Source: a bacterium
Lineage (GTDB): Bacteria > Patescibacteriota > Patescibacteriia > JAACEG01
Assembly (NCBI GenBank): GCA_030641665.1
Contig: DAOWHA010000050.1
Location: 2,632 to 66,631 of the forward strand
Length of the DNA: 64,000 nt
Reading direction: 5' to 3'
Both the position numbers and the translations under genes were made by a program. The notes beneath the pieces were generated by a model. That model made no database searches, was not told the DNA's origin, and saw only the letters and a list, made by a program, of their open reading frames with translations. This document shows, piece after piece, positions 1 to 64,000 of this stretch (positions within the stretch are counted from its first letter, which is position 1; each line of letters begins with the position of its first letter).

Positions 1-1292
1 TTTGCCCGCCCCGCAATCTCTTTTTTGCTTAATTTTTTATTCCGTTTTTTAATTTCTGCTTCCGCCGCTCCTTTTAATTCCGCAAGCAGACTATCAATGT
101 CGACTTTCACGCCCTCGCGAGATTTCAGTTTTCCGCCTTCAACATTCACCATTCCATAGCTAAGATGGCGCATATTTTTAGCAGCATTGAATTTCAAAAT
201 GTCTAAAATAGCAAATAATTGCTTCTGTGATAAGTCCTGCTCGCTCGCGATAACATGAACTATTTTATTCAACTTATAATCCTTGCATTTTAAGTATGAT
301 AAATAAATATCCTGTGTTATATAAAGCGCCGTGCCGTCGCTCCGCAATAAAAATTTATTCGGCAGATTATATTTTTTTAAATCAGCCAAAACAGCGCCCC
401 CTTCTTTTATGAATTTTTTTTGCTTTAATCCTTTTAAAATAATATATCTGCCTTTTTTATAATAATTGCTTTCAAAATAAAATTTATCAAAACCGACCCC
501 GAGCTCATCGCAACTCTCTTTAATTCCTTTTAACGCCCAGTTATTCATCTTTTTCCAAAGAGCCCGAACTTTCTTATCTCCTTTTTCCCATTTTTGCAAA
601 AGCTCTTGCGCCTCTTTTTCAATTTCTGGATTTTCTTTTCTTAACTTGTCAAACAAAACATAATAATCCCCGACAAAATGATCGCTTTTTATCTTTTCGC
701 TTTTTGGAGTTTTTTTGTTTCCCATTTTTTGATAAGCAAGCATTGACTTGCAAATATGAATTCCTCTGTCGTTTATCAAACAAGTTTTTATAACTTTATA
801 TCCATTAGTTTTTAAAATTTTACTTACGCTCCATCCGATAAATGCGTTGCGGCTATGCCCTAAATGCAGCGGTTTATTTGTGTTTGGCGATAAATACTCG
901 ATCATTATTTTTCTGTTTTTTCCAATATCAGATTCTCCGATTTTGTCTTTTTTTAAAAAAACCTCGCTTAAAATTAGTTCTGCTGATCTTTCTTTATTTA
1001 TAAAAAAATTCAGATAAGTGTCTTGATTTTTTACCTTGCGAATAAGTCCTTCTTTTTTTAATCTAATATTTTTTGATAATTTCACCGCGATTTCAGCAGG
1101 CGATTTTCTAAAACTTTTTGCTAACGCAAAACAAGGGAGCGTAAAATCTCCCATCTCTCTTTCCGGAGGATAAATAATTTCCAGTTCTTTTAAAATTTTT
1201 ATATCAATAAACTGCTTTAATAATTCAAAAATCTCCTTAATCGCTAAAGATGCAAACCTACCTTCAATTTTTGAATTTAATTTATACTGCAT
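1..1292 (-). CDS. argS: Arginyl-tRNA synthetase, N-terminal ~430 aa (gene runs off left edge; C-terminus outside window)
   Basis: Manual minus-strand translation from ATG (cat at 1290-1292): MQYKLNSKIEGRFASLAIKEI...EYLSPNTNKPLHLGHSRNAFIGWS (class I HIGH-type motif in ArgS context). Open frame continues to position 1. Not in ORF track because it has no stop in the window. Confidence 0.75.
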   Translation of the reverse strand, partial: MQYKLNSKIEGRFASLAIKEIFELLKQFIDIKILKELEIIYPPEREMGDFTLPCFALAKSFRKSPAEIAVKLSKNIRLKKEGLIRKVKNQDTYLNFFINKERSAELILSEVFLKKDKIGESDIGKNRKIMIEYLSPNTNKPLHLGHSRNAFIGWSVSKILKTNGYKVIKTCLINDRGIHICKSMLAYQKMGNKKTPKSEKIKSDHFVGDYYVLFDKLRKENPEIEKEAQELLQKWEKGDKKVRALWKKMNNWALKGIKESCDELGVGFDKFYFESNYYKKGRYIILKGLKQKKFIKEGGAVLADLKKYNLPNKFLLRSDGTALYITQDIYLSYLKCKDYKLNKIVHVIASEQDLSQKQLFAILDILKFNAAKNMRHLSYGMVNVEGGKLKSREGVKVDIDSLLAELKGAAEAEIKKRNKKLSKKEIAGRA

Positions 1293-1299
1293 AAAAAAA

Positions 1300-1749
1300 T
1301 TATTTAAAACTTTTCACACGCGACTCAGACGCTTTTTTTATTAAAGCAGAACTTGAATTCAGTTTATCGCCACCGACATTATCAACCATTTTAATATTTA
1401 ATTCTTTGCAAAGCGCGGCCTCTGGCAAATTGCTTTCGTGTCTGTCGCCGCCATTTGCAAAAATATCAGGATTAATCTCTTTTAAGGATTTGCATACGGA
1501 TATGTCTTTATCAATTGAAATAAACGCTTTGTCTACCCATTTTATAGCGCTAACAATCTCAGCCCTGTCATTTTCAGGCATAAAAAGCACTCTGCCCTTT
1601 ACTATAACCTGCGAATCATTATTGATTATCACTACTAAATAATCGCCGAGTTTTTTAGCGTCTTTAAATAATTTAAGATGCCCTGTATGCAAGGGGTTAA
1701 AATAACCGCTCACGGCAACAACTATTTTCTTGCTTTCTGTTTTATCCAT
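1300..1749 (-). CDS. Cytidylyl/adenylyl-transferase-like nucleotidyltransferase (HldE domain II / TagD-like)
   Basis: VAVSGYFNPLHTGHLKLFKDAKKLGDYLVVIINND matches the (H/T)xGH nucleotidyltransferase signature of cytidylyltransferase-family proteins. Confidence 0.55.
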   Translation of the reverse strand: MDKTESKKIVVAVSGYFNPLHTGHLKLFKDAKKLGDYLVVIINNDSQVIVKGRVLFMPENDRAEIVSAIKWVDKAFISIDKDISVCKSLKEINPDIFANGGDRHESNLPEAALCKELNIKMVDNVGGDKLNSSSALIKKASESRVKSFK

Positions 1750-1872
1750 ACTTTTAAAATATTTTTATAAAATAAAATTGTTATAATTGACTAACTTAAT
1801 AAAATTTTGTAATATCTATTTATAGTTATAATACTATTATTAAATTAAATTTCAATAATAAACAAAAAATTT

Positions 1873-3264
1873 ATGAGAATAGATGAAACTATTTTTAGAA
1901 AATATGATATTCGCGGAAAATATCCGAAGGAAATTAACGAAGAAGCCGCTTATAAAATCGCCTTGAGTTTTAGTAATCTATTTCCAGATATAAAACAGGT
2001 CGCTATTGGGGGAGATATTAGAAAAAGCACTCCCAAGCTTAAAGATGCTATGATTAAAGGTCTTATTGACGGAGGCAAGAAGGTTATTGATGTTGGAATT
2101 GTAATATCCCCTGTGGTATTTTTTTCTGTCTGCCATTATAATTTTGATTGCGGAATTGTTATTACGGCGTCTCATTTAGGAGAAGGTTTTAATGGAATTA
2201 AAATAGTCTTTAAAAATGCCTATCCTACGCTGCCCGAGCATTATGACAAAATTAAAAATCTCATTATAAATAATAAATTATCTAAAACAAAAAATCAAAA
2301 AACAACAATCAAAAAAATAGATGCTGAAAAAGATTATATTAAATATATTACAAGTAAAATAAGCATAAAAAAACCGCTCAAACTTATCATAGATACCGGC
2401 AATGGAACTTCTCGCTTGCTTCCGGAAAAAATATTTAAAATACTTGGATGCGAAGCGAGCACTATATATTCAGACCCTGACGATTCATTTCCTAATCATA
2501 TTCCTGATCCGTATCATAAAGAAAATATGATGGATTTAAAAAAAGAAGTTTTAAAAAAAGGAGCGGATTTAGGAATCGGCTATGACGGCGACGGCGATCG
2601 AGCCGGCTTTATAGACAATAAAGGAAATTTAATAAATGGGGACGCCTTATTGATGGCTTTTACTAAAAATGCTTTTAAAAAAAAATTAGGACCTATCGTG
2701 GTTGATTCAAGGGCATCCTTGGCTTTAATTGAAGAAGTAGAAAAAAACAAGCAACGCATTGAATTAACAGTCGGGTATCACGCAGCCGTTCTTGATAAAA
2801 TAATTGAATTAAACGCTGTTTTTGGAGGCGAAGTCACATGCCATTTCTATTTTCCATTAGAATATTATTTAATTGACGATGCTTTGTTCGCTTCATTAAA
2901 ATTAGTTCAAATCGCTTCTGAAAAAGAAGACTTCTCGGATTATATGAATTCTTTGCCGAGATATTGCGCTAGCGAAGAAATTTTTATAGAATTCCCTGAC
3001 ACAAAAAAATATTTGGCTGTTGATAATTTTACTAAAATGGTAAAAGAAAAAAATCTTGATATCAATGATGTTGACGGCGCTAGAATAAATTTTAAAAACG
3101 GCTGGGGAATTGTCCGTCCGTCAAATACTTCTGCTTTTATAAAAGTTAAATTTGAAGGAAAAACAGATAAGGATTTATTAGATATAACTCGCAAAATAGT
3201 AGGTTTAATGGATGAGTCTGGAATTATAATGCCTGAAAGCAAAAGAAAGAAAATCGGCTTATAA
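1873..3264 (+). CDS. Phosphoglucomutase/phosphomannomutase family protein
   Basis: TASHLGEGFNGIK (active-site Ser loop) and GYDGDGDRAGFID (metal-binding DGDGDR) motifs. 463 aa, typical size for the family. Confidence 0.85.
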   Translation: MRIDETIFRKYDIRGKYPKEINEEAAYKIALSFSNLFPDIKQVAIGGDIRKSTPKLKDAMIKGLIDGGKKVIDVGIVISPVVFFSVCHYNFDCGIVITASHLGEGFNGIKIVFKNAYPTLPEHYDKIKNLIINNKLSKTKNQKTTIKKIDAEKDYIKYITSKISIKKPLKLIIDTGNGTSRLLPEKIFKILGCEASTIYSDPDDSFPNHIPDPYHKENMMDLKKEVLKKGADLGIGYDGDGDRAGFIDNKGNLINGDALLMAFTKNAFKKKLGPIVVDSRASLALIEEVEKNKQRIELTVGYHAAVLDKIIELNAVFGGEVTCHFYFPLEYYLIDDALFASLKLVQIASEKEDFSDYMNSLPRYCASEEIFIEFPDTKKYLAVDNFTKMVKEKNLDINDVDGARINFKNGWGIVRPSNTSAFIKVKFEGKTDKDLLDITRKIVGLMDESGIIMPESKRKKIGL

Positions 3265-3286
3265 AAAATTTTTATATTTTAAAAAT

Positions 3287-4042
3287 ATGCGACCAATAAA
3301 TTGTTTAACAAAAAAAATTTTAGGCAAGATAAAACTTATTGTTTTTGATGTTGACGGCGTTTTGGTTCCTCGCGGAACTAAAATAGAACAAAAAGGCAAT
3401 TGGACGACTTTTGAAACAAAAAGAATCGCTAAAAAACAGATTAATCAGATAAAAAAATTGCGCGAACTCGGATTCCTTATAAATATAAGCTCTGGAAGAG
3501 GGCTTTATATGCTACAAGATATGTTTAGGGAAATATTGACATTTACCAGTTTGACCTACGAAAACGGCAGCGCCACTTGGATTAACGGGGATGTAATACA
3601 GCACACTAACAGCTATAAATATTTGCGCGAAATATTTCCTAAACTGCAAAAAATTTCAGACAAACTCATTAAAGGATTTGAGCCGAAAGAATTTATAATC
3701 ACGATACATTGCCATAAACGGGTGCAAAAAATTGAAAATATCGTGAGCGAATATGATAATCTTTATACTGTTTGGAACGGGGAAGCTTATGATATCGGCG
3801 TAAAAGATATTCAATCTAAAGGCGTTGGCTTAAAAGCTTTTATTAAACATCTTAAATTAAAAAAAAAGAATGTGCTTGCTATCGGTGATAATTACAATGA
3901 CAAAGAACTGATTGAATGCGCGGGCGTTAAAATTACCGCTGATAAAAGCGTGTTAAAAGGCGATTTTTATATTCCCCTTGAAGGAAAATTATTGCCTGCG
4001 GATTTATTGATGGCGCAAATAATTAAGGAGATAAGCAGATAA
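3287..4042 (+). CDS. HAD-superfamily hydrolase, Cof-like (IIB) sugar-phosphate phosphatase
   Basis: LIVFDVDGVLV motif I (DxD) and late GDNYNDKELIE motif IV, typical of HAD-IIB phosphatases. Confidence 0.65.
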   Translation: MRPINCLTKKILGKIKLIVFDVDGVLVPRGTKIEQKGNWTTFETKRIAKKQINQIKKLRELGFLINISSGRGLYMLQDMFREILTFTSLTYENGSATWINGDVIQHTNSYKYLREIFPKLQKISDKLIKGFEPKEFIITIHCHKRVQKIENIVSEYDNLYTVWNGEAYDIGVKDIQSKGVGLKAFIKHLKLKKKNVLAIGDNYNDKELIECAGVKITADKSVLKGDFYIPLEGKLLPADLLMAQIIKEISR

Positions 4043-4118
4043 TTATTACAAATAATTTTTATCCGCAAGCCAAAACGATTTAATTTCTTTAAATTACAAA
4101 ATTTAAAAATCAACAAAA

Positions 4119-4165
4119 AAACAGCCAATAAGTATTACTTCACTTACTGGCTGTTTTATTTTTTC
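4119..4165 (+). terminator. Rho-independent terminator after HAD gene
   Basis: acagccaataagt...acttactggctg stem followed by ttttattttttcc T-run. Confidence 0.55.
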
Positions 4166-4265
4166 CGTTTTAACTTTTTAAAATAAAACTTTCTTGAATT
4201 AATATTTTTTTAAAAAATTAAGCATTTTTTAAATTTATAAAATTTTTTAATTTAAAAAGTTCAAA

Positions 4266-4296
4266 GGGCTTGTTCGCAAATTGCGCGAACAAGCCC
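4266..4296. terminator. Bidirectional hairpin between convergent genes
   Basis: gggcttgttcgc-aaattgc-gcgaacaagccc: perfect 12-bp stem. Confidence 0.5.
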
Positions 4297-4304
4297 TGTT
4301 AATA

Positions 4305-4562
4305 TTAAGGAAATATATCTTTTCTTTTTCTGCAGCCGCCTATAATAGCAGCTGCAAAAATAAAAAAAATGCATCCTCCAAAAAGGAGGTAAATCAACCA
4401 ATTCGGATCCAGTATCAGTGGATCTAATTTCAATTCCGCTGGCAGCGGAGCGATTTGTCTTAATTTTTCTTTTGCCACCTCATTAGAGAAATGACATAAA
4501 ATACCAAAACTGCCAAAAATAAATCCAGTAATTCCAAAAATCCAAGAAAAAAATTTCTTCAT
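4305..4562 (-). CDS. Small hydrophobic membrane protein (hypothetical)
   Basis: 85-aa ORF with two predicted TM segments (FFSWIFGITGFIFGSFGIL; LIYLLFGGCIFFIFAAAIIGG). Confidence 0.4.
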   Translation of the reverse strand: MKKFFSWIFGITGFIFGSFGILCHFSNEVAKEKLRQIAPLPAELKLDPLILDPNWLIYLLFGGCIFFIFAAAIIGGCRKRKDIFP

Positions 4563-4690
4563 TTTTTAGTCTCCTTTTTTTATTTTGTTATTCCCGCAAA
4601 CCGCGAGAAAAAAATATACAAAAGAACACTCTCCGCACTTTGCGGGGATTAGAGAATAATAGCATATTTTTAAAAAAATGCAATAGATAT

Positions 4691-4880
4691 TGTCTTTGCG
4701 AGAAGCGAATAGAGCGATAGCGGAATGAGCGACGAAGCAATCCCATTACTGAGCGAACAAATCTGTAATTATAAATTTTTTTGCGTAAACAAAATATTGC
4801 TTTTGCATAGTTTATGCGTTATTAACGAGATTGCTTCGTCGCACCTCACTCGCTCCGCTCGTTCAACTCCTCGCAAAAAC
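4691..4880. repeat. Nested palindromic intergenic element, copy 1 (long variant, 190 bp)
   Basis: TGTCTTTGCGAGAAG...GACGAAGCAATCCCATTACTGAGCGAACAAATCTG...GATTGCTTCGTCG...CTCCTCGCAAAAACA. Ends 2 nt before the aldolase stop codon. Confidence 0.9.
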
Positions 4881-4882
4881 AA

Positions 4883-5812
4883 TTATTTTTTTAGCTCCGT
4901 CTCTCCTAAAAATATCTTATATGCTTCTTCCGCGGTATAATTATATAATACTACGGCGGAAATAGCGTTTGCCATTCTGACAGATTCATTTAATCTTCGC
5001 TGGTAAATATTCCTACCTACTGCCGCTCCTTTTGTTCCGCTGATATGAATCTGATTGTATAAACTCTGTAAGAAGCGCTTCGGATCCTTCTTGCTTCCGC
5101 CAACGCAAATTACGCCTGTCCTGCCTGCGGCAATAACAGCTTCTTTGAATTTTTTGCTTGCTTTCGCGCTCCCGTTTCGCCCATACGGATAATTTATTTT
5201 AACAAAATCCGCTCCAAGGCAGACCGCCGCGCCTGCTCCGCCCGCTATTAAATGCAAATCATTTTCATCTTTAACCGCTCTGCCGCGCGGATATATCCAG
5301 ATAACAGCTATCATCCCTTCTTTATGCGCTTCATAGATCAGGTTTGCGGCCTGATTAAACATCTCGGATTCATACCAACTCCCGATATAAATCGTATAGC
5401 CAACTCCGAGAATATTTAATTTTGCCTGTCTTTTAAATTCTATAATTTTTTCAAAGTCCAGCCAAATATTTCCAAAAGGGTCTTTTTGCTCTTTTTTTAA
5501 TAAATGCGTTTTTGAGTTAGCTTTAATCAGATAAGGGACATGGGGATAATCTCTGCCATATTTTGCGATTAAGCCGAGTTGCGCGGCAAAAACGCCAATA
5601 TGCGCCTTGCTTGCTATTTTAAAATAGTGTTCCGGATCGGCAACCTCTTTAGGGATATTCTTGGCGACAAAATCATCATTAAGATGTTCAATTTTCTGGT
5701 CGCCAGCGAACATCATCAGCCGACCTGTGCCGTTAGTGGCTAATCTAAAATTTTTTTTATATTCTTTTTCTTTGCCTTTCGGCACTGATAAAGGAATGTT
5801 TATTTTTAGCAT
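4883..5812 (-). CDS. Class I fructose-bisphosphate aldolase, DhnA/archaeal type (or related ADH synthase family)
   Basis: 309 aa. VKINYP Schiff-base lysine context and overall DhnA-family-like sequence (GADFVKINYPYG). Confidence 0.65.
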   Translation of the reverse strand: MLKINIPLSVPKGKEKEYKKNFRLATNGTGRLMMFAGDQKIEHLNDDFVAKNIPKEVADPEHYFKIASKAHIGVFAAQLGLIAKYGRDYPHVPYLIKANSKTHLLKKEQKDPFGNIWLDFEKIIEFKRQAKLNILGVGYTIYIGSWYESEMFNQAANLIYEAHKEGMIAVIWIYPRGRAVKDENDLHLIAGGAGAAVCLGADFVKINYPYGRNGSAKASKKFKEAVIAAGRTGVICVGGSKKDPKRFLQSLYNQIHISGTKGAAVGRNIYQRRLNESVRMANAISAVVLYNYTAEEAYKIFLGETELKK

Positions 5813-5879
5813 AAAAAAATAAAATTAAAAAATTAAATAATAATTGCCAAATTGGTAATTGCAAATTGCAAATTTATTT

Positions 5880-6953
5880 CTATATTGTTTCCGTTAAAGA
5901 ATACATCGGCATAATAACCGCCAGCGCCATGCCGGCAACGCCGACGCCTAAAATCAAAATTAAGACCGGCTCAATAATGGCAGGAAGATTTTTCATTGTC
6001 TGATTAACTTCTTCCTCATAAAATTCAGCCATTTCTTTTAAAACATTATCTAAACTTCCTGTCTCTTCGCCAATTGTTATCATCTCAGTTACAACGGGAG
6101 GAAATATGCGCGGATCTTTTTTAAGAGTATCTGCTATATTGATTCCTTTTGCGACTTTCTCAGATGCCTCTATGATAATCTGCTTATAAATGACATTGCC
6201 TAAAACATTTGATGTTATTTTTAAACTGTCCATTATCGGAATGTCTGTCATTAGCATAGAATGCAAAGTCCTGCAAAAACGGGATAAATTTATTTTTTTA
6301 ATAATCTTGCCAAAAATCGGCAGACGCAATAAAACTATATGAAAATATAGCTTGCCTTTTTTTGTCCTTATTGCGGCAAAAAATCCAGATATCAATATTA
6401 TAATGACAGATGGCGTTAAAATTTTATGCGCAACGGCAAAGTCGCTGATTCCTATTAAAATTCTTGTCGGCAACGGCAATTCAACGCCTGAAGCTTGAAA
6501 AATCTCCGTTATTTTGGGAATAATAAAAATAATCATCAACCCTCCTATGCCTATCATCGCTAAAACAATTATTATCGGATAAATCATCGCGCCCCTAACC
6601 TTAGAGCGTATTTCATAATCCTTTTTTGTTTGGATAAAAAGTTGCTCTAAAGCGTCTTCAAGTTTTCCGCTAACTTCCCCTGCTTGAATTATATTGATAA
6701 AAAGTTCGCCGAATATTTTTTTGTATTTTTTCAAACTTTCCGCAAAACCGTTGCCTTTTTCAATACTATTCTTTAAATCCGTTAAAATCAGTTGAAACTT
6801 TTTATTGCCGCTCTGTAAAGAAAGTGTTGATAAAGCCCTTGCTAATGGCACTCCAGCCCTCATCATCACCCGAAGATGCTGAATAAAAAACAACTTTTCC
6901 GATAAAGGAATTCTTTGGAAACGAGTTATATAATTATTTAGAGATTGCAACAT
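5880..6953 (-). CDS. pilC: Type IV pilus assembly platform protein PilC (GspF family)
   Basis: 357 aa with duplicated GspF-domain architecture and three TM regions. Lies immediately downstream of pilB. Confidence 0.85.
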   Translation of the reverse strand: MLQSLNNYITRFQRIPLSEKLFFIQHLRVMMRAGVPLARALSTLSLQSGNKKFQLILTDLKNSIEKGNGFAESLKKYKKIFGELFINIIQAGEVSGKLEDALEQLFIQTKKDYEIRSKVRGAMIYPIIIVLAMIGIGGLMIIFIIPKITEIFQASGVELPLPTRILIGISDFAVAHKILTPSVIIILISGFFAAIRTKKGKLYFHIVLLRLPIFGKIIKKINLSRFCRTLHSMLMTDIPIMDSLKITSNVLGNVIYKQIIIEASEKVAKGINIADTLKKDPRIFPPVVTEMITIGEETGSLDNVLKEMAEFYEEEVNQTMKNLPAIIEPVLILILGVGVAGMALAVIMPMYSLTETI

Positions 6954-6960
6954 AAATAAA

Positions 6961-8697
6961 TTATTCTTTAGTAACCCTTAATACTTCTTCAATTGTGGTA
7001 ATGCCGCTTTTTGCCTTCATAAATCCGTCTTCAATGATTGACAGCATATCTTGCTCCGCTGCTGCCTGTTTTAATTTCTCGGCATCCGCTTTTTTATTTA
7101 TCAATTCAATAATTTTTGGCGTAATCTCTAAAATTTCATAAATTCCCACTCTCCCCTTATATCCTTCGTTATTGCAATTCTTGCAGCCTTTTCCTCTGTA
7201 AAACAGCAATTTTTTTAAATCTTTGTCAGCGATAATCTTTTCTATTTTAAGAGTATCTAAAATTTTATTCATATCTAATGTCCGCGATAAATCCTTAATT
7301 GTTTCTGTGGTCAGCTTATAACTCGTAATGCAGTCTTGGCAAATTTTTCTTACCAGCCGCTGCGCGATGATGCAGTTGGTTGTCGTGGCAAGCAAGAATG
7401 ACGGTATTCCCATATCAGCTAAGCGCGGCAATGTCGTCACTGCGTCGTTTGTATGCAAAGTTGAAAGCACTAAGTGTCCTGTCATAGCCGCATGAACAGC
7501 CATTTCCGCCGTCTCCTGATCGCGGATTTCACCAACCATAATAATATCCGGATCCTGCCTTAAAAAGGCTCTAAGTCCCGTGGCAAACGAAAAGCCGATT
7601 TTTGGATTAACCTGACTTTGATTTATTCCTGATATTTGATATTCTATCGGATCTTCAATAGTGGAAATGTTAACTGAAATTTTATTCAAAATATTTAATA
7701 TAGAATAAAGAGTGGTTGTTTTTCCTGAGCCGGTAGGTCCTGTAACTAAAACCATTCCATGCGGCTTTGCTATATTCCTTTTTAATATGATTAAATCTTT
7801 CTTATTAAATCCTAATTTATCCAAACTTAAAATTTGTGATTTTTCATCCAGCAGCCGCATTACAATCTTTTCGCCGTTAAAAATAGGAATTGTTGAAACA
7901 CGAAATGAAACCTGATACTCGGAAATTTTAATTTTAAACCGCCCGTCTTGCGGTAGCCTATGCTCGTCAAGTTTTAAATTAGCCAAAACTTTGACTCGCG
8001 CCACAATCCCCAGTTGGCTAGTTTTTGGCAAAGCCATTACTTTGCGCAAAATTCCGTCAATGCGATAACGCACCACAATCTCATTTTCTACCGGCTCTAT
8101 GTGAATATCAGAGGCTTTTTCAAAAATAGCATATTCTAATAAAGTATCAACAATGCGGACGATCGGCAAATCCTCTGCTAATTCCTTTAAATTTTTTCCG
8201 TCTTCCGCAAGGTTGCCACCGTCTTTATCTTCCTGAATTTTAACTATATCCTTAAATTCTGTCTGAAGCCCTTTGTGATATTGCTTAATAATATCCTTGA
8301 TGCTTTCGGGGGTTGTAAGATATACTTTAATCGTTCCGCCAATCTTTTTTTTAATAAATTCTATTATCTGTATATTGCTCGGCTTAATAGTGGCAAGTTT
8401 GCATTCTTTCGCTGTTTTATCAAAAACGACTATTTTGTGCGTATGCGCTATTGTTTCAGGAATAAGATTTAAAATATCCTTGCGAATCGTTTTGTCTGTT
8501 AATTTTATAAAAGGCATCTTAAAATAACGCGCTGCGTTTTCATATAAAATATCTATGGAAATAATTTTTTTATCTTTTAAATATTTTAATAAATCAACAT
8601 TGTCTTTCGCGGCGGCTACTTTAAATTCATTAAACTTTTTTTCGTTAATAATATTATTTTGAATCAATATTTTTTTTAATTGTTCTGCTGAAAACAT
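6961..8697 (-). CDS. pilB: Type IV pilus assembly ATPase PilB (GspE family)
   Basis: N-terminal GSPII domain, Walker A LVTGPTGSGKTTT, and C-terminal tetracysteine CQDC...CKNCNNEGYKG. Confidence 0.9.
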   Translation of the reverse strand: MFSAEQLKKILIQNNIINEKKFNEFKVAAAKDNVDLLKYLKDKKIISIDILYENAARYFKMPFIKLTDKTIRKDILNLIPETIAHTHKIVVFDKTAKECKLATIKPSNIQIIEFIKKKIGGTIKVYLTTPESIKDIIKQYHKGLQTEFKDIVKIQEDKDGGNLAEDGKNLKELAEDLPIVRIVDTLLEYAIFEKASDIHIEPVENEIVVRYRIDGILRKVMALPKTSQLGIVARVKVLANLKLDEHRLPQDGRFKIKISEYQVSFRVSTIPIFNGEKIVMRLLDEKSQILSLDKLGFNKKDLIILKRNIAKPHGMVLVTGPTGSGKTTTLYSILNILNKISVNISTIEDPIEYQISGINQSQVNPKIGFSFATGLRAFLRQDPDIIMVGEIRDQETAEMAVHAAMTGHLVLSTLHTNDAVTTLPRLADMGIPSFLLATTTNCIIAQRLVRKICQDCITSYKLTTETIKDLSRTLDMNKILDTLKIEKIIADKDLKKLLFYRGKGCKNCNNEGYKGRVGIYEILEITPKIIELINKKADAEKLKQAAAEQDMLSIIEDGFMKAKSGITTIEEVLRVTKE

Positions 8698-8874
8698 GTT
8701 CTTTTTTTTTAATTTTATCTTAATTGTATTATAACATAAAATAAAAATTTGTTTATCTTGTCAATAAAAAAATTTAGGTGTAAAATTAAATAAATAACTC
8801 ACCTGACACAATTTATTATAACGATTATAGATTATATAAAATATTATTTAACAATTATAATTGCCACCCCCACC

Positions 8875-8949
8875 CGCAAACCTACAAATCTGCTACGAAT
8901 ATTACAAATAGACTTTGTATTATTTGTAATTAATTTGTAGATTTGCGGT
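8875..8949. promoter_or_regulatory. Nested palindrome in pilB upstream / divergent promoter region
   Basis: cgcaaacctacaaat...atttgtagatttgcgg outer IR around attacaaata...tatttgtaat inner IR. Located ~180 bp upstream of the pilB start. Confidence 0.3.
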
Positions 8950-9036
8950 GACCTATGATTATTAAAAAAATTTATCTGTAAAATAAAATTTTATATCTTT
9001 TTTAATAACTTAAGCGCGTAAGATAAGTAAATAATT

Positions 9037-9390
9037 ATGAAATATCTTTTAAAAATTGTTTTTAAGGACAAGATAATATCTCTCTGTTTTTTCGCAAGTT
9101 TATTGCTTAATATTTTTATTTGGATCTATTGTTTTCTGAACATAAAAGCTGGCGAAGAGTTAATCTATTTGCATTATAATATCTATTTTGGAGTAGATTT
9201 TATCGGCGAATGGCGTAAAATTTTTATAATTCCAATTTTTGGCTTAATAATTCTGCTAATAAACTATTCAATATCTATACAGATTTATTTAAAAAATAAA
9301 TTTGTAAGTTATATTTTAGTTGGTTCTGCATTATTCGCTCAATTTATTCTATTATTTGCAAGCATTGCGATAGTTTGGATAAATAATTAA
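9037..9390 (+). CDS. Hypothetical integral membrane protein
   Basis: 117 aa, four hydrophobic segments, no recognisable motif. Confidence 0.4.
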   Translation: MKYLLKIVFKDKIISLCFFASLLLNIFIWIYCFLNIKAGEELIYLHYNIYFGVDFIGEWRKIFIIPIFGLIILLINYSISIQIYLKNKFVSYILVGSALFAQFILLFASIAIVWINN

Positions 9391-9403
9391 ATAAAAATCA
9401 TTT

Positions 9404-10486
9404 ATGAAAATAGCATTAGTTCATGATATGTTAACGCAATTCGGCGGCGCTGAAAAAGTTTTAAAATCGCTGGCAGATCTATATCCGAAAGCGCCTATAT
9501 TCACTTTGATTTATGATAAAAAAAAATTCGGAAATATATTTCCGCCAGAAAGAGTCAAGACCTCTTTTCTGCAAAATTTTCCATGCGCAAAAACAAAATT
9601 TGAACTGTACTTGCCATTAATGCCGATAGCTATAGAAAGTTTTAATTTGAACGAATTTGATTTAATTATCTCGTCTTCAAGCTCTTTTGCTAATGGAATT
9701 ATCACAAAACCAGCAACAAAGCATATTTGTTACTGCCATACGCCGACGCGCTACCTTTGGATTGACGCTAAAAATTATATTGACGGCCTAAAATATAACA
9801 AATTTATCAAAGCTCTGCTCCCTCCAATTCTAAATAGGCTAAAAACTTGGGATAAATCCGCGTCAAGCAGAGTTAATAATTTTATAGCAAATTCTGAAAA
9901 TGTGAAAGAAAGAATTAAAAAATATTATCAGCGAGATAGCGCGGTAATTTACCCACCAGTTGAAACTGAAAAATTTTGCGCGTCCCAAGACAGAAAAGAT
10001 TATTTTTTAATCGGCGGAAGGCTTGTCTCTTATAAAAAATTTGATTTGGCGATTAAGGCATTTAATAAATTAAAAATTCCGCTTAAAATTTTCGGTACCG
10101 GACCTGATTCTCGAAAACTAAAAAAAATAGCCGATAAAAATATCCGATTTTTAGGATTTGTAAGCGAGCGCAAAAAAGCAAAGCTATATTCAAGCGCGCG
10201 CGCTTTTATCTGCCCGCACGAAGAAGATTTTGGAATAACGGTTATCGAGGCAATGGCGTCTGGAACGCCGATAATCGCGTACAAAAAAGGCGGCGCAGTT
10301 GAATCAGTGTCAGAAGGCGTGAGCGGTGAATTTTTTACAGAACAAAATTATAAGGCGCTAGCTGACAAAATTTCAAACTTTAACAGCAATAATTATAATC
10401 CGCTGGAAATTAAAAAACTTGCTGAAAAATTCAGCAAAAATAAATTTAAAGAAAAAATTAAAAAATTTATTGAAAAAAATTATTAG
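9404..10486 (+). CDS. Glycosyltransferase family 4 (GT-B)
   Basis: EEDFGITVIEAMASGTPIIA (E-x7-E motif of GT4). 360 aa. Confidence 0.8.
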   Translation: MKIALVHDMLTQFGGAEKVLKSLADLYPKAPIFTLIYDKKKFGNIFPPERVKTSFLQNFPCAKTKFELYLPLMPIAIESFNLNEFDLIISSSSSFANGIITKPATKHICYCHTPTRYLWIDAKNYIDGLKYNKFIKALLPPILNRLKTWDKSASSRVNNFIANSENVKERIKKYYQRDSAVIYPPVETEKFCASQDRKDYFLIGGRLVSYKKFDLAIKAFNKLKIPLKIFGTGPDSRKLKKIADKNIRFLGFVSERKKAKLYSSARAFICPHEEDFGITVIEAMASGTPIIAYKKGGAVESVSEGVSGEFFTEQNYKALADKISNFNSNNYNPLEIKKLAEKFSKNKFKEKIKKFIEKNY

Positions 10487-10487
10487 T

Positions 10488-11234
10488 ATGTATCGCGGCA
10501 GCCAAGGCATAATTTTAAAAAAACAGGATTTTCGCGAAAGCGATTCTTTTTTTTCTATTTACACTTATGATTTTGGAAAAATAGAAGCTATCGCGCGCGG
10601 AGTAAAAAAAAGCAAAAGCAAATTATCAGGTCATTTGGATTATTTTTCAATTATTGATTTGATGGCTGTGCGCGGAAAAATTTTTAATCACATAAGCGGC
10701 GCTGTTTCAATAAAAAATTTTTTAAATATTAAAAAAAATCTGCAAAAAATAAATCTAATTTTTTATTGCTTAGAAATTACGGACTATTTTATCAAAACGG
10801 GGGAAAAAAACAAAAAAATTTTTCTTTTATTAAGCCAATTTTTAATGATTGCTGATAAAAATCTCCGTATTGAACGACTGAAATTTATAGCTCATTGCTA
10901 TATATTAAAATTGCTGAATCTTCTCGGGTATAAGCCCGAACTGTATTTCTGTTTAAAATGCGGACAAAAAATCACTCCGAATGGCAATTTTTTTAGCGTT
11001 TTGGCTGGAGGAATTTTTTGCGCGAAATGTAAAAAAAATCGCGAAAATAATATTTTTGAAATATCAAACAACGCGATTAAATTATTGCGCGTAATACTGC
11101 AAAAAAATTTATCAAATTTAGTCAAAGTTAAATTAAGCAAAAATTTATTTACAGAAACGATAAAAATCATTGACGAATTCTTAAATTTCAGGTTAGATAA
11201 AGATATGAAAAGCAGAAAATTTATAAAATTTTAA
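10488..11234 (+). CDS. recO: DNA repair protein RecO
   Basis: N-terminal OB-fold start MYRGSQGIILKKQDFRESD and zinc finger CLKCGQK...CAKCKK. Start set at ATG 10488 directly after the GT stop. The 10419 start in the ORF track overlaps the upstream gene. Confidence 0.7.
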   Translation: MYRGSQGIILKKQDFRESDSFFSIYTYDFGKIEAIARGVKKSKSKLSGHLDYFSIIDLMAVRGKIFNHISGAVSIKNFLNIKKNLQKINLIFYCLEITDYFIKTGEKNKKIFLLLSQFLMIADKNLRIERLKFIAHCYILKLLNLLGYKPELYFCLKCGQKITPNGNFFSVLAGGIFCAKCKKNRENNIFEISNNAIKLLRVILQKNLSNLVKVKLSKNLFTETIKIIDEFLNFRLDKDMKSRKFIKF

Positions 11235-11376
11235 ATAACCGCAAAAAGAGGTGATAAAAATGCAGGTATTTTGCGAATTTATAAATTTTATTTCTTTTTG
11301 TTCGCCAATATTATTAGTATTAATAATATTGGCAGCCCTAATTTTTCCTGTTAAAAAAAACATTAATTAGGGCAAA

Positions 11377-11419
11377 AGAACCTATTCGCAAAGACAAATT
11401 GAATAGGTTCTATTTTTTT
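11377..11419 (+). terminator. Rho-independent terminator after recO
   Basis: agaacctattc...gaataggttct stem plus tattttttt. The loop contains cgcaaagacaa, the same 11-mer as the repeat terminus. Confidence 0.6.
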
Positions 11420-11433
11420 GTTAAGATAAATTT

Positions 11434-12573
11434 ATGTTGAAATATTTTATTAAAACCTACGGCTGCCAGATGAACGAAAGCGATTCGGAAAGAATATCTG
11501 CCACGCTGGAAAATATCAGATATAAAAAAACAGATAATTTTAAAAAGGCTGATTTGATAATTTTTAATATGTGTGCGGTTCGGCAGACAGCAGTTGACCG
11601 CGTTCATGGGCAGTTAAAAAACATAAAAAAATTAAAGGTTGAAAACAAAAGACTGAAAATTTTTTTGACAGGATGTATTTTAGATTGCGATAAAAAAAAA
11701 CTGTCTGAAAAAGTTGATCTTATTTTTGATATTAGAGATCTTGAATCACTTTATCTTTGCGATGAGTTGAGCAACCTCTCCGCTCACTCGCTACACTCAT
11801 TTAACTCCTCGCAAAGACAAGATAAAAAAAATGACTATAATTATCTGAAAATCAAGCCGAAATATGAATATAAAAAATCCGCGCTTATTCCAATTATGAC
11901 TGGCTGCGATAATTTCTGCTCTTATTGCGCGGTGCCTTATACGCGCGGAAAGGAATACTCGCGCCCCGCAGATGATATTTTAAATGAAGTTAAAAATTTA
12001 ATTAAAAATGGATGCGAAAAAATTACTCTATTAGGACAAAATGTGAATAGTTATCGGATGTCGGACGTCAGATGTCGGATGTCAAAAATTTCAAATTTTT
12101 CGAATTTATTAAAATTAATTAACAATATAAAAGGCGAATTTGAAATTAATTTTTTAACAAGCCATCCAAAAGATATGAGTGATAAATTAATTCAGGCAAT
12201 CGCTGAGTGTAAAAAAGTGTCAAAAAACTTGCATCTGCCTTTTCAATCTGGAAGCGACGCAATATTAAAAAAAATGAACAGAAAATATACTCGACAAGAT
12301 TATCTGAATTTAGTTAAAAAAATAAAGACTGCAATTCCTGAAATAAAATTTTCAACAGATGTTATTGTCGGCTTTCCCGGAGAAACAAAAAAACAGTTTG
12401 AAGAAACTGTTAGCGTAATAAAAAAAGTAAATTTTGAAACAATTTATGTAAATAAATATTCTGCGCGAAAAGGAACGCTTGCCGAAAAACTTTACAAAGA
12501 TAATGTTAGTTTAAAAGAAAAAAAATCGCGATGGAGAATAATTAATAATTTTAATAAAAAGTTAAAGAGATAA
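11434..12573 (+). CDS. MiaB/RimO-family radical-SAM methylthiotransferase
   Basis: MTTase N-domain YGCQMNESDSE and radical SAM CDNFCSYC. Adjacent miaA favours MiaB. Carries an in-frame heptamer-repeat insertion YRMSDVRCRMS. Confidence 0.75.
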   Translation: MLKYFIKTYGCQMNESDSERISATLENIRYKKTDNFKKADLIIFNMCAVRQTAVDRVHGQLKNIKKLKVENKRLKIFLTGCILDCDKKKLSEKVDLIFDIRDLESLYLCDELSNLSAHSLHSFNSSQRQDKKNDYNYLKIKPKYEYKKSALIPIMTGCDNFCSYCAVPYTRGKEYSRPADDILNEVKNLIKNGCEKITLLGQNVNSYRMSDVRCRMSKISNFSNLLKLINNIKGEFEINFLTSHPKDMSDKLIQAIAECKKVSKNLHLPFQSGSDAILKKMNRKYTRQDYLNLVKKIKTAIPEIKFSTDVIVGFPGETKKQFEETVSVIKKVNFETIYVNKYSARKGTLAEKLYKDNVSLKEKKSRWRIINNFNKKLKR

Positions 12574-12669
12574 GGGGGGCTATTGCAGTAAAAAATTATT
12601 TTTTACCAACAATTTCTATAGACAATAGCCCGCCTTTTTATAAAATATAATTTACCATATAAAAAAAAT

Positions 12670-13638
12670 ATGTCAAATGTAAATAAAAATATCAAAAATA
12701 AAAAAAGAATTATCGCGATCTTAGGACCCACCGCTGTCGGAAAAACAAAATTGTCCGTAAAATTAGCCTGCCAATTTAATGGTGAAATTGTTAGCGCTGA
12801 CTCGCGGCAAATTTATAAAGGAATGGATGTCGGAACAGGAAAAGACTTGCAAGACTATCAAATAAATCTAAAGTCGAAAAAATTAAAAACTGTAAAAATT
12901 CCTTATCATTTGATTGATGTTGTGAGTCCGAATACTGAATTTAATTTGGCAAAATACCAAAAATTGGCGTACAAAGCGATTGATAATATTCTGTTAAAAG
13001 AAAAAACTCCGTTTTTGGTCGGCGGCAGCGGACTTTATCTGCAAGCGGTTGTTGACGGTTATAATTTATCAGAAACAAAACCTGATAAAAAATTAAGGCG
13101 CGGATTGGAAAAATTGAGCGCGAGCCAACTTTTTGCGCGCTTGCGAAAAATAGACCCTAAATTTGCGAATGAATTGAATAATAGCGATAAAAAAAACAGC
13201 CGGCGACTGATTAGGCGCATCGAACTACTAAAGCAAAATAAAGGCAAGCAATTTCAAAAAAACAAGGTATCTAAGCCAAAATACGATTTTTTAATTATCG
13301 GCCTATCGTTGCCAAAAAATGAACTGAACAAAAAAATTGATCAGCGGATGAAAAAATGGCTTGAACTGGAAAACCTGCTTGGAGAAATTGAAAATTTGCG
13401 CGATCAAGGCGTTAGTTGGAAAAAATTAAATGAATTCGGATTAGAATATAGATTAGTAAGCCATTATTTACGCGAAAAAATCGATTTTCAAGAGATGAAA
13501 AAAACTTTATCGCGCGATCTTAAAAAATTCGCCAAACGGCAAATGACTTGGTTTAAAAGATGGGAAAAGCAAGGAGCGAAAATACATTGGATAAAAAACG
13601 AAAATGAAACGAAAAAATTGATTAAAAAATTTCTGTAA
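12670..13638 (+). CDS. miaA: tRNA dimethylallyltransferase MiaA
   Basis: IAILGPTAVGKTKLS P-loop and SADSRQIYKGMDVGTGK, the canonical MiaA N-terminus. Confidence 0.85.
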   Translation: MSNVNKNIKNKKRIIAILGPTAVGKTKLSVKLACQFNGEIVSADSRQIYKGMDVGTGKDLQDYQINLKSKKLKTVKIPYHLIDVVSPNTEFNLAKYQKLAYKAIDNILLKEKTPFLVGGSGLYLQAVVDGYNLSETKPDKKLRRGLEKLSASQLFARLRKIDPKFANELNNSDKKNSRRLIRRIELLKQNKGKQFQKNKVSKPKYDFLIIGLSLPKNELNKKIDQRMKKWLELENLLGEIENLRDQGVSWKKLNEFGLEYRLVSHYLREKIDFQEMKKTLSRDLKKFAKRQMTWFKRWEKQGAKIHWIKNENETKKLIKKFL

Positions 13639-13651
13639 AAAAATTAAGTCT

Positions 13652-14752
13652 TTAAAAAAGCAGGACATATTTCATATCGCCTAAATTTTTCACCCGTCCT
13701 CCTATTTCAAGCATAGAAAGCGTTGAACTGACGGCTGATAAATCCATTCCTGAACGTTTTGCCAACTGATCAATATGAATCGGATCGCTGCTTAAAAATT
13801 TTAGCAGCGTTTTTTCATCTTGCGACAGCGGCAAAACCTGCTGAACTCTCTCCTTGCGGCTTCTGCTATTTTCCAAATTCAACTCTGTTAAAATATCGCT
13901 GCAATCGGTTATCAGTTTAGCGTTGCCTTTTTTAATTAAATCATTAGTTCCTTCGGAATTTTTGCTGTAAATATTTCCGGGCAAGGCAAAAACTTTTCGC
14001 TTTTGATCTCTTGCATATTCCGCTGTGATTAGCGCGCCAGACTTTAGCGGCGCTTCAATAATCAAAACACCGATGCTTAACCCTGAAATTATTCTATTCC
14101 GTCCTGGAAAATTATAATGAAACGGTTCGGTTCCGGGCGGATATTCTGAAATTACCGCTCCGCCAGATGATATTATTTTTTCCGCAAGCGCTCGGTTCGG
14201 CTGCGGATAAAAATTTTGTTGGTCAAGCCCCGACCCTAAAACTGCGGCTGTAATGCCGCCTAATTCTACCGCCGCGTTATGCGATATAGCGTCAATTCCG
14301 AGCGCCAATCCGCTTGCGATTCCCAATCCGCTTTTAACTAAATCAGAGCTAATTTGATAGGCTGCTTGCCGCCCGTAAGGGCTTGTTTTGCGCGTGCCGA
14401 CAACCGCGAGCAGCGGATTATCAACAGACCGCAAATCCCCCTTATAATAAAGCAAACAAGGCGGGTTTTTTATTTTTTTAAGCAGGCGCGGATAATCATC
14501 GTCTATAATCGCGGATATTTTGATTTTTTCAGCGGCTAATTTTTCTAATTCTTGATCAATATCTGTTTTCTCTTTATAGGCGATAAACTCCTGAGCGATC
14601 ATCTCTTCAAGATCTGCATTTAATAGTTCTGCTAAATCCGCATTCCAGATAAATTCTGCTTCCTTAAAATAAGCGATCAATTTTTTAAATCTTGCCGAGG
14701 TTATTTTTTTAAAGGCCAAAATAGCCGCCCAATACTTGGTATCTCTTGACAT
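13652..14752 (-). CDS. dprA: DNA-processing protein DprA (Smf)
   Basis: Rossmann-like DprA core VVGTRKTSPYGRQ...GLALGIDAISHNAAVELGG. C-terminal winged helix. Confidence 0.85.
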   Translation of the reverse strand: MSRDTKYWAAILAFKKITSARFKKLIAYFKEAEFIWNADLAELLNADLEEMIAQEFIAYKEKTDIDQELEKLAAEKIKISAIIDDDYPRLLKKIKNPPCLLYYKGDLRSVDNPLLAVVGTRKTSPYGRQAAYQISSDLVKSGLGIASGLALGIDAISHNAAVELGGITAAVLGSGLDQQNFYPQPNRALAEKIISSGGAVISEYPPGTEPFHYNFPGRNRIISGLSIGVLIIEAPLKSGALITAEYARDQKRKVFALPGNIYSKNSEGTNDLIKKGNAKLITDCSDILTELNLENSRSRKERVQQVLPLSQDEKTLLKFLSSDPIHIDQLAKRSGMDLSAVSSTLSMLEIGGRVKNLGDMKYVLLF

Positions 14753-15053
14753 TTTTTAATAGTGTGTTATAGTATAATATCGTATTTAAAAATAGTTGGT
14801 TTATATTTTTCTATTTGCCAGCGGCGTATCTTAAAGCCTCTTCCCTCCTTGGCTGATAGATTGCCTGAAAAGCTCTAGGGTTGCGGGATGTTTTCTGTTA
14901 ATTCTAGGCGCTGGCGAATAGTAAAATATAAATCAATTTTCAAACAGTTTTATATTATCATATTTAATTTAAAAATAAAAATAAATTTAAAAAAACGCCA
15001 TTTGCAATATCGCAAACAAGCGTTTTAAAATCACTTTTTAAAAGGAGGCTAAA

Positions 15054-15335
15054 ATGATAACGGAAACTGAAACAAAGTACACAATACAAGAAATAAAAAT
15101 TTCTGGAGACAGGCTAATTGCTGTAGTTCAGCAAACAAAAGAAAAAATTGCTAAAATAATTTTTACCGAATGCAGCAAGGTTCAAATATTATACAAAAAA
15201 GTAAAAAGGCCTATCATGACAATAGTAGAAGAGAAAGAAAAGTTTTGGTCGTCAGAAACATGCAAAGACATTGTCAATAAATCCGTAAAAAAAATAAAAC
15301 TTGAGTTACCAATAGGATATAAAATCCTATTGTGA
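15054..15335 (+). CDS. Hypothetical protein
   Basis: 93-aa ORF with strong SD (aaaaggaggctaaaATG). No recognisable domain. Confidence 0.45.
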   Translation: MITETETKYTIQEIKISGDRLIAVVQQTKEKIAKIIFTECSKVQILYKKVKRPIMTIVEEKEKFWSSETCKDIVNKSVKKIKLELPIGYKILL

Positions 15336-15656
15336 AAAAGAAAAATTAACAAATAAGCCGCCAGGTTGACATAACTGGCGGTTTTCCTTTTTAATTTTAA
15401 TTCTTGATTCTTATAAATTACAAATATTGTCTCACTCTGAATTCCGTCCAGAGGATGGTCAGCCTCTGGCTGATATTTCAGGGTCTGTGCTTGTGGTTCG
15501 CTATATTATTTGGTAGGGGCTGGTCGCGACCCGCGCCTACCAAACATAAAATCAAAATTTGTTTATCTAATTATAATTTAGCGATAAGTAATGACAGATT
15601 CTGAAACAAGTTCAGAATGACATGATTTGTTCATTTCGTGATTTAAAATAATTTAA

Positions 15657-15977
15657 TTAACTACCAAAACTGTCTGCGATTTCTTGCGCTGCTTTTTGGG
15701 CTAAGCCTGTTTTTTCGCGAAATTCTAATCCTCTTTCCTTTAACGCTCCAGCCATATTTCCGCCTATGACGCCAGCGGCGAAAATATTAACTCCTTTGTC
15801 AGCAAGCATTTTTGCGACAGCAAACCCAGCGCCTCCTCCGCCCACCGCGAAAGGATTGGAAATTGTTTCAAGCAATTCTCCTTTTTCATTAAAAATCAAA
15901 TAGTAGGGAGCCCTGCCGGCGCGTCCGCTAATCTCCGCGTCTTCTTTTTTTTCAATTGTAGCAATTGCAATTTTCAT
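15657..15977 (-). CDS. NifB/NifX-family (dinitrogenase FeMo-cofactor-binding domain-like) small protein
   Basis: 106 aa with the glycine-rich AVGGGGAGFAVAKMLADKGV...FAAGVIGGNMAGAL pattern typical of the NifX/NifB/NafY fold. Confidence 0.6.
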   Translation of the reverse strand: MKIAIATIEKKEDAEISGRAGRAPYYLIFNEKGELLETISNPFAVGGGGAGFAVAKMLADKGVNIFAAGVIGGNMAGALKERGLEFREKTGLAQKAAQEIADSFGS

Positions 15978-15989
15978 AATTTTTTTTAA

Positions 15990-16499
15990 TTACTTTAATT
16001 TAAGGAGTTTCTCGACAAAAACTCCGTTGATTATGGAAAACAAAATCATATAAAAAGTAAGCATGACCGTAAAGGGCAGTCCGAAATAATATATCATCAT
16101 CGGCAGCATAGGAATTTTAACAGCCCGATTATAAAGAAATACCGCGATAAAACTGTCTTTCATTCCTTTCTCTTTTAAGTCGGCAAGGAGCGGATACCAC
16201 ATATAAATCGGTCCTGACGATAAGATGCCGCCGACAACCGCTATAAGCCACCCCTTAATTCCAGCGCTTTCTCCGACAAATCTGCTTATCTTTTTGGAAT
16301 CAAGAAAAAAATTTGAAAGGAACATAAATGCTATCACTAGCAAAAAAACTGGAATAATATTTTTAAAAATAAAGACTGATTCTAATAACGCTCTTCGCGC
16401 TAAGGCAAAGTCAGCTGCCAGCGCGATTAAATAGATTATAGCGACGATTATTAAAAAAATCCATTTCCCGCTAATTTTTTCTAATATTCTGTTTATCAT
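15990..16499 (-). CDS. Putative permease, C-terminal half (DUF318-like)
   Basis: Multi-TM. Overlaps the upstream ORF by 4 nt (ATGA), suggesting a two-ORF permease or a split gene. Confidence 0.4.
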   Translation of the reverse strand: MINRILEKISGKWIFLIIVAIIYLIALAADFALARRALLESVFIFKNIIPVFLLVIAFMFLSNFFLDSKKISRFVGESAGIKGWLIAVVGGILSSGPIYMWYPLLADLKEKGMKDSFIAVFLYNRAVKIPMLPMMIYYFGLPFTVMLTFYMILFSIINGVFVEKLLKLK

Positions 16500-16903
16500 A
16501 TATCTATAGAAGCGGCGATTAAAACCGCGATTATAATCGCCATAAAAAAACTTACAACATTCCTAATAATCGCAAATCTTTTGCCAAGCATCAAAGATTC
16601 CGCCGGCAACTGTATCACGCCAACCGTAACCCATGCCAATATAAAAGCCGTTACCGCGAGTAAACTCACGCCTTGTTTTAAAAATTCATCTCCTAAAATA
16701 TAACTTGTGATCGGATTTCCTCCTGATACGCTTCCGATCAGCGCTCCAAGCAATGGGTCTGTAAATCTGTTTCCGCTAAAAACGGTTGAGTAAAATGTTT
16801 GAGGAATAGCAACGATAACAAATCCTAAAAGAAATATGACGCCAAAAATAATCGGAAAAAATTGCTTAAAGCTATTTAATGTTTTTAGAAAAGCGTCTTT
16901 CAT
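16496..16903 (-). CDS. Putative permease, N-terminal half (DUF318-like)
   Basis: Multi-TM protein: GALIGSVSGGNPITSYILGDEFLKQGVSL. Translationally coupled to the downstream ORF. Confidence 0.4.
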   Translation of the reverse strand: MKDAFLKTLNSFKQFFPIIFGVIFLLGFVIVAIPQTFYSTVFSGNRFTDPLLGALIGSVSGGNPITSYILGDEFLKQGVSLLAVTAFILAWVTVGVIQLPAESLMLGKRFAIIRNVVSFFMAIIIAVLIAASIDI

Positions 16904-16965
16904 AAAAAATTCAGAACCTTTAATTATTTTATTTATATTATCACATTTAAAGAAAAAATAAAATT

Positions 16966-16999
16966 AAAATGCTGATATTTTAAAATATCAGCATTTTTT
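16966..16999. terminator. Perfect palindromic hairpin terminator
   Basis: aaaatgctgatatttt|aaaatatcagcatttt. Lies downstream of the antiporter gene. Confidence 0.55.
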
Positions 17000-17040
17000 A
17001 TCCTTAATTCTTAATTTTACTCTTGCGGGCGACCTTATTC

Positions 17041-18444
17041 CTAATCCTCCTCTTTATATCTCTTTAATAAACAAGACAATACTGGCGGGGCGATGAGCGT
17101 TGTTAAAATTACCATAGCGATAATAACCGAAAATACTTCGTCGGAAATAACGCCTAAGGATTTGCCGATATTTCCAAAAATCAAGCCGACCTCGCCTCTC
17201 GGCACCATCGCAAAACCGACTATCCATTTATTATATTTTTTAGGCAAAAACATTCCCGAGACAACCTTTCCGATAACAGCTATAACCGTTACTAATAAAG
17301 CGATTAACAAAATTTTCGGATCAAAAAAAGTTTCCAGCTTTACCTGTAATCCTGTATAAACAAAAAACAGCGGGACGAACACGAAAGCGATATTTTCTAT
17401 CAAATCTTCCACATGCTTGCGAGAATGCTTTTCTATGATCTCGTTTAGCGCTTTATTAACGCCATTGCCGTCTCTGCTTGCCATCCAATCTTTTATATCC
17501 CTCACTAATCTGTAATTTTTAAACCCTTTAAAATGAACATTGTCCAAAAGCAATCCGGCGACAAACGCCCCTATGATCGGAGCTAATCCCGCTAAACTCG
17601 CGATATAAGAAAAAAACAGCCCGATTGACAAAACTAAAGACAGCTTCATTCCTATTCCAGTATGAATTTTTAAAAGTATCTTGCCTAAATTCTTTGCGAT
17701 GCAGCCGCCGATTATTATGCCGCCGAAAAGAAATATAAAGGCCTTTGCGGTGATTATCGCGATAATGGCAGGGCTGACAAATCCCGCAGTCGCTATCGCA
17801 GTAATAACTGCTAAAATCAAAAGGCCTAAAACATCATCAATAATAGCCGCTCCTAAAACAACTTTCGCCTCTTTAATATGCAGTTTATTAAAATCTTTAA
17901 ATACTCTGCCCGTAATGCCGACCGAAGTCGCCGTTAGCGACGCGCCGATAAAAAGATAAGTTATCTGGGATAAACCGGGAAAAACATAAGGACCGATCAA
18001 ATAAGTTCCCAGGGCGAACGGCGCGCCAACGCCTATTATCGCCACTATAAAAGATTTTATGCCGACTCTTCTTATTTCGTTAAGATTGCTTTCCAGCCCG
18101 ATTTGAAAAAGCAGAATCACAACTCCGAATTCAGCTAAAAAAGCCATAATCAGATTGTGTTCTAATTCCCTAAAAAAAGAAAATCCGAAAAGAGCCAAAT
18201 TTCCCAAAACAACGCCGACTAATATTTCTCCTAAAACGGCTGGCTGCCCGAATCGCGTTATTAAGCTGCCTGCTTTGCTTAAAATAAGAAGTATCGCCAT
18301 AACTCCAAAAATTAAAGCGATATCCCCGTGTCCCCCTCCTGTTTTTTCGCTATGTTCAGCAGCGAAAGATACCGCAGGGGCAAATAATGCCGCCAGCGAT
18401 AAAATGCCGCAAATAATCTTGCGGATAATTTTTTTTACGATCAT
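17041..18444 (-). CDS. CPA2-family cation:proton antiporter (Na+/H+ or K+/H+ exchanger)
   Basis: 467 aa, ~12 TM, Na_H_Exchanger-like core. Confidence 0.75.
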   Translation of the reverse strand: MIVKKIIRKIICGILSLAALFAPAVSFAAEHSEKTGGGHGDIALIFGVMAILLILSKAGSLITRFGQPAVLGEILVGVVLGNLALFGFSFFRELEHNLIMAFLAEFGVVILLFQIGLESNLNEIRRVGIKSFIVAIIGVGAPFALGTYLIGPYVFPGLSQITYLFIGASLTATSVGITGRVFKDFNKLHIKEAKVVLGAAIIDDVLGLLILAVITAIATAGFVSPAIIAIITAKAFIFLFGGIIIGGCIAKNLGKILLKIHTGIGMKLSLVLSIGLFFSYIASLAGLAPIIGAFVAGLLLDNVHFKGFKNYRLVRDIKDWMASRDGNGVNKALNEIIEKHSRKHVEDLIENIAFVFVPLFFVYTGLQVKLETFFDPKILLIALLVTVIAVIGKVVSGMFLPKKYNKWIVGFAMVPRGEVGLIFGNIGKSLGVISDEVFSVIIAMVILTTLIAPPVLSCLLKRYKEED

Positions 18445-18608
18445 AATAATTAAAATGTTAAAAAAATAAAAACTCCCCTTTATTAAAAAGGGAGCAATAA
18501 TGTCTTATCTGCAAAAGCGAACTGCGTCTCTGCTGTAGATAAAATACTATCTTAAAACTAATAGTAATATAGCACGCTATAAAAAATTTTCAAGAGTAAA
18601 CTTCCCGC

Positions 18609-18798
18609 TGTCTTTACGAGGAATGTAGTGGAGCGATAGCTGAACGAAATGACGAAGCAATCTCATTGCTTAAGCAGAAAGAACTGTAATTACAAATTTG
18701 TTAGCTTAGTAATGAGATTGCTTCGTCGCTCTCTCTTCCCCGCCTAAATTTTTGTTTCACAAAAACTTAGGCGGGTCGTTCGGCTCCTCGCAAAGACA
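18609..18798. repeat. Nested palindromic element, copy 2 (with extra internal hairpin)
   Basis: TGTCTTTACGAGGAA...GACGAAGCAATCTCATTGCTTAAGCAG...GATTGCTTCGTCG...cgcctaa...ttaggcg...CTCCTCGCAAAGACA. Confidence 0.9.
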
Positions 18799-18836
18799 GT
18801 GGATTTATGCATTTTCCATTTTTATTTCCTTGATTC

Positions 18837-19289
18837 TTAATTTTTAATTTCTGATTCTGTATTAATTTTTTTCCATCTCTTAACAGCTTTTGTTCTAGCT
18901 AATTCTTTGGCGATATTAGCGCTGATATTTACAAACCTTTCTCTGTCAAAATGCCTGCTGTCTTTTTTAATCTCTTCCGCGCGCTTTCTGGCTTCTTCCA
19001 CTCTGTCCATATCAATCTCCTCTGCCCGTTCCGCGGTATCAGCTAAAATAACAATTTTCTCCTTTAAAACCTCGATAAATCCGCCAGACACTGATATTAT
19101 TTCTCGCTCGCCATTTTCTTTGATAATCTCAATAACGCCCGGCATTAAACTGGCAACCAATGGAATATGCCCTGGCAAAACAGTGATCTCGCCTTGCTTA
19201 GTCGGCACGCTAACCTGAGCGATTTTTTCTTTCAAAACCGCGCCTTCAGGAGTAACTATTTCAAACTTTATAATTTTTTGTTCTGGCAT
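18837..19289 (-). CDS. atpC: F1 ATP synthase epsilon subunit
   Basis: KFEIVTPEGAVLKEKIAQVSVPTKQGEITVLPGHIPLVASL, canonical epsilon N-terminal beta-sandwich. Confidence 0.85.
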   Translation of the reverse strand: MPEQKIIKFEIVTPEGAVLKEKIAQVSVPTKQGEITVLPGHIPLVASLMPGVIEIIKENGEREIISVSGGFIEVLKEKIVILADTAERAEEIDMDRVEEARKRAEEIKKDSRHFDRERFVNISANIAKELARTKAVKRWKKINTESEIKN

Positions 19290-19424
19290 ATTTTAGTTTG
19301 CAACCCGAAAATATTGCGCAGGGGTTGATAAATTAATTATTATATGATAATTTCAATATTTGAATTTGTTTGTATCCTTGTTTTTTGTATCTTAATTTTT
19401 TAAAAAACATTATTCTTAGCGCGC

Positions 19425-19565
19425 TGTCTTTGCGAGGAGGCGATAGCCGACGAAGCAATCCTATTACTAAACGAAAAATCTCTACTTTGCATAGTTTATG
19501 CGGATATTAACGAGATTGCTTCGTCGCTCTCTCTCGCTATGCTCATTCGGCTCCTCGCAAAGACA
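19425..19565. repeat. Nested palindromic element, copy 3
   Basis: TGTCTTTGCGAGGAGGCGATAGCCGACGAAGCAATCCTATTACT...GATTGCTTCGTCG...CTCCTCGCAAAGACA. Confidence 0.9.
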
Positions 19566-19756
19566 GCGAGGATTATTTATTCCTAATTCCTAATTCCTAA
19601 TTCATAATTCTTTATTCTTTATTCTTTCTACTTTTTACTTCCCCAATACTCCCTTTAATATAAAATTCCTCTTCTGCTTTATTATCATGCTTATTTTTAA
19701 ACAATTTTTTCTTGACAAAAACATTTAATATGCTATTATTGTAATAAGTCAAACCT

Positions 19757-20320
19757 CTAGGGAATCTTAACAGATTGCTCTAGATTCCCCTCCAATTTGG
19801 AGGGGTTTTGTTTTTTATAAATTATTTCATTTTTTAACTTTCGCAAATCAATATATTTAGCCCTTTCAATCAATTCTCTTGAAATATGACCCCTTGTTGA
19901 AAAAACAACAACTCTCTTTTTTAATTTTTTCATTTCATCTACTAAAACCGCAAAATCACTGTCGCCTGAAACCAAAATACAACTATTAAATTTATTTATA
20001 TTCTTCATCAAATCAACCGCCAATTCAATGTCTAAATTGCCTTTTCTTTCATAAACGCCTGAACCGACTTTAATTACCTTAACTTCTTTTACTTTAACAA
20101 TATAACCAAGATTTTTTAACTTATTTAAAAAATTATTCTGCTTTAAATTATCTCCTACTTTTCCTGAATAAAAATATATTTTTTCTAAATCAATTTCTTT
20201 TTCTAAATATTTTTTAAATTTTTTATAATCCACTTTCCATTTTAATGTTTGCTGGGAATAAAAAATATTAGACGCGTCTATAAAAACATAAGTTTTGCCT
20301 TTAATAAATCTTGAAATCAT
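19757..20320 (-). CDS. NYN-domain (LabA-like, PIN-related predicted RNase) protein inserted between atpD and atpC
   Basis: YVFIDASNIFYS...ILVSGDSDFAVLVDEMKK, the conserved acidic residues of the NYN/LabA fold. Confidence 0.65.
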   Translation of the reverse strand: MISRFIKGKTYVFIDASNIFYSQQTLKWKVDYKKFKKYLEKEIDLEKIYFYSGKVGDNLKQNNFLNKLKNLGYIVKVKEVKVIKVGSGVYERKGNLDIELAVDLMKNINKFNSCILVSGDSDFAVLVDEMKKLKKRVVVFSTRGHISRELIERAKYIDLRKLKNEIIYKKQNPSKLEGNLEQSVKIP

Positions 20321-20325
20321 ATTTT

Positions 20326-21738
<1,413 letters not shown>

Positions 21739-21827
21739 TTATAGTTTACAACCCAAAACCTTAGCGCAGGGTTGACAAATTAAATTTAAAAAGTATATAA
21801 TATAATAAAAACAATAACTTTAAAAAA

Positions 21828-22037
21828 ATGGTTTCTGATAAAATTTTTTGGAGAATAATTTTTTCTATAATTATTTTAGCCAGTGGCTTAATAGGCTGGC
21901 AAAGCGGAAGTTTCATAAATTTTTTGCTTTCATTAGCAGGATTATCTGGATCTTTTTTATTTCTAAGTATAGTTTTTTTATCATCCGTCCTTTTCGTTAC
22001 AATACGGAAAGGGGACAAGGAGGCGGAAGTTGGCTGA
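21828..22037 (+). CDS. Possible small 2-TM membrane protein in the ~730-bp atpD-atpG spacer (uncertain)
   Basis: 69-aa hydrophobic ORF. An overlapping 106-aa ORF (21848-22168) sits in another frame, so one frameshifted membrane gene is possible. No SD. Confidence 0.25.
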   Translation: MVSDKIFWRIIFSIIILASGLIGWQSGSFINFLLSLAGLSGSFLFLSIVFLSSVLFVTIRKGDKEAEVG

Positions 22038-22303
22038 ATTTTTTTATCACTTTTTTTGGGCTAATGTTTATTTCTGCGATATTCGCAGGAATATACCAAG
22101 TATTTTTGCTGTTTAATATAAACGGTAAAATATATGAGAGCTTATCGGATGGCAAAATTATTCGATAAAAATTCTAACATTTTCGGGTTGCAACATCATT
22201 GCTGTTGCAACCTTTTTCCTTTTTAAAACAACGGAATAAATAATTTATTTTTATCATCATACTTATTTTACAGATAAAGCGAAATAATCTTATTCCCCCT
22301 CAC

Positions 22304-22444
22304 TGTCTTTGCGAGGAGGCGATAGCCGACGAAGCAATCTCATTACTGAGCGAATAAATCTATAATTATAACTTTTTTGCGTAATTAACGAGATTGCTTC
22401 GTCGCGCCTCTCTCGCTTCGCTCATTCAGCTCCTCGCAAAGACA
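22304..22444. repeat. Nested palindromic element, copy 4
   Basis: TGTCTTTGCGAGGAGGCGATAGCCGACGAAGCAATCTCATTACTGAGCGAATAAATCT...GATTGCTTCGTCG...CTCCTCGCAAAGACA. Confidence 0.9.
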
Positions 22445-22467
22445 ATGGAATTTATATAATTTCGTGA

Positions 22468-23436
22468 TTACGCTTTTAACGCATTCGCGCCGGCGCTGAT
22501 CTCCGCGATCTCCGCTGTAATGCTTGCCTGCCTTGCCTTGTTATAAAAGAGCGTTAATTCTGAAACTAAGTCTCCCGCCGCTTCTGTCGCTTGATGCATT
22601 GCTGACATTCTGGCGCTATGTTCGGACGCGTTTGATTCCAGTAGCGCCTGAAAAAGCTGGACTTCAATTAAACGCGGAATCATTTCGTCTAAAACTTCTT
22701 TCGGACTCGGCTCAAAAGTATATTCGTACGCGAACTTATCTGCTTGCAGATATTTCTTCTCTTTTTTCCCGACAAATTCTTTATTAAGTCCTACCCTTGT
22801 GTCCTTTCCGACAATTCCAAGATACTCGTCTTCCGCGGAAATGTCAACAGGCAGAAGCTGATTAACTCTCGGAATCTGCTTTCTAGCATTAACAAAATCG
22901 GTGTAAGCAACCATTATCTTATCGTATGTTCCGCTTAAATAATCGTTTAGCGCCATTCTTGCGATTGGCAAAATTTCTTTTATTTCGCTGATTATATCAA
23001 GTTTGGAAAATTCCGCAACAATGTCATAGTTATAATGCTTTTTTATCGCCGCGCCTTTTTTTCCGATTATTATAAATTCTGGCTTTTCTTTCCCCTGCTC
23101 CATATGCTTTTCAACGCTTTTGCGCGTTTTATTTATAATAGCCGCGTTAAATCCTCCGCATAATCCCCTATTAGACGATATTAAAATAATTCCGACTTTT
23201 TTGATTTTTTTTCGTTTTGTGAAAAGCGGATGCAAATTTTTATCCCCATTATTATCTGTTGCTTGCGATAAATTTAAAACAGTCTTCCAGCTTAAATTAG
23301 CGTAAGTCCTTGTCTTAAGCACGGCCTCAATCGCGCGACGCATTTTGGATGCCGCCACCATTTCCATCGCTTTGGTAATTTTTTTAGTATTGCTGATGGA
23401 TTTTATTCTGCTTTGTATGTCTTTAGTATTCGCCAT
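22468..23436 (-). CDS. atpG: F1 ATP synthase gamma subunit
   Basis: N-terminal MANTKDIQSRIKSISNTKKITKAMEMVAASKMRRA and C-terminal coiled-coil ITAEIAEISAGANAL. Confidence 0.9.
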   Translation of the reverse strand: MANTKDIQSRIKSISNTKKITKAMEMVAASKMRRAIEAVLKTRTYANLSWKTVLNLSQATDNNGDKNLHPLFTKRKKIKKVGIILISSNRGLCGGFNAAIINKTRKSVEKHMEQGKEKPEFIIIGKKGAAIKKHYNYDIVAEFSKLDIISEIKEILPIARMALNDYLSGTYDKIMVAYTDFVNARKQIPRVNQLLPVDISAEDEYLGIVGKDTRVGLNKEFVGKKEKKYLQADKFAYEYTFEPSPKEVLDEMIPRLIEVQLFQALLESNASEHSARMSAMHQATEAAGDLVSELTLFYNKARQASITAEIAEISAGANALKA

Positions 23437-23468
23437 ATTAATTATAAAAACGCGTTTATTAAAAATAT

Positions 23469-23623
23469 TGTCTTTGCGAGGAGCCGAGCGAGTGAAACGA
23501 GCGAAGTGCGACGAAGCAATCCCATTACTAAGCGAATAAATCTCTTTTGTATAGTTTATGCGAATATTAACGAAATTGCTTCGTCGCTCTCTCGCTATGC
23601 TCGTTCGGCTCCTAGCAAAGACA
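23469..23623. repeat. Nested palindromic element, copy 5
   Basis: TGTCTTTGCGAGGAGCCGAGCGAGTGAAACGAGCGAAGTGCGACGAAGCAATCCCATTACTAAGCGAATAAATCT...ATTGCTTCGTCG...CTCCTAGCAAAGACA. Confidence 0.9.
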
Positions 23624-23642
23624 ATAAAAGTATATTCTACTT

Positions 23643-25196
23643 TTAACTCTCTATATAATCTAAAGTATTCTTATAATCCTTAATTAACTTGTTAATTTTC
23701 TCCTCTATTCTTTCATTTAATTCTCCTTTTTCCGCAATCTCTTTTAAAATATCTTCGCCGTTTATTTTCGCGTATTTATTTAATCCAATTTCAAATTCGC
23801 TGATTTTTTCAACAGGGATATCATCTAAAAAGCCAGCGGTAATAGCGTAAAAAATTAAAACTTGATTAGCGACAGGAATCGGTCGATATTGATCTTGCTT
23901 AAATATTTCAACCAATCTTTTTCCTCTTTCTAATTTTGCTTTTGTTTCATCGTCTAAATCAGAACCGAATTGCGCGAACGCGGCTAACTCCCTGTATTGC
24001 GCGGCTTCCAGCCTCATTTTGCCTGCAACTTTTTTCATCGCCTTAATCTGCGCGGCACTTCCTACGCGCGATACTGACAAGCCAGCATTTACGGCAGGCC
24101 TATTTCCTTGATAAAACAGATCTGGTTCAAGATAAATCTGCCCGTCAGTAATTGATATTACATTTGTCGGAATATAAGCAGATACATCTCCCGCCTGTGT
24201 TTCAATAATCGGCAGCGCCGTGATTGATCCTCCGCCGCAATCTTTATTTAATTTACATGCTCTTTCCAGTAATCTTGAATGCAGATAAAAAACATCTCCG
24301 GGATAAGCTTCACGCCCCGGCGGTCGCTTCAATAATAAGGAAATCTCTCGGTAAGCTACAGCATGCTTGCTTAGATCGTCATAAACAATTAAAGCGTCTT
24401 CGCCTTTGTCTAAAAAATATTCCGCTATGGCGCATCCGGCATAAGGCGCGATATAAGAAAACGCCGCCGGGTCGGACGCGCCAGCCAGCACAATAGTAGT
24501 GTAATCCATCGCGCCATGCTCTTCCAGTTTTGCGGCGATGTTAGCGACTTTTGATTCTTTCTGTCCGATTGCGACATAAATGCATTTCATATTCTGCCCT
24601 TTCTGGTTGATAATAGCGTCAATGGCAATCGCGGTTTTTCCGATCTGGCGATCGCCGATTATCAATTCTCTCTGCCCCCTTCCGATCGGAATCATCGCGT
24701 CAATCGCTTTAATTCCCGTCTGAACCGGCTCAAAAACAGATTCTCTGGAAATAACCCCTGGGGCTATTTTTTCAACTGGATAATATTTTTCCGCCTCGAT
24801 TTCACCTTTTCCGTCAATCGGCTGCCCCAAAGCGTTAACAGTTCTGCCGATAATGTTCTCTCCTGTTGGGACTTCTAAAATTCTTTTTAAGCATTTCACT
24901 TCATCGCCTTCTTTAATTTTAGAACAATCTCCTAAAATAATCGCGCCAACACTGTCCTCTTCCAAATTTAAAGCGACACCATATTGGATTTCGGATTTCG
25001 GATTTCGGATTTCGGATTTTTTATTGCTTGAAAATTCAAGCATCTCCGACATCATCACATCGGAAAGCCCTGAAACGCGAGCGATTCCGTCGCCGACTTC
25101 AATGACTTTGCCGACTGTCTGCTCTTTAATCTCTGTTTTAAAATTCGCGATTTGCTTTTTTAATTGTTCAACAATAAAATCTTTTGTATTGCTCAT
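23643..25196 (-). CDS. atpA: F1 ATP synthase alpha subunit (with in-frame heptamer-repeat insertion)
   Basis: Walker [16 protein letters not shown]. Full-length alpha subunit. Insertion [17 protein letters not shown] is encoded by (gatttcg)n at 24987-25019. Confidence 0.95.
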
Positions 25197-25264
25197 ACTA
25201 TTGACTTTTTTATAATTTATGTTAATTTTTTATTAAACTCATATTTTAAAAAGGAGGGATAAAA

Positions 25265-25408
25265 ATGACTGATTATTTTTTTATACTTTTATTGATAATT
25301 TTAATAATTTGGATTTTTTTTCCATTTCTTTCAAAAAGTTTGAAAAAATTGAAACACAGAAAAAAATTAGCAAAAATAAAAAAAGCAATAAGAGAAGGAA
25401 AAATATAA
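25265..25408 (+). CDS. Candidate small hydrophobic peptide (47 aa), divergent from atpA
   Basis: Strong SD aaaggaggg 7 nt upstream of ATG. MTDYFFILLLIILIIWIFFPF... Below the ORF-track size cutoff. Confidence 0.3.
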   Translation: MTDYFFILLLIILIIWIFFPFLSKSLKKLKHRKKLAKIKKAIREGKI

Positions 25409-25472
25409 AAAAATCAAAACAAAGGGAGGTGATAAATAAGGCTTTGCGTTCACGCAAAGTCTTACTTTTTTC

Positions 25473-25611
25473 TGTCTTTGCGAGAAGGCGATAGCCGACG
25501 AAGCAATCCCATTGCTAAGCGAAAAAAATTATAAACACAGATTTGTTCGTTCAGTAATGGGATTGCTTCGTCGCTCTCTCTCGCTATGCTCGCTCGGCTC
25601 CTCGCAAAGAC
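25473..25611. repeat. Nested palindromic element, copy 6 (core in flipped orientation)
   Basis: TGTCTTTGCGAGAAGGCGATAGCCGACGAAGCAATCCCATTGCT...CAGATTTGTTCGTTCAGTAATGGGATTGCTTCGTCG...CTCCTCGCAAAGACA. Confidence 0.9.
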
Positions 25612-25624
25612 AAGGTAATTAAAT

Positions 25625-26025
25625 TTACCTTACCATCTCGCTTCTTAACCCGCTTAAACTATTCCTTAAACTCCCATCCAAAATTTTATCTTCATATTTA
25701 ATGACCACTCCTCCTAAAATATCTTTATTTATTTTCTGATTTAAAATAACTTTTTCCGCTCCGGACAATTTAGCAATATAACTATTTAACAATTCAATAA
25801 TCTCCTTGCCTAACTCCTTGGCGCTCACGACTTCCGCTTCAATAATGCTATGTTCTTTGTCCCATATTTTACAAAATTGTCCCGCTATTTTTTCTAATTT
25901 ATTAATATCGCTATTGCTTTGCAAAACTTTAACAAAATTTTCAATCACAACTTTAATCTCGCTGTCTTTTTTTTCTTGAACAACTTGATATAAACTTTCA
26001 GCGTACTGTTTTGATGATATTTTCA
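25625..26025 (-). CDS. atpH: F1 ATP synthase delta subunit (OSCP)
   Basis: MKISSKQYAESLYQVVQEK...GGVVIKYEDKILDGSLRNSL. Start set at ATG 26025 with agga 8 nt upstream. The ORF-track TTG start at 26107 lies inside repeat copy 7. Confidence 0.75.
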
Positions 26026-26075
26026 TAAAAATAATCCTAAAATGTCTTAATAAAAAAAATTTCTCTCTTCTGGTT

Positions 26076-26214
26076 GTCTTTGCGAGAAGCGAATGGAGCG
26101 ATAGCAAAATGAGCGACGAAGCAATCCCATTACTGAACGAACAAATCTGTGATTACAAATCTCTTTGCGTAAACAACGAGATTGCTTCGTCGGCTATCGC
26201 CTCCTCGCAAAGAC
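26076..26214. repeat. Nested palindromic element, copy 7
   Basis: TGTCTTTGCGAGAAGCGAATGGAGCGATAGCAAAATGAGCGACGAAGCAATCCCATTACTGAACGAACAAATCTG...GATTGCTTCGTCGGCTATCGCCTCCTCGCAAAGACA. Confidence 0.9.
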
Positions 26215-26222
26215 AATGGTGT

Positions 26223-26711
26223 TTATTTTACTATTTTTTTAATCAATTCTTTGTCTTTCTCGCTATCCATTTTTTCTTCCAATACTTTTTCAACAGACAG
26301 GACAACCAATTCCGCCATCTCTTTTTTCAGTTCTTTTTCCATCGCTTGTTTTTCGCCTTTAATCTGTTCCTTTGCTTTTTGAATAACAGCCGCTACCTCT
26401 TCTTTTGCTTTTTCAACTGTCGCATTTTTGTTGTCTTCGGCTTTTTTTTGCGCCTGCTCTAAAATACCGCTTGCGCCTTTTTTGGCTTTGATTATTTTCG
26501 CCGCGCATTCTTTATCAGAAACTAATAATCTTTCTTCAATTTTCTTTGCGTCTTTTAACCCTTTTTCAACTGTTTTTGTCCGCTCATCCATCACTTTGAT
26601 AATCGGCTTTAGCGCAAACTTATAAAGCACAAAAAAAACAATGGCAAAATTAACCATTTGCGCGATTAAAAGTTTCCAGTCTATATGAAAAGTTGAAATT
26701 ATAGAATCCAT
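26223..26711 (-). CDS. atpF: Fo ATP synthase subunit b
   Basis: N-terminal TM segment LLIAQMVNFAIVFFVLYKF followed by a long charged helix. Confidence 0.85.
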   Translation of the reverse strand: MDSIISTFHIDWKLLIAQMVNFAIVFFVLYKFALKPIIKVMDERTKTVEKGLKDAKKIEERLLVSDKECAAKIIKAKKGASGILEQAQKKAEDNKNATVEKAKEEVAAVIQKAKEQIKGEKQAMEKELKKEMAELVVLSVEKVLEEKMDSEKDKELIKKIVK

Positions 26712-26735
26712 TAGAATAATTTTTAATTTTTATTG

Positions 26736-26815
26736 TAGGGACGGGTTTAAAACCCGTCCGTATCATTGGATAATGGGTTTAAAACCCATCCATACGATTT
26801 GGTTTTATTTTTTTA
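26736..26815 (-). promoter_or_regulatory. Twin tandem hairpins plus T-run between atpE and atpF (attenuator or processing structure)
   Basis: gggacgggtttaaaacccgtccg and ggataatgggtttaaaacccatcca, then tttggttttattttttt. Confidence 0.35.
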
Positions 26816-26870
26816 ATAAATTATTTTATCTGCGAGAGATTAAATAATAACCGCCCGCGCATCAAATAAT

Positions 26871-27095
<225 letters not shown>

Positions 27096-27149
27096 TTATT
27101 AAATTAAATAAATAATTATTCTTTAAATTACAAAATTCGTAAATCCAAC

Positions 27150-27291
27150 TGTCTTTGCGAGCGGAGTGCAACGGAGCGAAGCAATCTCATTACTGAGCAA
27201 AAAAAACTATAATCATAACTCCTTCTGCTTAGTAATGGGATTGCTTCGTCATTTCGTTTCGCTATCTCTCCACTTCATTCCTCGCAAAGAC
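27150..27291. repeat. Nested palindromic element, copy 8
   Basis: TGTCTTTGCGAGCGGAGTGCAACGGAGCGAAGCAATCTCATTACTGAGCAAAAAAAACT...AGTAATGGGATTGCTTCGTC...CATTCCTCGCAAAGACA. Confidence 0.9.
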
Positions 27292-27313
27292 AAATAGTTG
27301 ACTAATAATCTAT

Positions 27314-28162
27314 CTAATGCTCTTCTGACATGCTAATAGACGCAAAAACCAAAGTCAGCATCGCAAAAATCAACGCTTGAATTAATCCGACGATTATCTC
27401 TAAAAATATAAACGGGATCGGCAGTAAAAACGAACAAATTGCCGCCATTGAAATCAATAAAACTTCTCCTGCGAATATATTGCCAAACAGCCTGAAAGAA
27501 AGCGACGCTACTTTTGCGATCTCCCCTATTATTTCAACTATGCCGACAAAAAATTTAATCGGATTAATTAAAAGAATGCTCGGGTCTTTTATAATTTTTT
27601 TCGGAACCGCCAATAAAGCGTTAATATTTATAAATTTATTGATATGGCTCCAAAGCCCTATCGTCACTATGCCTAACAGATGAGTTCCAATAATAGCAAT
27701 TAGCGATAAAGCTAAAGTTGTGTTAAGATCGGCTGTTCCGCCTCGCAAAAAAGGGATAAACATATTATGTCCATTATGCTCTTCAATAAAACCGATTGAT
27801 CCTACTCCGGGCAGCAATCCAAACCAATTATTTAACAGGATAAATATAAAAAAAGCGAATACAAGAGGAAATATTTTCAGCGATTTTTTTCTTGAGTTGG
27901 TCACGCTGTCGCACAGTTCAATCGCTTTTTCAATTACAACTTCGGCAACATTCTGCGCGCCGCGCGGGACTTTTTTTATCCTTTTTTTAATAAATATGGA
28001 AATCGCTATTATTAAAAAAACAACCACCCAACTTACAAACAAAGAATTCGTAATTGTAAAATGCTTAAAATGAAAAATCGGCTCGGCAAACAGGGTTGTT
28101 TCATGAAGAATTTCTTGATGTTCGCTGTTATTTTGTTCCACGCTGCTTGCTGTCTGGCTCAT
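27314..28162 (-). CDS. atpB: Fo ATP synthase subunit a
   Basis: Conserved Arg helix LSFRLFGNIFAGEVLL. 282 aa, multi-TM. Confidence 0.85.
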   Translation of the reverse strand: MSQTASSVEQNNSEHQEILHETTLFAEPIFHFKHFTITNSLFVSWVVVFLIIAISIFIKKRIKKVPRGAQNVAEVVIEKAIELCDSVTNSRKKSLKIFPLVFAFFIFILLNNWFGLLPGVGSIGFIEEHNGHNMFIPFLRGGTADLNTTLALSLIAIIGTHLLGIVTIGLWSHINKFININALLAVPKKIIKDPSILLINPIKFFVGIVEIIGEIAKVASLSFRLFGNIFAGEVLLISMAAICSFLLPIPFIFLEIIVGLIQALIFAMLTLVFASISMSEEH

Positions 28163-28409
28163 CTTCCTTGTTTTTACTTAAATTATCTAAATCTTTCATC
28201 GCCTTAATAGCGTTATAAACAATTCCGACATTGGAAATTATAAACGCAATAAAAACGGACAATAAAAACAGTTTTGGCTCTGTGCCATACTTATCATCCA
28301 GCCACTTTCCAAAGAAAATAGCCGCTATAATCGGAACGGCAATCCATCCTGACAGTTTCAAAAAAAGTTCAATTCCCGGCTGCCACCAATTGTTTTCTTT
28401 TCTGCTCAT
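28128..28409 (-). CDS. AtpI/AtpZ-like small membrane protein, first gene of the atp operon
   Basis: 93 aa, two TM segments. Position and size typical of atpI. Overlaps the atpB start. Confidence 0.5.
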   Translation of the reverse strand: MSRKENNWWQPGIELFLKLSGWIAVPIIAAIFFGKWLDDKYGTEPKLFLLSVFIAFIISNVGIVYNAIKAMKDLDNLSKNKEDEPDSKQRGTK

Positions 28410-28502
28410 AGGAATTTCAAAAAAAATAAAAAACCGCAGATCGCCTACGCTATATAAATTATTATGAATAAATTTTTTGTTTTTGTCAAGATAAAAATGA
28501 AC

Positions 28503-28518
28503 TGCGGAGAGGGAGGGA
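28503..28518. repeat. 16-bp direct repeat of the tRNA-Ser(GCU) 3' end (att-like islet boundary)
   Basis: tgcggagagggaggga is identical to 31057-31072, the acceptor/T-stem 3' end of the intact tRNA-Ser. Confidence 0.6.
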
Positions 28519-28561
28519 CGATGTTGAAATATGGCTAAATAGTATTTTAGATAATAGTTGT

Positions 28562-30067
28562 CTAAAATAAATCAAAATCAACAAGACCTTCATTTAAACT
28601 TTTCCAAAAACCTTTCTTTTTTTCTTTAATTTCTGATTGCACTTTAATATTGATAGTATTAGATATTTTTTGATGTTTCTTGTTATTTCTCTCTATGCCC
28701 ACCATCATAGAATATCCAGGAAATTTTTCATCGTCCCAGTCAGTCTGCCATTTTCCATTTTTCCAAACCCAATTATTCAAATTATTATCAACGAAAGACC
28801 ATGATGTATCTTTTTTTGGATTTACTCTATCAGGTATATTTTCAAACAATTTTAGTATTTTATCAGGTTTGAAAATTGGGCAAATTCTTAACTGCTGAAA
28901 TTGACGATCTATCTCTTTTTTTATTTTATCTTTATTAAAAATCCACTCACCGCTTTGGGTGTTAATATATCCATATTCTCGCCAAGAATTTTGTTTAAAC
29001 TCATTAAAGTAAAAATTTTTACATCCAAATTTGTTTATGTTACCGTCCCATTCGTTTGTGCGACAATAATCTAAAGATTTACCTGTTTTGACTTTTTCTT
29101 TATAACACCACAAACCATTACGAAGCATAGTTGAGCGTATAGGCTTTCCGTCTATCTCTATATTTTGTGTTTTCCAACCACTTGTATAGTCAAGCATGGT
29201 GTATAAATTTTCTATATTCTCAATATCAAAATAAGCGGAGTAAATAGTGTCACCTTTTTCTTCTATTTTTTCAAATGTTTTCTGTTTTTCTATAAAAATT
29301 ATTGCTTTCTCTCTTTTTTTTGAAGTAGATTTACCGAATGATATTTTGATTTTTCTTTTACCTTTTTCATTTCTATTTTTCTCATTTTTATTGACTGAAA
29401 ATATTTCAACATCAATATTAAGTTCATCGGACAAAAAAGAGTGCCATTCCATTTGTTTGGTTGAAATTTTGTCTTTTTCGCTCTTTACTTCTGCAAAAAA
29501 ATATTTATCTTTTGAATAAACAAATAAGTCTGGAAGTCCTGATCTATTATAACTAAAATTTTTGAATAATCTTTCTATGATGCTTAATAATTTATCCTTT
29601 TCCATTACATCAACAGCAATACACAACTGATCTATTGAAAATTTATCCCAGTTTTCAATAGGTCTACAATATTTTTTAAAATTATTTTTATATGAATTAA
29701 CTAAAACTTCTTTTATATCAATATTTACAAGTTCTTTTAATTTATTTTTTAATAGGCTTTTTCTTGTTGAATAAAAATTATCAGAAAAAAAATCTCTAGG
29801 CATGTCCTGATATTCGTTAGGAAAATTTTCGCCAAACTCTGGACTCCAAACACCGTCAATTTTAGCAAATATAATATCCCAAAATAATAAAGCATATATT
29901 TCCCACCAATAACTATTTTCTGTCCAAATAGAAAAAAGACTTTCTTTTTCATAAATTTTTCGAGCAAATTCTTCAACAAAAAAATAGTCATTGTCTAATA
30001 AATACTTAATCTTTTTACCAGATGAAAAATTTTGCTTTTCAGCTTGTATATTTTTTTCAGAAATCAT
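28562..30067 (-). CDS. VRR-NUC-domain nuclease-like protein (hypothetical), in a low-GC islet
   Basis: GLPDLFVYSKDKYFFAEVKSEKDKISTKQMEWHSFL fits the VRR-NUC D...EVK...Q motif. Long Trp-rich C-terminal tail. Confidence 0.45.
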   Translation of the reverse strand: MISEKNIQAEKQNFSSGKKIKYLLDNDYFFVEEFARKIYEKESLFSIWTENSYWWEIYALLFWDIIFAKIDGVWSPEFGENFPNEYQDMPRDFFSDNFYSTRKSLLKNKLKELVNIDIKEVLVNSYKNNFKKYCRPIENWDKFSIDQLCIAVDVMEKDKLLSIIERLFKNFSYNRSGLPDLFVYSKDKYFFAEVKSEKDKISTKQMEWHSFLSDELNIDVEIFSVNKNEKNRNEKGKRKIKISFGKSTSKKREKAIIFIEKQKTFEKIEEKGDTIYSAYFDIENIENLYTMLDYTSGWKTQNIEIDGKPIRSTMLRNGLWCYKEKVKTGKSLDYCRTNEWDGNINKFGCKNFYFNEFKQNSWREYGYINTQSGEWIFNKDKIKKEIDRQFQQLRICPIFKPDKILKLFENIPDRVNPKKDTSWSFVDNNLNNWVWKNGKWQTDWDDEKFPGYSMMVGIERNNKKHQKISNTINIKVQSEIKEKKKGFWKSLNEGLVDFDLF

Positions 30068-30099
30068 GAAATGATCTTATTTAACTTATATTTCAAATT

Positions 30100-30855
30100 T
30101 TATAAATTATTATAAGCCTCAACCTGATTATTATATTCGTATTTAATCATTTCGTAATCATCACCCCATTTTTGTTTTGCATTAGTCATAATGTTTGGAT
30201 ATTCAGTTTGAGATATTATCCATTCATAGGCTCCAGCTTGATTGTTGTATTCATACTTCACCATTTCAAAATCATTATTCCATTTGGTTTTAGCTTTTGC
30301 CATAATATCTGGATATCTTGTTTGTGCTACAACCCAGTCGTATACTTGAACTTGATTATTATATTCATATTGAACCATTTCATAATCGGTACCCCATTTT
30401 GAAGAAGCGTTTGCTTTTAGAATTGTAAGGATATTTTCCCTATTAGTTTTTTGGGTTGGCGCAGGTGTCTCAGGTGCTGGCTCTTTTTTTGGAGGAGCAG
30501 TTGCTATTTCTGTAGATATGGTTTCTTCTTTTTGGGTCTTGGGCTTTTCGATAATTTCATTTTTATTTGTTGTTTGCTCCTTCTCTTGTTCGTCATCAAT
30601 TTTTACTGTTTGATTATCCGCCTCAATATTTTCAGAAATTTTATTTTCTTGCGCAACTTGTGGTGTTTGTGTGGTTGGTTCTGTCGTAATTCCAAATAAA
30701 ATAAAAAATACTAAGGCAAAGATTCCAAAAATCATTACTGTAACTTTTCGTGTTGCTCGCTCTTTTAGAAAGCGAATAAAAATGTCTGGTTTAATCAAGC
30801 CAACAATCAATGCAATGATTGAGGTTAAAAATAAAAGTAAAAATAAATTGTCCAT
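30100..30855 (-). CDS. Membrane-anchored protein with three tandem ~36-aa KWGxDYEMVxYEYNNQ repeats (hypothetical)
   Basis: N-terminal two TM, Pro/Thr/Glu-rich linker, then KWGTDYEMVQYEYNNQVQVYDWVVAQTRYPDIM / KWNNDFEMVKYEYNNQAGAYEWIISQTEYPNIM / KWGDDYEMIKYEYNNQ. Confidence 0.5.
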   Translation of the reverse strand: MDNLFLLLFLTSIIALIVGLIKPDIFIRFLKERATRKVTVMIFGIFALVFFILFGITTEPTTQTPQVAQENKISENIEADNQTVKIDDEQEKEQTTNKNEIIEKPKTQKEETISTEIATAPPKKEPAPETPAPTQKTNRENILTILKANASSKWGTDYEMVQYEYNNQVQVYDWVVAQTRYPDIMAKAKTKWNNDFEMVKYEYNNQAGAYEWIISQTEYPNIMTNAKQKWGDDYEMIKYEYNNQVEAYNNL

Positions 30856-30950
30856 AGTATTGTTATTAAAAAATTATTTATAAACAAAAAATTAATTTTT
30901 TCTTAGCGCTAAATTCGTCTTCCGTAATAATTCCTTTTTATAAAATGAAT

Positions 30951-31038
30951 GCGGAGAGGGATGGATTCGCCCTGTCATCCGACAGGGCGCCCCGATGGAT
31001 ATCGGGGCGAACCATTAAGCTAGTTGCCCAACTAACAC
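30951..31038 (-). pseudogene. 3' fragment of a tRNA-Ser-like gene with a 40-nt double-hairpin insert in the T-loop (fragment A)
   Basis: gcggagagggatggattcg[ccctgtcatccgacagggcg ccccgatggatatcggggcg]aaccattaagctagttgcccaactaacac. Variable arm + T arm + acceptor 3' only. Confidence 0.7.
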
Positions 31039-31058
31039 AATATCAAATTTATTAAATG

Positions 31059-31145
31059 CGGAGAGGGAGGGATTCGAACCCTCGAGCCAGTTGCCCAGCT
31101 AACACCTTAGCAGGGTGCCCCTTTCAACCACTCAGGCACCTCTCC
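31059..31145 (-). tRNA. tRNA-Ser(GCU): tRNA-Ser (anticodon GCU), type II, intact
   Basis: Sense GGAGAGGTGCCTGAGTGGTTGAAAGGGGCACCCTGCTAAGGTGTTAGCTGGGCAACTGGCTCGAGGGTTCGAATCCCTCCCTCTCCG. Anticodon loop CTGCTAA. No CCA encoded. Confidence 0.85.
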
Positions 31146-31151
31146 GTTTTT

Positions 31152-31412
31152 TTATTTTCCCAACTTAATAAACAATTCTTTGATTTGTTGTTTTAAAAAA
31201 TATTTTCCTTCTGTTGTTTTTAAATATTTTTCTCTTCTTTCGGCATCCTTTTTTAATAAATACGCTTCATAATGAACTAATTTAATCGGCAGCCGCCTAT
31301 TTGTTGATTTGACTTTACCTGATTTGTGCTCAATAATTCTGCGTTTTAAATTGCTCGTAAATCCAGTATACAATTGGTTGTTATTTAATAATAAAATATA
31401 AACATAATACAT
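31152..31412 (-). CDS. GIY-YIG nuclease-domain small protein (UPF0213/YhbQ-like)
   Basis: YYVYILLLNNNQLYTGFTSNLKRRIIEH, a GIY-YIG signature. Sits between the intact tRNA-Ser and a truncated copy. Confidence 0.65.
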   Translation of the reverse strand: MYYVYILLLNNNQLYTGFTSNLKRRIIEHKSGKVKSTNRRLPIKLVHYEAYLLKKDAERREKYLKTTEGKYFLKQQIKELFIKLGK

Positions 31413-31437
31413 AAACTCTTAACCATTGACTTATTAA

Positions 31438-31541
31438 GCGGAGAGGGAGGGATTCGCCCCGATATCCATCGGGGCGCCACGGCGGATGCCGTGGCGAACC
31501 CTCGAGCCAGTTGCCCTGCTAACACCTTAGCAGGGTGCCCC
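31438..31541 (-). pseudogene. 3' fragment of a tRNA-Ser(GCU)-like gene with 40-nt T-loop insert (fragment B)
   Basis: gcggagagggagggattcg[ccccgatatccatcggggcg ccacggcggatgccgtggcg]aaccctcgagccagttgccctgctaacaccttagcagggtgcccc. Lacks D arm and 5' acceptor. Confidence 0.7.
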
Positions 31542-31598
31542 TTTTTTAACCCCGTCGGAAATCCGATATCGAAATCCGAATTCCGAAATAGAAATAGC

Positions 31599-31684
31599 GG
31601 AGAGATAGGGATTCGAACCCTAGGAACCCGTGAAGGCTCAACGGTTTTCAAGACCGTCCCATTCAACCGCTCTGGCATCTCTCC
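31599..31684 (-). tRNA. tRNA-Ser(UGA): tRNA-Ser (anticodon UGA), type II, intact
   Basis: Sense GGAGAGATGCCAGAGCGGTTGAATGGGACGGTCTTGAAAACCGTTGAGCCTTCACGGGTTCCTAGGGTTCGAATCCCTATCTCTCCG. Anticodon loop CTTGAAA. Confidence 0.85.
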
Positions 31685-31727
31685 AATATATTTAATTGTG
31701 TATAAAAATAAATTTGCCCGTTAACTT

Positions 31728-31843
31728 GGATTCGCCCCGATATCCATCGGGGCGCCACGGCGGATGCCGTGGCGAACCCCCGGAACCCTTGCGGGTTCTC
31801 CGGTTTTCAAGACCGGCGCATTAGACCGCTCTGCCACGCTTCC
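31728..31843 (-). pseudogene. 5' fragment of a divergent tRNA-Ser(UGA)-like gene with 40-nt T-loop insert, 3' acceptor strand missing (fragment D)
   Basis: Sense GGAAGCGTGGCAGAGCGGTCTAATGCGCCGGTCTTGAAAACCGGAGAACCCGCAAGGGTTCCGGGGGTT[insert]CGAATCC, then unrelated sequence. Confidence 0.65.
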
Positions 31844-32089
31844 ATATTTTTTAGATTTTTCCGCCCAAGGCGGACCAGCCTATGGCTGACAACCGCTATG
31901 CGACATCTCCGTTTCGGATTTCAAATATCAGATATTTTTAAAAAATAATCCGAAATCCGAGTTCCGATATCTGATATCTGACATCCGATATCTTTGACAA
32001 TAAAACGATGATAATCTATAATAAAATAAATATTAAAAAATATTCAAGATTATTAGTAATAATAGAATAATTTTTGTTTTTGTCAATTT

Positions 32090-32590
32090 ATGGCTAAAGA
32101 AAAGATTAAAAATATATACGGTAAAATTATCAAAAGCTGGACATTCCCCGAGTATATAAAATACGACCGCAGCCGAAGATGGTATATTATAGTTTCTATA
32201 ATTTTTATATCACTGATTTTTTATAACTTTAAAACAGATAATTTTTTATTTATCATTATTTTAGTCATGCTTGCTTTAATTATTGTTGAATCGCGCAGAA
32301 AAAAACCGATGGAAGTAAAATTCAGCATTACTGAAAATGGAATTATGCTTAACGACGCTTTTTACGATTACAATAAAAATTTAAACAAATTTTGGATTGT
32401 TTACGATCCGCCAGAAGTTAAAAAAATATATTTTGAATTCAAAAATATGCTGCGCACGCATTTGGTTATTCCGATTACCGACCAATCACCGCTAGACTTA
32501 AGGGATATTTTATTAGAATACTTAGATGAAGATCTTGAAAAAGAAGGGGAATCAACAGCAGAAGCGCTTGGAAGACTATTAAAATTATAA
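32090..32590 (+). CDS. Hypothetical membrane protein
   Basis: 166 aa, two TM near the N-terminus (YIIVSIIFISLIFYNF; FLFIIILVMLALIIV). No motif. Confidence 0.45.
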   Translation: MAKEKIKNIYGKIIKSWTFPEYIKYDRSRRWYIIVSIIFISLIFYNFKTDNFLFIIILVMLALIIVESRRKKPMEVKFSITENGIMLNDAFYDYNKNLNKFWIVYDPPEVKKIYFEFKNMLRTHLVIPITDQSPLDLRDILLEYLDEDLEKEGESTAEALGRLLKL

Positions 32591-32893
32591 TTAAATTTTA
32601 ACACTTTTTAAAATTTTATTCGCGAGATAAATTTATGATAAATTTTACAAAAAATAAATTCAAAATTCAAAATCATAAATACAAAATAAATTACAATAAC
32701 CAAAATCATAAATACAAAATAATTTAAAATTTCAAATTGAAATTCTAAACCTCTTTAAAATTGTTTTGGATTTTGAAAATTATTATTTTGAATTTATTTG
32801 TAATTTTGGATTTGTGATTTTTTTGTTTATTTATTGTTAATTAAAATTAAATTCTGTTTAGAAAATGCTTAATAAAACAAACAATACTCAAAT

Positions 32894-32967
32894 GTTCCCA
32901 TAGCTCAGTTGGATAGAGCGTCAGCTTGCGGAGCTGAAGGTCAGAGGTTCAAATCCTCTTGGGGACA
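32894..32967 (+). tRNA. tRNA-Arg(GCG): tRNA-Arg (anticodon GCG)
   Basis: GTTCCCATAGCTCAGTTGGATAGAGCGTCAGCTTGCGGAGCTGAAGGTCAGAGGTTCAAATCCTCTTGGGGACA. Anticodon loop TTGCGGA. Ends 4 nt before the recG ATG. Confidence 0.85.
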
Positions 32968-32971
32968 CATT

Positions 32972-35098
32972 ATGTTAAACTTAACAACTCTGGCGGATGA
33001 AATTTCGCCGATAACGCGGAAGCTGTCAACTAAATTAAAAAGGTTAAAAATTGAGATTGTTGAAGATCTCATTTTTTATTATCCGTTCAGGTATGACGAT
33101 TTCAGCAGCGTAAAAAAAATCGCTGATCTAAACTGCGGAGATATTGTTACGATTAAAGGACGGGTTGATCTGATTGAAAACAGAAGAAGCCCGTTTCAAA
33201 AAAAAAATATTACGCAGGCGATAATAAGCGACGAAACAGGATCCATAAACGCAATCTGGTTTAACCAGCCGTATATAATAAAAAGCATAAGAACAGGTGA
33301 AAATATCTATCTTGCCGGAAAAATTGATTTGGACCATGACAATCCGCAGATGAAAAATCCTGAATATGAAAAAATAAATTATTCAACTATCGCCGGGCGG
33401 CTGGCCCCTGTCTATCATCTCACAGCGGGAATTACCAATAAGCAGATCAGATTTATGATTAAACTTTCACTGCCAGCAATTAAAAGCATAAAAGACTGGC
33501 TGCCGACAAAAATCCAAAATAGAACCAAGCTGATACCTTTAAATATCGCTTTAACTAATATCCATTTTCCGCAAGATAAAAACGCTCTTAATCAAGCCGC
33601 GCGGCGATTGAAATTTGACGAACTGTTTTTAATCCAGATGAAAAATTTAATAGCTAAAAATCGGCTGAAAAAAAACAGCGCGGAAATAATTAATTTTAAA
33701 GAAGCGGAAATTAAAAAATTTGTCGCAAACCTGCCGTTCAAATTAACCGATGATCAAAAAAAATCCTCGTGGACGATTTTAAAAGATCTGCAAAAACCGC
33801 ATCCGATGAATCGCCTTTTAGAAGGCGATGTAGGATGCGGCAAAACAGTCGTTGCCGCCATAGCTATGCTTAACACGGCTCTGAATAATAAACAATCCGT
33901 TTATATGGCTCCAACAGAAATTTTGGCAAAACAGCATTTTGTCTCCATTTCTGAATTGTTAAAAAAATTTAATATTAAAATCGGGCTAATTACAAGAAGC
34001 GAGAGGAAAACGAATTATGAATTAAAAATCAAGAATCAAAAATTAAATAAAAAGAAATCTAATGCTTATAATTCTAAGTCTATAATTCAAAATTCTGATA
34101 TTGTAATCGGCACGCACGCGCTGATACAAAATAAAATTAAATTTAAAAATCTAGTTCTAACAATCATAGACGAACAGCACCGTTTCGGGGTAGACCAAAG
34201 AAAAGCGCTCGCGGAAAAATTAAAATGTAATAAAAAAAATCCGACATCCGACATCCGACATCCGACATCCGAAATGCCCCATTTTCTGTCAATGACAGCT
34301 ACGCCGATCCCGAGAACCTTGCATTTAGCGCTTGATGGCGATTTGGATTTGAGCGTTATTAAAGAGATGCCGAAAAACAGAAAAAAAGTTTTGACAAAAA
34401 TCGTTGAAAATAATAAAAGGCAAAAAGCTTATGAATTTATCCAAAAACAGATAGGGGATGGGAGACAAATATTCGTAATCTGCCCTCTAATTGATCCAAG
34501 CGATAAATTAGGGGTGAAATCCGTGAGCGAGGAATATGAAAAATTAAACAAAAAAATTTTCCCGGATATTAAAATAGAAATTTTGCATGGCAAACTAAAG
34601 GCGGAAAAAAAAGAAAAAATAATGCAAAATTTTTTAAACAACAAAACAAAAGTTTTAGTGGCAACTTCTGTTGTGGAAGTCGGCGTTGATATCCCCAATG
34701 CAACTATTATAATGATAGAAGGTGCGGAGCGGTTCGGGTTGGCGCAACTGCACCAATTCCGCGGACGGGTCGGACGGAGCGCGTTTCAGTCTTACTGTTT
34801 TTTATTCAGCGATAATTTAACGGCTAAAGCCAGTAATAGATTGGAGGCGTTAGTTGATTGTAATGATGGATTTGAACTTGCGCGCCGAGATTTGGAATTC
34901 AGGGGCGCCGGCGATATTTACGGACAGGAGCAGTCAGGGCTCCCTAAATTAAAAATCGCCACGCTTTTCGACTATGAACTTATGCAAAAAGTTAGAGACG
35001 AGGCAGAGCAAATTTTAACAATGAATTCAGAATTAGAAAAATTTCCTGAACTGAAAAACCGAATGAAAGAATTTGAAAAATCAATTCATTTGGAATAA
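32972..35098 (+). CDS. recG: ATP-dependent DNA helicase RecG
   Basis: Wedge/OB N-domain, Walker A GDVGCGKTVVAA, DEQH box IIDEQHRFG, helicase C QLHQFRGRVGR. In-frame PTSDIRHPTSEM from (ccgacat)n at 34239-34273. Start is ATG 32972; the ORF-track start 32909 overlaps the tRNA. Confidence 0.9.
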   Translation: MLNLTTLADEISPITRKLSTKLKRLKIEIVEDLIFYYPFRYDDFSSVKKIADLNCGDIVTIKGRVDLIENRRSPFQKKNITQAIISDETGSINAIWFNQPYIIKSIRTGENIYLAGKIDLDHDNPQMKNPEYEKINYSTIAGRLAPVYHLTAGITNKQIRFMIKLSLPAIKSIKDWLPTKIQNRTKLIPLNIALTNIHFPQDKNALNQAARRLKFDELFLIQMKNLIAKNRLKKNSAEIINFKEAEIKKFVANLPFKLTDDQKKSSWTILKDLQKPHPMNRLLEGDVGCGKTVVAAIAMLNTALNNKQSVYMAPTEILAKQHFVSISELLKKFNIKIGLITRSERKTNYELKIKNQKLNKKKSNAYNSKSIIQNSDIVIGTHALIQNKIKFKNLVLTIIDEQHRFGVDQRKALAEKLKCNKKNPTSDIRHPTSEMPHFLSMTATPIPRTLHLALDGDLDLSVIKEMPKNRKKVLTKIVENNKRQKAYEFIQKQIGDGRQIFVICPLIDPSDKLGVKSVSEEYEKLNKKIFPDIKIEILHGKLKAEKKEKIMQNFLNNKTKVLVATSVVEVGVDIPNATIIMIEGAERFGLAQLHQFRGRVGRSAFQSYCFLFSDNLTAKASNRLEALVDCNDGFELARRDLEFRGAGDIYGQEQSGLPKLKIATLFDYELMQKVRDEAEQILTMNSELEKFPELKNRMKEFEKSIHLE

Positions 35099-35138
35099 AA
35101 AAACTAAAAATATCAATCTGCTACAATAAACATCAAAA

Positions 35139-35166
35139 AAGCGGGATTAAAATCCCGCTTTTTAAT
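35139..35166. terminator. Bidirectional rho-independent terminator between recG and the RloB gene
   Basis: aaagcgggatt-aaaa-tcccgcttttt. Confidence 0.6.
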
Positions 35167-35217
35167 ATTTTGTGCTTTTATGAAAGGACTCAATAAAAAT
35201 TTATTTTTTAAAACTCC

Positions 35218-35880
35218 TTATTCTTTCTTTAATTTATTTAAATTTTCAACAAGCAGATAAACCGTTGTTGAGGGATTCTTTTTTGAAAATGATTTTTCGT
35301 TTTTATGCATATTTAACAGTTTTTTAGCATTTCTAATTGCATCTTTTTCAGTATCCTTTAGTAAAAGGTACATATCTTTTGATATTTTACTATATCTTAT
35401 TTTAGAGTTGCCTGTAAGTTTTTTTAGATTATCCGTTAATTTTAATATATAATCTTTCCTGCTAATAGCCGAACTAAGCGGAATAAAATGCAACAAAAAC
35501 CATATTTCAAAACATTCATTTGAATAAGCTACTTCTAAATTATTTACCCCTGCCTTAATTATCGCATTATCAAAATGCTGATCAAAATTATCTTTATCAA
35601 AAACAACCCAGCACTCATCGCTATTTTCCGAATTATCAATTTTAATATTTCTTTCTTTTATAAATTCTATCGCAAAATTTACAAGTTTTAAAGTATTATA
35701 TCCAGTACCTGCAATTTTTATCTTAATATTTTGTCTTCTAATTTCTGTTTCAATTTCTTTCTTTTTTGATTCAAAATAATTTACTTCAGTTTTTTCTCCT
35801 TCTGTAAAAATATAAATAAATTTATACTGTTTTCGTGTATCGTATTTTCTATTTAATTTACATTCTAACTTTTTGCTCAT
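35218..35880 (-). CDS. RloB-family (TOPRIM/OLD-like) protein; AbiLii/AriB-like partner of the upstream ATPase
   Basis: FIYIFTEGEKTEVNYF is the hallmark RloB N-terminal motif. Start placed at ATG 35880, 10 nt after the ATPase stop. Confidence 0.7.
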   Translation of the reverse strand: MSKKLECKLNRKYDTRKQYKFIYIFTEGEKTEVNYFESKKKEIETEIRRQNIKIKIAGTGYNTLKLVNFAIEFIKERNIKIDNSENSDECWVVFDKDNFDQHFDNAIIKAGVNNLEVAYSNECFEIWFLLHFIPLSSAISRKDYILKLTDNLKKLTGNSKIRYSKISKDMYLLLKDTEKDAIRNAKKLLNMHKNEKSFSKKNPSTTVYLLVENLNKLKKE

Positions 35881-35890
35881 ATTTTTTAAA

Positions 35891-37120
35891 TTATACAGAA
35901 TCAATAAATGGCAATGCTCCGAATCTGCCCTTAAGGTATTTTTTAGAAAATTCAGTATCATTTCTTAAATCAGAATCAAACTCAGCTAAAGAAAACAGAT
36001 CGCCTGCCCCAAACTTATTTTTTTCCGTAAACCAAAATTGTTCTTTGATAAAATCATCCTTATATGAAAGCAGACTTGTATCATGAGTAGTAACTATCAA
36101 TTGAGCATTATTCGGATTATTTTTTTCAAACAAATCAATAATAAATTTAGTTAAAAGCGGATGAACACTATTATCGAATTCATCAATAAATAAAACTTTG
36201 CCGTTTTCAAGCGTGTCGGCTATAGGTCCAATTACATCAAAAAATTTTTGCGTTCCTTCGGACTCATTACCTAAATTAAATTTTTCAACTCCATTTTTTT
36301 TATCTTTTGAATTAAATTTACTGTGTAAAAAAAATACAGTGTCCATCGTGTTTGGAATTTTTTTTTCGTTCATAAACATCATTTGTTTTCTTATATGTTC
36401 GGGTAATGGTATTTTTCTAACTTCTATATCAATAATAGAAAAATCGGCTTTTTGCAAAAAATTTAAAACTTTATTTTTTTTATTTGAGTTGTCCCTAATC
36501 AATTTTAATGTATACCCCCTATATTCACCATTATTAAAACCGCTAATAATATTAATATTTTTAAATCCATCTACAATTTTCATAGCAAGTTCATTATTCC
36601 ATTGAGAAACTGCAGACAAAAATAATATTTCTTTTCTAGTTTTCACTTTAGCAATATCTTCACTTCCTTTAAAATCATTAAATAATTGAAATGATTGTTC
36701 TTTTCTAATTAAACATTTTTTTTCTTCTCCAGTAGATAAAATTTCTAATAAATTTTCTGTAATAATTTTATCTTTTAAAATAGAAAAATTATATTTAAAA
36801 ATTTGGTTATCTAAAGAAAAAATAATTTCAAAAAAGGATGGTTGATTATTATCATCTGAAAGTAAAAATGGGTAATATGGCAAGCTTGAATCTTCGGAAT
36901 TTTTTAATGAGTAAATTATTCCTTCTCTTAATAAATCGAAAGCATTAAGCAATGTGCTTTTACCAGAGGAATTTGGACCATATATTAAAGAAATTTTTAA
37001 TAAGTTTCGTTTATTTTTTTCAAAAGTATGCTCGCTTTTTCTTGCCAACATAGAAAAAGTTGTCTTTTCTTTAAAAATTTTAAAATTTTTTACTGAAAAT
37101 TCAATAATTGATATTGACAT
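35891..37120 (-). CDS. AAA_21/AAA_15-type ATPase (RloA/AbiLi/AriA-like abortive-infection ATPase)
   Basis: Walker A GPNSSGKSTLLNAF near the N-terminus, distal Walker B VLFIDEFDNSVHP and IVTTHD, the split ABC-like AAA_21 architecture. Confidence 0.75.
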   Translation of the reverse strand: MSISIIEFSVKNFKIFKEKTTFSMLARKSEHTFEKNKRNLLKISLIYGPNSSGKSTLLNAFDLLREGIIYSLKNSEDSSLPYYPFLLSDDNNQPSFFEIIFSLDNQIFKYNFSILKDKIITENLLEILSTGEEKKCLIRKEQSFQLFNDFKGSEDIAKVKTRKEILFLSAVSQWNNELAMKIVDGFKNINIISGFNNGEYRGYTLKLIRDNSNKKNKVLNFLQKADFSIIDIEVRKIPLPEHIRKQMMFMNEKKIPNTMDTVFFLHSKFNSKDKKNGVEKFNLGNESEGTQKFFDVIGPIADTLENGKVLFIDEFDNSVHPLLTKFIIDLFEKNNPNNAQLIVTTHDTSLLSYKDDFIKEQFWFTEKNKFGAGDLFSLAEFDSDLRNDTEFSKKYLKGRFGALPFIDSV

Positions 37121-37225
37121 AATTTTTGTAAATTATTTACTTAAACTTATTTATAACATACATCAAATATTAAAATAATGCAAGATTTTGCAAAAAATTT
37201 ACATTTTTTTATTATTTTTATTTTC

Positions 37226-38566
37226 CTAAAACATCTTTTCAATCGCTTCGCTTATGTTTTTTGCTGGCATTAAATTTATGCTGGCATATTTTTTTTGCGC
37301 AGAATTAAACGGTATTAAAGCGTTTTTAAATCCGAGTTTCTCTGCCTCTTTTATTCTCTGCTCAAGGCGATTCACTTTTCTAATCTCCCCACCCAACCCG
37401 ACCTCTCCGATAATAATCGTATCGTTTGGCAAAGCGATATTTTTAAAAGCGGAAACGATTGAAAGGCATATCGCTAAATCCAAAGCTGGCTCTGTGATTT
37501 TAATGCCGCCGACAATATTCAGATTTATATCCTGATTTATAAGATTTATATTAGCGCGGCGGATTAAGACAGTGGCTAAAATCTGCAAACGGTTGGCGTC
37601 AAAACCAAACGCCCTGCGTTGGGGATATCCAAAAATCGTTTTGCTCACAAGCGCTTGCGTCTCAATTAAAAATGTTCTCGTCCCTTCTAAAATAGAGCTT
37701 ATGGCCGTTCCCGGCGCGCCTTGTCCGCTATCTGACAAAAAAGCGCCTGCTGGATTTTTAACTTCTTGCAGCCCTTTTGACGACATAGCAAATACGCCAA
37801 GCTCCGAAGTGGCGCCGAAACGATTTTTTTTAGCACGCAAAATCCTAAAATTATTCTTTTCTTCGCCTTCTAAATAAGCGACTGTGTCAACAAGATGTTC
37901 TAATGTCTTTGGTCCCGCGACCTGTCCGTCTTTTGTGATATGCCCGATAATAAAAATCGGGATATTAAATTTTTTCGCCGTATGCAACAGTTTGACAGTG
38001 GCAGCCCTGATCTGATTGATGCTGCCCGCCTCTGTTTCAAGTTCCATTGATGAAATAGTCTGAATTGAATCAATAATCGCTAAATTCGGCTTGACTTTTT
38101 CAATTGCCGCGCAAATTTTTTCCACTTCGGTTTCAGATGAAAATTTCATCTCTGAATTTTTAATTTCTAATCTGTCTAAACGCATCTTAATCTGATGCGC
38201 GGATTCCTCGCCAGAAACATATAGAGTATTATTAATAACGGCTGCTATCTGTAAAAGCAGAGTTGACTTTCCTATTCCCGGCTCGCCTCCGATTAAAACA
38301 ACGCTTCCCGGCACGATTCCTCCGCCTAAAACGCGATCAAACTCTTCAATGCCTGTTTTAACGCGCGCCAATTCTCCGCTTTTAATTGCGTTAAAATTAA
38401 TGATATCCCCTGTTTCTATTTTAACTTCGCGCGCCTGATTTTTTTTATTGAAAATTTCAGCTTGTAAAGTTCCCCATTGTCCGCAATCAATACAGCGCCC
38501 CTGCCATTTTTGGCTTTGCGCTCCGCAATTGGAACAACTATAAATTGTTTCTGTTTTTATCGGCAT
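37226..38566 (-). CDS. radA: DNA repair protein RadA (Sms)
   Basis: Zinc finger CSNCGAQSQKWQGRCIDCG, Walker A GGEPGIGKSTLLLQ, KNRFG motif, Lon-like C-domain. Start at M16 (ATG 38566). Upstream MRRIADAPFF is a terminator hairpin read in frame. Confidence 0.9.
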   Translation of the reverse strand: MPIKTETIYSCSNCGAQSQKWQGRCIDCGQWGTLQAEIFNKKNQAREVKIETGDIINFNAIKSGELARVKTGIEEFDRVLGGGIVPGSVVLIGGEPGIGKSTLLLQIAAVINNTLYVSGEESAHQIKMRLDRLEIKNSEMKFSSETEVEKICAAIEKVKPNLAIIDSIQTISSMELETEAGSINQIRAATVKLLHTAKKFNIPIFIIGHITKDGQVAGPKTLEHLVDTVAYLEGEEKNNFRILRAKKNRFGATSELGVFAMSSKGLQEVKNPAGAFLSDSGQGAPGTAISSILEGTRTFLIETQALVSKTIFGYPQRRAFGFDANRLQILATVLIRRANINLINQDINLNIVGGIKITEPALDLAICLSIVSAFKNIALPNDTIIIGEVGLGGEIRKVNRLEQRIKEAEKLGFKNALIPFNSAQKKYASINLMPAKNISEAIEKMF

Positions 38567-38580
38567 AGGCAAATTTATTA

Positions 38581-38609
38581 AAAAAAACGGCGCGTCTGCG
38601 ATGCGCCGC
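38581..38609 (-). terminator. Rho-independent terminator after the 2096-aa gene
   Basis: Minus-strand sense cggcgcatcgcagacgcgccg followed by tttttttt. Confidence 0.55.
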
Positions 38610-38668
38610 AAAAATTTTTAACTAAATAAAAAATTACAAATATAAAACATTTTTCTTATAAATTTATA

Positions 38669-41600
38669 CTATTCTTCTATAAGAAAAAATATCTCTTTTA
38701 ATATATCGCCGTTCTCGCTTCTAATAACAGGATCAATGGATATCGCTGGAAAATCATCATCTGTTCCCTCGCCTCCGTCGTCTCGGCAATAGAACATATC
38801 AAAATAAGTTTCATTGCAAATTCCGGCAATATCGCAATCAGCTGTCGGATTATTTAAAATCCAATCTTCCCATGGCCAATAAGATATGTCAGGCCAAGGA
38901 TTCTCGCACATAAAAGTATTTATCGTCATCTTCTTTTTAGCGCTGCCATAATCAATAACGCCGTTAGATACGGCTTTAATATCTAAAATCGCTTTGCCGT
39001 TTATCGGATTAGCTGTTAAAACAGCGTTTCCCAGCGCGGTTGAAATCTGAAAAATATCATCGCTGTCTATCTCTGTCCATGTCCAGTCAAAATCGTTCGG
39101 ATTTAAAATATTGCCTGTGCTATCATCAACCGCGAAACTGTAAAACTGGTGCTGGTTTCCAGCAGCGCCTCCGTCTGAGTCGCGAATGCAATCATTCTTA
39201 CCAGCGCATAAAAATATATCAGAACTCATATCTTCATAAATCAAGTTTGGTAACGGCGAATCTCCGACTTCTACATCAACTCTGATATAATCAATATCGC
39301 AAATTATATCGCCTGTTGTAAAATTCCAACTATAATCTCCGTCCATCGCGATTCCATATTCGCTTAAAACGCCCTCGGCAACAGCATCTGTTAAGTCGGG
39401 GTCGCCTTTTATAATAACTCTATAAATAGTAGCTGGATTTAAATCTTCTTTTGGCGCGAAATATACTATTGTGCTGCTAGAATTTACAGTTAAACTCCCA
39501 TCAATAGCGCACCAAACTTCCCCTGCAAAACTATATAAAGTTGAAGTGGATGTATCTGTCGGACAAATTCCTTCAACCGTATATTCAGTGATTACTTCCA
39601 TATTATCTTCGTTCTTTATGCTGTTTCCTTTCATCTCTTGGTCAAACTCCGCGCTAATTAAAACATTGCGGCAGACATCTATATTTCCGCCAACAGGCAT
39701 TGTCGGTGGAATAACCACAGGGCGCGTACGGCAGCAAGTATCGTTTCCACATAAAAGTGGCGCGGAGCAGTCAGCGTCCTGTTCGCATCCGCAGCACCAG
39801 CCGCGGCTGTTTCCAACGCAAGCGTCAATATTAGGGGTGCATTCTAATGGAGCAAAGCATTGATCATTATTCATGTCGCAACAGCAAAAACAATTATTAT
39901 AATTAGGATCAACCCCGCCTGTCGGGCAAATCGCGCTGTCTTCCATGCATCCATATCCGATCATACAACTGCTAACGCCTTCTTGGCAGCAATTCCCTCC
40001 GCCTAAAATGCAAGGCACGCCAGGACCTGTCGGCTCAATAACAGTTATAATTCCACTCCCTGTAATTCCATCTGCTTGCGCGTTTATGTTAGTTGTTCCT
40101 AATGAAATAGCGTCAACCTGCTGATACGGATCTATATCGCCATTAGGCAATTCAATATCCTGTAAAGGAAATGCTAAATCGGCAATAAGTCCGTCATTGC
40201 TCCACCAGTTCCAATTATAATTTAACGGATTTATTGTTTGTCCGCTTGGATCGCAACTGTCTGGCGAAGACCTTGCTATAGATTTATAATCAACAACATC
40301 GCCAATATAAGCCGAGGCGTTTGTCGGAATTACTTCGACTGAACTCAGCGCGCATAAAGCGTCAGCTCCGCTTTTTGTTTTAAATATCCACGAATAAGAA
40401 TCGTTTCCGTTGGTTTCAATCGCGCCGTCGCCGCAAACAGCAAGCCCGCTTGATCCTTCATTTAAGCAAATATTTGAACAGCCATCGTTGTTTATTAAAT
40501 TGCCGTCGTCGCAATCTTCGCCGATTCCTATATCTCTGTCTCCGCAAACAGAACTTTTAACGCCCTCGCTTAAACAAATGCTTGAACAGCCATCGCTTGA
40601 AATAATATTATTATCATCGCAATCCTCGCCTAATTCAATCGCTCCATTTCCGCAAACCGCTGTGCCTGTTGATCCTTCCTTAAGGCATTTATCAGAACAT
40701 CCGTCGCCATTAGTCTGATTGCCATCGTCGCACGCTTCGCCGAATTCAAGAATGCTATTTCCGCAAACCGCTGTGCCTGTTGATCCTTCGTATAAACATT
40801 CAGATGAACAGCCGTCGCCGGAATTAGTATTATTGTCATCGCAATTTTCATAAATATCTAAACCTCCATTACCGCAAGTATTAGTAACCGATCCTGTGTT
40901 TAAACAATTAACACTACATCCAACGCTGTTAACTGGATAGCATTCCTGGCTCGGCTGCCCGCAATGGTCTGCGGCGCCATTCCAAAGGCAAGACGCGCCG
41001 CATAGCGCATCTCCGTCGCATTCTTCGCCAGAAGCCAAATTGCTATTTAATTTTATTAAATAATCTCCTAACACAGATTTAACCCCGTTTTCGCCTGTCT
41101 TAATTACTGCTCTGTAATAATTATCCTGCGTAAAATTGCCAACCGCAGAAAAGGTTGCCACGGATTCTCCCGTAAAATTATTCCAGAGATAAAATGGATT
41201 TGTAATATTAATAACTGCCGTCAACGGATTAAAAGGGCAAGACGAATCGCCGCCGCAATCATAAATTCTTATGCTTCCGTTAGCGCCGTTAGTTAAAGTG
41301 GCGGAATTAACCTCGCCGTCAAAGCGCAAGCCCATTTCCGCGTTAATGCAGACAGAATCGCATTCATACCAATGCTCAATAATGCTTAATCCTTGAAAAT
41401 CAACTTTTAATAGCGCTTTTCCTGTCTTATTATCCGGCATTGCATTAGCTCTAATGTAAGTATTGCCGTTTCCAATAGCGCTAACTGTTTCGTTGGTTGT
41501 CGCGCTTCCAGATACTGTGGCGATTAACGGATCATCGCTGCTCCAATTCATACTCTGCCCTAAAACATTAATTATAATACAAGGATTATCTTTAGATATT

Positions 41601-44600
41601 AATGTCGCGATAAAATCCTGAGTGGCAGACTCCATAACTAATTTAGCGGGATTAGGGTTAACAACAACTTCGCCTATCTCGCATTGAATAAGATCGTCGC
41701 GAGTTTTAAAATGCCAAACGAAATCGTCAATTAAAGGATTTCCAGCCGCAGTTGTTATCCCTCCGGCGCTTCCGATTAAAGTAATTTGATGCCAACTATT
41801 TTGATTTAACAGAACTGCCGGATGAAACTCAAAAGCTTCAATACCTATGCCAAAAGGATGATAAATAAATCCTCCTGCAATAGGAGCTCCGAGAATAATA
41901 CAAGTTGAATCAGCGCATTCCTGAACTAAAACATTCGCGTTATTAACGGTTGCTTGACTTACAACTTCTGAAAAACTGGCGCCGATAGCCGCGTTTACGC
42001 ATACATCATTTCCGCCCGCTCTGCCTATCCACGGCGTAGGGCTTGGCACTACTGGGTCGTACGGAAATTCAGTATCGCATTCTTCTCTCATAAAGTAGTC
42101 GCCTGTCGTAAAACTCCATGTGTATGTTGAAAAATTAGCCGTCGGACAAGCGCCTACATAACAGGCTCCGTCTGGACAGCAAACCTGCGTTGCGGAATCA
42201 GGGCAATTGGCATTATTTCCCGCGCAATCTCCGATCTCAAAAGGGATAGAATTAGAACTTCTGTTTCCGCTATTATCTAAAACATAAACAGGTCCGCTTT
42301 GCGCTTCTGTTGGAATTCCCGGAACCTGAGCGTTATTTATAAAAATGTCAGACCAGCCGCCGATAGCGCCAGCGGAAATATTCGGAAAGGCAGGTGTTCC
42401 GTCGTAAAATTCAATGTCTCCCAATAATGCGCCAAAATGCTCTCCGTAAATATCAACCAGTGTGTTAATCGGTCCGAAAACAGGAGCTATTTTGCACATT
42501 CCCGGCAATAGCTCGCAACCAGCGCCGACAACGCATACATCAAAAAATTTTCCGTTGCTGTCTTCTGTTCCGATAGTTACTATGACATCTCCGTCAGCAG
42601 CGCCTGCTGGGACTTTTACAATAATGCTGTTAGCGCTCCAATAATCAACTCCGCATTCGGAAGGAAAACTAAAATCACCCGCAGTTCCGTTAAAAGTTAC
42701 CGTATTTCCAGCGTGGCTATTTGTAAAACCGCTGCCGTAAATTGTCACATACTGACCTTCTGGACCTCTGTTCGGCTCTATATAATCAATGCGCGGACCT
42801 GTCGGCGAATTCGTTACTCTAAAATTCAAATAATTTCCATAATCTCCTCCTGCTGAAACAGCTCTAAATCCGACATCTCCTGATTGTATGTTCGGAATTT
42901 GGCAATCTATTTCTAAATCAGGGTTGGGAACTGAATTTAAGCCAGCAATATTACTGCTGTCATTTCCAAATTCAATAGTTGAACCGGCTAAAATATTCAA
43001 TCCGTGTCCGCGAATACTCTCTTCATAAAAACCGCAATCACTACCCAAGCAAGCAGACCCAGCTTCAATATTTTCCACTTTGCAAAGACCTGGACGAACT
43101 GTTCCGTCGTCAAAAAAATCTGGAATTATTGTTCCGCGCGCGTCATTAGTAGCGTCGCTATATCCGCTGTCAGCCGTAACTTCTATTGGTCCATTCACTA
43201 CGCCTATTGGAACAACTGCTATAATCTGTCTGTCTGTCCAAACGCTGATACATTGCGCGTTAACAGTATTTGCTAAATCCGCTGCTATTCCGTTGATCGT
43301 AATCTGAGAACTCGGACCGTAAGCGCCAAAATTTCTTCCCCAAATAGAAACCAAATTTCCAGCGGTTCCGACAGGTATGCCGTGAGGGCTGCAACTATCT
43401 GAATCATTAGGAGTTATACAATCAATAATCGGTCCGTCTTGGCAAAGACAGCATATAGTTGTTCCGAGTGGATAACCTGCCGCTTCACACTCTACTGTTG
43501 ATAAACCAAAATTTTGACAATCACAGATTCCTGAAGCGCATATACTGTCATCGCAATTGCATAACGGATCGCCTATGTCAATATCGCAGGCAGATCCAAC
43601 GCAAGCGGCGCAATCAACTCCTCCGCAATCAATTCCTATTTCATCGGCATTTAATATGCTGTCGCAGCAATGCGCCGCGCGCAGAGAAAAACTGCGAGTG
43701 TCATCGGTTGTATTACTGTCTAAATCAGCTGCTTCCGCAGTTAAAGAATAAATTATTCCCGCGCTATATCCTAAAGCGACTGTCGGCTGCCATATAGCAG
43801 TTCCGCTTGGCAAAATCCATGGTAGAGGATTACCGCACAATCCAGGTCCTGGGCAAGGAATAATAACTGTCGGGGTGCCTCCTAAAAAAGCCAAACTGCC
43901 ATTATTATCGCTGAATTCCACTTGGCTAACGCCAGAATCGTCTGTGGCTGATGATCCCAAATTATTAGGCGTATTTAAACAGACTTGATTTTGGCTAATT
44001 AGATTTACTGTTGGCGGCTGGCAATCTACTAAATTGTTAGTGAAAAATTGCGGATGCTCATTAACAGCGATATTGTCCTGTAAAGTCAATCCTCCTGCTG
44101 ACTGAACTCCGCCAGCGCCGATTATTACTTCTATGTCAATAGTAGAATTATCGTCAAAACATCTGTCCGCTCCGCAAGGATTAGCAGTACAGGTTCCAGT
44201 TAATGGGCTAAACTCAACTATTTTGCCGCTAACCGTAAAATTGCCAACAATTAAATTTAATGCTCCGCCAGCACATTGGGAATTTACTCCTGTCCCTTGA
44301 ATAATTATAGAAGCCGCGTCAACAGAAGCAGGATCAACATTTTTGTTAAAATATATTCTAATTACGGAATTCATCGGATTTGTTATTGTAAAAGGACAAT
44401 TTTCGTCCGGAGGCTGGATAGAAGTTACTATAAAACTTTCTGCGCCAGGGCATCCTGGACAAGTTAGCATTGGATCTGACTGCCAAGCGCAGACAAGCGG
44501 ATTAATGGTATTTTGGCATCTTAAGCATCCGCCTGCGGCGCAAGTTCCTAATTCAAGAATACAATCGCAGGGCGAACCAGCCATTCCTCCTCCGCCGCCA

Positions 44601-44959
44601 GTCGCTTCAGTTAAACTATTTAATATAAATTGTGTGATGGCAAAAGACGCTAAAATAATGAGAAGTCCTATAACAGCGCTGATTAAAACTCTCTTTGCTT
44701 TATTCACTTTCTCTGGAACTCCGCCTGAAGTCATCCATAAAAATCCGCCGTATAAAATTAAAGTAATAGCTAAAACGCCTAAAAAACCGAGCATGGCATT
44801 GATTACCGCAAAAACCATTGACTTTAGTCCGCGTGTTCCCAATTCTAAAATAGAAGAATATTCTAAGCCGTAAGTTTGGGCGGAAGCGGAAACAGCGATA
44901 CTGAAAACCGCTAAAAACGCAATGGCGAATAAAATAAATTTTCGTTTTTTAAACATCAT
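38669..44959 (-). CDS. Giant (2096 aa) secreted Cys-rich surface protein with VirB2/TrbC-like N-terminal anchor module, IPT/TIG domains and 5 tandem Myxococcus-type Cys-rich repeats
   Basis: Signal peptide ...SASA|QTYG, two TM with a GG loop. Repeats CGNGxxExGExCDDGNxxxxDGCSxxC x5 (DNA ~40420-40960). IPT-like segments (GPEGQYVTIYGSGF, FGPINTLVDIYGEHFG). Confidence 0.85.
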   Translation of the reverse strand: MMFKKRKFILFAIAFLAVFSIAVSASAQTYGLEYSSILELGTRGLKSMVFAVINAMLGFLGVLAITLILYGGFLWMTSGGVPEKVNKAKRVLISAVIGLLIILASFAITQFILNSLTEATGGGGGMAGSPCDCILELGTCAAGGCLRCQNTINPLVCAWQSDPMLTCPGCPGAESFIVTSIQPPDENCPFTITNPMNSVIRIYFNKNVDPASVDAASIIIQGTGVNSQCAGGALNLIVGNFTVSGKIVEFSPLTGTCTANPCGADRCFDDNSTIDIEVIIGAGGVQSAGGLTLQDNIAVNEHPQFFTNNLVDCQPPTVNLISQNQVCLNTPNNLGSSATDDSGVSQVEFSDNNGSLAFLGGTPTVIIPCPGPGLCGNPLPWILPSGTAIWQPTVALGYSAGIIYSLTAEAADLDSNTTDDTRSFSLRAAHCCDSILNADEIGIDCGGVDCAACVGSACDIDIGDPLCNCDDSICASGICDCQNFGLSTVECEAAGYPLGTTICCLCQDGPIIDCITPNDSDSCSPHGIPVGTAGNLVSIWGRNFGAYGPSSQITINGIAADLANTVNAQCISVWTDRQIIAVVPIGVVNGPIEVTADSGYSDATNDARGTIIPDFFDDGTVRPGLCKVENIEAGSACLGSDCGFYEESIRGHGLNILAGSTIEFGNDSSNIAGLNSVPNPDLEIDCQIPNIQSGDVGFRAVSAGGDYGNYLNFRVTNSPTGPRIDYIEPNRGPEGQYVTIYGSGFTNSHAGNTVTFNGTAGDFSFPSECGVDYWSANSIIVKVPAGAADGDVIVTIGTEDSNGKFFDVCVVGAGCELLPGMCKIAPVFGPINTLVDIYGEHFGALLGDIEFYDGTPAFPNISAGAIGGWSDIFINNAQVPGIPTEAQSGPVYVLDNSGNRSSNSIPFEIGDCAGNNANCPDSATQVCCPDGACYVGACPTANFSTYTWSFTTGDYFMREECDTEFPYDPVVPSPTPWIGRAGGNDVCVNAAIGASFSEVVSQATVNNANVLVQECADSTCIILGAPIAGGFIYHPFGIGIEAFEFHPAVLLNQNSWHQITLIGSAGGITTAAGNPLIDDFVWHFKTRDDLIQCEIGEVVVNPNPAKLVMESATQDFIATLISKDNPCIIINVLGQSMNWSSDDPLIATVSGSATTNETVSAIGNGNTYIRANAMPDNKTGKALLKVDFQGLSIIEHWYECDSVCINAEMGLRFDGEVNSATLTNGANGSIRIYDCGGDSSCPFNPLTAVINITNPFYLWNNFTGESVATFSAVGNFTQDNYYRAVIKTGENGVKSVLGDYLIKLNSNLASGEECDGDALCGASCLWNGAADHCGQPSQECYPVNSVGCSVNCLNTGSVTNTCGNGGLDIYENCDDNNTNSGDGCSSECLYEGSTGTAVCGNSILEFGEACDDGNQTNGDGCSDKCLKEGSTGTAVCGNGAIELGEDCDDNNIISSDGCSSICLSEGVKSSVCGDRDIGIGEDCDDGNLINNDGCSNICLNEGSSGLAVCGDGAIETNGNDSYSWIFKTKSGADALCALSSVEVIPTNASAYIGDVVDYKSIARSSPDSCDPSGQTINPLNYNWNWWSNDGLIADLAFPLQDIELPNGDIDPYQQVDAISLGTTNINAQADGITGSGIITVIEPTGPGVPCILGGGNCCQEGVSSCMIGYGCMEDSAICPTGGVDPNYNNCFCCCDMNNDQCFAPLECTPNIDACVGNSRGWCCGCEQDADCSAPLLCGNDTCCRTRPVVIPPTMPVGGNIDVCRNVLISAEFDQEMKGNSIKNEDNMEVITEYTVEGICPTDTSTSTLYSFAGEVWCAIDGSLTVNSSSTIVYFAPKEDLNPATIYRVIIKGDPDLTDAVAEGVLSEYGIAMDGDYSWNFTTGDIICDIDYIRVDVEVGDSPLPNLIYEDMSSDIFLCAGKNDCIRDSDGGAAGNQHQFYSFAVDDSTGNILNPNDFDWTWTEIDSDDIFQISTALGNAVLTANPINGKAILDIKAVSNGVIDYGSAKKKMTINTFMCENPWPDISYWPWEDWILNNPTADCDIAGICNETYFDMFYCRDDGGEGTDDDFPAISIDPVIRSENGDILKEIFFLIEE

Positions 44960-45013
44960 ATTTTAAAATTTGCAATTCTTTAATATTCAATTTTACTAAC
45001 TTCAACCACATTC

Positions 45014-45156
45014 TGTCTTTGCGAGGAGTTGAATGAGCGCAGCGAATGAGATGCGACGAAGCAATCTTATTACTGAGCGGACAAATCTATAATCATAATT
45101 CTTTCTGCTTAAGTAATGGGATTGCTTCGCTCCGTTGCACTCCGCTCGCAAAGACA
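45014..45156. repeat. Nested palindromic element, copy 9
   Basis: TGTCTTTGCGAGGAGTTGAATGAGCGCAGCGAATGAGATGCGACGAAGCAATCTTATTACTGAGCGGACAAATCT...GTAATGGGATTGCTTCGC...CTCGCAAAGACA. Confidence 0.9.
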
Positions 45157-45203
45157 GTATGTGAAAAAAATTTAGATTTATTTATAAAATTTTAAATTAT
45201 TTA

Positions 45204-46874
45204 TTAAGGGCACGCACACCATGCTCCGTCGCAGCAACATGGTCCTAAAGTAGGAACGCCAGCGCATCCTGGTCCTTCGCTCGGATACAAGCAATTCTGA
45301 TAATTGTTTTTCACTCCTGCTGTTGCCTGGCTTTGATAAGCAGTTGCTGTTTGAAATTTAGAATGATTAATACTTGCCTGCGTCGCGCCGCCGATATCCT
45401 CAGCTGTTATCCAATACCCGACTGTTCCGCCTAAAATTCCAATATTGCTGGTATTCAGACTGCTATACATCATTATATCTGAAAACAAAATCTGAATCGG
45501 ATCTTTTAGTGTAACGCCAACTTCATTTACAAGCGGGCTAACACTAATAATTGTCGGAGATGTTAAATTAATATTATTAGTCGTGTTAAACTGCCAAATA
45601 TAATCATCAGTCGGCGACTCTTCTGATATTCCGTCATTATCGCCGTCAAAAGAATTGCTTGCCATATCAACTATGCCGTCAAAAGGGTACGCAGCTTCAG
45701 GACAAATAAGGCAGGTCGCGGCCTTAATCGTTGTGGTTATATTTGCCAATGCTGGCAGACAATAGATTGTCTCTCCGCAAGAATTCGTTCCGCAAGGTGT
45801 TCCTAAAAATTCAACTGTTCTATATTGGTTGGAAATAGACAAAAATCCTGCGACTGGCGCGCCGTCATTGACTAAAATATTTGCGTCTAATATTGACAAC
45901 GGGTCAATAGCTTCTGAAAAATGCATCTGCACAACTATATTGCGATCGTAAGTTCCGCTAGCTGCGGGCTGAACGATTTTAATATAAGGCGGCGTAACAT
46001 CCAAAAAAGTGCTTATTTCAAATGACCAATCATAACTGCCTAACGCTCCAAAAGCTGAACTTCCGTCTGATTTATTTATATTATTCGTGAGTTCAACAGT
46101 ATGCCAAATATTTTCAACAGGGCTGCCAAGCGGATTTATCGGCTTAAAGCGGAAAGTTCTGTCGTCGGCTGTTTTCGCCGCAAAAACTTCCGTAATATAA
46201 GGACCTGAAATAATTTCTCCTTGTTTGGCGATTTTTACATTAGGATTGCCACTTCCGTCTAAGACGATAGTGTCATACTCTCCAGCGTCAAACTCTCCAT
46301 TGCCGTTAATGTCAACCCAATCGCCAAAAATTGTGCTGCCATTCGTGTCGTCAATCAAAGTGCTGACTTGCATCGCTTCCTTAAAGGTAACAACGATTGA
46401 TGTGTTGCGGGCAATATTAAGCGAACCTGGCGCTGGATAAACGCTCTCAATAATTCCAGAGCCTAAGGCGCCGCCTCCGCCGCCACCACCACCGCCGCCG
46501 CCGCCAGTTGCGCCAGTTGCGCCAGTTAAACTCTTCATTATAAACTGCGTGATAGCAAAAGACGCTAAAATAATTAAAAGTCCGATCGCGCCGCTTATTA
46601 AAATCTTTTTCGCTTTTTCGATTTTCTCAGAAGCCCCTCCTGATGTCATCCAAACAAACCCTCCATATAAAATTATAACTATCGCCAATATTCCCAGAAA
46701 TCCTAAAACAATATTAATAATCGTAAAAACCATTGATTTTAATCCGCGTGTTCCCAGTCCTAAAATTGAGGAATATTCTAATCCGTAAGTTTGCGCGGAC
46801 GCGGAAACAGCAATGCTGAAAATCGCTAAAAACGCAATGGCGAATAAAATAAATTTTTGTTTTTTAAATCTCAT
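45204..46874 (-). CDS. 556-aa secreted protein, paralogous N-terminal anchor module + poly-Gly linker + Ig-like region + C-terminal Cys knot
   Basis: First ~115 aa ~85% identical to the 2096-aa protein (MRFKKQKFILFAIAFLAIFSIAVSASAQTYGLEYSSILGLGTRGLKSMVF...). Then TGATGATGGGGGGGGGGGG. C-terminus PCCCDGAWCACP. Confidence 0.8.
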   Translation of the reverse strand: MRFKKQKFILFAIAFLAIFSIAVSASAQTYGLEYSSILGLGTRGLKSMVFTIINIVLGFLGILAIVIILYGGFVWMTSGGASEKIEKAKKILISGAIGLLIILASFAITQFIMKSLTGATGATGGGGGGGGGGGGALGSGIIESVYPAPGSLNIARNTSIVVTFKEAMQVSTLIDDTNGSTIFGDWVDINGNGEFDAGEYDTIVLDGSGNPNVKIAKQGEIISGPYITEVFAAKTADDRTFRFKPINPLGSPVENIWHTVELTNNINKSDGSSAFGALGSYDWSFEISTFLDVTPPYIKIVQPAASGTYDRNIVVQMHFSEAIDPLSILDANILVNDGAPVAGFLSISNQYRTVEFLGTPCGTNSCGETIYCLPALANITTTIKAATCLICPEAAYPFDGIVDMASNSFDGDNDGISEESPTDDYIWQFNTTNNINLTSPTIISVSPLVNEVGVTLKDPIQILFSDIMMYSSLNTSNIGILGGTVGYWITAEDIGGATQASINHSKFQTATAYQSQATAGVKNNYQNCLYPSEGPGCAGVPTLGPCCCDGAWCACP

Positions 46875-46955
46875 AAATGCTTAAAATTTGCAATTACCAA
46901 TTTGGCAATGAATTTGCAATTTTCTAATTTTCAATTTTACTAACTTTAACCATTC

Positions 46956-47131
46956 TGTCTTTGCGAGGAGCGAATGGAGCGATAGCGAAATGAGTAACGA
47001 AGCAATCCCATTACTGAGCGAACAAATCTATAATTATAATTTGTCTATGCTTTTGTATAGTTTGCACGGTTAGTAATGGTATTGCTTCGTCGCGCCTCTC
47101 TCGCTTCGCTCGTTCAGCTCCTCGCAAAGAC
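46956..47131. repeat. Nested palindromic element, copy 10 (long variant)
   Basis: TGTCTTTGCGAGGAGCGAATGGAGCGATAGCGAAATGAGTAACGAAGCAATCCCATTACTGAGCGAACAAATCT...ATTGCTTCGTCGCGCCTCTCTCGCTTCGCTCGTTCAGCTCCTCGCAAAGACA. Confidence 0.9.
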
Positions 47132-47234
47132 ATCTTAATTATAAAATGTATCTAAAAAATAATTGGTAATTAAAAATTTGAAAATTTAATAATTGATTGA
47201 TAATTGCAAATTGGTAATTAAAAATTTATTTTTC

Positions 47235-50200
47235 TTAAAACTCTGACGCTATAATATATCCATTATAATATTCCCATTGATTGCATACTGCTCTTGTCGT
47301 ATCGCCATTGCACCAGTCCCAATTGTCTTTTAGCCTAATTCTCGGCTGGGTCGCGCAGCAAGGAAATGCTCCGCAGACAACGGATAAATCCCCGAACAGC
47401 GTTGCCCCTGCCGCGCCGCACTCTATTGAAACAGAACTTGGATCATTCAATAACATCTCGTAATAACTGTATTGCCTTGATTCTGAATGCGGATCGTCCT
47501 CGTCAGGTCTGTCTTGTATTCCGTTACTCACATAACTTATGTTCGGACTTGCGTCAGTGCCGTCGCCCCAGTCAATCCAATAGGTCGCGAGCGGAAGCTG
47601 GTTATAGTCTATAATGCTGTTAAATTCCAAATTGACATCATTGGAGATAGAAAAATTATAATTGCCGCTAATATTGCCGTTAACTTTAATATTTTCAACT
47701 ATCGGCGGCACCCCGCAAAAATCGCAAGTCGCACCTGCCGGGTTAGAACCGCAGCCTGCAAAGCAGTCTCCTCCTGCGCAAAGCCCTGTTGTATTGGAAT
47801 AGGCTGGTCTTGCGGCTGGAGTTCCCGCGCAAATATTATCAGGCGGATTCCAGTCATTCAAAACGCAGGCAATGTCTATGCCGCAATCCCTGTACTGGCT
47901 ACTGGCGTGATCCCACTCCCATGTTCCGTAACTTTTCGCGAAAATGCGCTTTAAAATTTCAACAGCGTTATTATCGCTTATGTTTCCTAAATTGCTTATC
48001 GGTTCGCAAGTTTCGCATATAGTATGCGCATCATTACAAGGACAGTGCAAAAGAAGGTTGTCGTCATGGTGATTCCAGTCTCCGCTCGGATAAGGATGCG
48101 CACAAATAAGTTCAGGGTGTCCGCTGCACCTGCCAATAACATCGCAAGTATTGCCTTGAGTTGAACCATCGCTGCATCCGTATGGCAAGCCGGCAATAGC
48201 GCCTTCGCTTAAATTCTCCCTAAAAAGTATCGGGTCTAAAATATCAGTGTTATCATTTCCGTCCCAATAGATAGGATTAACCCCTTCTGGCGGAATCATA
48301 GAGCCGAACGGCTTATCTTCAGAAGTATGATAATAATCAAAACTGCCAAGTTCTCCTGTCCTATAATCTGTGCCGTCGCGCACCCTGTCTGTCCACGCCT
48401 TATTCTCGCCAATGTCAAAATGCGAAACGGTCTGATATATTTTATCGCATCTTAAGCGGTAATCCATAGGATCAACTAATCTGCTTTCCGTATAATCATA
48501 TATCATCACTTGCGGATCAGGATTTGGTTCGTTTAATACTAAATCTCCATCATAAATATACCAATTTCCGCTAATTGGGATATGCGTAGCGTCGTTTTTA
48601 GGGATACATGTAAATCTTAAATTATATTCGGTATCAGTATTAAAGGCGCCGCAATTCCCATCTGAATAAATTCTAACTTCTACTTTGTAATTTGTACTAT
48701 TACAAGTTTGCATTCCAGCATCATTATCATTATAAACTATCATTCTGCTTCCACAGCCTCCATTTAAAAAGTTTGTTAAATCACCATAATATGCTCCATT
48801 TATTATAAGACTGGGCAGCCCAGCAAGCATCCAGTCTGCAAAAGCGGTAAGAAGATTAGTGTCGCAACAATAATCATCTAAATCAGATATTATTTCAGAT
48901 GTTCTATTCTCCACAAAATCAAAGTTAGCGTCCATATCAGAGCAGTAGAATACAGGGAACTTGCCGTCGTATCCCAGCACTCTTCCTGTCTCTTCAATCC
49001 CTTCGGACGACAGCTTGTCAACCGGCCACCAGAGCAAGCATTGCCTCGGATTTCCCGGAAATCGGTCATACTCTAAGCAGTAGCCGAATTTACCAATATT
49101 TTTAATTCCGGAATCGCTGAAATACTCGCAGCTTAAAGCGTCCTGCTTAGGATACGACCTGCAAGTCTGCGGCGAATAGACATCAGTGTCTCCGATTTTT
49201 AACGCAGGCTTAATCCTGATTTCGTCAATATAAAAATTGCCGTCAGGCGCGCTTCCCGGGGCGACAAGCCTTAAAACTATCCTCTTGGTGCTTAAATCAA
49301 CATCAAACGCCGCAGTTTTAAACTGCCAATAGTCTGAACGCGGAACAGACAAAATCGAATGATAGTCTCTTATCATATTTCCAAAAGCGTCCATCTCGCG
49401 CAGTTGAATCTCCGCGTTGCTGGCTTTTAAATTTAAGGTATTAACCCAAGCGCTCACAAAATATCTGTTCCCTTCTTCTGTGCCGATTAAAGATATGGTT
49501 TCGGTTACGGCAGCATAGTCGGCTCCTACGCTTAAAAAAGACCTTCCTTCCGGAGACATATATTCAAGCCCTATCCCTTGCGCTGAAACCGGATCGGAGA
49601 TGACTGAAAACTCGTCTTCAAAAAGAGCCCCTTCATAAAGCCAGCCGACAGGATAGTCAATATTTTCAATCAGCTCAAAATTATTGTTCGGGATTTTTAT
49701 CTGGACGCTTTCCTGGCTCATCGTATGCAGAGGATAATATCCTTCAGCAACTCCTTGCTTTCCTATCTTTGTATATCCTGCTCTATCCCGAATATCATCC
49801 AAGGAGACAGTAGCGTTTGCCGTTTGATTTATCGGCTCGCTCACTACAAAGCCGTCGCATTTGCCCTGTTCATTCATAGAATTGCACGCTCCAATATCAG
49901 TACATTTTCTTTTTATCGCGCCGTCTTTGCCTGTAACATTAACAGTCCCCTTGCAATACAGCCACTCTCCGCAAGTCCTGGTCGGCTTGACTTTTACCAG
50001 CAGGTTTGAATCGCAAGTCCCATCTGGAATTCCTCCGATTAAACAGCTTTGCGGCGTATTAATATTTTTATCGTTTCTGTCAGCGTCATAAATAATATCT
50101 TCTATCGCCAAGCCGCTTGATATCTCGCGCCTGTTAAATAAAACGCATCCTTTTTCATAATCAACAAGCCCATTGCACTCCGCTTTGTCAATAGAACTGT

Positions 50201-53200
50201 CTATATTATAATAAATTCCTGTTTTTAAAATTTTAACAAATTCAGACGGAACCAAATTTCCGCTAACGCTCAAATCGCAATTAATCGCCGAATCTTTGCC
50301 AGTATAAAACCGTCCGCTAAACTGCTGATCGCTTTCATCAGAAACAATCTGCGCTCCGTTAATAGGGGTAATAATATCCATTGAGTCGTCAGGCGATATT
50401 AAATCAATCGGGTTGCCAACTAAACCGTCAACGCAATTTTCTAATATAATCGCGCTGCCGGCGCCGTTAGAATTGCTTAACACTGTATAAACGGTGTCTT
50501 GCTCTAACCGAACAGGAACATTTGTAATATAATCGCCGGCTGCAACGCTCCAACCGTCAGGAACTCCGTCAACATCGACATCTTGAGCAAAATCGCCGTT
50601 AAAAACGATATTTTTTGAAATTGAACTTATCGGATCAATATATTCCGCGCAGCCGTCAATTTCAGGCGGGCAAATCGCTGTCCAATTATTGCAATAGCCT
50701 CCCGGACAATCAGCATCAGTCTCGCAGATTCCGCCGCCTCCGCCCAGACAGGTTTTAGCCGCGTACTCAACGCCGATATCAGAATATGCCAAAGGGCAAT
50801 TCGGCGCTCCGGAAGTAGTATTAGCAAGATACCAACCAGCATCTGTCTGTCCCCCAACTAATTTATATTCACAAATTTTAGCGTCTCCCTTGATTCTCTG
50901 TGATACAGGATCTTTAAAATAAGAATCGCCCATAACATCTGAACTAAATTTTCCGCAGCCGACATTATCAAAAAGACAGAGCGTATCGTTATATTCATCA
51001 GGGTCGTTAATTTTATAAACAGTTTCATATTGATACAGATCATCTCTGTCGTCGGCAAGATTTTCAGTTGTTTTATTCATATTATACCTGTAATTTGCAG
51101 TTCCTAAAGCAGAGCATCCTTTCTCTTTTGATTTGCAAATTTTCCCCTTATCATTAACTAGCGTGTCAATTTTGTCGCCAAAAACAGTGATTTCAGATAT
51201 ATCGCCCAAATTAAATATTTCTTCTAAATAACTATGAGAATTAAATGTGTCAATCAGCGCTTCGCATCCTGCGACATCTTCGCCGCATAAGCGATTAAAT
51301 GATTTTAAATATACTGTCTGTTTTTCAACCTCGCTCTCATACTCTTCGCATCCAAGCATATATTGCGGAGCGTAAGCGCCGTTATGGTCTTGATCGCATA
51401 CTGATGAAACATTCCAAAAATCAGGTCTGATTAAAAACAGCTTGTCGCGCTCCTCTTTTAAGATAATATTGTCAATATAGGAAATGCCGCTAAAACCGCT
51501 GATTCTTAATGTTTCTAAAATATTATCGCCCGGCGCACTCATTGGATCGTCGCTGCTCATATCCCAGCCGACTAAAACAGGACCTAATGAATATTTCTGC
51601 CACTCCGGACCTAAATTAACCGAACCGCTCGCGAACTCTTCTCCTGCCGGCGCGCTGGAAAATTCAGCCGTCAGGCTTCCTGCTCCTTTTGCCCAAAAAG
51701 AGAGGAAATAAGTTTTTTGATGTCCGAGCAAAGATTTGTAAAGGCAGGTCTGTTCAGTGTTTTGCGCGTAACAGACTGTTTCATTATTAACTTCGCATTC
51801 GCATCCTTCGTCTAAAGCGCAAACAAATCCTAAATCGCAATGCGCTTTTAAGGAATAGTTCATGTCGTCGCCCAAATTGATTTTCAAACTATGCCCACCT
51901 CTAATCAGAGACTCGCTGCTAAGAGCTCCGACCCCACAATTATTAACCGCCTGTTCAAATCCGTCGTCAATAACCTTGCGGATATTATTGCTTGTGTTTC
52001 CCCTATATTCATAACAATCGTTTTTTGACGCGGGGCAAACAATCCCTTGCTCGGACAAAGCTTCATAAATGCATTCGTTGTTAGCGCTCCATTCGCCCCA
52101 ATCCCAACTGCCGGCAGAATGGACAACGCAGTCTGCCTGTGATGATTTTGTCTTGCGGTAAGGATGGCAGTCATCAGAGCAACTAACTGTATTTTTATAA
52201 TGCCGATAAGAGATAATATTTGCTTCGCTGTAAAATTCATTGCATTCCGGATTTCTGATCGCGTCGTCATAATTATTACAGTCTCCAAAAATATCAGCGG
52301 CGTCGGCTATATTATATATATTGTCAGGATAGCCGTTGCTATCAGCGTCTAACAGCATATGAGCGACAAGCTGGAATCCTGTCTCTTCTGAGCCGATCCA
52401 TGTGTAAAACGACGCGCAATCACCGTTAATTCCATGGCATGGCCGCAGATAAGAAAAATATTCAATCGCTTCGCCGCCTTCTTCTAATTTGTCTAAATTC
52501 GTAAATTCAGAGCATCCCGCGTATTGCGCCGAGCATTTTTCCTCGTTGTTCGGAATTAAAAACTCTGGAAATTTTTCGCTCTCAAAAAAAGTCGCTTCCT
52601 GCTTGTAGGCGTTATAGCCGTTGCAAGTCTCGGGGCAAAAATCATCAGACCGAACCACTCCCGGAATGCTCGGATCGCCATTCGTTGGTTCGTATAAATC
52701 GCATCCGACATCGTCTGGTCGGCATTCTAATGCAAAGTTAGCGCATTGCTCGGATCCGCCTTCCGCGCATCGCTCAATATCCGTTCGCCAAAAATGCCCT
52801 GCTGTTTCACATCCTGACTGATCGTCAAAAGCATCGTTATATACGGTATATAATTCGCAATTATAATAATCAGGAGCTTTTTTTAAATAGAGCGAATTGC
52901 TGTTATGATAATCTTCATAACTAAACAGATATCCGTCTCCAGCTACTTCTTCTAATTGGACAGAATCAATTAAGCACCCAAGCGGAATTCCTCCTGCCGC
53001 GCCGCTCACGCTGATTGTCAATTCCGTGTCAAAAGCGTCAATTGTTCCGTCGGTTGGAAAAGTGTAATTAACATTAAACCGCTCCCAGTCATCGTTGTTG
53101 CCAGATATTAATTCAATCGGCGATCCTGCTATGGCTGGAATATAGAATTGAAAATTAGTTCCGACACAATTTTGCGCGTAAAAAGAAAAACTGAACTTTC

Positions 53201-55874
53201 TGCCTTCTAAATTATATCCTGTGTCAATAACTTTTGTCAGATTAGCCGCTGCGCCGTTTAAAGACCTAAAAGCTGTGGCGCCGATAAAACTCGCGCTGGT
53301 TGCTTCTCCTGCCGCGGACGCCCATTCTATAAAAGTATCGGCTATGCTGTCATCAATAATGTCTGTTTCTAAAATATCAGTAAAACTTGAGTTAGTAATC
53401 AGATTAGTCCCCAAATTCGGCTTTGTCCTAATATACTCGCGGCACCCCTCGCTGGAACTGGAACAAATTTCCGCTTTTTTGTTTAGATAAATGTCATTAT
53501 TAACATTAGGAACAAGCTCTTGATTTATCGTAAGCCGCGCTTTTGATCCGTCTAAAACGCATTCTATCCCTTTATGCGGAACAACGCACGATTCAATAAT
53601 GTCGCCGTCTTGGTCAATATCATTTACATCCGCAATTTCGCATCCGTCTGCATTGGCGCAATAATTATCTAAATTCAAATCCCACCCTTGGCTTAAGCAA
53701 GCCCAAGCGTCGTCCCCCGCGTTTCTTGAAGCGCAATGCCATTCGCATCCGGCGCTGTCTTCACTGCATCCGCCGTACTCCGCAGTATTTTTCAGATAAA
53801 AAACTTCGTTTCCTTTCGGAGACGCGAAAGACTGGCAAGTATTATAATAACTGTCGCATTCATCTCCTTGAAAATCCCAAACGCGCTTCTCCTCTGAACA
53901 GTATCCGTAAAAAAGGCAATTTCCTTTTGCATCTTCTTTTAAGCAAGACTGTTCGTCGGCGCAATATCCGTCTCTCATAATATTAACGCGCGGCTTCTGG
54001 TCATACTCGTCGTCAAAGTCGCCATCGCTGTCAATGTCAATTCCTTGTGAAACTTCTTCGCTGATTATCTTCTCTCCTATTCCTTCAAGTTCGCAAAAAA
54101 GTTCCGGCGCTTTCAGCACCCAGCTCGGATCAATCAGTTTATAAAAAGGCGAGGCAGGATCGTCAAACCCGCTTATTACTTCCTGAATATTATAAATCCT
54201 GAAATCAGAGGTTTGATTGCCAATATGCCTTGCGGCTAATTCCCAGCCGACCGGGATTATTCTGTATTTTCTTAAAATTACCAAATTTCTATAAGAGTAT
54301 CCTTGATTATACAGCGGCTCAATATCTTTTGAAGTAAATCCGAACGGAAAATTGCCGCTTATATATCCTTGATTAAGAGCTTCCTGAACCGTAAGTTCCT
54401 GCTGGACAGCGTCGGCGAACTGCTGCGTAATTACGCATTCTGTCGGTCCGGCGTTTTCAGGATCAGGGCACATTAACAATTTTGACAAAATTGAATAAGC
54501 TCCGCCTGTTTTATAATCCGGCTGAAAAATTTTTGAATATTTCGCTTTGGCGGCTTTAGCGCCCTGGCTGACCCTGGCTGCGGATATTCTGCTTGCCGAA
54601 CTGTCAACACCGCTCAGCCAGTTATAATCTGAATCTTCGTCATCTCCGCGCAGTTTAGCCATCCCTTCCATCACCCATTTGTTGATCAACTTGCTCATTA
54701 AAGTATTAGCGAAAGTCGCGACTGCGTCGGCTATAATGTCGCCCGTGAAAACTTCTTCAAACTTCGTCCCTTCGTCAATCGGCTTGGTTCCCATTTTATA
54801 GACCACATTACCAGGCGTTAAAATATTTCCTGCGGCATCTGTGATAGCTTTCCAGCCGCCGCCCTCTTTCCGCGCTTTTTCAGCAGTATCAATTCCAGCC
54901 TTTCTTTTTTCTAAAAAATCACTATGCATTGTTAAAGCGATTCCGATGTCGTTCTCTTCCGGATTCCAATATCCTTGAAAGCGAGTTAAAAAATCAGGAT
55001 CGTTCACAAACTCATCCCAATTTCGCGAAGCGCGGCTGTATGTGCACTTCGGCTTTTTCGGCCTCTGTATTTCAGCTAAATCAGCTGTTAATCTCATCTT
55101 AACATTAAAATCCGGCTCGCATAAAAATTGCACTATGGATCCTGCCGCCCCCTTGCTATATCTTGAGCCAGCAGATCCAGCGGTAGGACCGCCAAAATCT
55201 TTCTTACTTAAATCATCTGTCTGTTTTTCGTAAATTTCAAGGCATTTAATCGAATGATCTCCTTCGCATACGCTCCAACAATTCTCAATGATCATTTTTT
55301 CTGAATTTGGCAAAAGATTAAAATTGTCTGGTATTTCTCCGCACTTTTTTTCACATCCGCTAACAAAATCTTTCGAGCATTCTATAAAATCATCGTTAGT
55401 TTTTGAATAAGCATCTTCTTCTGAGGAATGCCTGTCCCACTGGCTCGCCGCTGCCATAATAGCTGTTCCTGCGGCTTCATCAGCCGCGTCCAGCATATAT
55501 TCCTCCCAATTAGAAGTAAAAATCATCGGCTTCTGACCCTTGTCTCCGCTCGCTACCCAAGTCGCGCTTTCTAAAGCTAAATTGCGCAAAAAATTATGCA
55601 GCGCTGCCTTAAAGCCAACCGCCGCCCAATGCTTGCCGAGTTTCTCTTCTGCTACTTCCCATTTTTCCCAAGCCCATTTTAACGCATCGCTTACTCTTGA
55701 CCATATATTTGATAATGTATTTGGGATAGAAGAGACATCAGTCGTTACTTCAACGGGAATCGCCCGAGCGTTTTTTACTATCAATAAATTAAATCCTACT
55801 GAATGAAAAATAAACAGAAACAGAATCATTAAAATAACTAATCTGTTTTTTTTCTTTTTTGTTTTGTTAAACAT
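47235..55874 (-). CDS. Giant (2879 aa) secreted Cys-rich protein with scattered Ca-binding DxDxDG loops (hypothetical surface protein)
   Basis: Signal-anchor KKKKNRLVILMILFLFIFHSVGF...ARA. About 5% Cys throughout. Loops DIDSDGDFDDE and DIDQDGDIIE. Continuous ORF uninterrupted on minus strand. No catalytic motif seen. Confidence 0.8.
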   Translation of the reverse strand: MFNKTKKKKNRLVILMILFLFIFHSVGFNLLIVKNARAIPVEVTTDVSSIPNTLSNIWSRVSDALKWAWEKWEVAEEKLGKHWAAVGFKAALHNFLRNLALESATWVASGDKGQKPMIFTSNWEEYMLDAADEAAGTAIMAAASQWDRHSSEEDAYSKTNDDFIECSKDFVSGCEKKCGEIPDNFNLLPNSEKMIIENCWSVCEGDHSIKCLEIYEKQTDDLSKKDFGGPTAGSAGSRYSKGAAGSIVQFLCEPDFNVKMRLTADLAEIQRPKKPKCTYSRASRNWDEFVNDPDFLTRFQGYWNPEENDIGIALTMHSDFLEKRKAGIDTAEKARKEGGGWKAITDAAGNILTPGNVVYKMGTKPIDEGTKFEEVFTGDIIADAVATFANTLMSKLINKWVMEGMAKLRGDDEDSDYNWLSGVDSSASRISAARVSQGAKAAKAKYSKIFQPDYKTGGAYSILSKLLMCPDPENAGPTECVITQQFADAVQQELTVQEALNQGYISGNFPFGFTSKDIEPLYNQGYSYRNLVILRKYRIIPVGWELAARHIGNQTSDFRIYNIQEVISGFDDPASPFYKLIDPSWVLKAPELFCELEGIGEKIISEEVSQGIDIDSDGDFDDEYDQKPRVNIMRDGYCADEQSCLKEDAKGNCLFYGYCSEEKRVWDFQGDECDSYYNTCQSFASPKGNEVFYLKNTAEYGGCSEDSAGCEWHCASRNAGDDAWACLSQGWDLNLDNYCANADGCEIADVNDIDQDGDIIESCVVPHKGIECVLDGSKARLTINQELVPNVNNDIYLNKKAEICSSSSEGCREYIRTKPNLGTNLITNSSFTDILETDIIDDSIADTFIEWASAAGEATSASFIGATAFRSLNGAAANLTKVIDTGYNLEGRKFSFSFYAQNCVGTNFQFYIPAIAGSPIELISGNNDDWERFNVNYTFPTDGTIDAFDTELTISVSGAAGGIPLGCLIDSVQLEEVAGDGYLFSYEDYHNSNSLYLKKAPDYYNCELYTVYNDAFDDQSGCETAGHFWRTDIERCAEGGSEQCANFALECRPDDVGCDLYEPTNGDPSIPGVVRSDDFCPETCNGYNAYKQEATFFESEKFPEFLIPNNEEKCSAQYAGCSEFTNLDKLEEGGEAIEYFSYLRPCHGINGDCASFYTWIGSEETGFQLVAHMLLDADSNGYPDNIYNIADAADIFGDCNNYDDAIRNPECNEFYSEANIISYRHYKNTVSCSDDCHPYRKTKSSQADCVVHSAGSWDWGEWSANNECIYEALSEQGIVCPASKNDCYEYRGNTSNNIRKVIDDGFEQAVNNCGVGALSSESLIRGGHSLKINLGDDMNYSLKAHCDLGFVCALDEGCECEVNNETVCYAQNTEQTCLYKSLLGHQKTYFLSFWAKGAGSLTAEFSSAPAGEEFASGSVNLGPEWQKYSLGPVLVGWDMSSDDPMSAPGDNILETLRISGFSGISYIDNIILKEERDKLFLIRPDFWNVSSVCDQDHNGAYAPQYMLGCEEYESEVEKQTVYLKSFNRLCGEDVAGCEALIDTFNSHSYLEEIFNLGDISEITVFGDKIDTLVNDKGKICKSKEKGCSALGTANYRYNMNKTTENLADDRDDLYQYETVYKINDPDEYNDTLCLFDNVGCGKFSSDVMGDSYFKDPVSQRIKGDAKICEYKLVGGQTDAGWYLANTTSGAPNCPLAYSDIGVEYAAKTCLGGGGGICETDADCPGGYCNNWTAICPPEIDGCAEYIDPISSISKNIVFNGDFAQDVDVDGVPDGWSVAAGDYITNVPVRLEQDTVYTVLSNSNGAGSAIILENCVDGLVGNPIDLISPDDSMDIITPINGAQIVSDESDQQFSGRFYTGKDSAINCDLSVSGNLVPSEFVKILKTGIYYNIDSSIDKAECNGLVDYEKGCVLFNRREISSGLAIEDIIYDADRNDKNINTPQSCLIGGIPDGTCDSNLLVKVKPTRTCGEWLYCKGTVNVTGKDGAIKRKCTDIGACNSMNEQGKCDGFVVSEPINQTANATVSLDDIRDRAGYTKIGKQGVAEGYYPLHTMSQESVQIKIPNNNFELIENIDYPVGWLYEGALFEDEFSVISDPVSAQGIGLEYMSPEGRSFLSVGADYAAVTETISLIGTEEGNRYFVSAWVNTLNLKASNAEIQLREMDAFGNMIRDYHSILSVPRSDYWQFKTAAFDVDLSTKRIVLRLVAPGSAPDGNFYIDEIRIKPALKIGDTDVYSPQTCRSYPKQDALSCEYFSDSGIKNIGKFGYCLEYDRFPGNPRQCLLWWPVDKLSSEGIEETGRVLGYDGKFPVFYCSDMDANFDFVENRTSEIISDLDDYCCDTNLLTAFADWMLAGLPSLIINGAYYGDLTNFLNGGCGSRMIVYNDNDAGMQTCNSTNYKVEVRIYSDGNCGAFNTDTEYNLRFTCIPKNDATHIPISGNWYIYDGDLVLNEPNPDPQVMIYDYTESRLVDPMDYRLRCDKIYQTVSHFDIGENKAWTDRVRDGTDYRTGELGSFDYYHTSEDKPFGSMIPPEGVNPIYWDGNDNTDILDPILFRENLSEGAIAGLPYGCSDGSTQGNTCDVIGRCSGHPELICAHPYPSGDWNHHDDNLLLHCPCNDAHTICETCEPISNLGNISDNNAVEILKRIFAKSYGTWEWDHASSQYRDCGIDIACVLNDWNPPDNICAGTPAARPAYSNTTGLCAGGDCFAGCGSNPAGATCDFCGVPPIVENIKVNGNISGNYNFSISNDVNLEFNSIIDYNQLPLATYWIDWGDGTDASPNISYVSNGIQDRPDEDDPHSESRQYSYYEMLLNDPSSVSIECGAAGATLFGDLSVVCGAFPCCATQPRIRLKDNWDWCNGDTTRAVCNQWEYYNGYIIASEF

Positions 55875-55969
55875 AAATATTTTAATTTTGAATTTCCAAT
55901 TTTAAATCTATTAAGTTATCATAAAAAATTCTTCTTCAATTATATCTTTGCGAGAAGTTTTTCCCTTAT

Positions 55970-56111
55970 TGTCTTTGCGAGCGGGGTGCAACGGAGCGAA
56001 GCAATCTCATTACTGAGCGGACAAATCTATAATTATAATTTGTCTATCTATATAATAGGATTGCTTCGTCGCGCCTCTCTCGCTTCGCTCGTTCAGCTCC
56101 TCGCAAAGACA
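55970..56111. repeat. Nested palindromic element, copy 11
   Basis: TGTCTTTGCGAGCGGGGTGCAACGGAGCGAAGCAATCTCATTACTGAGCGGACAAATCT...GATTGCTTCGTCGCGCCTCTCTCGCTTCGCTCGTTCAGCTCCTCGCAAAGACA. An extra 13-nt tctttgcgagaag fragment lies at 55943. Confidence 0.9.
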
Positions 56112-56194
56112 TGGTGGGAAGCAAACAAATTTTTGAAATCAAAATTTTTCTTTTTAATTAAATCTATTTTCTTTTTTCTTGAACCGCCTTTAAT

Positions 56195-56398
56195 CTATTT
56201 TTCTCTTAAAATCGCTTCTTCTATTTTATCAAAAACTTCATAGTAAACTAATTTGTCAACATTATATTTTTTAGTAAATCCTTTAATTGTTTTATTTTTA
56301 TGCTCTTTAATTCTTCTATTTAAATCATTAGTTACACCCGTATAAATAACTGTATTATTTTGATTGCAGAGTATGTATATAAAATATTGCTTTTGCAT
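56195..56398 (-). CDS. GIY-YIG nuclease-domain small protein (second paralogue)
   Basis: QYFIYILCNQNNTVIYTGVTNDLNRRIKEHKN. Flanked by repeat copy 11 and half-copy 12. Its start codon lies inside the half-copy. Confidence 0.6.
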   Translation of the reverse strand: MQKQYFIYILCNQNNTVIYTGVTNDLNRRIKEHKNKTIKGFTKKYNVDKLVYYEVFDKIEEAILREK

Positions 56399-56473
56399 AA
56401 TTTGCGCGGTTTTTAATGAGATTGCTTCGTCATTTCGTTCCGCTATCGCTCCACTTCATTTCTCGCAAAGACA
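56393..56473. repeat. Half-copy (right arm only) of the nested palindromic element, copy 12
   Basis: ttttgcataatttgcgcggtttttaatgaGATTGCTTCGTCatttcgttccgctatcgctccacttcattTCTCGCAAAGACA. Confidence 0.8.
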
Positions 56474-56640
56474 GGGTGTAAAATTTTTAAATTTAATTAA
56501 AATTTTGTCCATTTTTTCATTTAAACTTTTATTGCTTTCTATTAAAATATCAAATTTAGAGTTTATGTCTTTTAAGGCAACTAAAAGGTCATTTATGGTT
56601 TTTAATTCAATTCTTGCCTTTGCCATAAATTTTTTTAATT

Positions 56641-57297
56641 TTAATTTCCCATTTCCGCGATGGTCTCGTAATACATTTTTATCAAATCCGCGTCGGAAAT
56701 TTTTTTCATCTCTTCAAACGGTATCCCTGCCTGTAAAAGCATCTGCCGAATCTCTTCAACGCTCGCGCCGCCGCTTAAAACCTTTTCCGCTCCGCCCGTT
56801 CCGCTGCTGGCGGAACTATTTTGATTATCCGTCAATGGCTGCAATTGATTTAAAAAATCGCTATAATTTTCTAAATCGCTTATGTCAACCGCGCTATCTT
56901 CCAACTCACTATCATTTAATACCCCACACTCCTGCCCGCGCGGACAAAGCGGATTTTCTTTATCGTTAATCTCTTGCGCGTCAGAATAGCCGTCACTGTC
57001 CGTATCTTCTAAATAAGGGCTTGTGTTGTAAATATTTATTTCATCATAATCAGATAATCCATCCTGATCAGTATCGCTGTTCTGCTGATTTAATATCTCT
57101 TGCAGCTCCTGCTCTTCGTATCCGGTAAAATTTTTATTATCAATTCCATTAATATTAAAAGAACTATTTATAGTCGCGTTAAAACGCAAAAATCCTAAAA
57201 TCAAAGCGCCCACCCCTATGGCTAATAAAAAAATTTCTACGGAGCGGCTGTTCTTTGTTTGATTTTCCTGATTATCTTTTTCCATATCATTATACAA
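56641..57297 (-). CDS. Membrane-anchored secreted protein with a dockerin-like pair of Ca-binding loops
   Basis: N-terminal TM IFLLAIGVGALILGF. DTDQDGLSDYDE and DTDSDGYSDAQE loops 24 aa apart (duplicated DxDxDGxxDxxE, dockerin/TSP3-like). Confidence 0.55.
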   Translation of the reverse strand: MYNDMEKDNQENQTKNSRSVEIFLLAIGVGALILGFLRFNATINSSFNINGIDNKNFTGYEEQELQEILNQQNSDTDQDGLSDYDEINIYNTSPYLEDTDSDGYSDAQEINDKENPLCPRGQECGVLNDSELEDSAVDISDLENYSDFLNQLQPLTDNQNSSASSGTGGAEKVLSGGASVEEIRQMLLQAGIPFEEMKKISDADLIKMYYETIAEMGN

Positions 57298-57339
57298 TAA
57301 AAATAAAAAAAGGTAAATTTTAAAACTGAAAATTAAAAA

Positions 57340-57825
57340 CTATTTAATATCCATTATTTTGTCGGTTTTAATTTTTGCTTCCTGCTCAAGAAAAAATTTG
57401 TTCACTCCTGGGATCGTTTTAAGCCACTCTTTGATTAGTTTTATAATTTTTTTAACTTTTACCTTTGTCTTTTTTAAAATAAAAAAAATCTTAGCCGCTG
57501 TTTCTTCGCCTTTCTTTTTAAATTCAATCTGTCTGCGCGCTGATAAATTTACATAGATCTCTTCCATTCCTTCAGATAAAATATTTTCTATTTTTTCCAC
57601 TTCTAAAGATTTTTGCAAAGGATGCGGCTGGGCGCTTGCGTCTGATTTTTTAGGCGCGATTTTTTTTTGTTCTATTTTTTTCTGTCTTCCAGCGGCGGTT
57701 TGCTCTTTTTTAAAATCTTCGCCAAGCGTTTTTTCGCCCTCTTTTTTTTCAACCGCTAAATCCGCTTTTTCTTTGCCAAAATCATTTGTCCGTTTTTCAA
57801 GTATATTTTTTAAATTATCAAGCAT
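57340..57825 (-). CDS. Lys/Glu-rich hypothetical protein, first gene of the minus-strand surface-protein cluster
   Basis: 161 aa, highly charged, coiled-coil-like. No motif. Confidence 0.4.
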   Translation of the reverse strand: MLDNLKNILEKRTNDFGKEKADLAVEKKEGEKTLGEDFKKEQTAAGRQKKIEQKKIAPKKSDASAQPHPLQKSLEVEKIENILSEGMEEIYVNLSARRQIEFKKKGEETAAKIFFILKKTKVKVKKIIKLIKEWLKTIPGVNKFFLEQEAKIKTDKIMDIK

Positions 57826-57837
57826 AAAATTATATTG

Positions 57838-57893
57838 TCACCCTGAATTCCGTCCAAAGGATGGTCAGCCTCTGGACGGAATTCAGGATGACA
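57838..57893. repeat. Perfect 18-bp-stem hairpin, second repeat family (ggatggtcagcctc loop)
   Basis: caccctgaattccgtcca-aaggatggtcagcctc-tggacggaattcagggtg. A degenerate relative lies at 15424-15485 (ctgaattccgtccagaggatggtcagcctctggctgatatttcaggg). Confidence 0.7.
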
Positions 57894-58037
57894 TTTATTT
57901 TTTTTTAGTTATTTTATAACTCGTAATAATTAAATTTATTATACCACTTTTATTAAAAAAATAAAATAGTTTGATTTATGTAAAAAATTATCTTATACTT
58001 TAATTATTATCTTACATCTTAAGCATGCAAAAAGCAT

Positions 58038-59132
58038 ATGAAAAAGGAATTAACAGTCGGACTAATTTTTGGAGGAAAATCAGCCGAGCATGAAGTCTCT
58101 ATTATGTCTGCAAAAAATATATATGCCGGCTTAAAATTAAACCGATATAAAATAATTTTAATCGGAATTGATAAAAAGGGCTGCTGGCGGCTGGTAGAAA
58201 AAGACTGCTTTCAAAATATAATAAAGGGATTAAAAAAAATAAGCGATCCTGAAAATAAAAAAATTGCGATAATTCCGCAAAGCAACGGTAAATTTATGCT
58301 GCTCGGCAATAAAAAAGAGGTTATAAGAATTGATGTTGCGTTCCCTATTCTGCACGGACCTTTTGGCGAAGATGGAACAGCGCAAGGGCTGTTTAAAATA
58401 ATAGATGTTCCGTTTGTTGGTCCGGATATTTTAGGCGCGGCAATAGGCATGGATAAAATATTTATGAAACGCATTTTAAAAGAGCAAAAAATCCTAATAG
58501 CTGATTTTTTATATTTTACAAAAAATCAAAAACATGAGATAAATTATAATAAAATTATTGATTGTTTAAAATTGCCATTTTTTGTCAAGCCAGCTAATCT
58601 TGGTTCGTCTGTCGGCATCAGCAAAGTTAATAATCAAAACGAATTTCAGGGTGCGATAGACGATGCTTTTAAATATGATAAAAAAATAATTATTGAGGAA
58701 TGTGTTATCGGAAGAGAGATTGAATGTTCCGTGCTGGGAAACAAAGAGCCGAAAGCGTCAATTCTGGGAGAGGTTAAATTGAACGATGATTTTTATTCTT
58801 ATGAAACCAAATATATCAGCAAAAGCGGGGCGGAAACCGAAATACCCGCAAAATTGCCAGAAGATACGATAGAAAAGATTAAAAAAATGGCGATTAAAAC
58901 ATTTAAAGCGCTTGATTGCGAGGGAATGGGGCGGGTAGATTTTTTCTTAACGGAACAAAACGGAATAATTGTAAATGAAATAAATACAATACCTGGATTT
59001 ACGGAAATTAGCATGTATCCAAAATTATGGGAAGCCAGCGGAATGCCGTTAAAAAAATTAATCAGCGAATTGATTAAGTTGGCGCTGCAAAGATTTAGCA
59101 GAGATAAAAAACTAAAAACTTCTTATAAATAG
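58038..59132 (+). CDS. ddl: D-alanine--D-alanine ligase
   Basis: N-terminal GGKSAEHEVS, ATP-grasp core, C-terminal EINTIPGFT. Confidence 0.9.
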   Translation: MKKELTVGLIFGGKSAEHEVSIMSAKNIYAGLKLNRYKIILIGIDKKGCWRLVEKDCFQNIIKGLKKISDPENKKIAIIPQSNGKFMLLGNKKEVIRIDVAFPILHGPFGEDGTAQGLFKIIDVPFVGPDILGAAIGMDKIFMKRILKEQKILIADFLYFTKNQKHEINYNKIIDCLKLPFFVKPANLGSSVGISKVNNQNEFQGAIDDAFKYDKKIIIEECVIGREIECSVLGNKEPKASILGEVKLNDDFYSYETKYISKSGAETEIPAKLPEDTIEKIKKMAIKTFKALDCEGMGRVDFFLTEQNGIIVNEINTIPGFTEISMYPKLWEASGMPLKKLISELIKLALQRFSRDKKLKTSYK

Positions 59133-59192
59133 CTTTGAATTACGAAATAACATTTTGTAATTCAAAGGAATAATAAAAAGATAAAAAATATT

Positions 59193-60116
59193 ATGGAAAA
59201 ATCAGAAATTAGAAAATCATATTTTTTAAACAAATATGTCATTATCACACCGAGCAGAAAAAAAAGGCCTCGCGACATTAAAGAGACTACAATCATAGAA
59301 CGGACAGGCGAATGCGTCTTTTGCCCTGAAAATGTTAAAAAAAATAATGTCGTTGTTAAAGAGTTCGGAAAAAACGAAAAGAACTGGAATATTTTGGTTA
59401 TAACAAATAAATACCCCGCAGTTACGCTGGGCAATAAACTTGCTTATGGCTATCAGGAAGTTATCATTGAAACGCCTGATCATGCCGAAGTTCTCGCGCA
59501 ATTTCCAGTCAACCGCATTGATAAATTATTAAGGGTCTACGCGGACAGGACAAAAGATATATCAAAGAACAAATCCATTGAATATGTTTTGGTTTTTAAA
59601 AACGAAGGTTCAAAGGCAGGCGCAAGCGTTGTGCATGACCACTCGCAAGTTTTCGCGACTGGAATATTGCCTCATAATATTTACGAGGAGTTAAAATTAG
59701 CTAAAAAATACAAGTTAAAAAATAAAAGCTGCCCTTATTGCGATATTATCAAGCAAGAAATGAAAGGTCCGCGCAAAATTTTTGAAGATAAATATATTGC
59801 CGCTTTCGCTCCTTATGCTTCAAGATACCATTATGAAGCATGGATTTTCACAAAAAGGCATCTTGATAATATCGCCCAATTAAACAGCGATGAATTCAAG
59901 TCTTTTTCCAAAGTTTTAAAATTAATATTGTCAAAACTGCATGAATTTAATATAAGTTATAATTACTTTATGCATCAAGTTATCTCGGATCAAGACCAGC
60001 ATTTTTATTGCAAAATCCAGCCGCGCGACAGTGTTTGGGCTGGTGTTGAACTTGGCTCGGGGCTTGTGATAAATTCCATACCCCCAGAAACCGCGGCAGA
60101 ATTTTATAGGGAATAA
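59193..60116 (+). CDS. GalT-like HIT-superfamily nucleotidyltransferase (galactose-1-P uridylyltransferase / ADP-glucose phosphorylase family)
   Basis: Zn-binding CVFCPEN and HIT-like VVHDHSQV histidine triad variant. Confidence 0.7.
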   Translation: MEKSEIRKSYFLNKYVIITPSRKKRPRDIKETTIIERTGECVFCPENVKKNNVVVKEFGKNEKNWNILVITNKYPAVTLGNKLAYGYQEVIIETPDHAEVLAQFPVNRIDKLLRVYADRTKDISKNKSIEYVLVFKNEGSKAGASVVHDHSQVFATGILPHNIYEELKLAKKYKLKNKSCPYCDIIKQEMKGPRKIFEDKYIAAFAPYASRYHYEAWIFTKRHLDNIAQLNSDEFKSFSKVLKLILSKLHEFNISYNYFMHQVISDQDQHFYCKIQPRDSVWAGVELGSGLVINSIPPETAAEFYRE

Positions 60117-60530
60117 AATAATAATTTATGCCAATAAAAAAAGCAGCTTTTAAACTGCTATTTTTTATTTTTATTTTTATTTTTTTTAATGTTGTCCATA
60201 TAGGACAATAATGTATTATTTTTTTATAAAATAATATGTATTTTATTGATTAAATTGTAAAAGAACTTTTTTATAAAACAACGCATACTGCTCCGCCTGC
60301 TATAACACTAGCGCAAATCATAACCATAGTAAACGCAAAATTCATAATCCCTCTATTCTGCGCCCTAATCTCTTCGTTTTGCTCTTCAACGCTTCGTATT
60401 GTATCTTCCATATAAACTGCACCCCCTTTCTTATTTATAATTTAATTATTATATAAATATATTATAGCATATATTCACCTTTTTGTCAATATGTGCTAAA
60501 ATATTTATATAAGTTGATAAAAAAATAATT

Positions 60531-60899
60531 ATGAAACAAAATACATTTCTTATAGCGCTAAAATATATATCTGTTGATCTGATTGGAGATATTTTATTGT
60601 TCCCTTTGTGGTGGTATACAAAAGGATTAAAAAAAACAGTTGCTTTTTGTGCGCAAAAAGCAAAAAACGCGGAAAACGCGCTCGGTATTAAAATCTGGCT
60701 CACAAGCCTATTTAAGCCTATGTACGCTCAATACGACTGGCAAGGAAGAATTATAAGTTTTTTTATGCGAATTTTCCAAATAATCTTCCGCTCTGTTTTA
60801 TTTGCTGTCTCTCTAATTTTCATATTTATCTTACCTATAATTTGGGTAGCGCTTCCGATATTTATTGTTTTTCAAATTGTCTTAATCGCAACAATTTAA
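60531..60899 (+). CDS. Hypothetical membrane protein
   Basis: 122 aa, N- and C-terminal TM helices. No motif. Confidence 0.4.
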   Translation: MKQNTFLIALKYISVDLIGDILLFPLWWYTKGLKKTVAFCAQKAKNAENALGIKIWLTSLFKPMYAQYDWQGRIISFFMRIFQIIFRSVLFAVSLIFIFILPIIWVALPIFIVFQIVLIATI

Positions 60900-60900
60900 T

Positions 60901-62103
60901 TTAATCTTTTTTGTATTTTTTAATCAAATAATCGCGATTATCCCAAAAAAGTTTTGCTTGATTAACAATCTTTTTTTCGCAAATTTCAGACGATTTGTCT
61001 AATGTTGCTTTAAAAAAACTGATAAAACGACCAAAATACAGCGGTTTTAACGCTTCTACAATGTTATCCCCTAAATCTGTCTTATCATAAGCATAAATAG
61101 CGTCATATAAAATCTTGCACCACAATTCATCACTGATATTTATATCTTTTTTATTATACATTTTTTTAACTTTTTTAAAAACATCTTTGCTTAACACGGC
61201 GGCTAAAATATCCTCGCTTTCCTGAAAATTTAAAAGCGCCGTTTTTTTAATATTTTTATAATCAACATTTAATGTCTGCGGGGGCATCATAATATCACTG
61301 CCAAAATATGGAATATTCTTTTTGCTGCTGGCATTAAGCCATATTTTTCTATTTTCTTTTATAATTTCAAAAAGAGTGATTACGACTTGCGAAAACATAG
61401 AACTTAATTTCGGCGCGCTAGGCTTATGAATCTTGGCTCCCAATCCTGCTTGCGCGATTTTAAATCCTCCTAAAATCGCGTTCATTGTCATAAAAATATC
61501 AATCCCGTATTGATAGACAGTTTTATGCCATCGCTGTTTAAGCCAATATTCTAATAACTTAGACGAGAAAGAAAAATCTCCGCCGATCGGCTGCCTGATA
61601 TTATATCCAAATAATCCATAGATTAAAGGGTAGCAAATATTATTAGTGATTGTTCCGTCATATTCGCATCTTGAATAAAAAGGCGTTGCGTAATCAATGC
61701 CTTGCAATATTGGCGTTATCAGCCATTTAATCCATTCGGGTGATATGCTTTTTAAATCAGCGTCAACGACGACTATCGCCTGCGTTTTTAAATTTTTCGC
61801 GAATTTAAACAGATTATAAAAACCGTTGCCCTTGCCGGGCAGATTCGGCGGAGTGGAAATATATATTTTAGCGGTTTTCGTCTTGGCGCTTAAAAAAGCG
61901 CCTTTTGTGTTGTCCGGAGAGTTATGATCAACATTAATAATAACAGCTTTATATTGCTTGAAATATTTAGTTAGTCCTTTATCAATCTGTTCCGCGACAA
62001 AAAAAATATTGTCCGCTTCATTATACGACGGAATGCCAACAACTAAATCCGCCTGTTTTACTTTGCTTTTATTTATTATAATGTTTTCGCTTGTATTTAA
62101 CAT
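60901..62103 (-). CDS. GT-A fold glycosyltransferase (family 2-like) with C-terminal extension
   Basis: VGIPSYNEADNI N-terminal motif and VVDADL (DxD). 400 aa. Confidence 0.55.
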   Translation of the reverse strand: MLNTSENIIINKSKVKQADLVVGIPSYNEADNIFFVAEQIDKGLTKYFKQYKAVIINVDHNSPDNTKGAFLSAKTKTAKIYISTPPNLPGKGNGFYNLFKFAKNLKTQAIVVVDADLKSISPEWIKWLITPILQGIDYATPFYSRCEYDGTITNNICYPLIYGLFGYNIRQPIGGDFSFSSKLLEYWLKQRWHKTVYQYGIDIFMTMNAILGGFKIAQAGLGAKIHKPSAPKLSSMFSQVVITLFEIIKENRKIWLNASSKKNIPYFGSDIMMPPQTLNVDYKNIKKTALLNFQESEDILAAVLSKDVFKKVKKMYNKKDINISDELWCKILYDAIYAYDKTDLGDNIVEALKPLYFGRFISFFKATLDKSSEICEKKIVNQAKLFWDNRDYLIKKYKKD

Positions 62104-62164
62104 ATTTTCTGTAAATTACTAAAATATATAAATTACACTGTCCTTTTGAATAGTTTTCTCTTGT

Positions 62165-62323
62165 TGTCTTTGCAAGGAGCCGAACGAACGCAGTGAGAAA
62201 GAGCGACGAAGCAATCTCGTTACTGAGCGAACAAATCTATGATTATAAATCTTTTTGCGTAAGTAATGAGATTGCTTCGTCATTTCGTTCCGCTATCGCT
62301 CCGCTTCATTCCTCGCAAAGACA
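62165..62323. repeat. Nested palindromic element, copy 13; overlaps the 3' end of the downstream gene
   Basis: TGTCTTTGCAAGGAGCCGAACGAACGCAGTGAGAAAGAGCGACGAAGCAATCTCGTTACTGAGCGAACAAATCT...GATTGCTTCGTC...CATTCCTCGCAAAGACA. Confidence 0.9.
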
Positions 62324-62683
62324 ATCGACATCTTGTTTAATTTGGCTTTGAAGATCTTTAATATTAGTAAATTTTTTTATATTTCTTATTCTTTTAATAA
62401 TTGCTATTTTAATCGGCTTATTACTGATATCGAAAATAAAGTTTTTTAGAAGAAGTTCTAAAGAAATATTGTTAGCAAAGGTTTTTTTTGGTCCGAAATG
62501 CAGCAGCCCTTTATATATTTTATTATCAATATCGGCTTCAACTAAATACACTCCATAATTAATTTTTAAACTGATTTTGTCTAAATTTATAGTTGGAAAT
62601 CCGATTTTTTTTCCTATTCCTTCGCCTTTAACTGCTTTTGTGTTAAAAGAAAAATAATTTTCAGTAAAATTTTTTCTTGCCAT
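62306..62683 (-). CDS. Riboflavin kinase-domain protein (RibF C-terminal-like flavokinase)
   Basis: GEGIGKKIGFPTINL matches the flavokinase GxGxGxxxGFPTAN motif. Start at MARKNF. Last 6 codons (DVDCLCEE*) are encoded by the terminal arm of repeat copy 13. Confidence 0.65.
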   Translation of the reverse strand: MARKNFTENYFSFNTKAVKGEGIGKKIGFPTINLDKISLKINYGVYLVEADIDNKIYKGLLHFGPKKTFANNISLELLLKNFIFDISNKPIKIAIIKRIRNIKKFTNIKDLQSQIKQDVDCLCEE

Positions 62684-62843
62684 AAAATAAAAGGACTGTT
62701 TGCCGCGCAAATCTCAAGGGCTTGATTTTTTATATTTTTTTTGTAGAATAATTAATAACGATAAAATATTCAAAGAATTGAAAAAATGGTAAATTAAATT
62801 TAAATAGTCCGAAATCTGATATCTGAAATCTGATATCCGATAT

Positions 62844-62917
<74 letters not shown>

Positions 62918-63026
62918 CAATTTCAGATATCTGATATCGGAATTCAGATGTCGGATTATATTTAAATAATCCGAAATTCGATTTTTGAATTACTGATATT
63001 AAAAAATTAATCTTTATAGCAACTTT

Positions 63027-63287
63027 ATGACAATCACTGGGAGGATTATTTTCGGTTTAATCGGCATCGCTGTCGGTTATCTTTTTGTTCGATATTCTGA
63101 ATGGTTTTTTAGAACCATCGGATCTATCGGCTGGGCTGAAAAATGGCTTCATGGCGAAGGCGGAACGCGCCTTGTCTTAAAACTATTTGGAATTTTAATT
63201 ATCTTTTTGTCTTGTTTGATGATAACCGGACTCTTGGGCGGTTTTATGAGATGGCTGCTGTCGCCCCTAATAAACCTTTATCAGTAA
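63027..63287 (+). CDS. Hypothetical small membrane protein between tRNA genes
   Basis: 86 aa, two TM (IIFGLIGIAVGYLFV; LFGILIIFLSCLMITGLLGG). Confidence 0.35.
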   Translation: MTITGRIIFGLIGIAVGYLFVRYSEWFFRTIGSIGWAEKWLHGEGGTRLVLKLFGILIIFLSCLMITGLLGGFMRWLLSPLINLYQ

Positions 63288-63297
63288 AAATAATTGT

Positions 63298-63370
63298 GGG
63301 CGTATCCCGATTCGAACGGGAGGCCTCCACGATGTCACCGTGGCGCTCTAACCAACTGAGCTATACGCCC
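63298..63370 (-). tRNA. tRNA-Val(GAC): tRNA-Val (anticodon GAC)
   Basis: Sense GGGCGTATAGCTCAGTTGGTTAGAGCGCCACGGTGACATCGTGGAGGCCTCCCGTTCGAATCGGGATACGCCCA. Anticodon loop GTGACAT. Confidence 0.85.
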
Positions 63371-63435
63371 TTTCGGATTTCGGAATTCAGATGTCGGATA
63401 TCGGATTATATTTAAATAGTCTGACATCCGAAATG

Positions 63436-63508
63436 TGGGCATGGGAGGAATTGAACCTCCGACATCCACGTTATAAGCGTGGCGCTCTAACCGCTGAGCT
63501 ACATGCCC
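63436..63508 (-). tRNA. tRNA-Ile(UAU): tRNA-Ile with genomic anticodon TAT (UAU), AUA decoder
   Basis: Sense GGGCATGTAGCTCAGCGGTTAGAGCGCCACGCTTATAACGTGGATGTCGGAGGTTCAATTCCTCCCATGCCCA. Anticodon loop CTTATAA gives T34 A35 T36. Confidence 0.7.
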
Positions 63509-63603
63509 GTAGCAGATATCGGACTTCGGAAATCGGATATCGGACTATTTAAATTTAAAATTTAATTCTAACTCAAATTCATTATAGCACAATAAAAACT
63601 GCT

Positions 63604-63963
63604 TTAAAAACACTGCTTTAATTTTTCAATAACCGCTTTTTCTGTTTCAATTAAACTTTTATCAGGAGACGATAAAGTTAAAAAACTGTTATTGCCGCGA
63701 TAATCAAATTGGGATACGGCAGGCATAATGTCAATTTGGCTTCTGTTCTTTAAAATAACCTTTACTTCGCCATCTCTATTTTTATAAAAAAGAGCGGCAG
63801 CATTAAGTTTTGGAATATTCATAATCAACTCATCAATAATCAATTCCAAATGACTTTCGTCAGTGCCTGTTTTTATAAAATCTTCCGGCGTAATCAGCGA
63901 CCATGCAATGCCTTTGCTGGCGTCATCTTTGATGCGCGCCAGCACTCTTCCCCATAACTTCAA
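63604..63963 (-). CDS. Hypothetical protein, possibly the C-terminal (DHHA1-like) part of a larger protein whose N-terminus lies beyond the right edge
   Basis: 119-aa ORF from the first in-window Met. The frame is open toward the window edge. No firm motif. Confidence 0.3.
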   Translation of the reverse strand: MKLWGRVLARIKDDASKGIAWSLITPEDFIKTGTDESHLELIIDELIMNIPKLNAAALFYKNRDGEVKVILKNRSQIDIMPAVSQFDYRGNNSFLTLSSPDKSLIETEKAVIEKLKQCF

Positions 63964-64000
63964 AAGATTAACCGAATATATTTGGCATAAATTTTTAACG

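Follow-up and report, generated by a model that had tools for sequence, protein, structure and literature searches.

The window, i.e., the whole stretch of 64,000 nucleotides of a patescibacterial contig that was analyzed, harbors a tRNA-Ser hotspot with two intact tRNA-Ser genes, three partial tRNA-Ser copies, a small open reading frame (ORF) for a GIY-YIG nuclease, and a further tRNA-like fragment (Table 1). The preliminary description of this DNA had reported that the three partial copies carry a 40-nt insertion at one point of the T-loop, that both intact genes are devoid of it, that the insertions of fragments B and D are identical, and that one hairpin of fragment A is the reverse complement of one B/D hairpin. 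All of this was verified, and a hairpin scan and a covariance model agreed with its further statement that no copy beyond A, B, and D exists in the window. That description had included neither fragment E nor the nuclease gene, on which the understanding of the locus hinges. A permissive Rfam scan of positions 29500-33500 yielded only tRNA matches and no intron, ribozyme, or sRNA family, and the group I intron model had no match in the region. The window ORFs scanned in the neighborhood were assigned to VRR-NUC, RloB, AAA_21, a DUF protein, and a membrane protein. An integrase gene adjoining fragments A, B, or D did not turn up among them. The called gene at the place of the 729-aa ORF of the window is RecG.

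Table 1. Features of the tRNA-Ser hotspot (window positions; HH, double hairpin).
Feature	Positions	Strand	Description
Fragment A	30951..31038	-	3' partial copy of a GCU-type tRNA-Ser, positions ~41-88, HH at 56/57
HH of fragment A	30969..31008		Covariance-model score 79.5 bits
tRNA-Ser(GCU), intact	31058..31145	-	ARAGORN; Rfam tRNA model 58.3 bits; no insert
GIY-YIG nuclease ORF, 86 aa	31152..31412	-	ORF list; Pfam PF01541, E = 8e-15
Fragment B	31438..31544	-	GCU-type tRNA-Ser copy without positions 1-21 (covers ~22-88), HH at 56/57
HH of fragment B	31456..31495		Covariance-model score 80.7 bits; identical to HH of D
tRNA-Ser(UGA), intact	31597..31684	-	ARAGORN, Rfam tRNA model; no insert
Fragment D	31728..31843	-	5' partial copy of a different tRNA-Ser(UGA) allele, positions 1-~62, HH at 56/57
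HH of fragment D	31734..31773		Covariance-model score 78.7 bits
Fragment E	~31861..31910	-	Acceptor strand and D arm of a class II tRNA, then a small hairpin

The partial copies were compared with the resident tRNA genes. A spacer of 20 nt separates the intact tRNA-Ser(GCU) gene from fragment A downstream, and the two share 42 of 48 nucleotides. The T-stem of fragment A differs by a change that is compensated across the insertion (AUGG/CCAU versus the GGGG type), which indicates that both sides stem from one diverged functional allele. As fragment A has no nuclease gene of its own, it was read as a relic. Fragment B is nearly identical to the resident tRNA-Ser(GCU) (66/67, or 63/64 by local alignment) and the start codon of the nuclease lies 25 nt downstream of it. 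The nuclease ORF thus lies between fragment B and tRNA-Ser(GCU), and its stop codon is found 6 nt before tRNA position 1. Fragment D ends 6 nt past the insertion and 43 nt upstream of the intact UGA gene. It is more similar to a tRNA-Ser of Giovannonibacteria (65/76) than to the resident gene (56/69), and every stem is preserved despite the differences. A partner for its acceptor strand GGAAGCG was not present in the window, a nuclease gene is likewise absent, and fragment D was also read as a relic. Fragment E belongs to the repeat family D8 and is 76% identical to the 5' end of tRNA-Ser(GCU); it was not detected by Rfam and is, with low confidence, probably a further 5' relic. The same hotspot sequences were present in three independent assemblies from other samples (L001-L003). 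The contigs that were fetched for this locus terminate within the hotspot.

In fragments A, B, and D the insertion is exactly 40 nt long and resides in the T-loop between C56 and G57 (TTC/GAA). When the flanking G and C are counted, it consists of two abutting 20-nt hairpins, each with a stem of 8 bp and a loop of 4 nt. Read in the tRNA sense, an ATCC loop is followed by a GGAT loop, and the opposite strand reads in the same order. The double hairpin (HH) of fragment A has the sequence GCCCCGAT-ATCC-ATCGGGGC followed by GCCCTGTC-GGAT-GACAGGGC (tRNA sense, minus strand), and as single-stranded DNA it was predicted to fold into a three-way junction (-19.8 kcal/mol, z -4.2). The HH of fragment B yielded three-way junctions with both strands (-23.5 and -24.0 kcal/mol), and the formation of the same junction from either strand is a property of the HH DNA.

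Hairpins of this family were found 161 times in 609 kb of related loci and 0-1 times in shuffled sequences, which excludes chance. The stems differ between HH loci, yet they are perfectly compensated: 98-99% of the stem cells were paired, double changes occurred in 12 of 16 pairs, and G.U was present in 3 of 720 cells, values in which pairing is inflated and G.U is under-counted because copies with at most one mismatch per stem had been chosen. Two outcomes had been named beforehand as speaking against a tRNA-specific insertion, namely a generic repeat at many other sites and an occurrence within intact tRNA genes. It turned out that 64 of 67 HH copies are flanked by T-loop halves on both sides, and that none of the 67 resides in a tRNA with both (matching) acceptor strands. 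The HH was also found at the loop sites TTC^GAG, TCC^GAT, TTC^GGA, and TTC^AAA. These sites rule out that TTCGAA is a restriction-like target with a CG duplication. A hairpin mobile element directed at TTCGAA had been one of three explanations offered initially, and it came closest: its mobile-element part is supported by the conserved multi-copy family, but the target is the loop position and not the hexamer. Besides such pairs, the family includes solitary and nested hairpins as well as hairpins placed in the D-loop or anticodon loop of partial tRNA copies, and there are variant pairs that have 5-nt loops (ATAAA/TTTAT) or are seated in the anticodon loop.

The ORF encodes a single-domain protein of 86 aa without an auxiliary DNA-binding domain, and its AlphaFold model had a pLDDT of 93.6. 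In total, 733 homologues were found. In an alignment of 25 sequences Y5, Y15, R25, H29, and E61 were invariant, which represent the catalytic Tyr/Tyr/Arg/His/Glu, while there was no invariant Asn after E61 and thus no conserved C-terminal Asn. A profile search of solved structures matched only the UPF0213 entries 1zg2 and 1ywl. Foldseek ranked the same two entries first, followed by Slx1 entries and by I-TevI at rank 17, with weak E-values past the first two. UPF0213 has been placed in the Slx1 lineage, and a minimal domain that lacks the C-terminal Asn is among the criteria for this lineage (PMC1564403). Judged from its sequence and predicted fold, the nuclease is a minimal member of the Slx1/UPF0213 type, i.e., of a structure-specific lineage. 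No NCBIfam model matched it, and homologues in Patescibacteria at present carry no annotation beyond "GIY-YIG nuclease family protein" or the erroneous "excinuclease ABC subunit C." The tRNA-linked context described below would give hundreds of such vaguely or wrongly annotated genes in Patescibacteria a link to function.

The linkage of HH, nuclease, and tRNA was surveyed from both sides. A pattern that fixed only the loops and TTCG/CGAA was scanned over 185,579 species genomes and retrieved 44 loci. At 30 of them a true HH with 6-7/7 complementary stems in both hairpins was present, and the remaining 14 look like chance matches. The 30 loci were mostly from Patescibacteria; an intact tRNA was situated within about 0.5 kb of the HH at 27 of them, and a homologue of the window's nuclease adjoined the HH at 13. 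For the other side, 80 metagenome loci were picked by GIY-YIG homology alone, without reference to the HH. A co-oriented tRNA abutted the nuclease ORF at 57 of the 80 loci, and the median gap between the stop codon and the tRNA 5' end was about 3 nt, with the stop codon lying inside the tRNA at 13 loci. At 10 of 15 loci the nuclease start codon was found -1 to +4 nt from a tRNA 3' end. The covariance model detected an HH that interrupts a partial copy of the tRNA at no fewer than 54 of the 80 loci, and the loci it missed had variant pairs with 5-nt loops or a position in the anticodon loop. At 49 of the 80 loci two adjacent hairpins lay no farther than 150 nt from the ORF, versus 0 in shuffles. 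A scan of 2.9 million viral contigs for an HH flanked by T-loop sequence, in which the GCC/GGC ends of the stems were fixed and any loop was allowed, gave 0 matches. A description of a tRNA-linked GIY-YIG and hairpin system in bacteria was not found in the literature searched. Insertions in rRNA genes of CPR bacteria encode GIY-YIG proteins, and no tRNA or hairpin context was reported for them (PMC11270868). HH, nuclease, and tRNA probably constitute a widespread family of small selfish elements in ultra-small CPR bacteria that has apparently not been described so far.

The loci of the family share one layout. The ORF is flush with a co-oriented intact tRNA, and the HH-split partial copy lies at the far side of the ORF. 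In type U the order is partial copy (tRNA position 1 to ~62, with HH), ORF, and intact tRNA, while in type D it is intact tRNA, ORF, and partial copy (~52 to the 3' end, with HH). The HH splits the copy at a loop apex, which is that of the T-loop or, in some subfamilies, that of the anticodon loop. The outer boundaries of the partial copies are exactly tRNA position 1 or 0-4 nt past the 3' end, and the inner end is located 4-9 nt beyond the HH. The distance to the intact tRNA is 20-290 nt and contains either the nuclease ORF of about 260 nt or a short spacer. Most partial copies are 100% identical to the neighboring tRNA. Where they differ, the changes are compensated, and fragments D and A as well as the copies at L099 and L094 differ in ways that preserve the structure, suggesting that such copies may be derived from functional foreign alleles. 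As an intact tRNA is kept beside the HH copy, the element occupies a tRNA locus and one working tRNA is always left. In the window, fragment B, the ORF, and tRNA-Ser(GCU) represent a displaced partial copy, a nuclease ORF, and a functional host gene, and together they are a complete copy of the element. We read fragments D (type U) and A (type D) as relics that have lost the ORF.

On balance, the HH-bearing tRNA fragments are probably the non-coding half of a selfish nuclease element, and the GIY-YIG gene at 31152-31412 its coding half. The best reading is that this element colonizes tRNA genes without inactivating them. It would mean that the reduced genomes of CPR bacteria tolerate a selfish element that parasitizes tRNA loci without destroying them, and it would account for a type of fragmentary tRNA pseudogene at which assemblies may break and which may mislead tRNA annotation. 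Its distribution is scattered: the element loci make use of 15 tRNA isotypes, and in a neighbor-joining tree based on 86 residues of the protein the tRNA types as well as the U and D forms are interspersed. Moreover, a single HH sequence recurs at several tRNA loci of one MAG. A copy with 78% identity was found on a 1.0-Mb Victivallales contig, and some of the non-CPR matches are possibly mis-binned contigs. A comparison of the window with the related locus L037 revealed that fragment B and its spacer, which are located between tRNA(UGA) and the ORF in the window, are missing from L037, and the place of the ORF of L035 is taken in L024 by a repeat array of 168 nt. The contigs L002 and L005 had GC-rich, chimeric-looking ends and were left out of the search for population variants. 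A flanking protein and two nuclease homologues were traced through their exact copies; each was found in a single context, and there was no clean empty site. As neither a filled/empty allele pair nor an excised form was found, it is the distribution that argues for mobility. An RNA intermediate, for which the mature-tRNA boundaries might have spoken, was rejected, since an ORF-side CCA that is absent from the native copy was present only at L079 and is not general. A reverse transcriptase was not seen adjoining the elements.

Several steps can be proposed for the spread of such an element. The structure-specific Slx1/UPF0213 lineage and the lack of a DNA-binding domain suggest that the nuclease would attack either tRNA-gene DNA that has folded up, at its loops and stem bases, or the three-way junction formed by the HH and the T-stem. 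The break would then be repaired by copying from an element-bearing locus, i.e., by homing. The HH would destroy the loop target in the redundant copy and would thereby confer immunity, because no break could arise between the direct repeats and the element would not be deleted. The HH might in addition be the binding structure of the nuclease itself. Expression of the ORF would probably involve co-transcription with the tRNA and release by tRNA end-processing.

Some observations do not fit easily. The predicted nuclease of 86 aa has no obvious route to sequence recognition, which counts against a selfish nuclease element. Simple homing is also at odds with the intact tRNA of an occupied locus, which retains an unprotected target loop, so that self-cleavage is unaccounted for. 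Furthermore, the model gives no account of how a new local tRNA copy is acquired when the element switches to another tRNA species. The acceptor strands of fragment D and of the copy at L094 are mismatched to the neighboring tRNA. For these two copies, an insertion at 56/57 that re-uses the native 3' half is contradicted by the mismatch, which makes the phase of the inserted unit ambiguous.

An unlikely alternative is that the 20-nt hairpins themselves are mobile. They would be miniature palindromic elements, akin to mitochondrial double-hairpin elements or GC clusters, that enter the single-stranded loops of tRNA genes and survive only in redundant copies, the GIY-YIG protein would at most be a helper in trans, and the tRNA duplications would be independent events. 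Partial copies with a single hairpin were indeed found, the hairpin being located at position 26, at 44/45, or in a D-loop, and one family hairpin was nested within the loop of another. At 17 of the 30 genome loci HH fragments had no neighboring nuclease gene, and HH fragments also formed tandem arrays. In one MAG (MAG021) the same HH sequence was present in several different tRNA genes, with one nuclease gene among the fetched loci. Double-hairpin elements of AT-rich mitochondrial genomes are likewise suspected mobile DNA (PMC10085805; PMC2800124). However, the solo copies could equally well be relics or non-autonomous derivatives, and mobile hairpins would explain neither the exact boundaries of the partial copies beside so many tRNAs nor the consistent placement of the HH at the ORF side away from the intact tRNA. 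In addition, we know of no mechanism that moves a 20-nt hairpin, which was counted against this explanation.

It is rather unlikely, though conceivable, that the HH-split tRNA piece is not a scar but a targeting module, with a three-way junction of T-stem and two hairpins that is bound by the minimal Slx1-type nuclease. Pairing between the resident tRNA gene and the tRNA stretch of the piece, which amounts to about 56 nt on the 5' side for type U and to about 20 nt on the 3' side for type D, would direct cleavage or integration flush against the gene. Gene conversion of the tRNA stretch would result in retargeting to a new tRNA. If true, this would be a nucleic-acid- or structure-guided GIY-YIG system and a new class of bacterial mobile elements, distinct from recombinase, HUH, and RNA-guided TnpB/IscB systems.

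A function of the HH at the RNA level appears improbable. The partial copy would be co-transcribed with the nuclease mRNA, starting at the tRNA promoter, and the hairpins would stabilize the free end of the mRNA or keep the truncated tRNA from adopting a fold to which tRNA enzymes could bind. The position of the HH at the ORF end distal to the intact tRNA would suit this, as tRNA processing would set the other end, and so would the near absence of an untranslated region between ORF and tRNA and the GC-rich, very stable hairpins. In contrast, the near absence of G.U pairs from the stems is a property that no RNA requires. The same holds for the identical structure on both strands with reverse-complementary loops, including the ATAAA/TTTAT pair. 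Moreover, the HH is unchanged in the relics A and D, which have no ORF to stabilize.

The two remaining explanations had been offered together with the hairpin element in the preliminary description. Remnants of att sites, i.e., attL/attR-type scars of phages or islands that had repeatedly been integrated by an integrase into tRNA-Ser genes and lost again, are very improbable and survive only as an analogy. Partial copies beside intact tRNA genes, with homology ending at the tRNA boundary, are the classical signature of integration (PMC9897764), and downstream of the tRNA of one related locus there is a gene for a large serine recombinase. However, the "island" here is only 20-290 nt long and consists of the nuclease ORF or a short spacer, no recombinase gene lies between the copies, fragments A, B, and D were not seen to adjoin an integrase gene, 5' copies exist besides 3' copies, a conserved structured insertion would not be expected, and the HH pattern had no match in the viral contigs. 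A non-canonical T-loop intron, or tRNA halves that are joined at the RNA level, can practically be dismissed: the insertion at one exact loop position, the Rfam tRNA model score of 30.4 bits for fragment D (just above the threshold, with the HH as an insertion), and the several kinds of disrupted tRNA genes that exist in archaea (PMC3978253) are outweighed by the lack of matching 5' and 3' acceptor strands in all 67 HH copies, by only four forced ARAGORN calls, again without a matching acceptor strand, after removal of the HH from all copies in silico, by the adjacent intact copy of the same tRNA that is almost always present, by B and D insertions that are identical instead of complementary, and by the absence of an acceptor partner for D from the window.

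A selfish nuclease element at tRNA genes would be a bacterial counterpart of two mitochondrial phenomena. The mobile endonuclease ORFs (mORFs) of fungal mitochondria (Allomyces atp6; Glomus atp6, atp9, cox2, and nad3) carry a duplicated gene terminus with the native remnant alongside; the ORF in Glomus atp9 is of the GIY-YIG type, one copy can be foreign, and the spread has been credited to the cleavage of ORF-less alleles (PMC3630166). An endonuclease ORF, an essential gene, and a displaced partial copy that leaves one functional gene are thus common to both. The differences are that here the host gene is a tRNA on a bacterial chromosome, that 5' and 3' duplications both occur, that the nuclease is a minimal 86-aa Slx1-type domain without a DNA-binding part, and that a conserved double hairpin without exception interrupts the redundant copy. 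Furthermore, the copies are usually 100% identical here, and therefore divergence cannot confer immunity. Mitochondrial double-hairpin elements, GC clusters, and repetitive hairpins are short, GC-rich, present in multiple copies in AT-rich genomes, and conserved across species; they are suspected of moving by a mechanism that is not known, and some of them lie inside RNA genes (PMC10085805; PMC2800124). Compared by architecture, the HH resembles them in being short, GC-rich, composed of two hairpins, multi-copy, and conserved between species. In contrast to them, the HH is bacterial, is located at the loop apex of partial tRNA copies instead of intergenically, is physically linked to a nuclease gene, and has strand-symmetric loops.

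A GIY-YIG gene among tRNA genes is also known from phage T4. SegB is a free-standing homing endonuclease encoded in a tRNA gene cluster, which cleaves the tRNA-gene DNA of relatives and drives the inheritance and amplification of the tRNA region (PMC2330249; PMC13096335). SegB is a full-size enzyme of the homing-endonuclease lineage with a DNA-binding region, and it is not known to come with a hairpin element or a partial tRNA copy. It is phage-borne, whereas the one HH pattern scanned gave no viral-contig matches.

The best sequence and fold matches of the nuclease are the Slx1/UPF0213 (YhbQ-like) proteins, with which it shares the minimal domain and the lack of the C-terminal Asn of the UvrC/homing type. 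The subfamily described here differs in that it is multi-copy, linked to tRNAs, and paired with a structured DNA site. To our knowledge, neither a substrate nor mobile behavior is known for bacterial UPF0213/Slx1 members. With an 86-aa nuclease and a structured DNA site of 40 nt occurring together in nature, the long-unknown substrate of these proteins becomes directly testable. If the hairpin junction is the recognition element, the system would be among the smallest site-directed nuclease systems known. In REP/RAYT and IS200/IS605 systems, a small nuclease that works on single-stranded DNA likewise uses short palindromic hairpins as its cis sites; these systems have HUH Y1 transposases and strand-specific hairpins. 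In contrast, the gene at the tRNA loci is of the GIY-YIG type and not an HUH Y1 gene, and the hairpins form the same structure on both strands.

The preliminary description had reported tRNA-Ser fragments that are interrupted in the T-loop, and this was found to be correct. In the partial copies A, B and D exactly 40 nt separate C56 and G57 of the T-loop. Together with the flanking G and C this double-hairpin insert (HH) forms two directly adjoining hairpins of 20 nt (8-bp stem, 4-nt loop), and on either strand the loop ATCC comes first and GGAT second. A comparison of the hairpins bore out that B and D have the identical insert and that one hairpin of A is common to B and D, where it occupies the other position. 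It was also verified, with a hairpin scan and a covariance model (three matches only), that the window contains no further copy. The same sequences were present on three contigs from other samples. The hotspot is far from a chance finding, and its fragments are the visible part of a large family, which combines a minimal Slx1-type nuclease, a structured 40-nt DNA insert and a partial tRNA duplication.

Coordinates of the features (L numbers denote related loci or contigs that were fetched for comparison; all other positions refer to the window)
Feature	Position	Strand	Remarks
Intact tRNA-Ser(GCU)	31058-31145	minus	ARAGORN and Rfam
Intact tRNA-Ser(UGA)	31597-31684	minus	ARAGORN and Rfam
Fragment A	30951-31038	minus	GCU type, tRNA positions about 41-88
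Fragment B	31438-31544	minus	GCU type, tRNA positions about 22-88
Fragment D	31728-31843	minus	UGA-type tRNA-Ser, positions 1 to about 62
Fragment E	about 31861-31910	minus	probable short 5' relic: acceptor strand and D arm, 76% to 5' end of GCU gene
86-aa ORF	31412 down to 31152	minus	between B and tRNA-Ser(GCU)
Repeats of the TCGGAAATCCGATATC type	31555-31590; 31914-31992		AT-rich, 14-16 nt, 7 copies, some inverted
VRR-NUC domain protein gene	28562-30067	minus	501 aa
RloB/AAA_21 gene pair	35218-37120	minus	OLD-like ATPase
Second GIY-YIG ORF	56195-56398	minus	67 aa
Repeats around or like those of the second GIY-YIG ORF	about 27168; 45120 (minus); 55988
Anticodon-loop subfamily	L101 about 90-190; L068 about 1800-2000; L092/L093 about 1900-2000; L067; L084; L076; L109
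Single or nested hairpins	L088 1425/1852; L095 154 and 193; L052 1725; L111 1010; L060 2381-2470; L129 1903-1991
Tandem arrays	L024 3600-4360 (minus); L069 900-1260; L008 40-170; L041 5135-5850; L088 1500-2250

One genome per species (185,579 species) was scanned with the pattern TTCG-N7-ATCC-N7-CG-N7-GGAT-N7-CGAA, in which loops and flanks are fixed and the stems are free. This loop-only scan yielded 44 loci, and in 30 of them both N7 pairs were complementary at 6-7 of 7 positions; the remaining 14 were non-complementary, which is about the number expected by chance. The 30 HH loci belong mostly to Patescibacteria (Falkowbacteria, Giovannonibacteria, Saccharibacteria and Parcubacteria), and a minority to Victivallales, Bdellovibrionales and 'Gammaproteobacteria' MAGs. 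Among 45 distinct copies, standard pairs were present in 98.1% and 98.9% of the cells of the two stems, both-sided changes had occurred in 12 of the 16 stem pairs, and slid controls reduced the pairing to 31-48%. Only three cells contained G.U, a count that is biased because copies with at most one mismatch per stem had been chosen; the unbiased evidence for pairing is the loop-only scan. Folding of B predicted the same three-way junction for both DNA strands, consisting of the T-stem plus TTC/GAA, hairpin 1 and hairpin 2 (-23.5 and -24.0 kcal/mol), and a variant with the 5-nt loops ATAAA/TTTAT is strand-symmetric, too. The near-absence of wobble pairs and the strand symmetry of the loops point to a structure at the DNA level rather than at the RNA level.

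The 86-aa ORF encodes a GIY-YIG domain (Pfam E = 8e-15). At E <= 1e-5 its family comprises 733 or more members, which are 65-85% identical across lineages of the CPR (the ultra-small Patescibacteria), and a 78% identical copy lies on a 1.0-Mb Victivallales contig. In the alignment the catalytic columns are invariant, and a conserved C-terminal Asn was not found. Among solved structures, a sequence search gave only the UPF0213 proteins 1zg2 and 1ywl, which are also the best structural matches of the predicted model (pLDDT 93.6), followed by Slx1 structures and then by I-TevI. UPF0213 has been placed within the Slx1 lineage by Dunin-Horkawicz et al., the minimal stand-alone form of the structure-specific branch, apart from the homing-endonuclease/UvrC branch (PMC1564403). 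In a neighbour-joining tree, tRNA isotypes and both locus layouts described below were interspersed, and a basal clade was devoid of tRNA neighbours.

A nuclease homologue was detected with tblastn beside HH in 13 of the 30 loci. The linkage was also approached from the protein side, with 80 metagenome loci that had been fetched by homology to the nuclease alignment, independently of HH. A co-oriented tRNA directly adjoins the ORF in 57 of them (downstream in 42, upstream in 12, on both sides in 3), and fifteen isotypes are used. The median distance from the stop codon to tRNA position 1 is about 3 nt, with the stop inside the tRNA in 13 loci. For the start codon, the distance to the tRNA 3' end is -1 to +4 nt in 10 of 15 loci. 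Of the 80 loci, at least 54 contain HH according to the covariance model. A model-free search gave 49 loci in which two neighbouring hairpins lie no more than 150 nt from the ORF (0 in shuffles); loci that escaped both searches had variant pairs. Two mirror layouts exist. Type U consists of a partial tRNA copy that runs from position 1 to 5-9 nt past HH, then the ORF and the intact tRNA. In type D the intact tRNA comes first, followed by the ORF and a partial copy that starts 4-7 nt ahead of HH and continues to the 3' end. In nearly all cases HH is on the ORF side distal to the intact tRNA. The partial copies start exactly at tRNA position 1 or finish 0-4 nt after the 3' end, and they are usually 100% identical to the neighbouring tRNA.

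In the AT-rich window (GC 36%) all tRNA features of the hotspot are on the minus strand, and their order in tRNA sense is E, D, UGA gene, B, ORF, GCU gene, A. B, the ORF and tRNA-Ser(GCU) constitute a type U unit, the partial copy of which retains its 3' end, while D was read as a type U relic and A as a type D relic, both without ORF. E, which Rfam did not detect, is probably a tRNA 5' relic by its sequence, and is followed by a hairpin of 6 bp and 3 nt (TCCGCC TTG GGCGGA). A relative with a 98% identical nuclease (L037) has decayed equivalents of D and A and is devoid of B. The TCGGAAATCCGATATC-type repeats border the upstream spacer of B and the region upstream of E, and they are absent from the corresponding place in L037. 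The VRR-NUC gene and the RloB/AAA_21 pair, which enclose the hotspot, are nuclease or defence-type genes. Several contigs terminate within the hotspot, and two contigs from other samples begin with unrelated GC-rich DNA (L002 1-346, L005 1-70), with 99-100% matches to the window over the rest; these starts are probably assembly chimeras at the repeat-rich hotspot.

It had been proposed that the insert is a mobile hairpin that targets the palindrome TTCGAA. The idea of a mobile hairpin was judged partly right, but the sites are not tied to TTCGAA: in T-loops HH was also found at TTC^GAG, TCC^GAT, TTC^GGA and TTC^AAA, and in one subfamily, which has the 5-nt loops, the pair is in the anticodon loop, e.g., TTC^GAAA of tRNA-Ser(CGA), with the partial copy stopping 5-7 nt past it. 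In one member (L068) such hairpins are arranged in tandem. Single family hairpins occur in the D-loop and at positions about 26 and about 44/45 of partial copies, and some are nested within another hairpin's loop. If the gene DNA took a cloverleaf fold, every one of these sites would be unpaired. The ORF-side nucleotides of HH match the local T-loop variant (GAGTCCC, GATTCC, GAAGCCG), and thus HH lies within a two-sided T-arm and not at a junction with foreign DNA. Tandem arrays repeat either the tRNA 3' piece with spacer, GGTTC and HH (periods of 168, 91 and 76 nt) or the 5' copy with HH and ORF (402-427 nt); in Victivallales, the array of L024 occupies the place of the nuclease ORF in L035. 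Remnants of att sites, the second proposal, hold by analogy only; partial and intact copies are separated by just 20-290 nt, and among the ORFs and domains of the window no recombinase gene was seen beside A, B and D. A T-loop intron was rejected, as removal of HH restored a complete tRNA in none of 67 copies, and four ARAGORN calls across the junction had non-complementary 3' parts, each with an intact gene alongside. A generic repeat at non-tRNA sites is contradicted by the T-loop halves on both sides of 64 of the 67 copies.

Where partial copies differ from their neighbour, the differences preserve helices. D and the resident UGA gene differ in the acceptor stem and in the D, anticodon, variable and T stems; all visible stems of D still pair, and its identity is 65/76 to a Giovannonibacteria tRNA-Ser versus 56/69 to the resident gene. 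A has a T-stem change that is compensated across HH, and a further locus (L099) a compensated variable-arm change. In D and in L094 the acceptor strand is mismatched with the 3' strand of the adjacent tRNA, and an acceptor partner of D is absent throughout the window. The preserved helices and mismatched acceptor strands suggest that functional alleles of other lineages gave rise to these four differing copies, and that, at least in them, the HH-bearing piece and not the intact gene would have been imported. D has diverged by 19% from its neighbour, yet D and B have an identical HH, indicating that HH is maintained or renewed independently of the surrounding fragment.

The results fit a selfish element that inhabits tRNA loci, where one tRNA is always left intact. 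Its nuclease would act either on tRNA-gene DNA in folded form or on the HH junction, and the element would spread by break repair. A break in the redundant copy would lie between the direct repeats and eliminate the element, and HH would guard against it; at an occupied locus the loop of the intact tRNA is still unprotected. No empty-site allele was found when copies of the flanking protein and two nuclease homologues were looked up. Among described systems, the nearest are the mobile endonuclease ORFs known from fungal mitochondria, which carry a duplicate host-gene terminus while the displaced native piece stays alongside (PMC3630166), and, for HH, mitochondrial double-hairpin elements (PMC10085805, PMC2800124). 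T4 SegB is described as a GIY-YIG enzyme able to target tRNA-gene DNA (PMC2330249). GIY-YIG genes have been reported in CPR rRNA insertions, without tRNA or hairpin context (PMC11270868), and a literature search found no published account of a tRNA-linked GIY-YIG and hairpin system in bacteria. The element was rated as belonging with endonuclease-driven selfish elements having host-gene duplication. A modest probability was given to the hairpin-tRNA piece being a structure with an active role in targeting, and in that case the element would represent a new class.

In a Moranbacteria population (L130-L139, about 1818-3267, minus strand) a large serine recombinase gene on the opposite strand follows the nuclease gene, and a conventional integrative element may use this nuclease site. 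The second GIY-YIG ORF of the window is shorter, 42% identical to the first over 66 aa, matches a group I intron endonuclease model weakly and has no adjoining tRNA. Its flanks carry another kind of repeat, about 150 nt in length and folding into a long imperfect hairpin (-36 kcal/mol, z -6.2); the repeat core, GCAACGGAGCGAAGCAATC, is present three times in the window versus 0.02 expected.

Follow-up and report, generated by a model that had tools for sequence, protein, structure and literature searches.

What is a pilin-like membrane module doing at the head of two adjacent, otherwise dissimilar surface proteins of a Patescibacterium? Within the 64-kb stretch of DNA analysed here (the window), an ORF check confirms five minus-strand genes, A to E (Table 1). 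A module of about 115 residues is shared by the first two, as the original prediction had proposed, with 81% amino acid identity over residues 1–115; BLASTP detects no similarity between A and B past residue 115 and tblastn finds no third copy of the module in the window. An identical copy of protein A is present in a public assembly (P0051). Protein A is rich in cysteine (115 residues, 5.5%), as is protein C (117 residues, 4.1%), with 12 cysteines (2.2%) in B; four repeats in A match NCBIfam TIGR02232 (E = 5e-30), and Foldseek matches of the B model are tandem Ig stalks. An attachment role, as first suggested, is plausible from these Ig-like, TIG and Cys-rich ectodomains. The locus is adjoined by recG and radA, two genes reported near type IV secretion system (T4SS) genes (virB4) in class ABY1 (PMC12102498). 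A foreign origin of this higher-GC locus was considered and rejected; GC3 of A, B and C (0.34–0.40) lies inside the housekeeping range (0.25–0.40), and the GC excess sits in GC2 and thus reflects amino-acid composition.

Table 1. Features of the minus-strand locus and its flank, in window coordinates.
Feature	Coordinates	Strand	Description	Basis
radA	37226..38611	-	Context gene directly downstream of A	Pfam
Gene A	38669..44959	-	2096 aa: T4SS_pilin module, Gly linker, ~1970-aa Cys-rich ectodomain (Big_5 x3, TIG x2, DUF4215/myxo_disulf repeats x4)	ORF, translation, Pfam, NCBIfam
A pilin module	44615..44959	-	Residues 1–115	PF18895, AlphaFold2, hydropathy and charge
Palindromic element B/A	45013..45157	.	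Long hairpin; ends approximate	
Gene B	45204..46874	-	556 aa: pilin module, poly-Gly linker, three Ig-like (Big_5) domains; C-terminal motif CCCDGAWCACP	ORF, translation, Pfam
B pilin module	46530..46874	-	Residues 1–115	PF18895
Palindromic element C/B	46955..47132	.	Ends approximate	
Gene C	47235..55874	-	2879 aa, Cys-rich, N-terminal signal/anchor, without pilin module	
Palindromic element D/C	55940..56112	.	Ends approximate; further partial copy 56412–56474	
Gene D	56641..57297	-	218 aa, one TM segment, bacterial TSP3 (Ca-binding) repeats	
Gene E	57340..57825	-	161 aa, Lys/Glu-rich	

The predicted layout of the module is reproduced by hydropathy and by AlphaFold2 models of the A module and of B (mean pLDDT 85.4 for B), which agree on a signal peptide within residues 1–27 (about 4–27, ending ASA↓Q), a first helix at about 45–76, a second at about 82–119, an intervening TSGG..EK..KAK loop (about 77–90) carrying four K/R residues, and a Gly linker after helix 2 that is modelled as disordered. 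At 27 aa this type I signal peptide has an ordinary length, in contrast to the long leaders of VirB2 and TraA; the original prediction had called it long. Neither a type IV pilin or pseudopilin class III signal (G↓F/M-T-L-I/L-E) in the first 60 residues nor an LPXTG-like sorting motif was found in any of A to E.

Profile searches place the module in a pilin family. Isolated from the rest of the protein, it scores 30.2 (A) and 31.6 bits (B) against Pfam PF18895, T4SS_pilin, with a gathering cut-off of 26.6; in the full-length proteins B remains above the cut-off at 27.9 bits and A falls just below it at 25.4. The A/B module is a genuine PF18895 domain, although the proteins carrying it, at 556 and 2096 aa, far exceed the size of a free-standing PF18895 pilin (~110–150 aa). 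The pilin likeness put forward in the original prediction is supported by PF18895; the match to PF04956 (TrbC/VirB2) itself is sub-threshold, and there the modules reach 19.2 and 19.3 bits (E ~1.4e-3) against a cut-off of 27.9; this match spans positions 6–96 of the 98 in the profile, and a precomputed PF04956 match is recorded for four B homologues. Agrobacterium VirB2 aligns with the module by hhalign at a probability of 24%. Scores for the Mbov_0395 family (NCBIfam NF045849) are 29.5 and 31.9 bits (E = 4e-7 and 8e-8), below the equivalog cut-off of 40, and a Firmicute pilin-like conjugal transfer protein of that family is matched by hhalign with 97.8% probability (E = 1e-12, 73 columns); the gene for a VirB4-like ATPase is found 4 kb downstream of its own. 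Judged by these profiles, the modules are homologous to the Mbov_0395 family without being equivalogs; their kinship with the pilin-like conjugal transfer proteins of monoderms is clear, and their similarity to VirB2/TrbC is weak. An alignment with nine free pilins and 16 array pilins reveals the conserved motif GG.xWM(T/S)xGG in the modules, which have the invariant residues G72, M76, T77, G80, G98 and L99 in common with the free pilins. The module profile returned no matches at E ≤ 10 among PDB sequences, and only one match was obtained when plasmids were searched with the module by tblastn; fold searches cannot separate a two-helix hairpin from other helical proteins.

The pairing of B with A is widespread. 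A cassette was defined as two genes on one strand, the first for a pilin and Big_5 protein of ~600 aa and the next, immediately downstream, for a giant with a pilin head and an orthologous ectodomain, and counts were restricted to 80 full-length loci because the 554 stretches confirmed by tblastn may include matches to the pilin module only. A B-like gene (pilin plus Ig-like domains) precedes a giant gene headed by the same module, as B precedes A in the window, in 76 of the 80 Patescibacteria genomes examined, each representing a species; the median length of the 40 complete giants is 3079 aa. The median gap between the two genes is 3 nt, compared with 244 nt in the window, where the gap contains a palindromic element. 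The A ectodomain aligns with all 67 of the giants at other loci that have one and, on this evidence, is orthologous across these loci. The earlier picture, in which variable ectodomains follow a constant anchor, is misleading, as both ectodomain types are conserved from genome to genome. At two loci (L057 and L060), a short pilin gene lies between the B-like and A-like genes. Public databases already hold the Pfam calls, with the proteins labelled 'Ig-like domain-containing protein' or 'hypothetical', and our literature search, conducted largely without subscription journals, found pilin arrays and Cys-rich proteins but no description of pilin–ectodomain fusions. The cassette thus appears to be undescribed yet conserved in at least 76 related species; the architecture first presented as undescribed is neither peculiar to this genome nor without public domain annotation.

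The relationship between the two modules proved older than supposed. Their 5′ DNA had been called nearly identical and the duplication recent; nucleotide identity is 79% over 360 nt and uneven, at 87–92% in the first 120 nt and 67–73% in the middle, and the modules differ by dN = 0.12 and dS = 0.91 (dN/dS ~0.13). This degree of divergence indicates an old duplication under purifying selection, and the A and B modules are best described from these rates as old paralogues. The same figures bear on the suspicion that the two N-termini are a collapsed or duplicated read pile-up, or that the long ORFs were mis-joined. The locus does come from a metagenome, and the one further assembly compared by DNA alignment (L001) is 100% identical to it and may go back to the same data; however, the two copies differ at 21% of nucleotides in a coding-type pattern, the arrangement recurs in the genomes of other species including the complete chromosomes CP129476.1 and OZ246408.1, and B homologues form 551 clusters. 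The nucleotide divergence and the conservation across genomes exclude an assembly duplication of the N-termini, and we attach next to no credence to an artefact of either kind.

Gene conversion, also part of the original prediction, fared better and is backed as a family-wide process. Modules within a genome have a median identity of 62%, as against 49% between genomes, and no type-specific signal is present; at one locus (L063) a tract of ~250 nt has 90–100% nucleotide identity that falls to ~50% on either side. These comparisons show, at the DNA level, that the neighbouring 5′ ends repeatedly undergo gene conversion, which keeps the modules alike in each genome. The anchor thereby offers a clean natural case of concerted evolution of one domain in otherwise unrelated proteins. 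Such conversion could be a neutral by-product of adjacency and not the sign of a shared assembly interface.

Genes C, D and E had been counted in one unit with A and B, a grouping that conservation elsewhere does not bear out. Gene C has no Pfam or NCBIfam match; its 24 homologues in Patescibacteria are 2500–3800 aa long, some with CBM_4_9 domains, and mark it on sequence grounds as a member of a separate giant-protein family. Elsewhere these C-like giants have a TSP3 protein upstream and glycosyltransferase genes nearby, and do not adjoin B and A. The inclusion of C in the pilin cassette was rejected, since it lacks the module, none of the 80 cassette loci contains it and its partner in other genomes is a TSP3 protein. 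The dockerin-like character noted for gene D corresponds to bacterial TSP3 repeats (PF18884, E = 4e-7), and at least 15 other loci have a TSP3 protein gene immediately after that of the A-like giant. C and D are a separate conserved pair placed beside B and A; gene E has no family match and no homologue in related loci. The palindromic elements said to bracket the giant genes do lie between A and B, B and C, and C and D, but the element occurs at at least 14 intergenic sites throughout the window, including between ATP-synthase genes, so the bracketing is not specific. The B/A copy folds at −66 kcal/mol (z = −7.2) and is followed by a ~50-nt promoter-like tail, recognised by alignment and promoter-like hexamers, that is common to the region upstream of B. 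Rfam matches only tRNAs in the window, and the element is therefore not a described RNA family.

The search for secretion genes that the pilin likeness invites gave a negative result. No VirB4, VirB6 or coupling-protein gene was found among the ORFs scanned in the window, 29 of the larger ones, where there is also no unassigned ORF of VirB4 size; the sequence extends only 6 kb beyond the locus on one side. Likewise, no T4SS machinery gene is present among 137 neighbours within 5.5 kb of the cassette at 22 other loci, where the neighbours include lepB, hisS, yqeY, lytR and engA. The closest free pilin (P0002) is 60–66% identical to the modules in the core, has the same mature N-terminus, QTYGLEYSSI, and is encoded by the third of eight pilin genes in an array. 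Copies of the window's palindromic element occur on the contigs with this array, one of which is from the same assembly as the A/B locus; the array is probably part of the same genome, or else of that of a very close relative. Arrays of VirB2-like pilins are widespread across the Patescibacteria, a phylum in which no PrgB-type or other T4SS-associated adhesin has been detected (PMC12102498), and both the T4SS and VirB2-like pilins are essential for epibiotic growth of Southlakia epibionticum, the sole Patescibacterium tested genetically (PMC10633639).

The explanation we favour, at slightly under even chances, is that A and B display adhesin-type ectodomains from a pilin hairpin and probably serve as adhesin-bearing subunits of a VirB2-like pilus. 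Both proteins would be exported by Sec and cleaved by signal peptidase I after ASA, as their sequences suggest, and the two hydrophobic helices would form a hairpin in the membrane, its basic loop on the cytoplasmic side, in keeping with the positive-inside rule and with the extracellular type of the Cys-rich and Ig-like domains. A hairpin so oriented would leave the mature N-terminus and the C-terminal ectodomain outside the cell, where the Gly linker would join the hairpin to the three-Ig stalk of B or to the Cys-rich TIG/Big_5 ectodomain of A. Since no conserved pilin residue has been lost from the module, whose nearest counterpart is one short pilin of the array, B and A may enter the pilin pathway and be built into, nucleate or cap a VirB2-like pilus, presumably as minor adhesin-bearing subunits that touch the host cell. 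The pilus explanation draws on the PF18895 score, the hhalign match, the invariant residues, the low dN/dS, the predicted topology, the conservation of the cassette, the likeness to P0002, the inserted pilin gene at L057 and L060, and concerted evolution, together with the published findings on pilin arrays and on adhesins in the phylum. It is weakened by the lack of a linked VirB4, VirB6 or coupling-protein gene, by the weak similarity to canonical VirB2, by the inability of fold searches to single out the hairpin and by the possible neutrality of gene conversion. Moreover, we know of no pilus of these pilins seen in this bacterial class, and to our knowledge an ectodomain of 2000–3400 aa on a pilus subunit is without precedent among T4SS pili.

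Almost as likely is that the pilin domain has been co-opted as a static two-helix membrane anchor, in which case A and B would remain in the cytoplasmic membrane, unpolymerised and independent of any T4SS, with their ectodomains passing through the wall as ordinary adhesins or stalks of the surface. The very large ectodomains and the separation of the cassette from T4SS genes are readily accommodated in this way, as is the AlphaFold2 model of B, which resembles a membrane hairpin with a linker and an Ig stalk, and CPR bacteria commonly have large extracellular proteins rich in Cys, which need no pilus (PMC4736985). A generic anchor, however, need not retain the pilin loop motif and invariant glycines or stay closest to one particular array pilin; strong purifying selection on the module also argues against it, and the short pilin gene between the two genes at L057 and L060 is left unexplained.

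The end of the module also admits a pro-protein, in which the Gly linker would be cut to free a secreted or wall-bound ectodomain and an ordinary short pilin. The C-terminal trimming of RP4 TrbC before cyclisation provides an analogy. The junction falls exactly where free pilins end, 5–10 residues past helix 2, in a flexible, disordered Gly run; however, the linkers of A and B share no conserved cleavage motif, the only cassette-conserved protease gene is that for the upstream signal peptidase I, and a 2000-aa pro-domain would be uneconomical for a 90-aa pilin when eight pilin genes exist. Processing of this kind is improbable.

Returning to the pilus subunits, a bolder form of the proposal, which we regard as less likely than not, is that B and A are the first natural pilin–adhesin fusions of a T4SS-type (VirB2-like) pilus built from the short array pilins, in which the pair would prime the filament, form its tip complex or decorate it sparsely. 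If so, monoderm ultra-small bacteria without VirB5 and PrgB-type adhesins would gain a host-recognition device integrated in the filament and conserved across class ABY1 and related Patescibacteria, and gene conversion would hold the two polymerisation interfaces in step with one another and with the major pilin. The conserved gene pair also shows the pilin domain in use as a display module and not as a filament subunit alone, and the cassette is a concrete, testable candidate for how these cells hold their hosts.

Among known systems, the VirB2-like arrays of Patescibacteria such as Southlakia epibionticum and Nanosynbacter lyticus TM7x (PMC10633639, PMC12102498) share with A and B the Pfam domain, the signal peptide and hairpin, and the phylum. 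Array pilins, however, are free-standing proteins of 110–150 aa, often encoded near virB4, and are on average ~25% identical to each other, whereas A and B are long, unlinked to a T4SS, and have modules homogenised by gene conversion. Protein A also resembles the Cys-rich extracellular proteins of Peregrinibacteria (CPR), which have a signal peptide, one to three thousand residues and a high cysteine content, show weak similarity to Cys-rich repeats of Myxococcus and have been proposed to act in attachment (PMC4736985); unlike the pilin-headed A, they were reported with no mention of pilins (PMC4736985). Proteins of the Mbov_0395 family, found in ICEs and plasmids of monoderm bacteria, are homologous to the module (tblastn E = 4e-6), with a Pontibacillus member in a locus for VirB4 and a cell-wall hydrolase, but are small and lack an ectodomain. 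VirB2 of the Ti plasmid, TrbC of RP4 and TraA of F have, as predicted for A and B, a leader, two hydrophobic helices, a basic loop and termini outside the cell, and the weak alignment with Agrobacterium VirB2 is in register, placing GF.WMTSGG of A and B with GISWMFGR of VirB2. In contrast to these canonical conjugative pilins, A and B have a short leader and a monoderm host, and could not be cyclised head to tail as long as they keep the ectodomain. In T4SS pili the tip adhesin is VirB5, and no natural pilin–adhesin fusion is known to us for these pili. In other filaments a receptor-binding ectodomain is placed on the fibre by FimH and PapG (chaperone-usher pili), by the tip adhesins of sortase pili and by PilY1 with type IV minor pilins; the design logic is the same as that proposed here for A and B, with unrelated folds and assembly machines.

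The surface-protein locus comprises the genes E, D, C, B and A, with radA directly 3′ of them; cysteine content is high in A (115 residues, 5.5%) and C (117, 4.1%) and lower in B (12, 2.2%). A and B share 81% identity over residues 1 to 115, beyond which BLASTP detects no similarity between them, and no third copy of this N-terminal module is found in the window. The same layout emerges for it from hydropathy, from charge and from two AlphaFold2 models, and the positive-inside rule predicts a cytoplasmic loop and an ectodomain outside the cell, which fits the Ig-like and disulfide-rich ectodomain content. The leaders of A and B are presumably cleaved by signal peptidase I and their ectodomains probably displayed at the surface, with a putative role in attachment.

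Coordinates of the locus, its shared module and other features (window positions unless a locus or residues are named)
Feature	Position	Strand	Details
Surface-protein locus	38669-57825	minus	five ORFs
A	38669-44959	minus	2096 aa
B	45204-46874	minus	556 aa
C	47235-55874	minus	2879 aa, Cys-rich
D	56641-57297	minus	218 aa, TSP3 repeats
E	57340-57825	minus	161 aa, Lys/Glu-rich
radA	37226-38611		
Module signal peptide	residue 27 (end)		ends ASA↓Q
Module helix 1	residues ~45-76		
Module loop			TSGG..EK..KAK, four basic residues
Module helix 2	residues ~82-119		
Gly linker	after helix 2		disordered
Palindromic element	4685-4897		
Palindromic element	11783-11835		
Palindromic element	18609-18814		
Palindromic element	19401-19581		
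Palindromic element	22303-22460		
Palindromic element	23445-23639		
Palindromic element	25456-25628		
Palindromic element	26051-26231		
Palindromic element	27133-27293		
Palindromic element	45013-45157		
Palindromic element	46955-47132		
Palindromic element	55940-56112		
Palindromic element	56412-56474		
Palindromic element	62159-62324		
B-like gene, locus L063	9971-11656		
A-like gene, locus L063	11809-20625		
Short pilin gene, locus L057	8753-9250		165 aa
Short pilin gene, locus L060	11884-12273		129 aa
PilB-like and PilC-like genes	5880-8697	minus	T2SSE + MshEN; T2SSF
251-aa ORF	30100-30855	minus	three 114-nt tandem repeats, 30121-30400
tRNA cluster	30900-31850		repeated flanks
tRNA cluster	62800-63560		repeated flanks
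Weak tRNA match	31727-31843		117 nt, 30.4 bits
tRNA at recG start	32894-32967		overlaps TTG start at 32909
AAA_21/RloB-like pair	35218-37120	minus	409 aa (AbiEii-like ATPase), 247 aa; overlapping ORFs
recG and radA	32909-38611		flank end of locus

The isolated modules match PF18895 (T4SS_pilin) at 30.2 and 31.6 bits, above the Pfam cut-off of 26.6, whereas PF04956 (TrbC/VirB2) gives weak but full-length matches of 19 bits. The NCBIfam 'Mbov_0395 family pilin-like conjugal transfer protein' is matched below threshold (E = 4e-7 and 8e-8), and a member of that family from a Pontibacillus megaplasmid, encoded 4 kb upstream of genes for a VirB4-like ATPase and a large cell-wall hydrolase, resembles the module by tblastn (E = 4e-6) and hhalign (97.8% probability, E = 1e-12). 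An in-register alignment of the profile with authentic Agrobacterium VirB2 reaches a probability of just 24%. Taken together, these comparisons assign the module by sequence to the T4SS_pilin family, found in T4SSs of monoderms and Patescibacteria, as a remote relative of canonical VirB2 at most; the originally predicted pilin-like anchor is supported, its similarity to VirB2/TrbC being weak. Neither a class III signal peptide in the module nor an LPXTG motif was found.

An exhaustive profile search returned 78,597 cluster representatives carrying the module, the best matches including several single-module proteins of 571-2747 aa. Contigs of the large single-module proteins show an identical order, with a pilin + Big_5 protein first and a pilin-headed giant after it. 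Homologues of B form 551 clusters; PF13205 is present in all 120 of those listed and PF18895 alongside it in nearly all, the names, where given, being 'Ig-like domain-containing protein' or 'hypothetical', and the named members listed coming from Falkow-, Komeili-, Uhr- and Buchananbacteria. In 76 of 80 species-representative genome loci, each encoding a full-length B relative, another ORF with the module lies downstream in the same orientation, at a median gap of 3 nt between the B-like and A-like genes of this cassette. For the complete giants (n = 40) the median length is 3079 aa (range 1434-3452), and 33 more are cut by the locus end. All 67 giants of at least 1200 aa can be aligned with the greater part of the A ectodomain, so each ectodomain type is conserved across genomes, contrary to the variable ectodomains envisaged behind a constant anchor. 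The cassette lies 3′ of lepB in 18, of hisS in 19 and of yqeY in 16 of 22 loci, and in 10 of these 22 the next protein after the giant has TSP3 repeats. In the 18 of 22 scanned loci (L012-L091), the signal peptidase I gene (lepB, Peptidase_S26), accompanied by hisS and yqeY, precedes the B-like gene by ~1-4 kb; it was likewise noted in L003, L005 and L006, in the last near the eight-pilin array described below. This proximity could reflect a functional link, as the leader ends AxA, or conserved housekeeping synteny. In loci L057 and L060 the B-like and A-like genes are separated by a short pilin gene that stands free.

The DNA of the two 5′ ends in the window, described earlier as near-identical, is 79% identical over 360 nt (87-92% in the first 120 nt, 67-73% in the middle). 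The modules are old paralogues under purifying selection (dN 0.12, dS 0.91), whose 5′ end carries a younger tract of conversion reaching ~60 nt upstream; dS is 0.42 for codons 1-47 and 1.56 for codons 48-120. An assembly artefact behind the twin N-termini was excluded, artefact being an exceedingly improbable explanation. In the first four genomes, modules of one genome are mutual closest relatives (78, 65, 75 and 58% identity); orthologues from different genomes share 45-56%. Over 80 genomes the median is 62% within versus 49% between genomes, with practically no B-type- or A-type-specific module signal, and in 23-25 genomes the partner is the nearest of 159 other modules; the leader region, signal peptide included, shows the same within-genome bias. 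A ~250-nt tract in L063 has 90-100% nucleotide identity with ~50% on both flanks, and module tracts in L084, L024 and L030 reach 90-98%. These patterns show gene conversion between the two modules of the cassette. Across these four loci identity rises to as much as 100% over ~100-250 nt with sharp drops on either side, and the tracts look like very recent conversion events. Of the recent duplication or gene conversion originally proposed, conversion stands as a long-running process, but not as a recent event at this locus.

The AlphaFold2 model of B is confident (mean pLDDT 85.4) and has three beta-sandwich domains after the linker, matching tandem Ig stalks such as L,D-transpeptidase Ig domains, the SbsC S-layer protein, cadherins and titin, and A contains four Cys-rich acidic repeats besides Big_5 (x3) and TIG (x2). 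Giant Patescibacterial proteins of another family, 24 in number, are the relatives of C. In two other genomes a C-like protein, not adjoining B/A, is preceded by a ~210-aa TSP3 protein and a glycosyltransferase cluster, so D then C is a second conserved pair, one that in this lineage happens to adjoin B/A; no relatives of E were detected, and the proposed single cluster of all five proteins dissolves.

Imperfect palindromic intergenic elements of ~130-190 nt, with the pattern TGTCTTTGCGAGGAG...GACGAAGCAATC...GATTGCTTCGTC...CTCCTCGCAAAGACA, form a ~145-nt hairpin, one copy folding at -66 kcal/mol (z = -7.2), and have no Rfam match. Copies do flank the giant genes as first noted, but this is not specific, since the element occupies at least 14 intergenic sites throughout the window, even between ATP-synthase genes. 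Its outer arm holds a -35-like AAGACA hexamer 16-18 nt before TAAAAT, and a promoter-like tail common to A and B follows the element upstream of both genes. The element recurs in contigs L009-L011.

Elsewhere the window looks like the usual chromosome of a bacterium with a small genome (F-type ATP synthase, PilB/PilC, DprA, RecG, Ddl, MiaA/MiaB, glycosyltransferases, tRNAs). A database entry 100% identical to C is named 'hypothetical protein [Candidatus Parcubacteria bacterium]', and Candidatus Falkowbacteria supply the closest relatives of B that bear a name. Type IV pilus ATPase and platform genes indicate that, apart from the T4SS-type pilins, the organism possesses a type IV pilus system. 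Between recG and radA, the AAA_21/RloB-like pair resembles an inserted defence or toxin-type system of small size, beside the surface-protein locus. The 251-aa repeat ORF has no Pfam match. The tRNA clusters include two 87-nt tRNAs, the weak match may contain an intron or insertion, and, given the tRNA overlapping the called recG start, the true start is probably further downstream; TCCGATATC-like short repeats are found beside several tRNAs, with further copies at 12049, 24986 and 34240. In class ABY1 the virB4 neighbourhood commonly has comF, recG and radA (PMC12102498); the window contains no virB4 and extends only 6 kb beyond the locus on the side opposite recG/radA.

The closest free relative of the module, P0002 (118 aa), has 60-66% core identity and the same mature N-terminus, and is gene 3 in an array of eight genes for short PF18895 pilins. 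All three contigs bearing this array carry the window's palindromic element, at a GC content of 0.34-0.35 versus 0.36 in the window, and one is in the same assembly as the copy of the A/B locus; very probably, then, the array is part of the same or a sister genome. Many database proteins have tandem modules within a single ORF, at 2-17 per protein (P0027, P0049, P0060, P0091 and others), with 17 stretches in P0012 (1775 aa); these may be genuine polyproteins or arrays that gene calling has fused (e.g., through stop readthrough under an alternative genetic code).

We tentatively favour a model in which B and A would be incorporated into a VirB2-like pilus as minor subunits or tip subunits that carry an adhesin, because all pilin hallmarks of the module are kept under purifying selection, the module tracks one specific free pilin, and Patescibacteria have no known T4SS adhesin (PMC12102498). 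The rival model of a static membrane anchor has almost the same probability, chiefly owing to the lack of linkage between the cassette and T4SS genes: VirB4, VirB6 and coupling-protein genes are absent within 5.5 kb of it in all 22 loci. That A and B are pro-proteins destined for cleavage is unlikely.

The literature searched yielded no published description of pilin-ectodomain fusions, the B-to-A cassette or its concerted evolution, in keeping with the undescribed architecture first claimed, yet the window locus is one ordinary member of a widespread and apparently so far unstudied cassette. It differs from most loci in its 244-nt B-A gap with a palindromic element inside, its relatively short A and its gene neighbourhood. 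VirB2-like pilin arrays in Patescibacteria (PMC10633639, PMC12102498, PMC12857230, PMC10936435) and Cys-rich giant CPR proteins (PMC4736985) have already been published.
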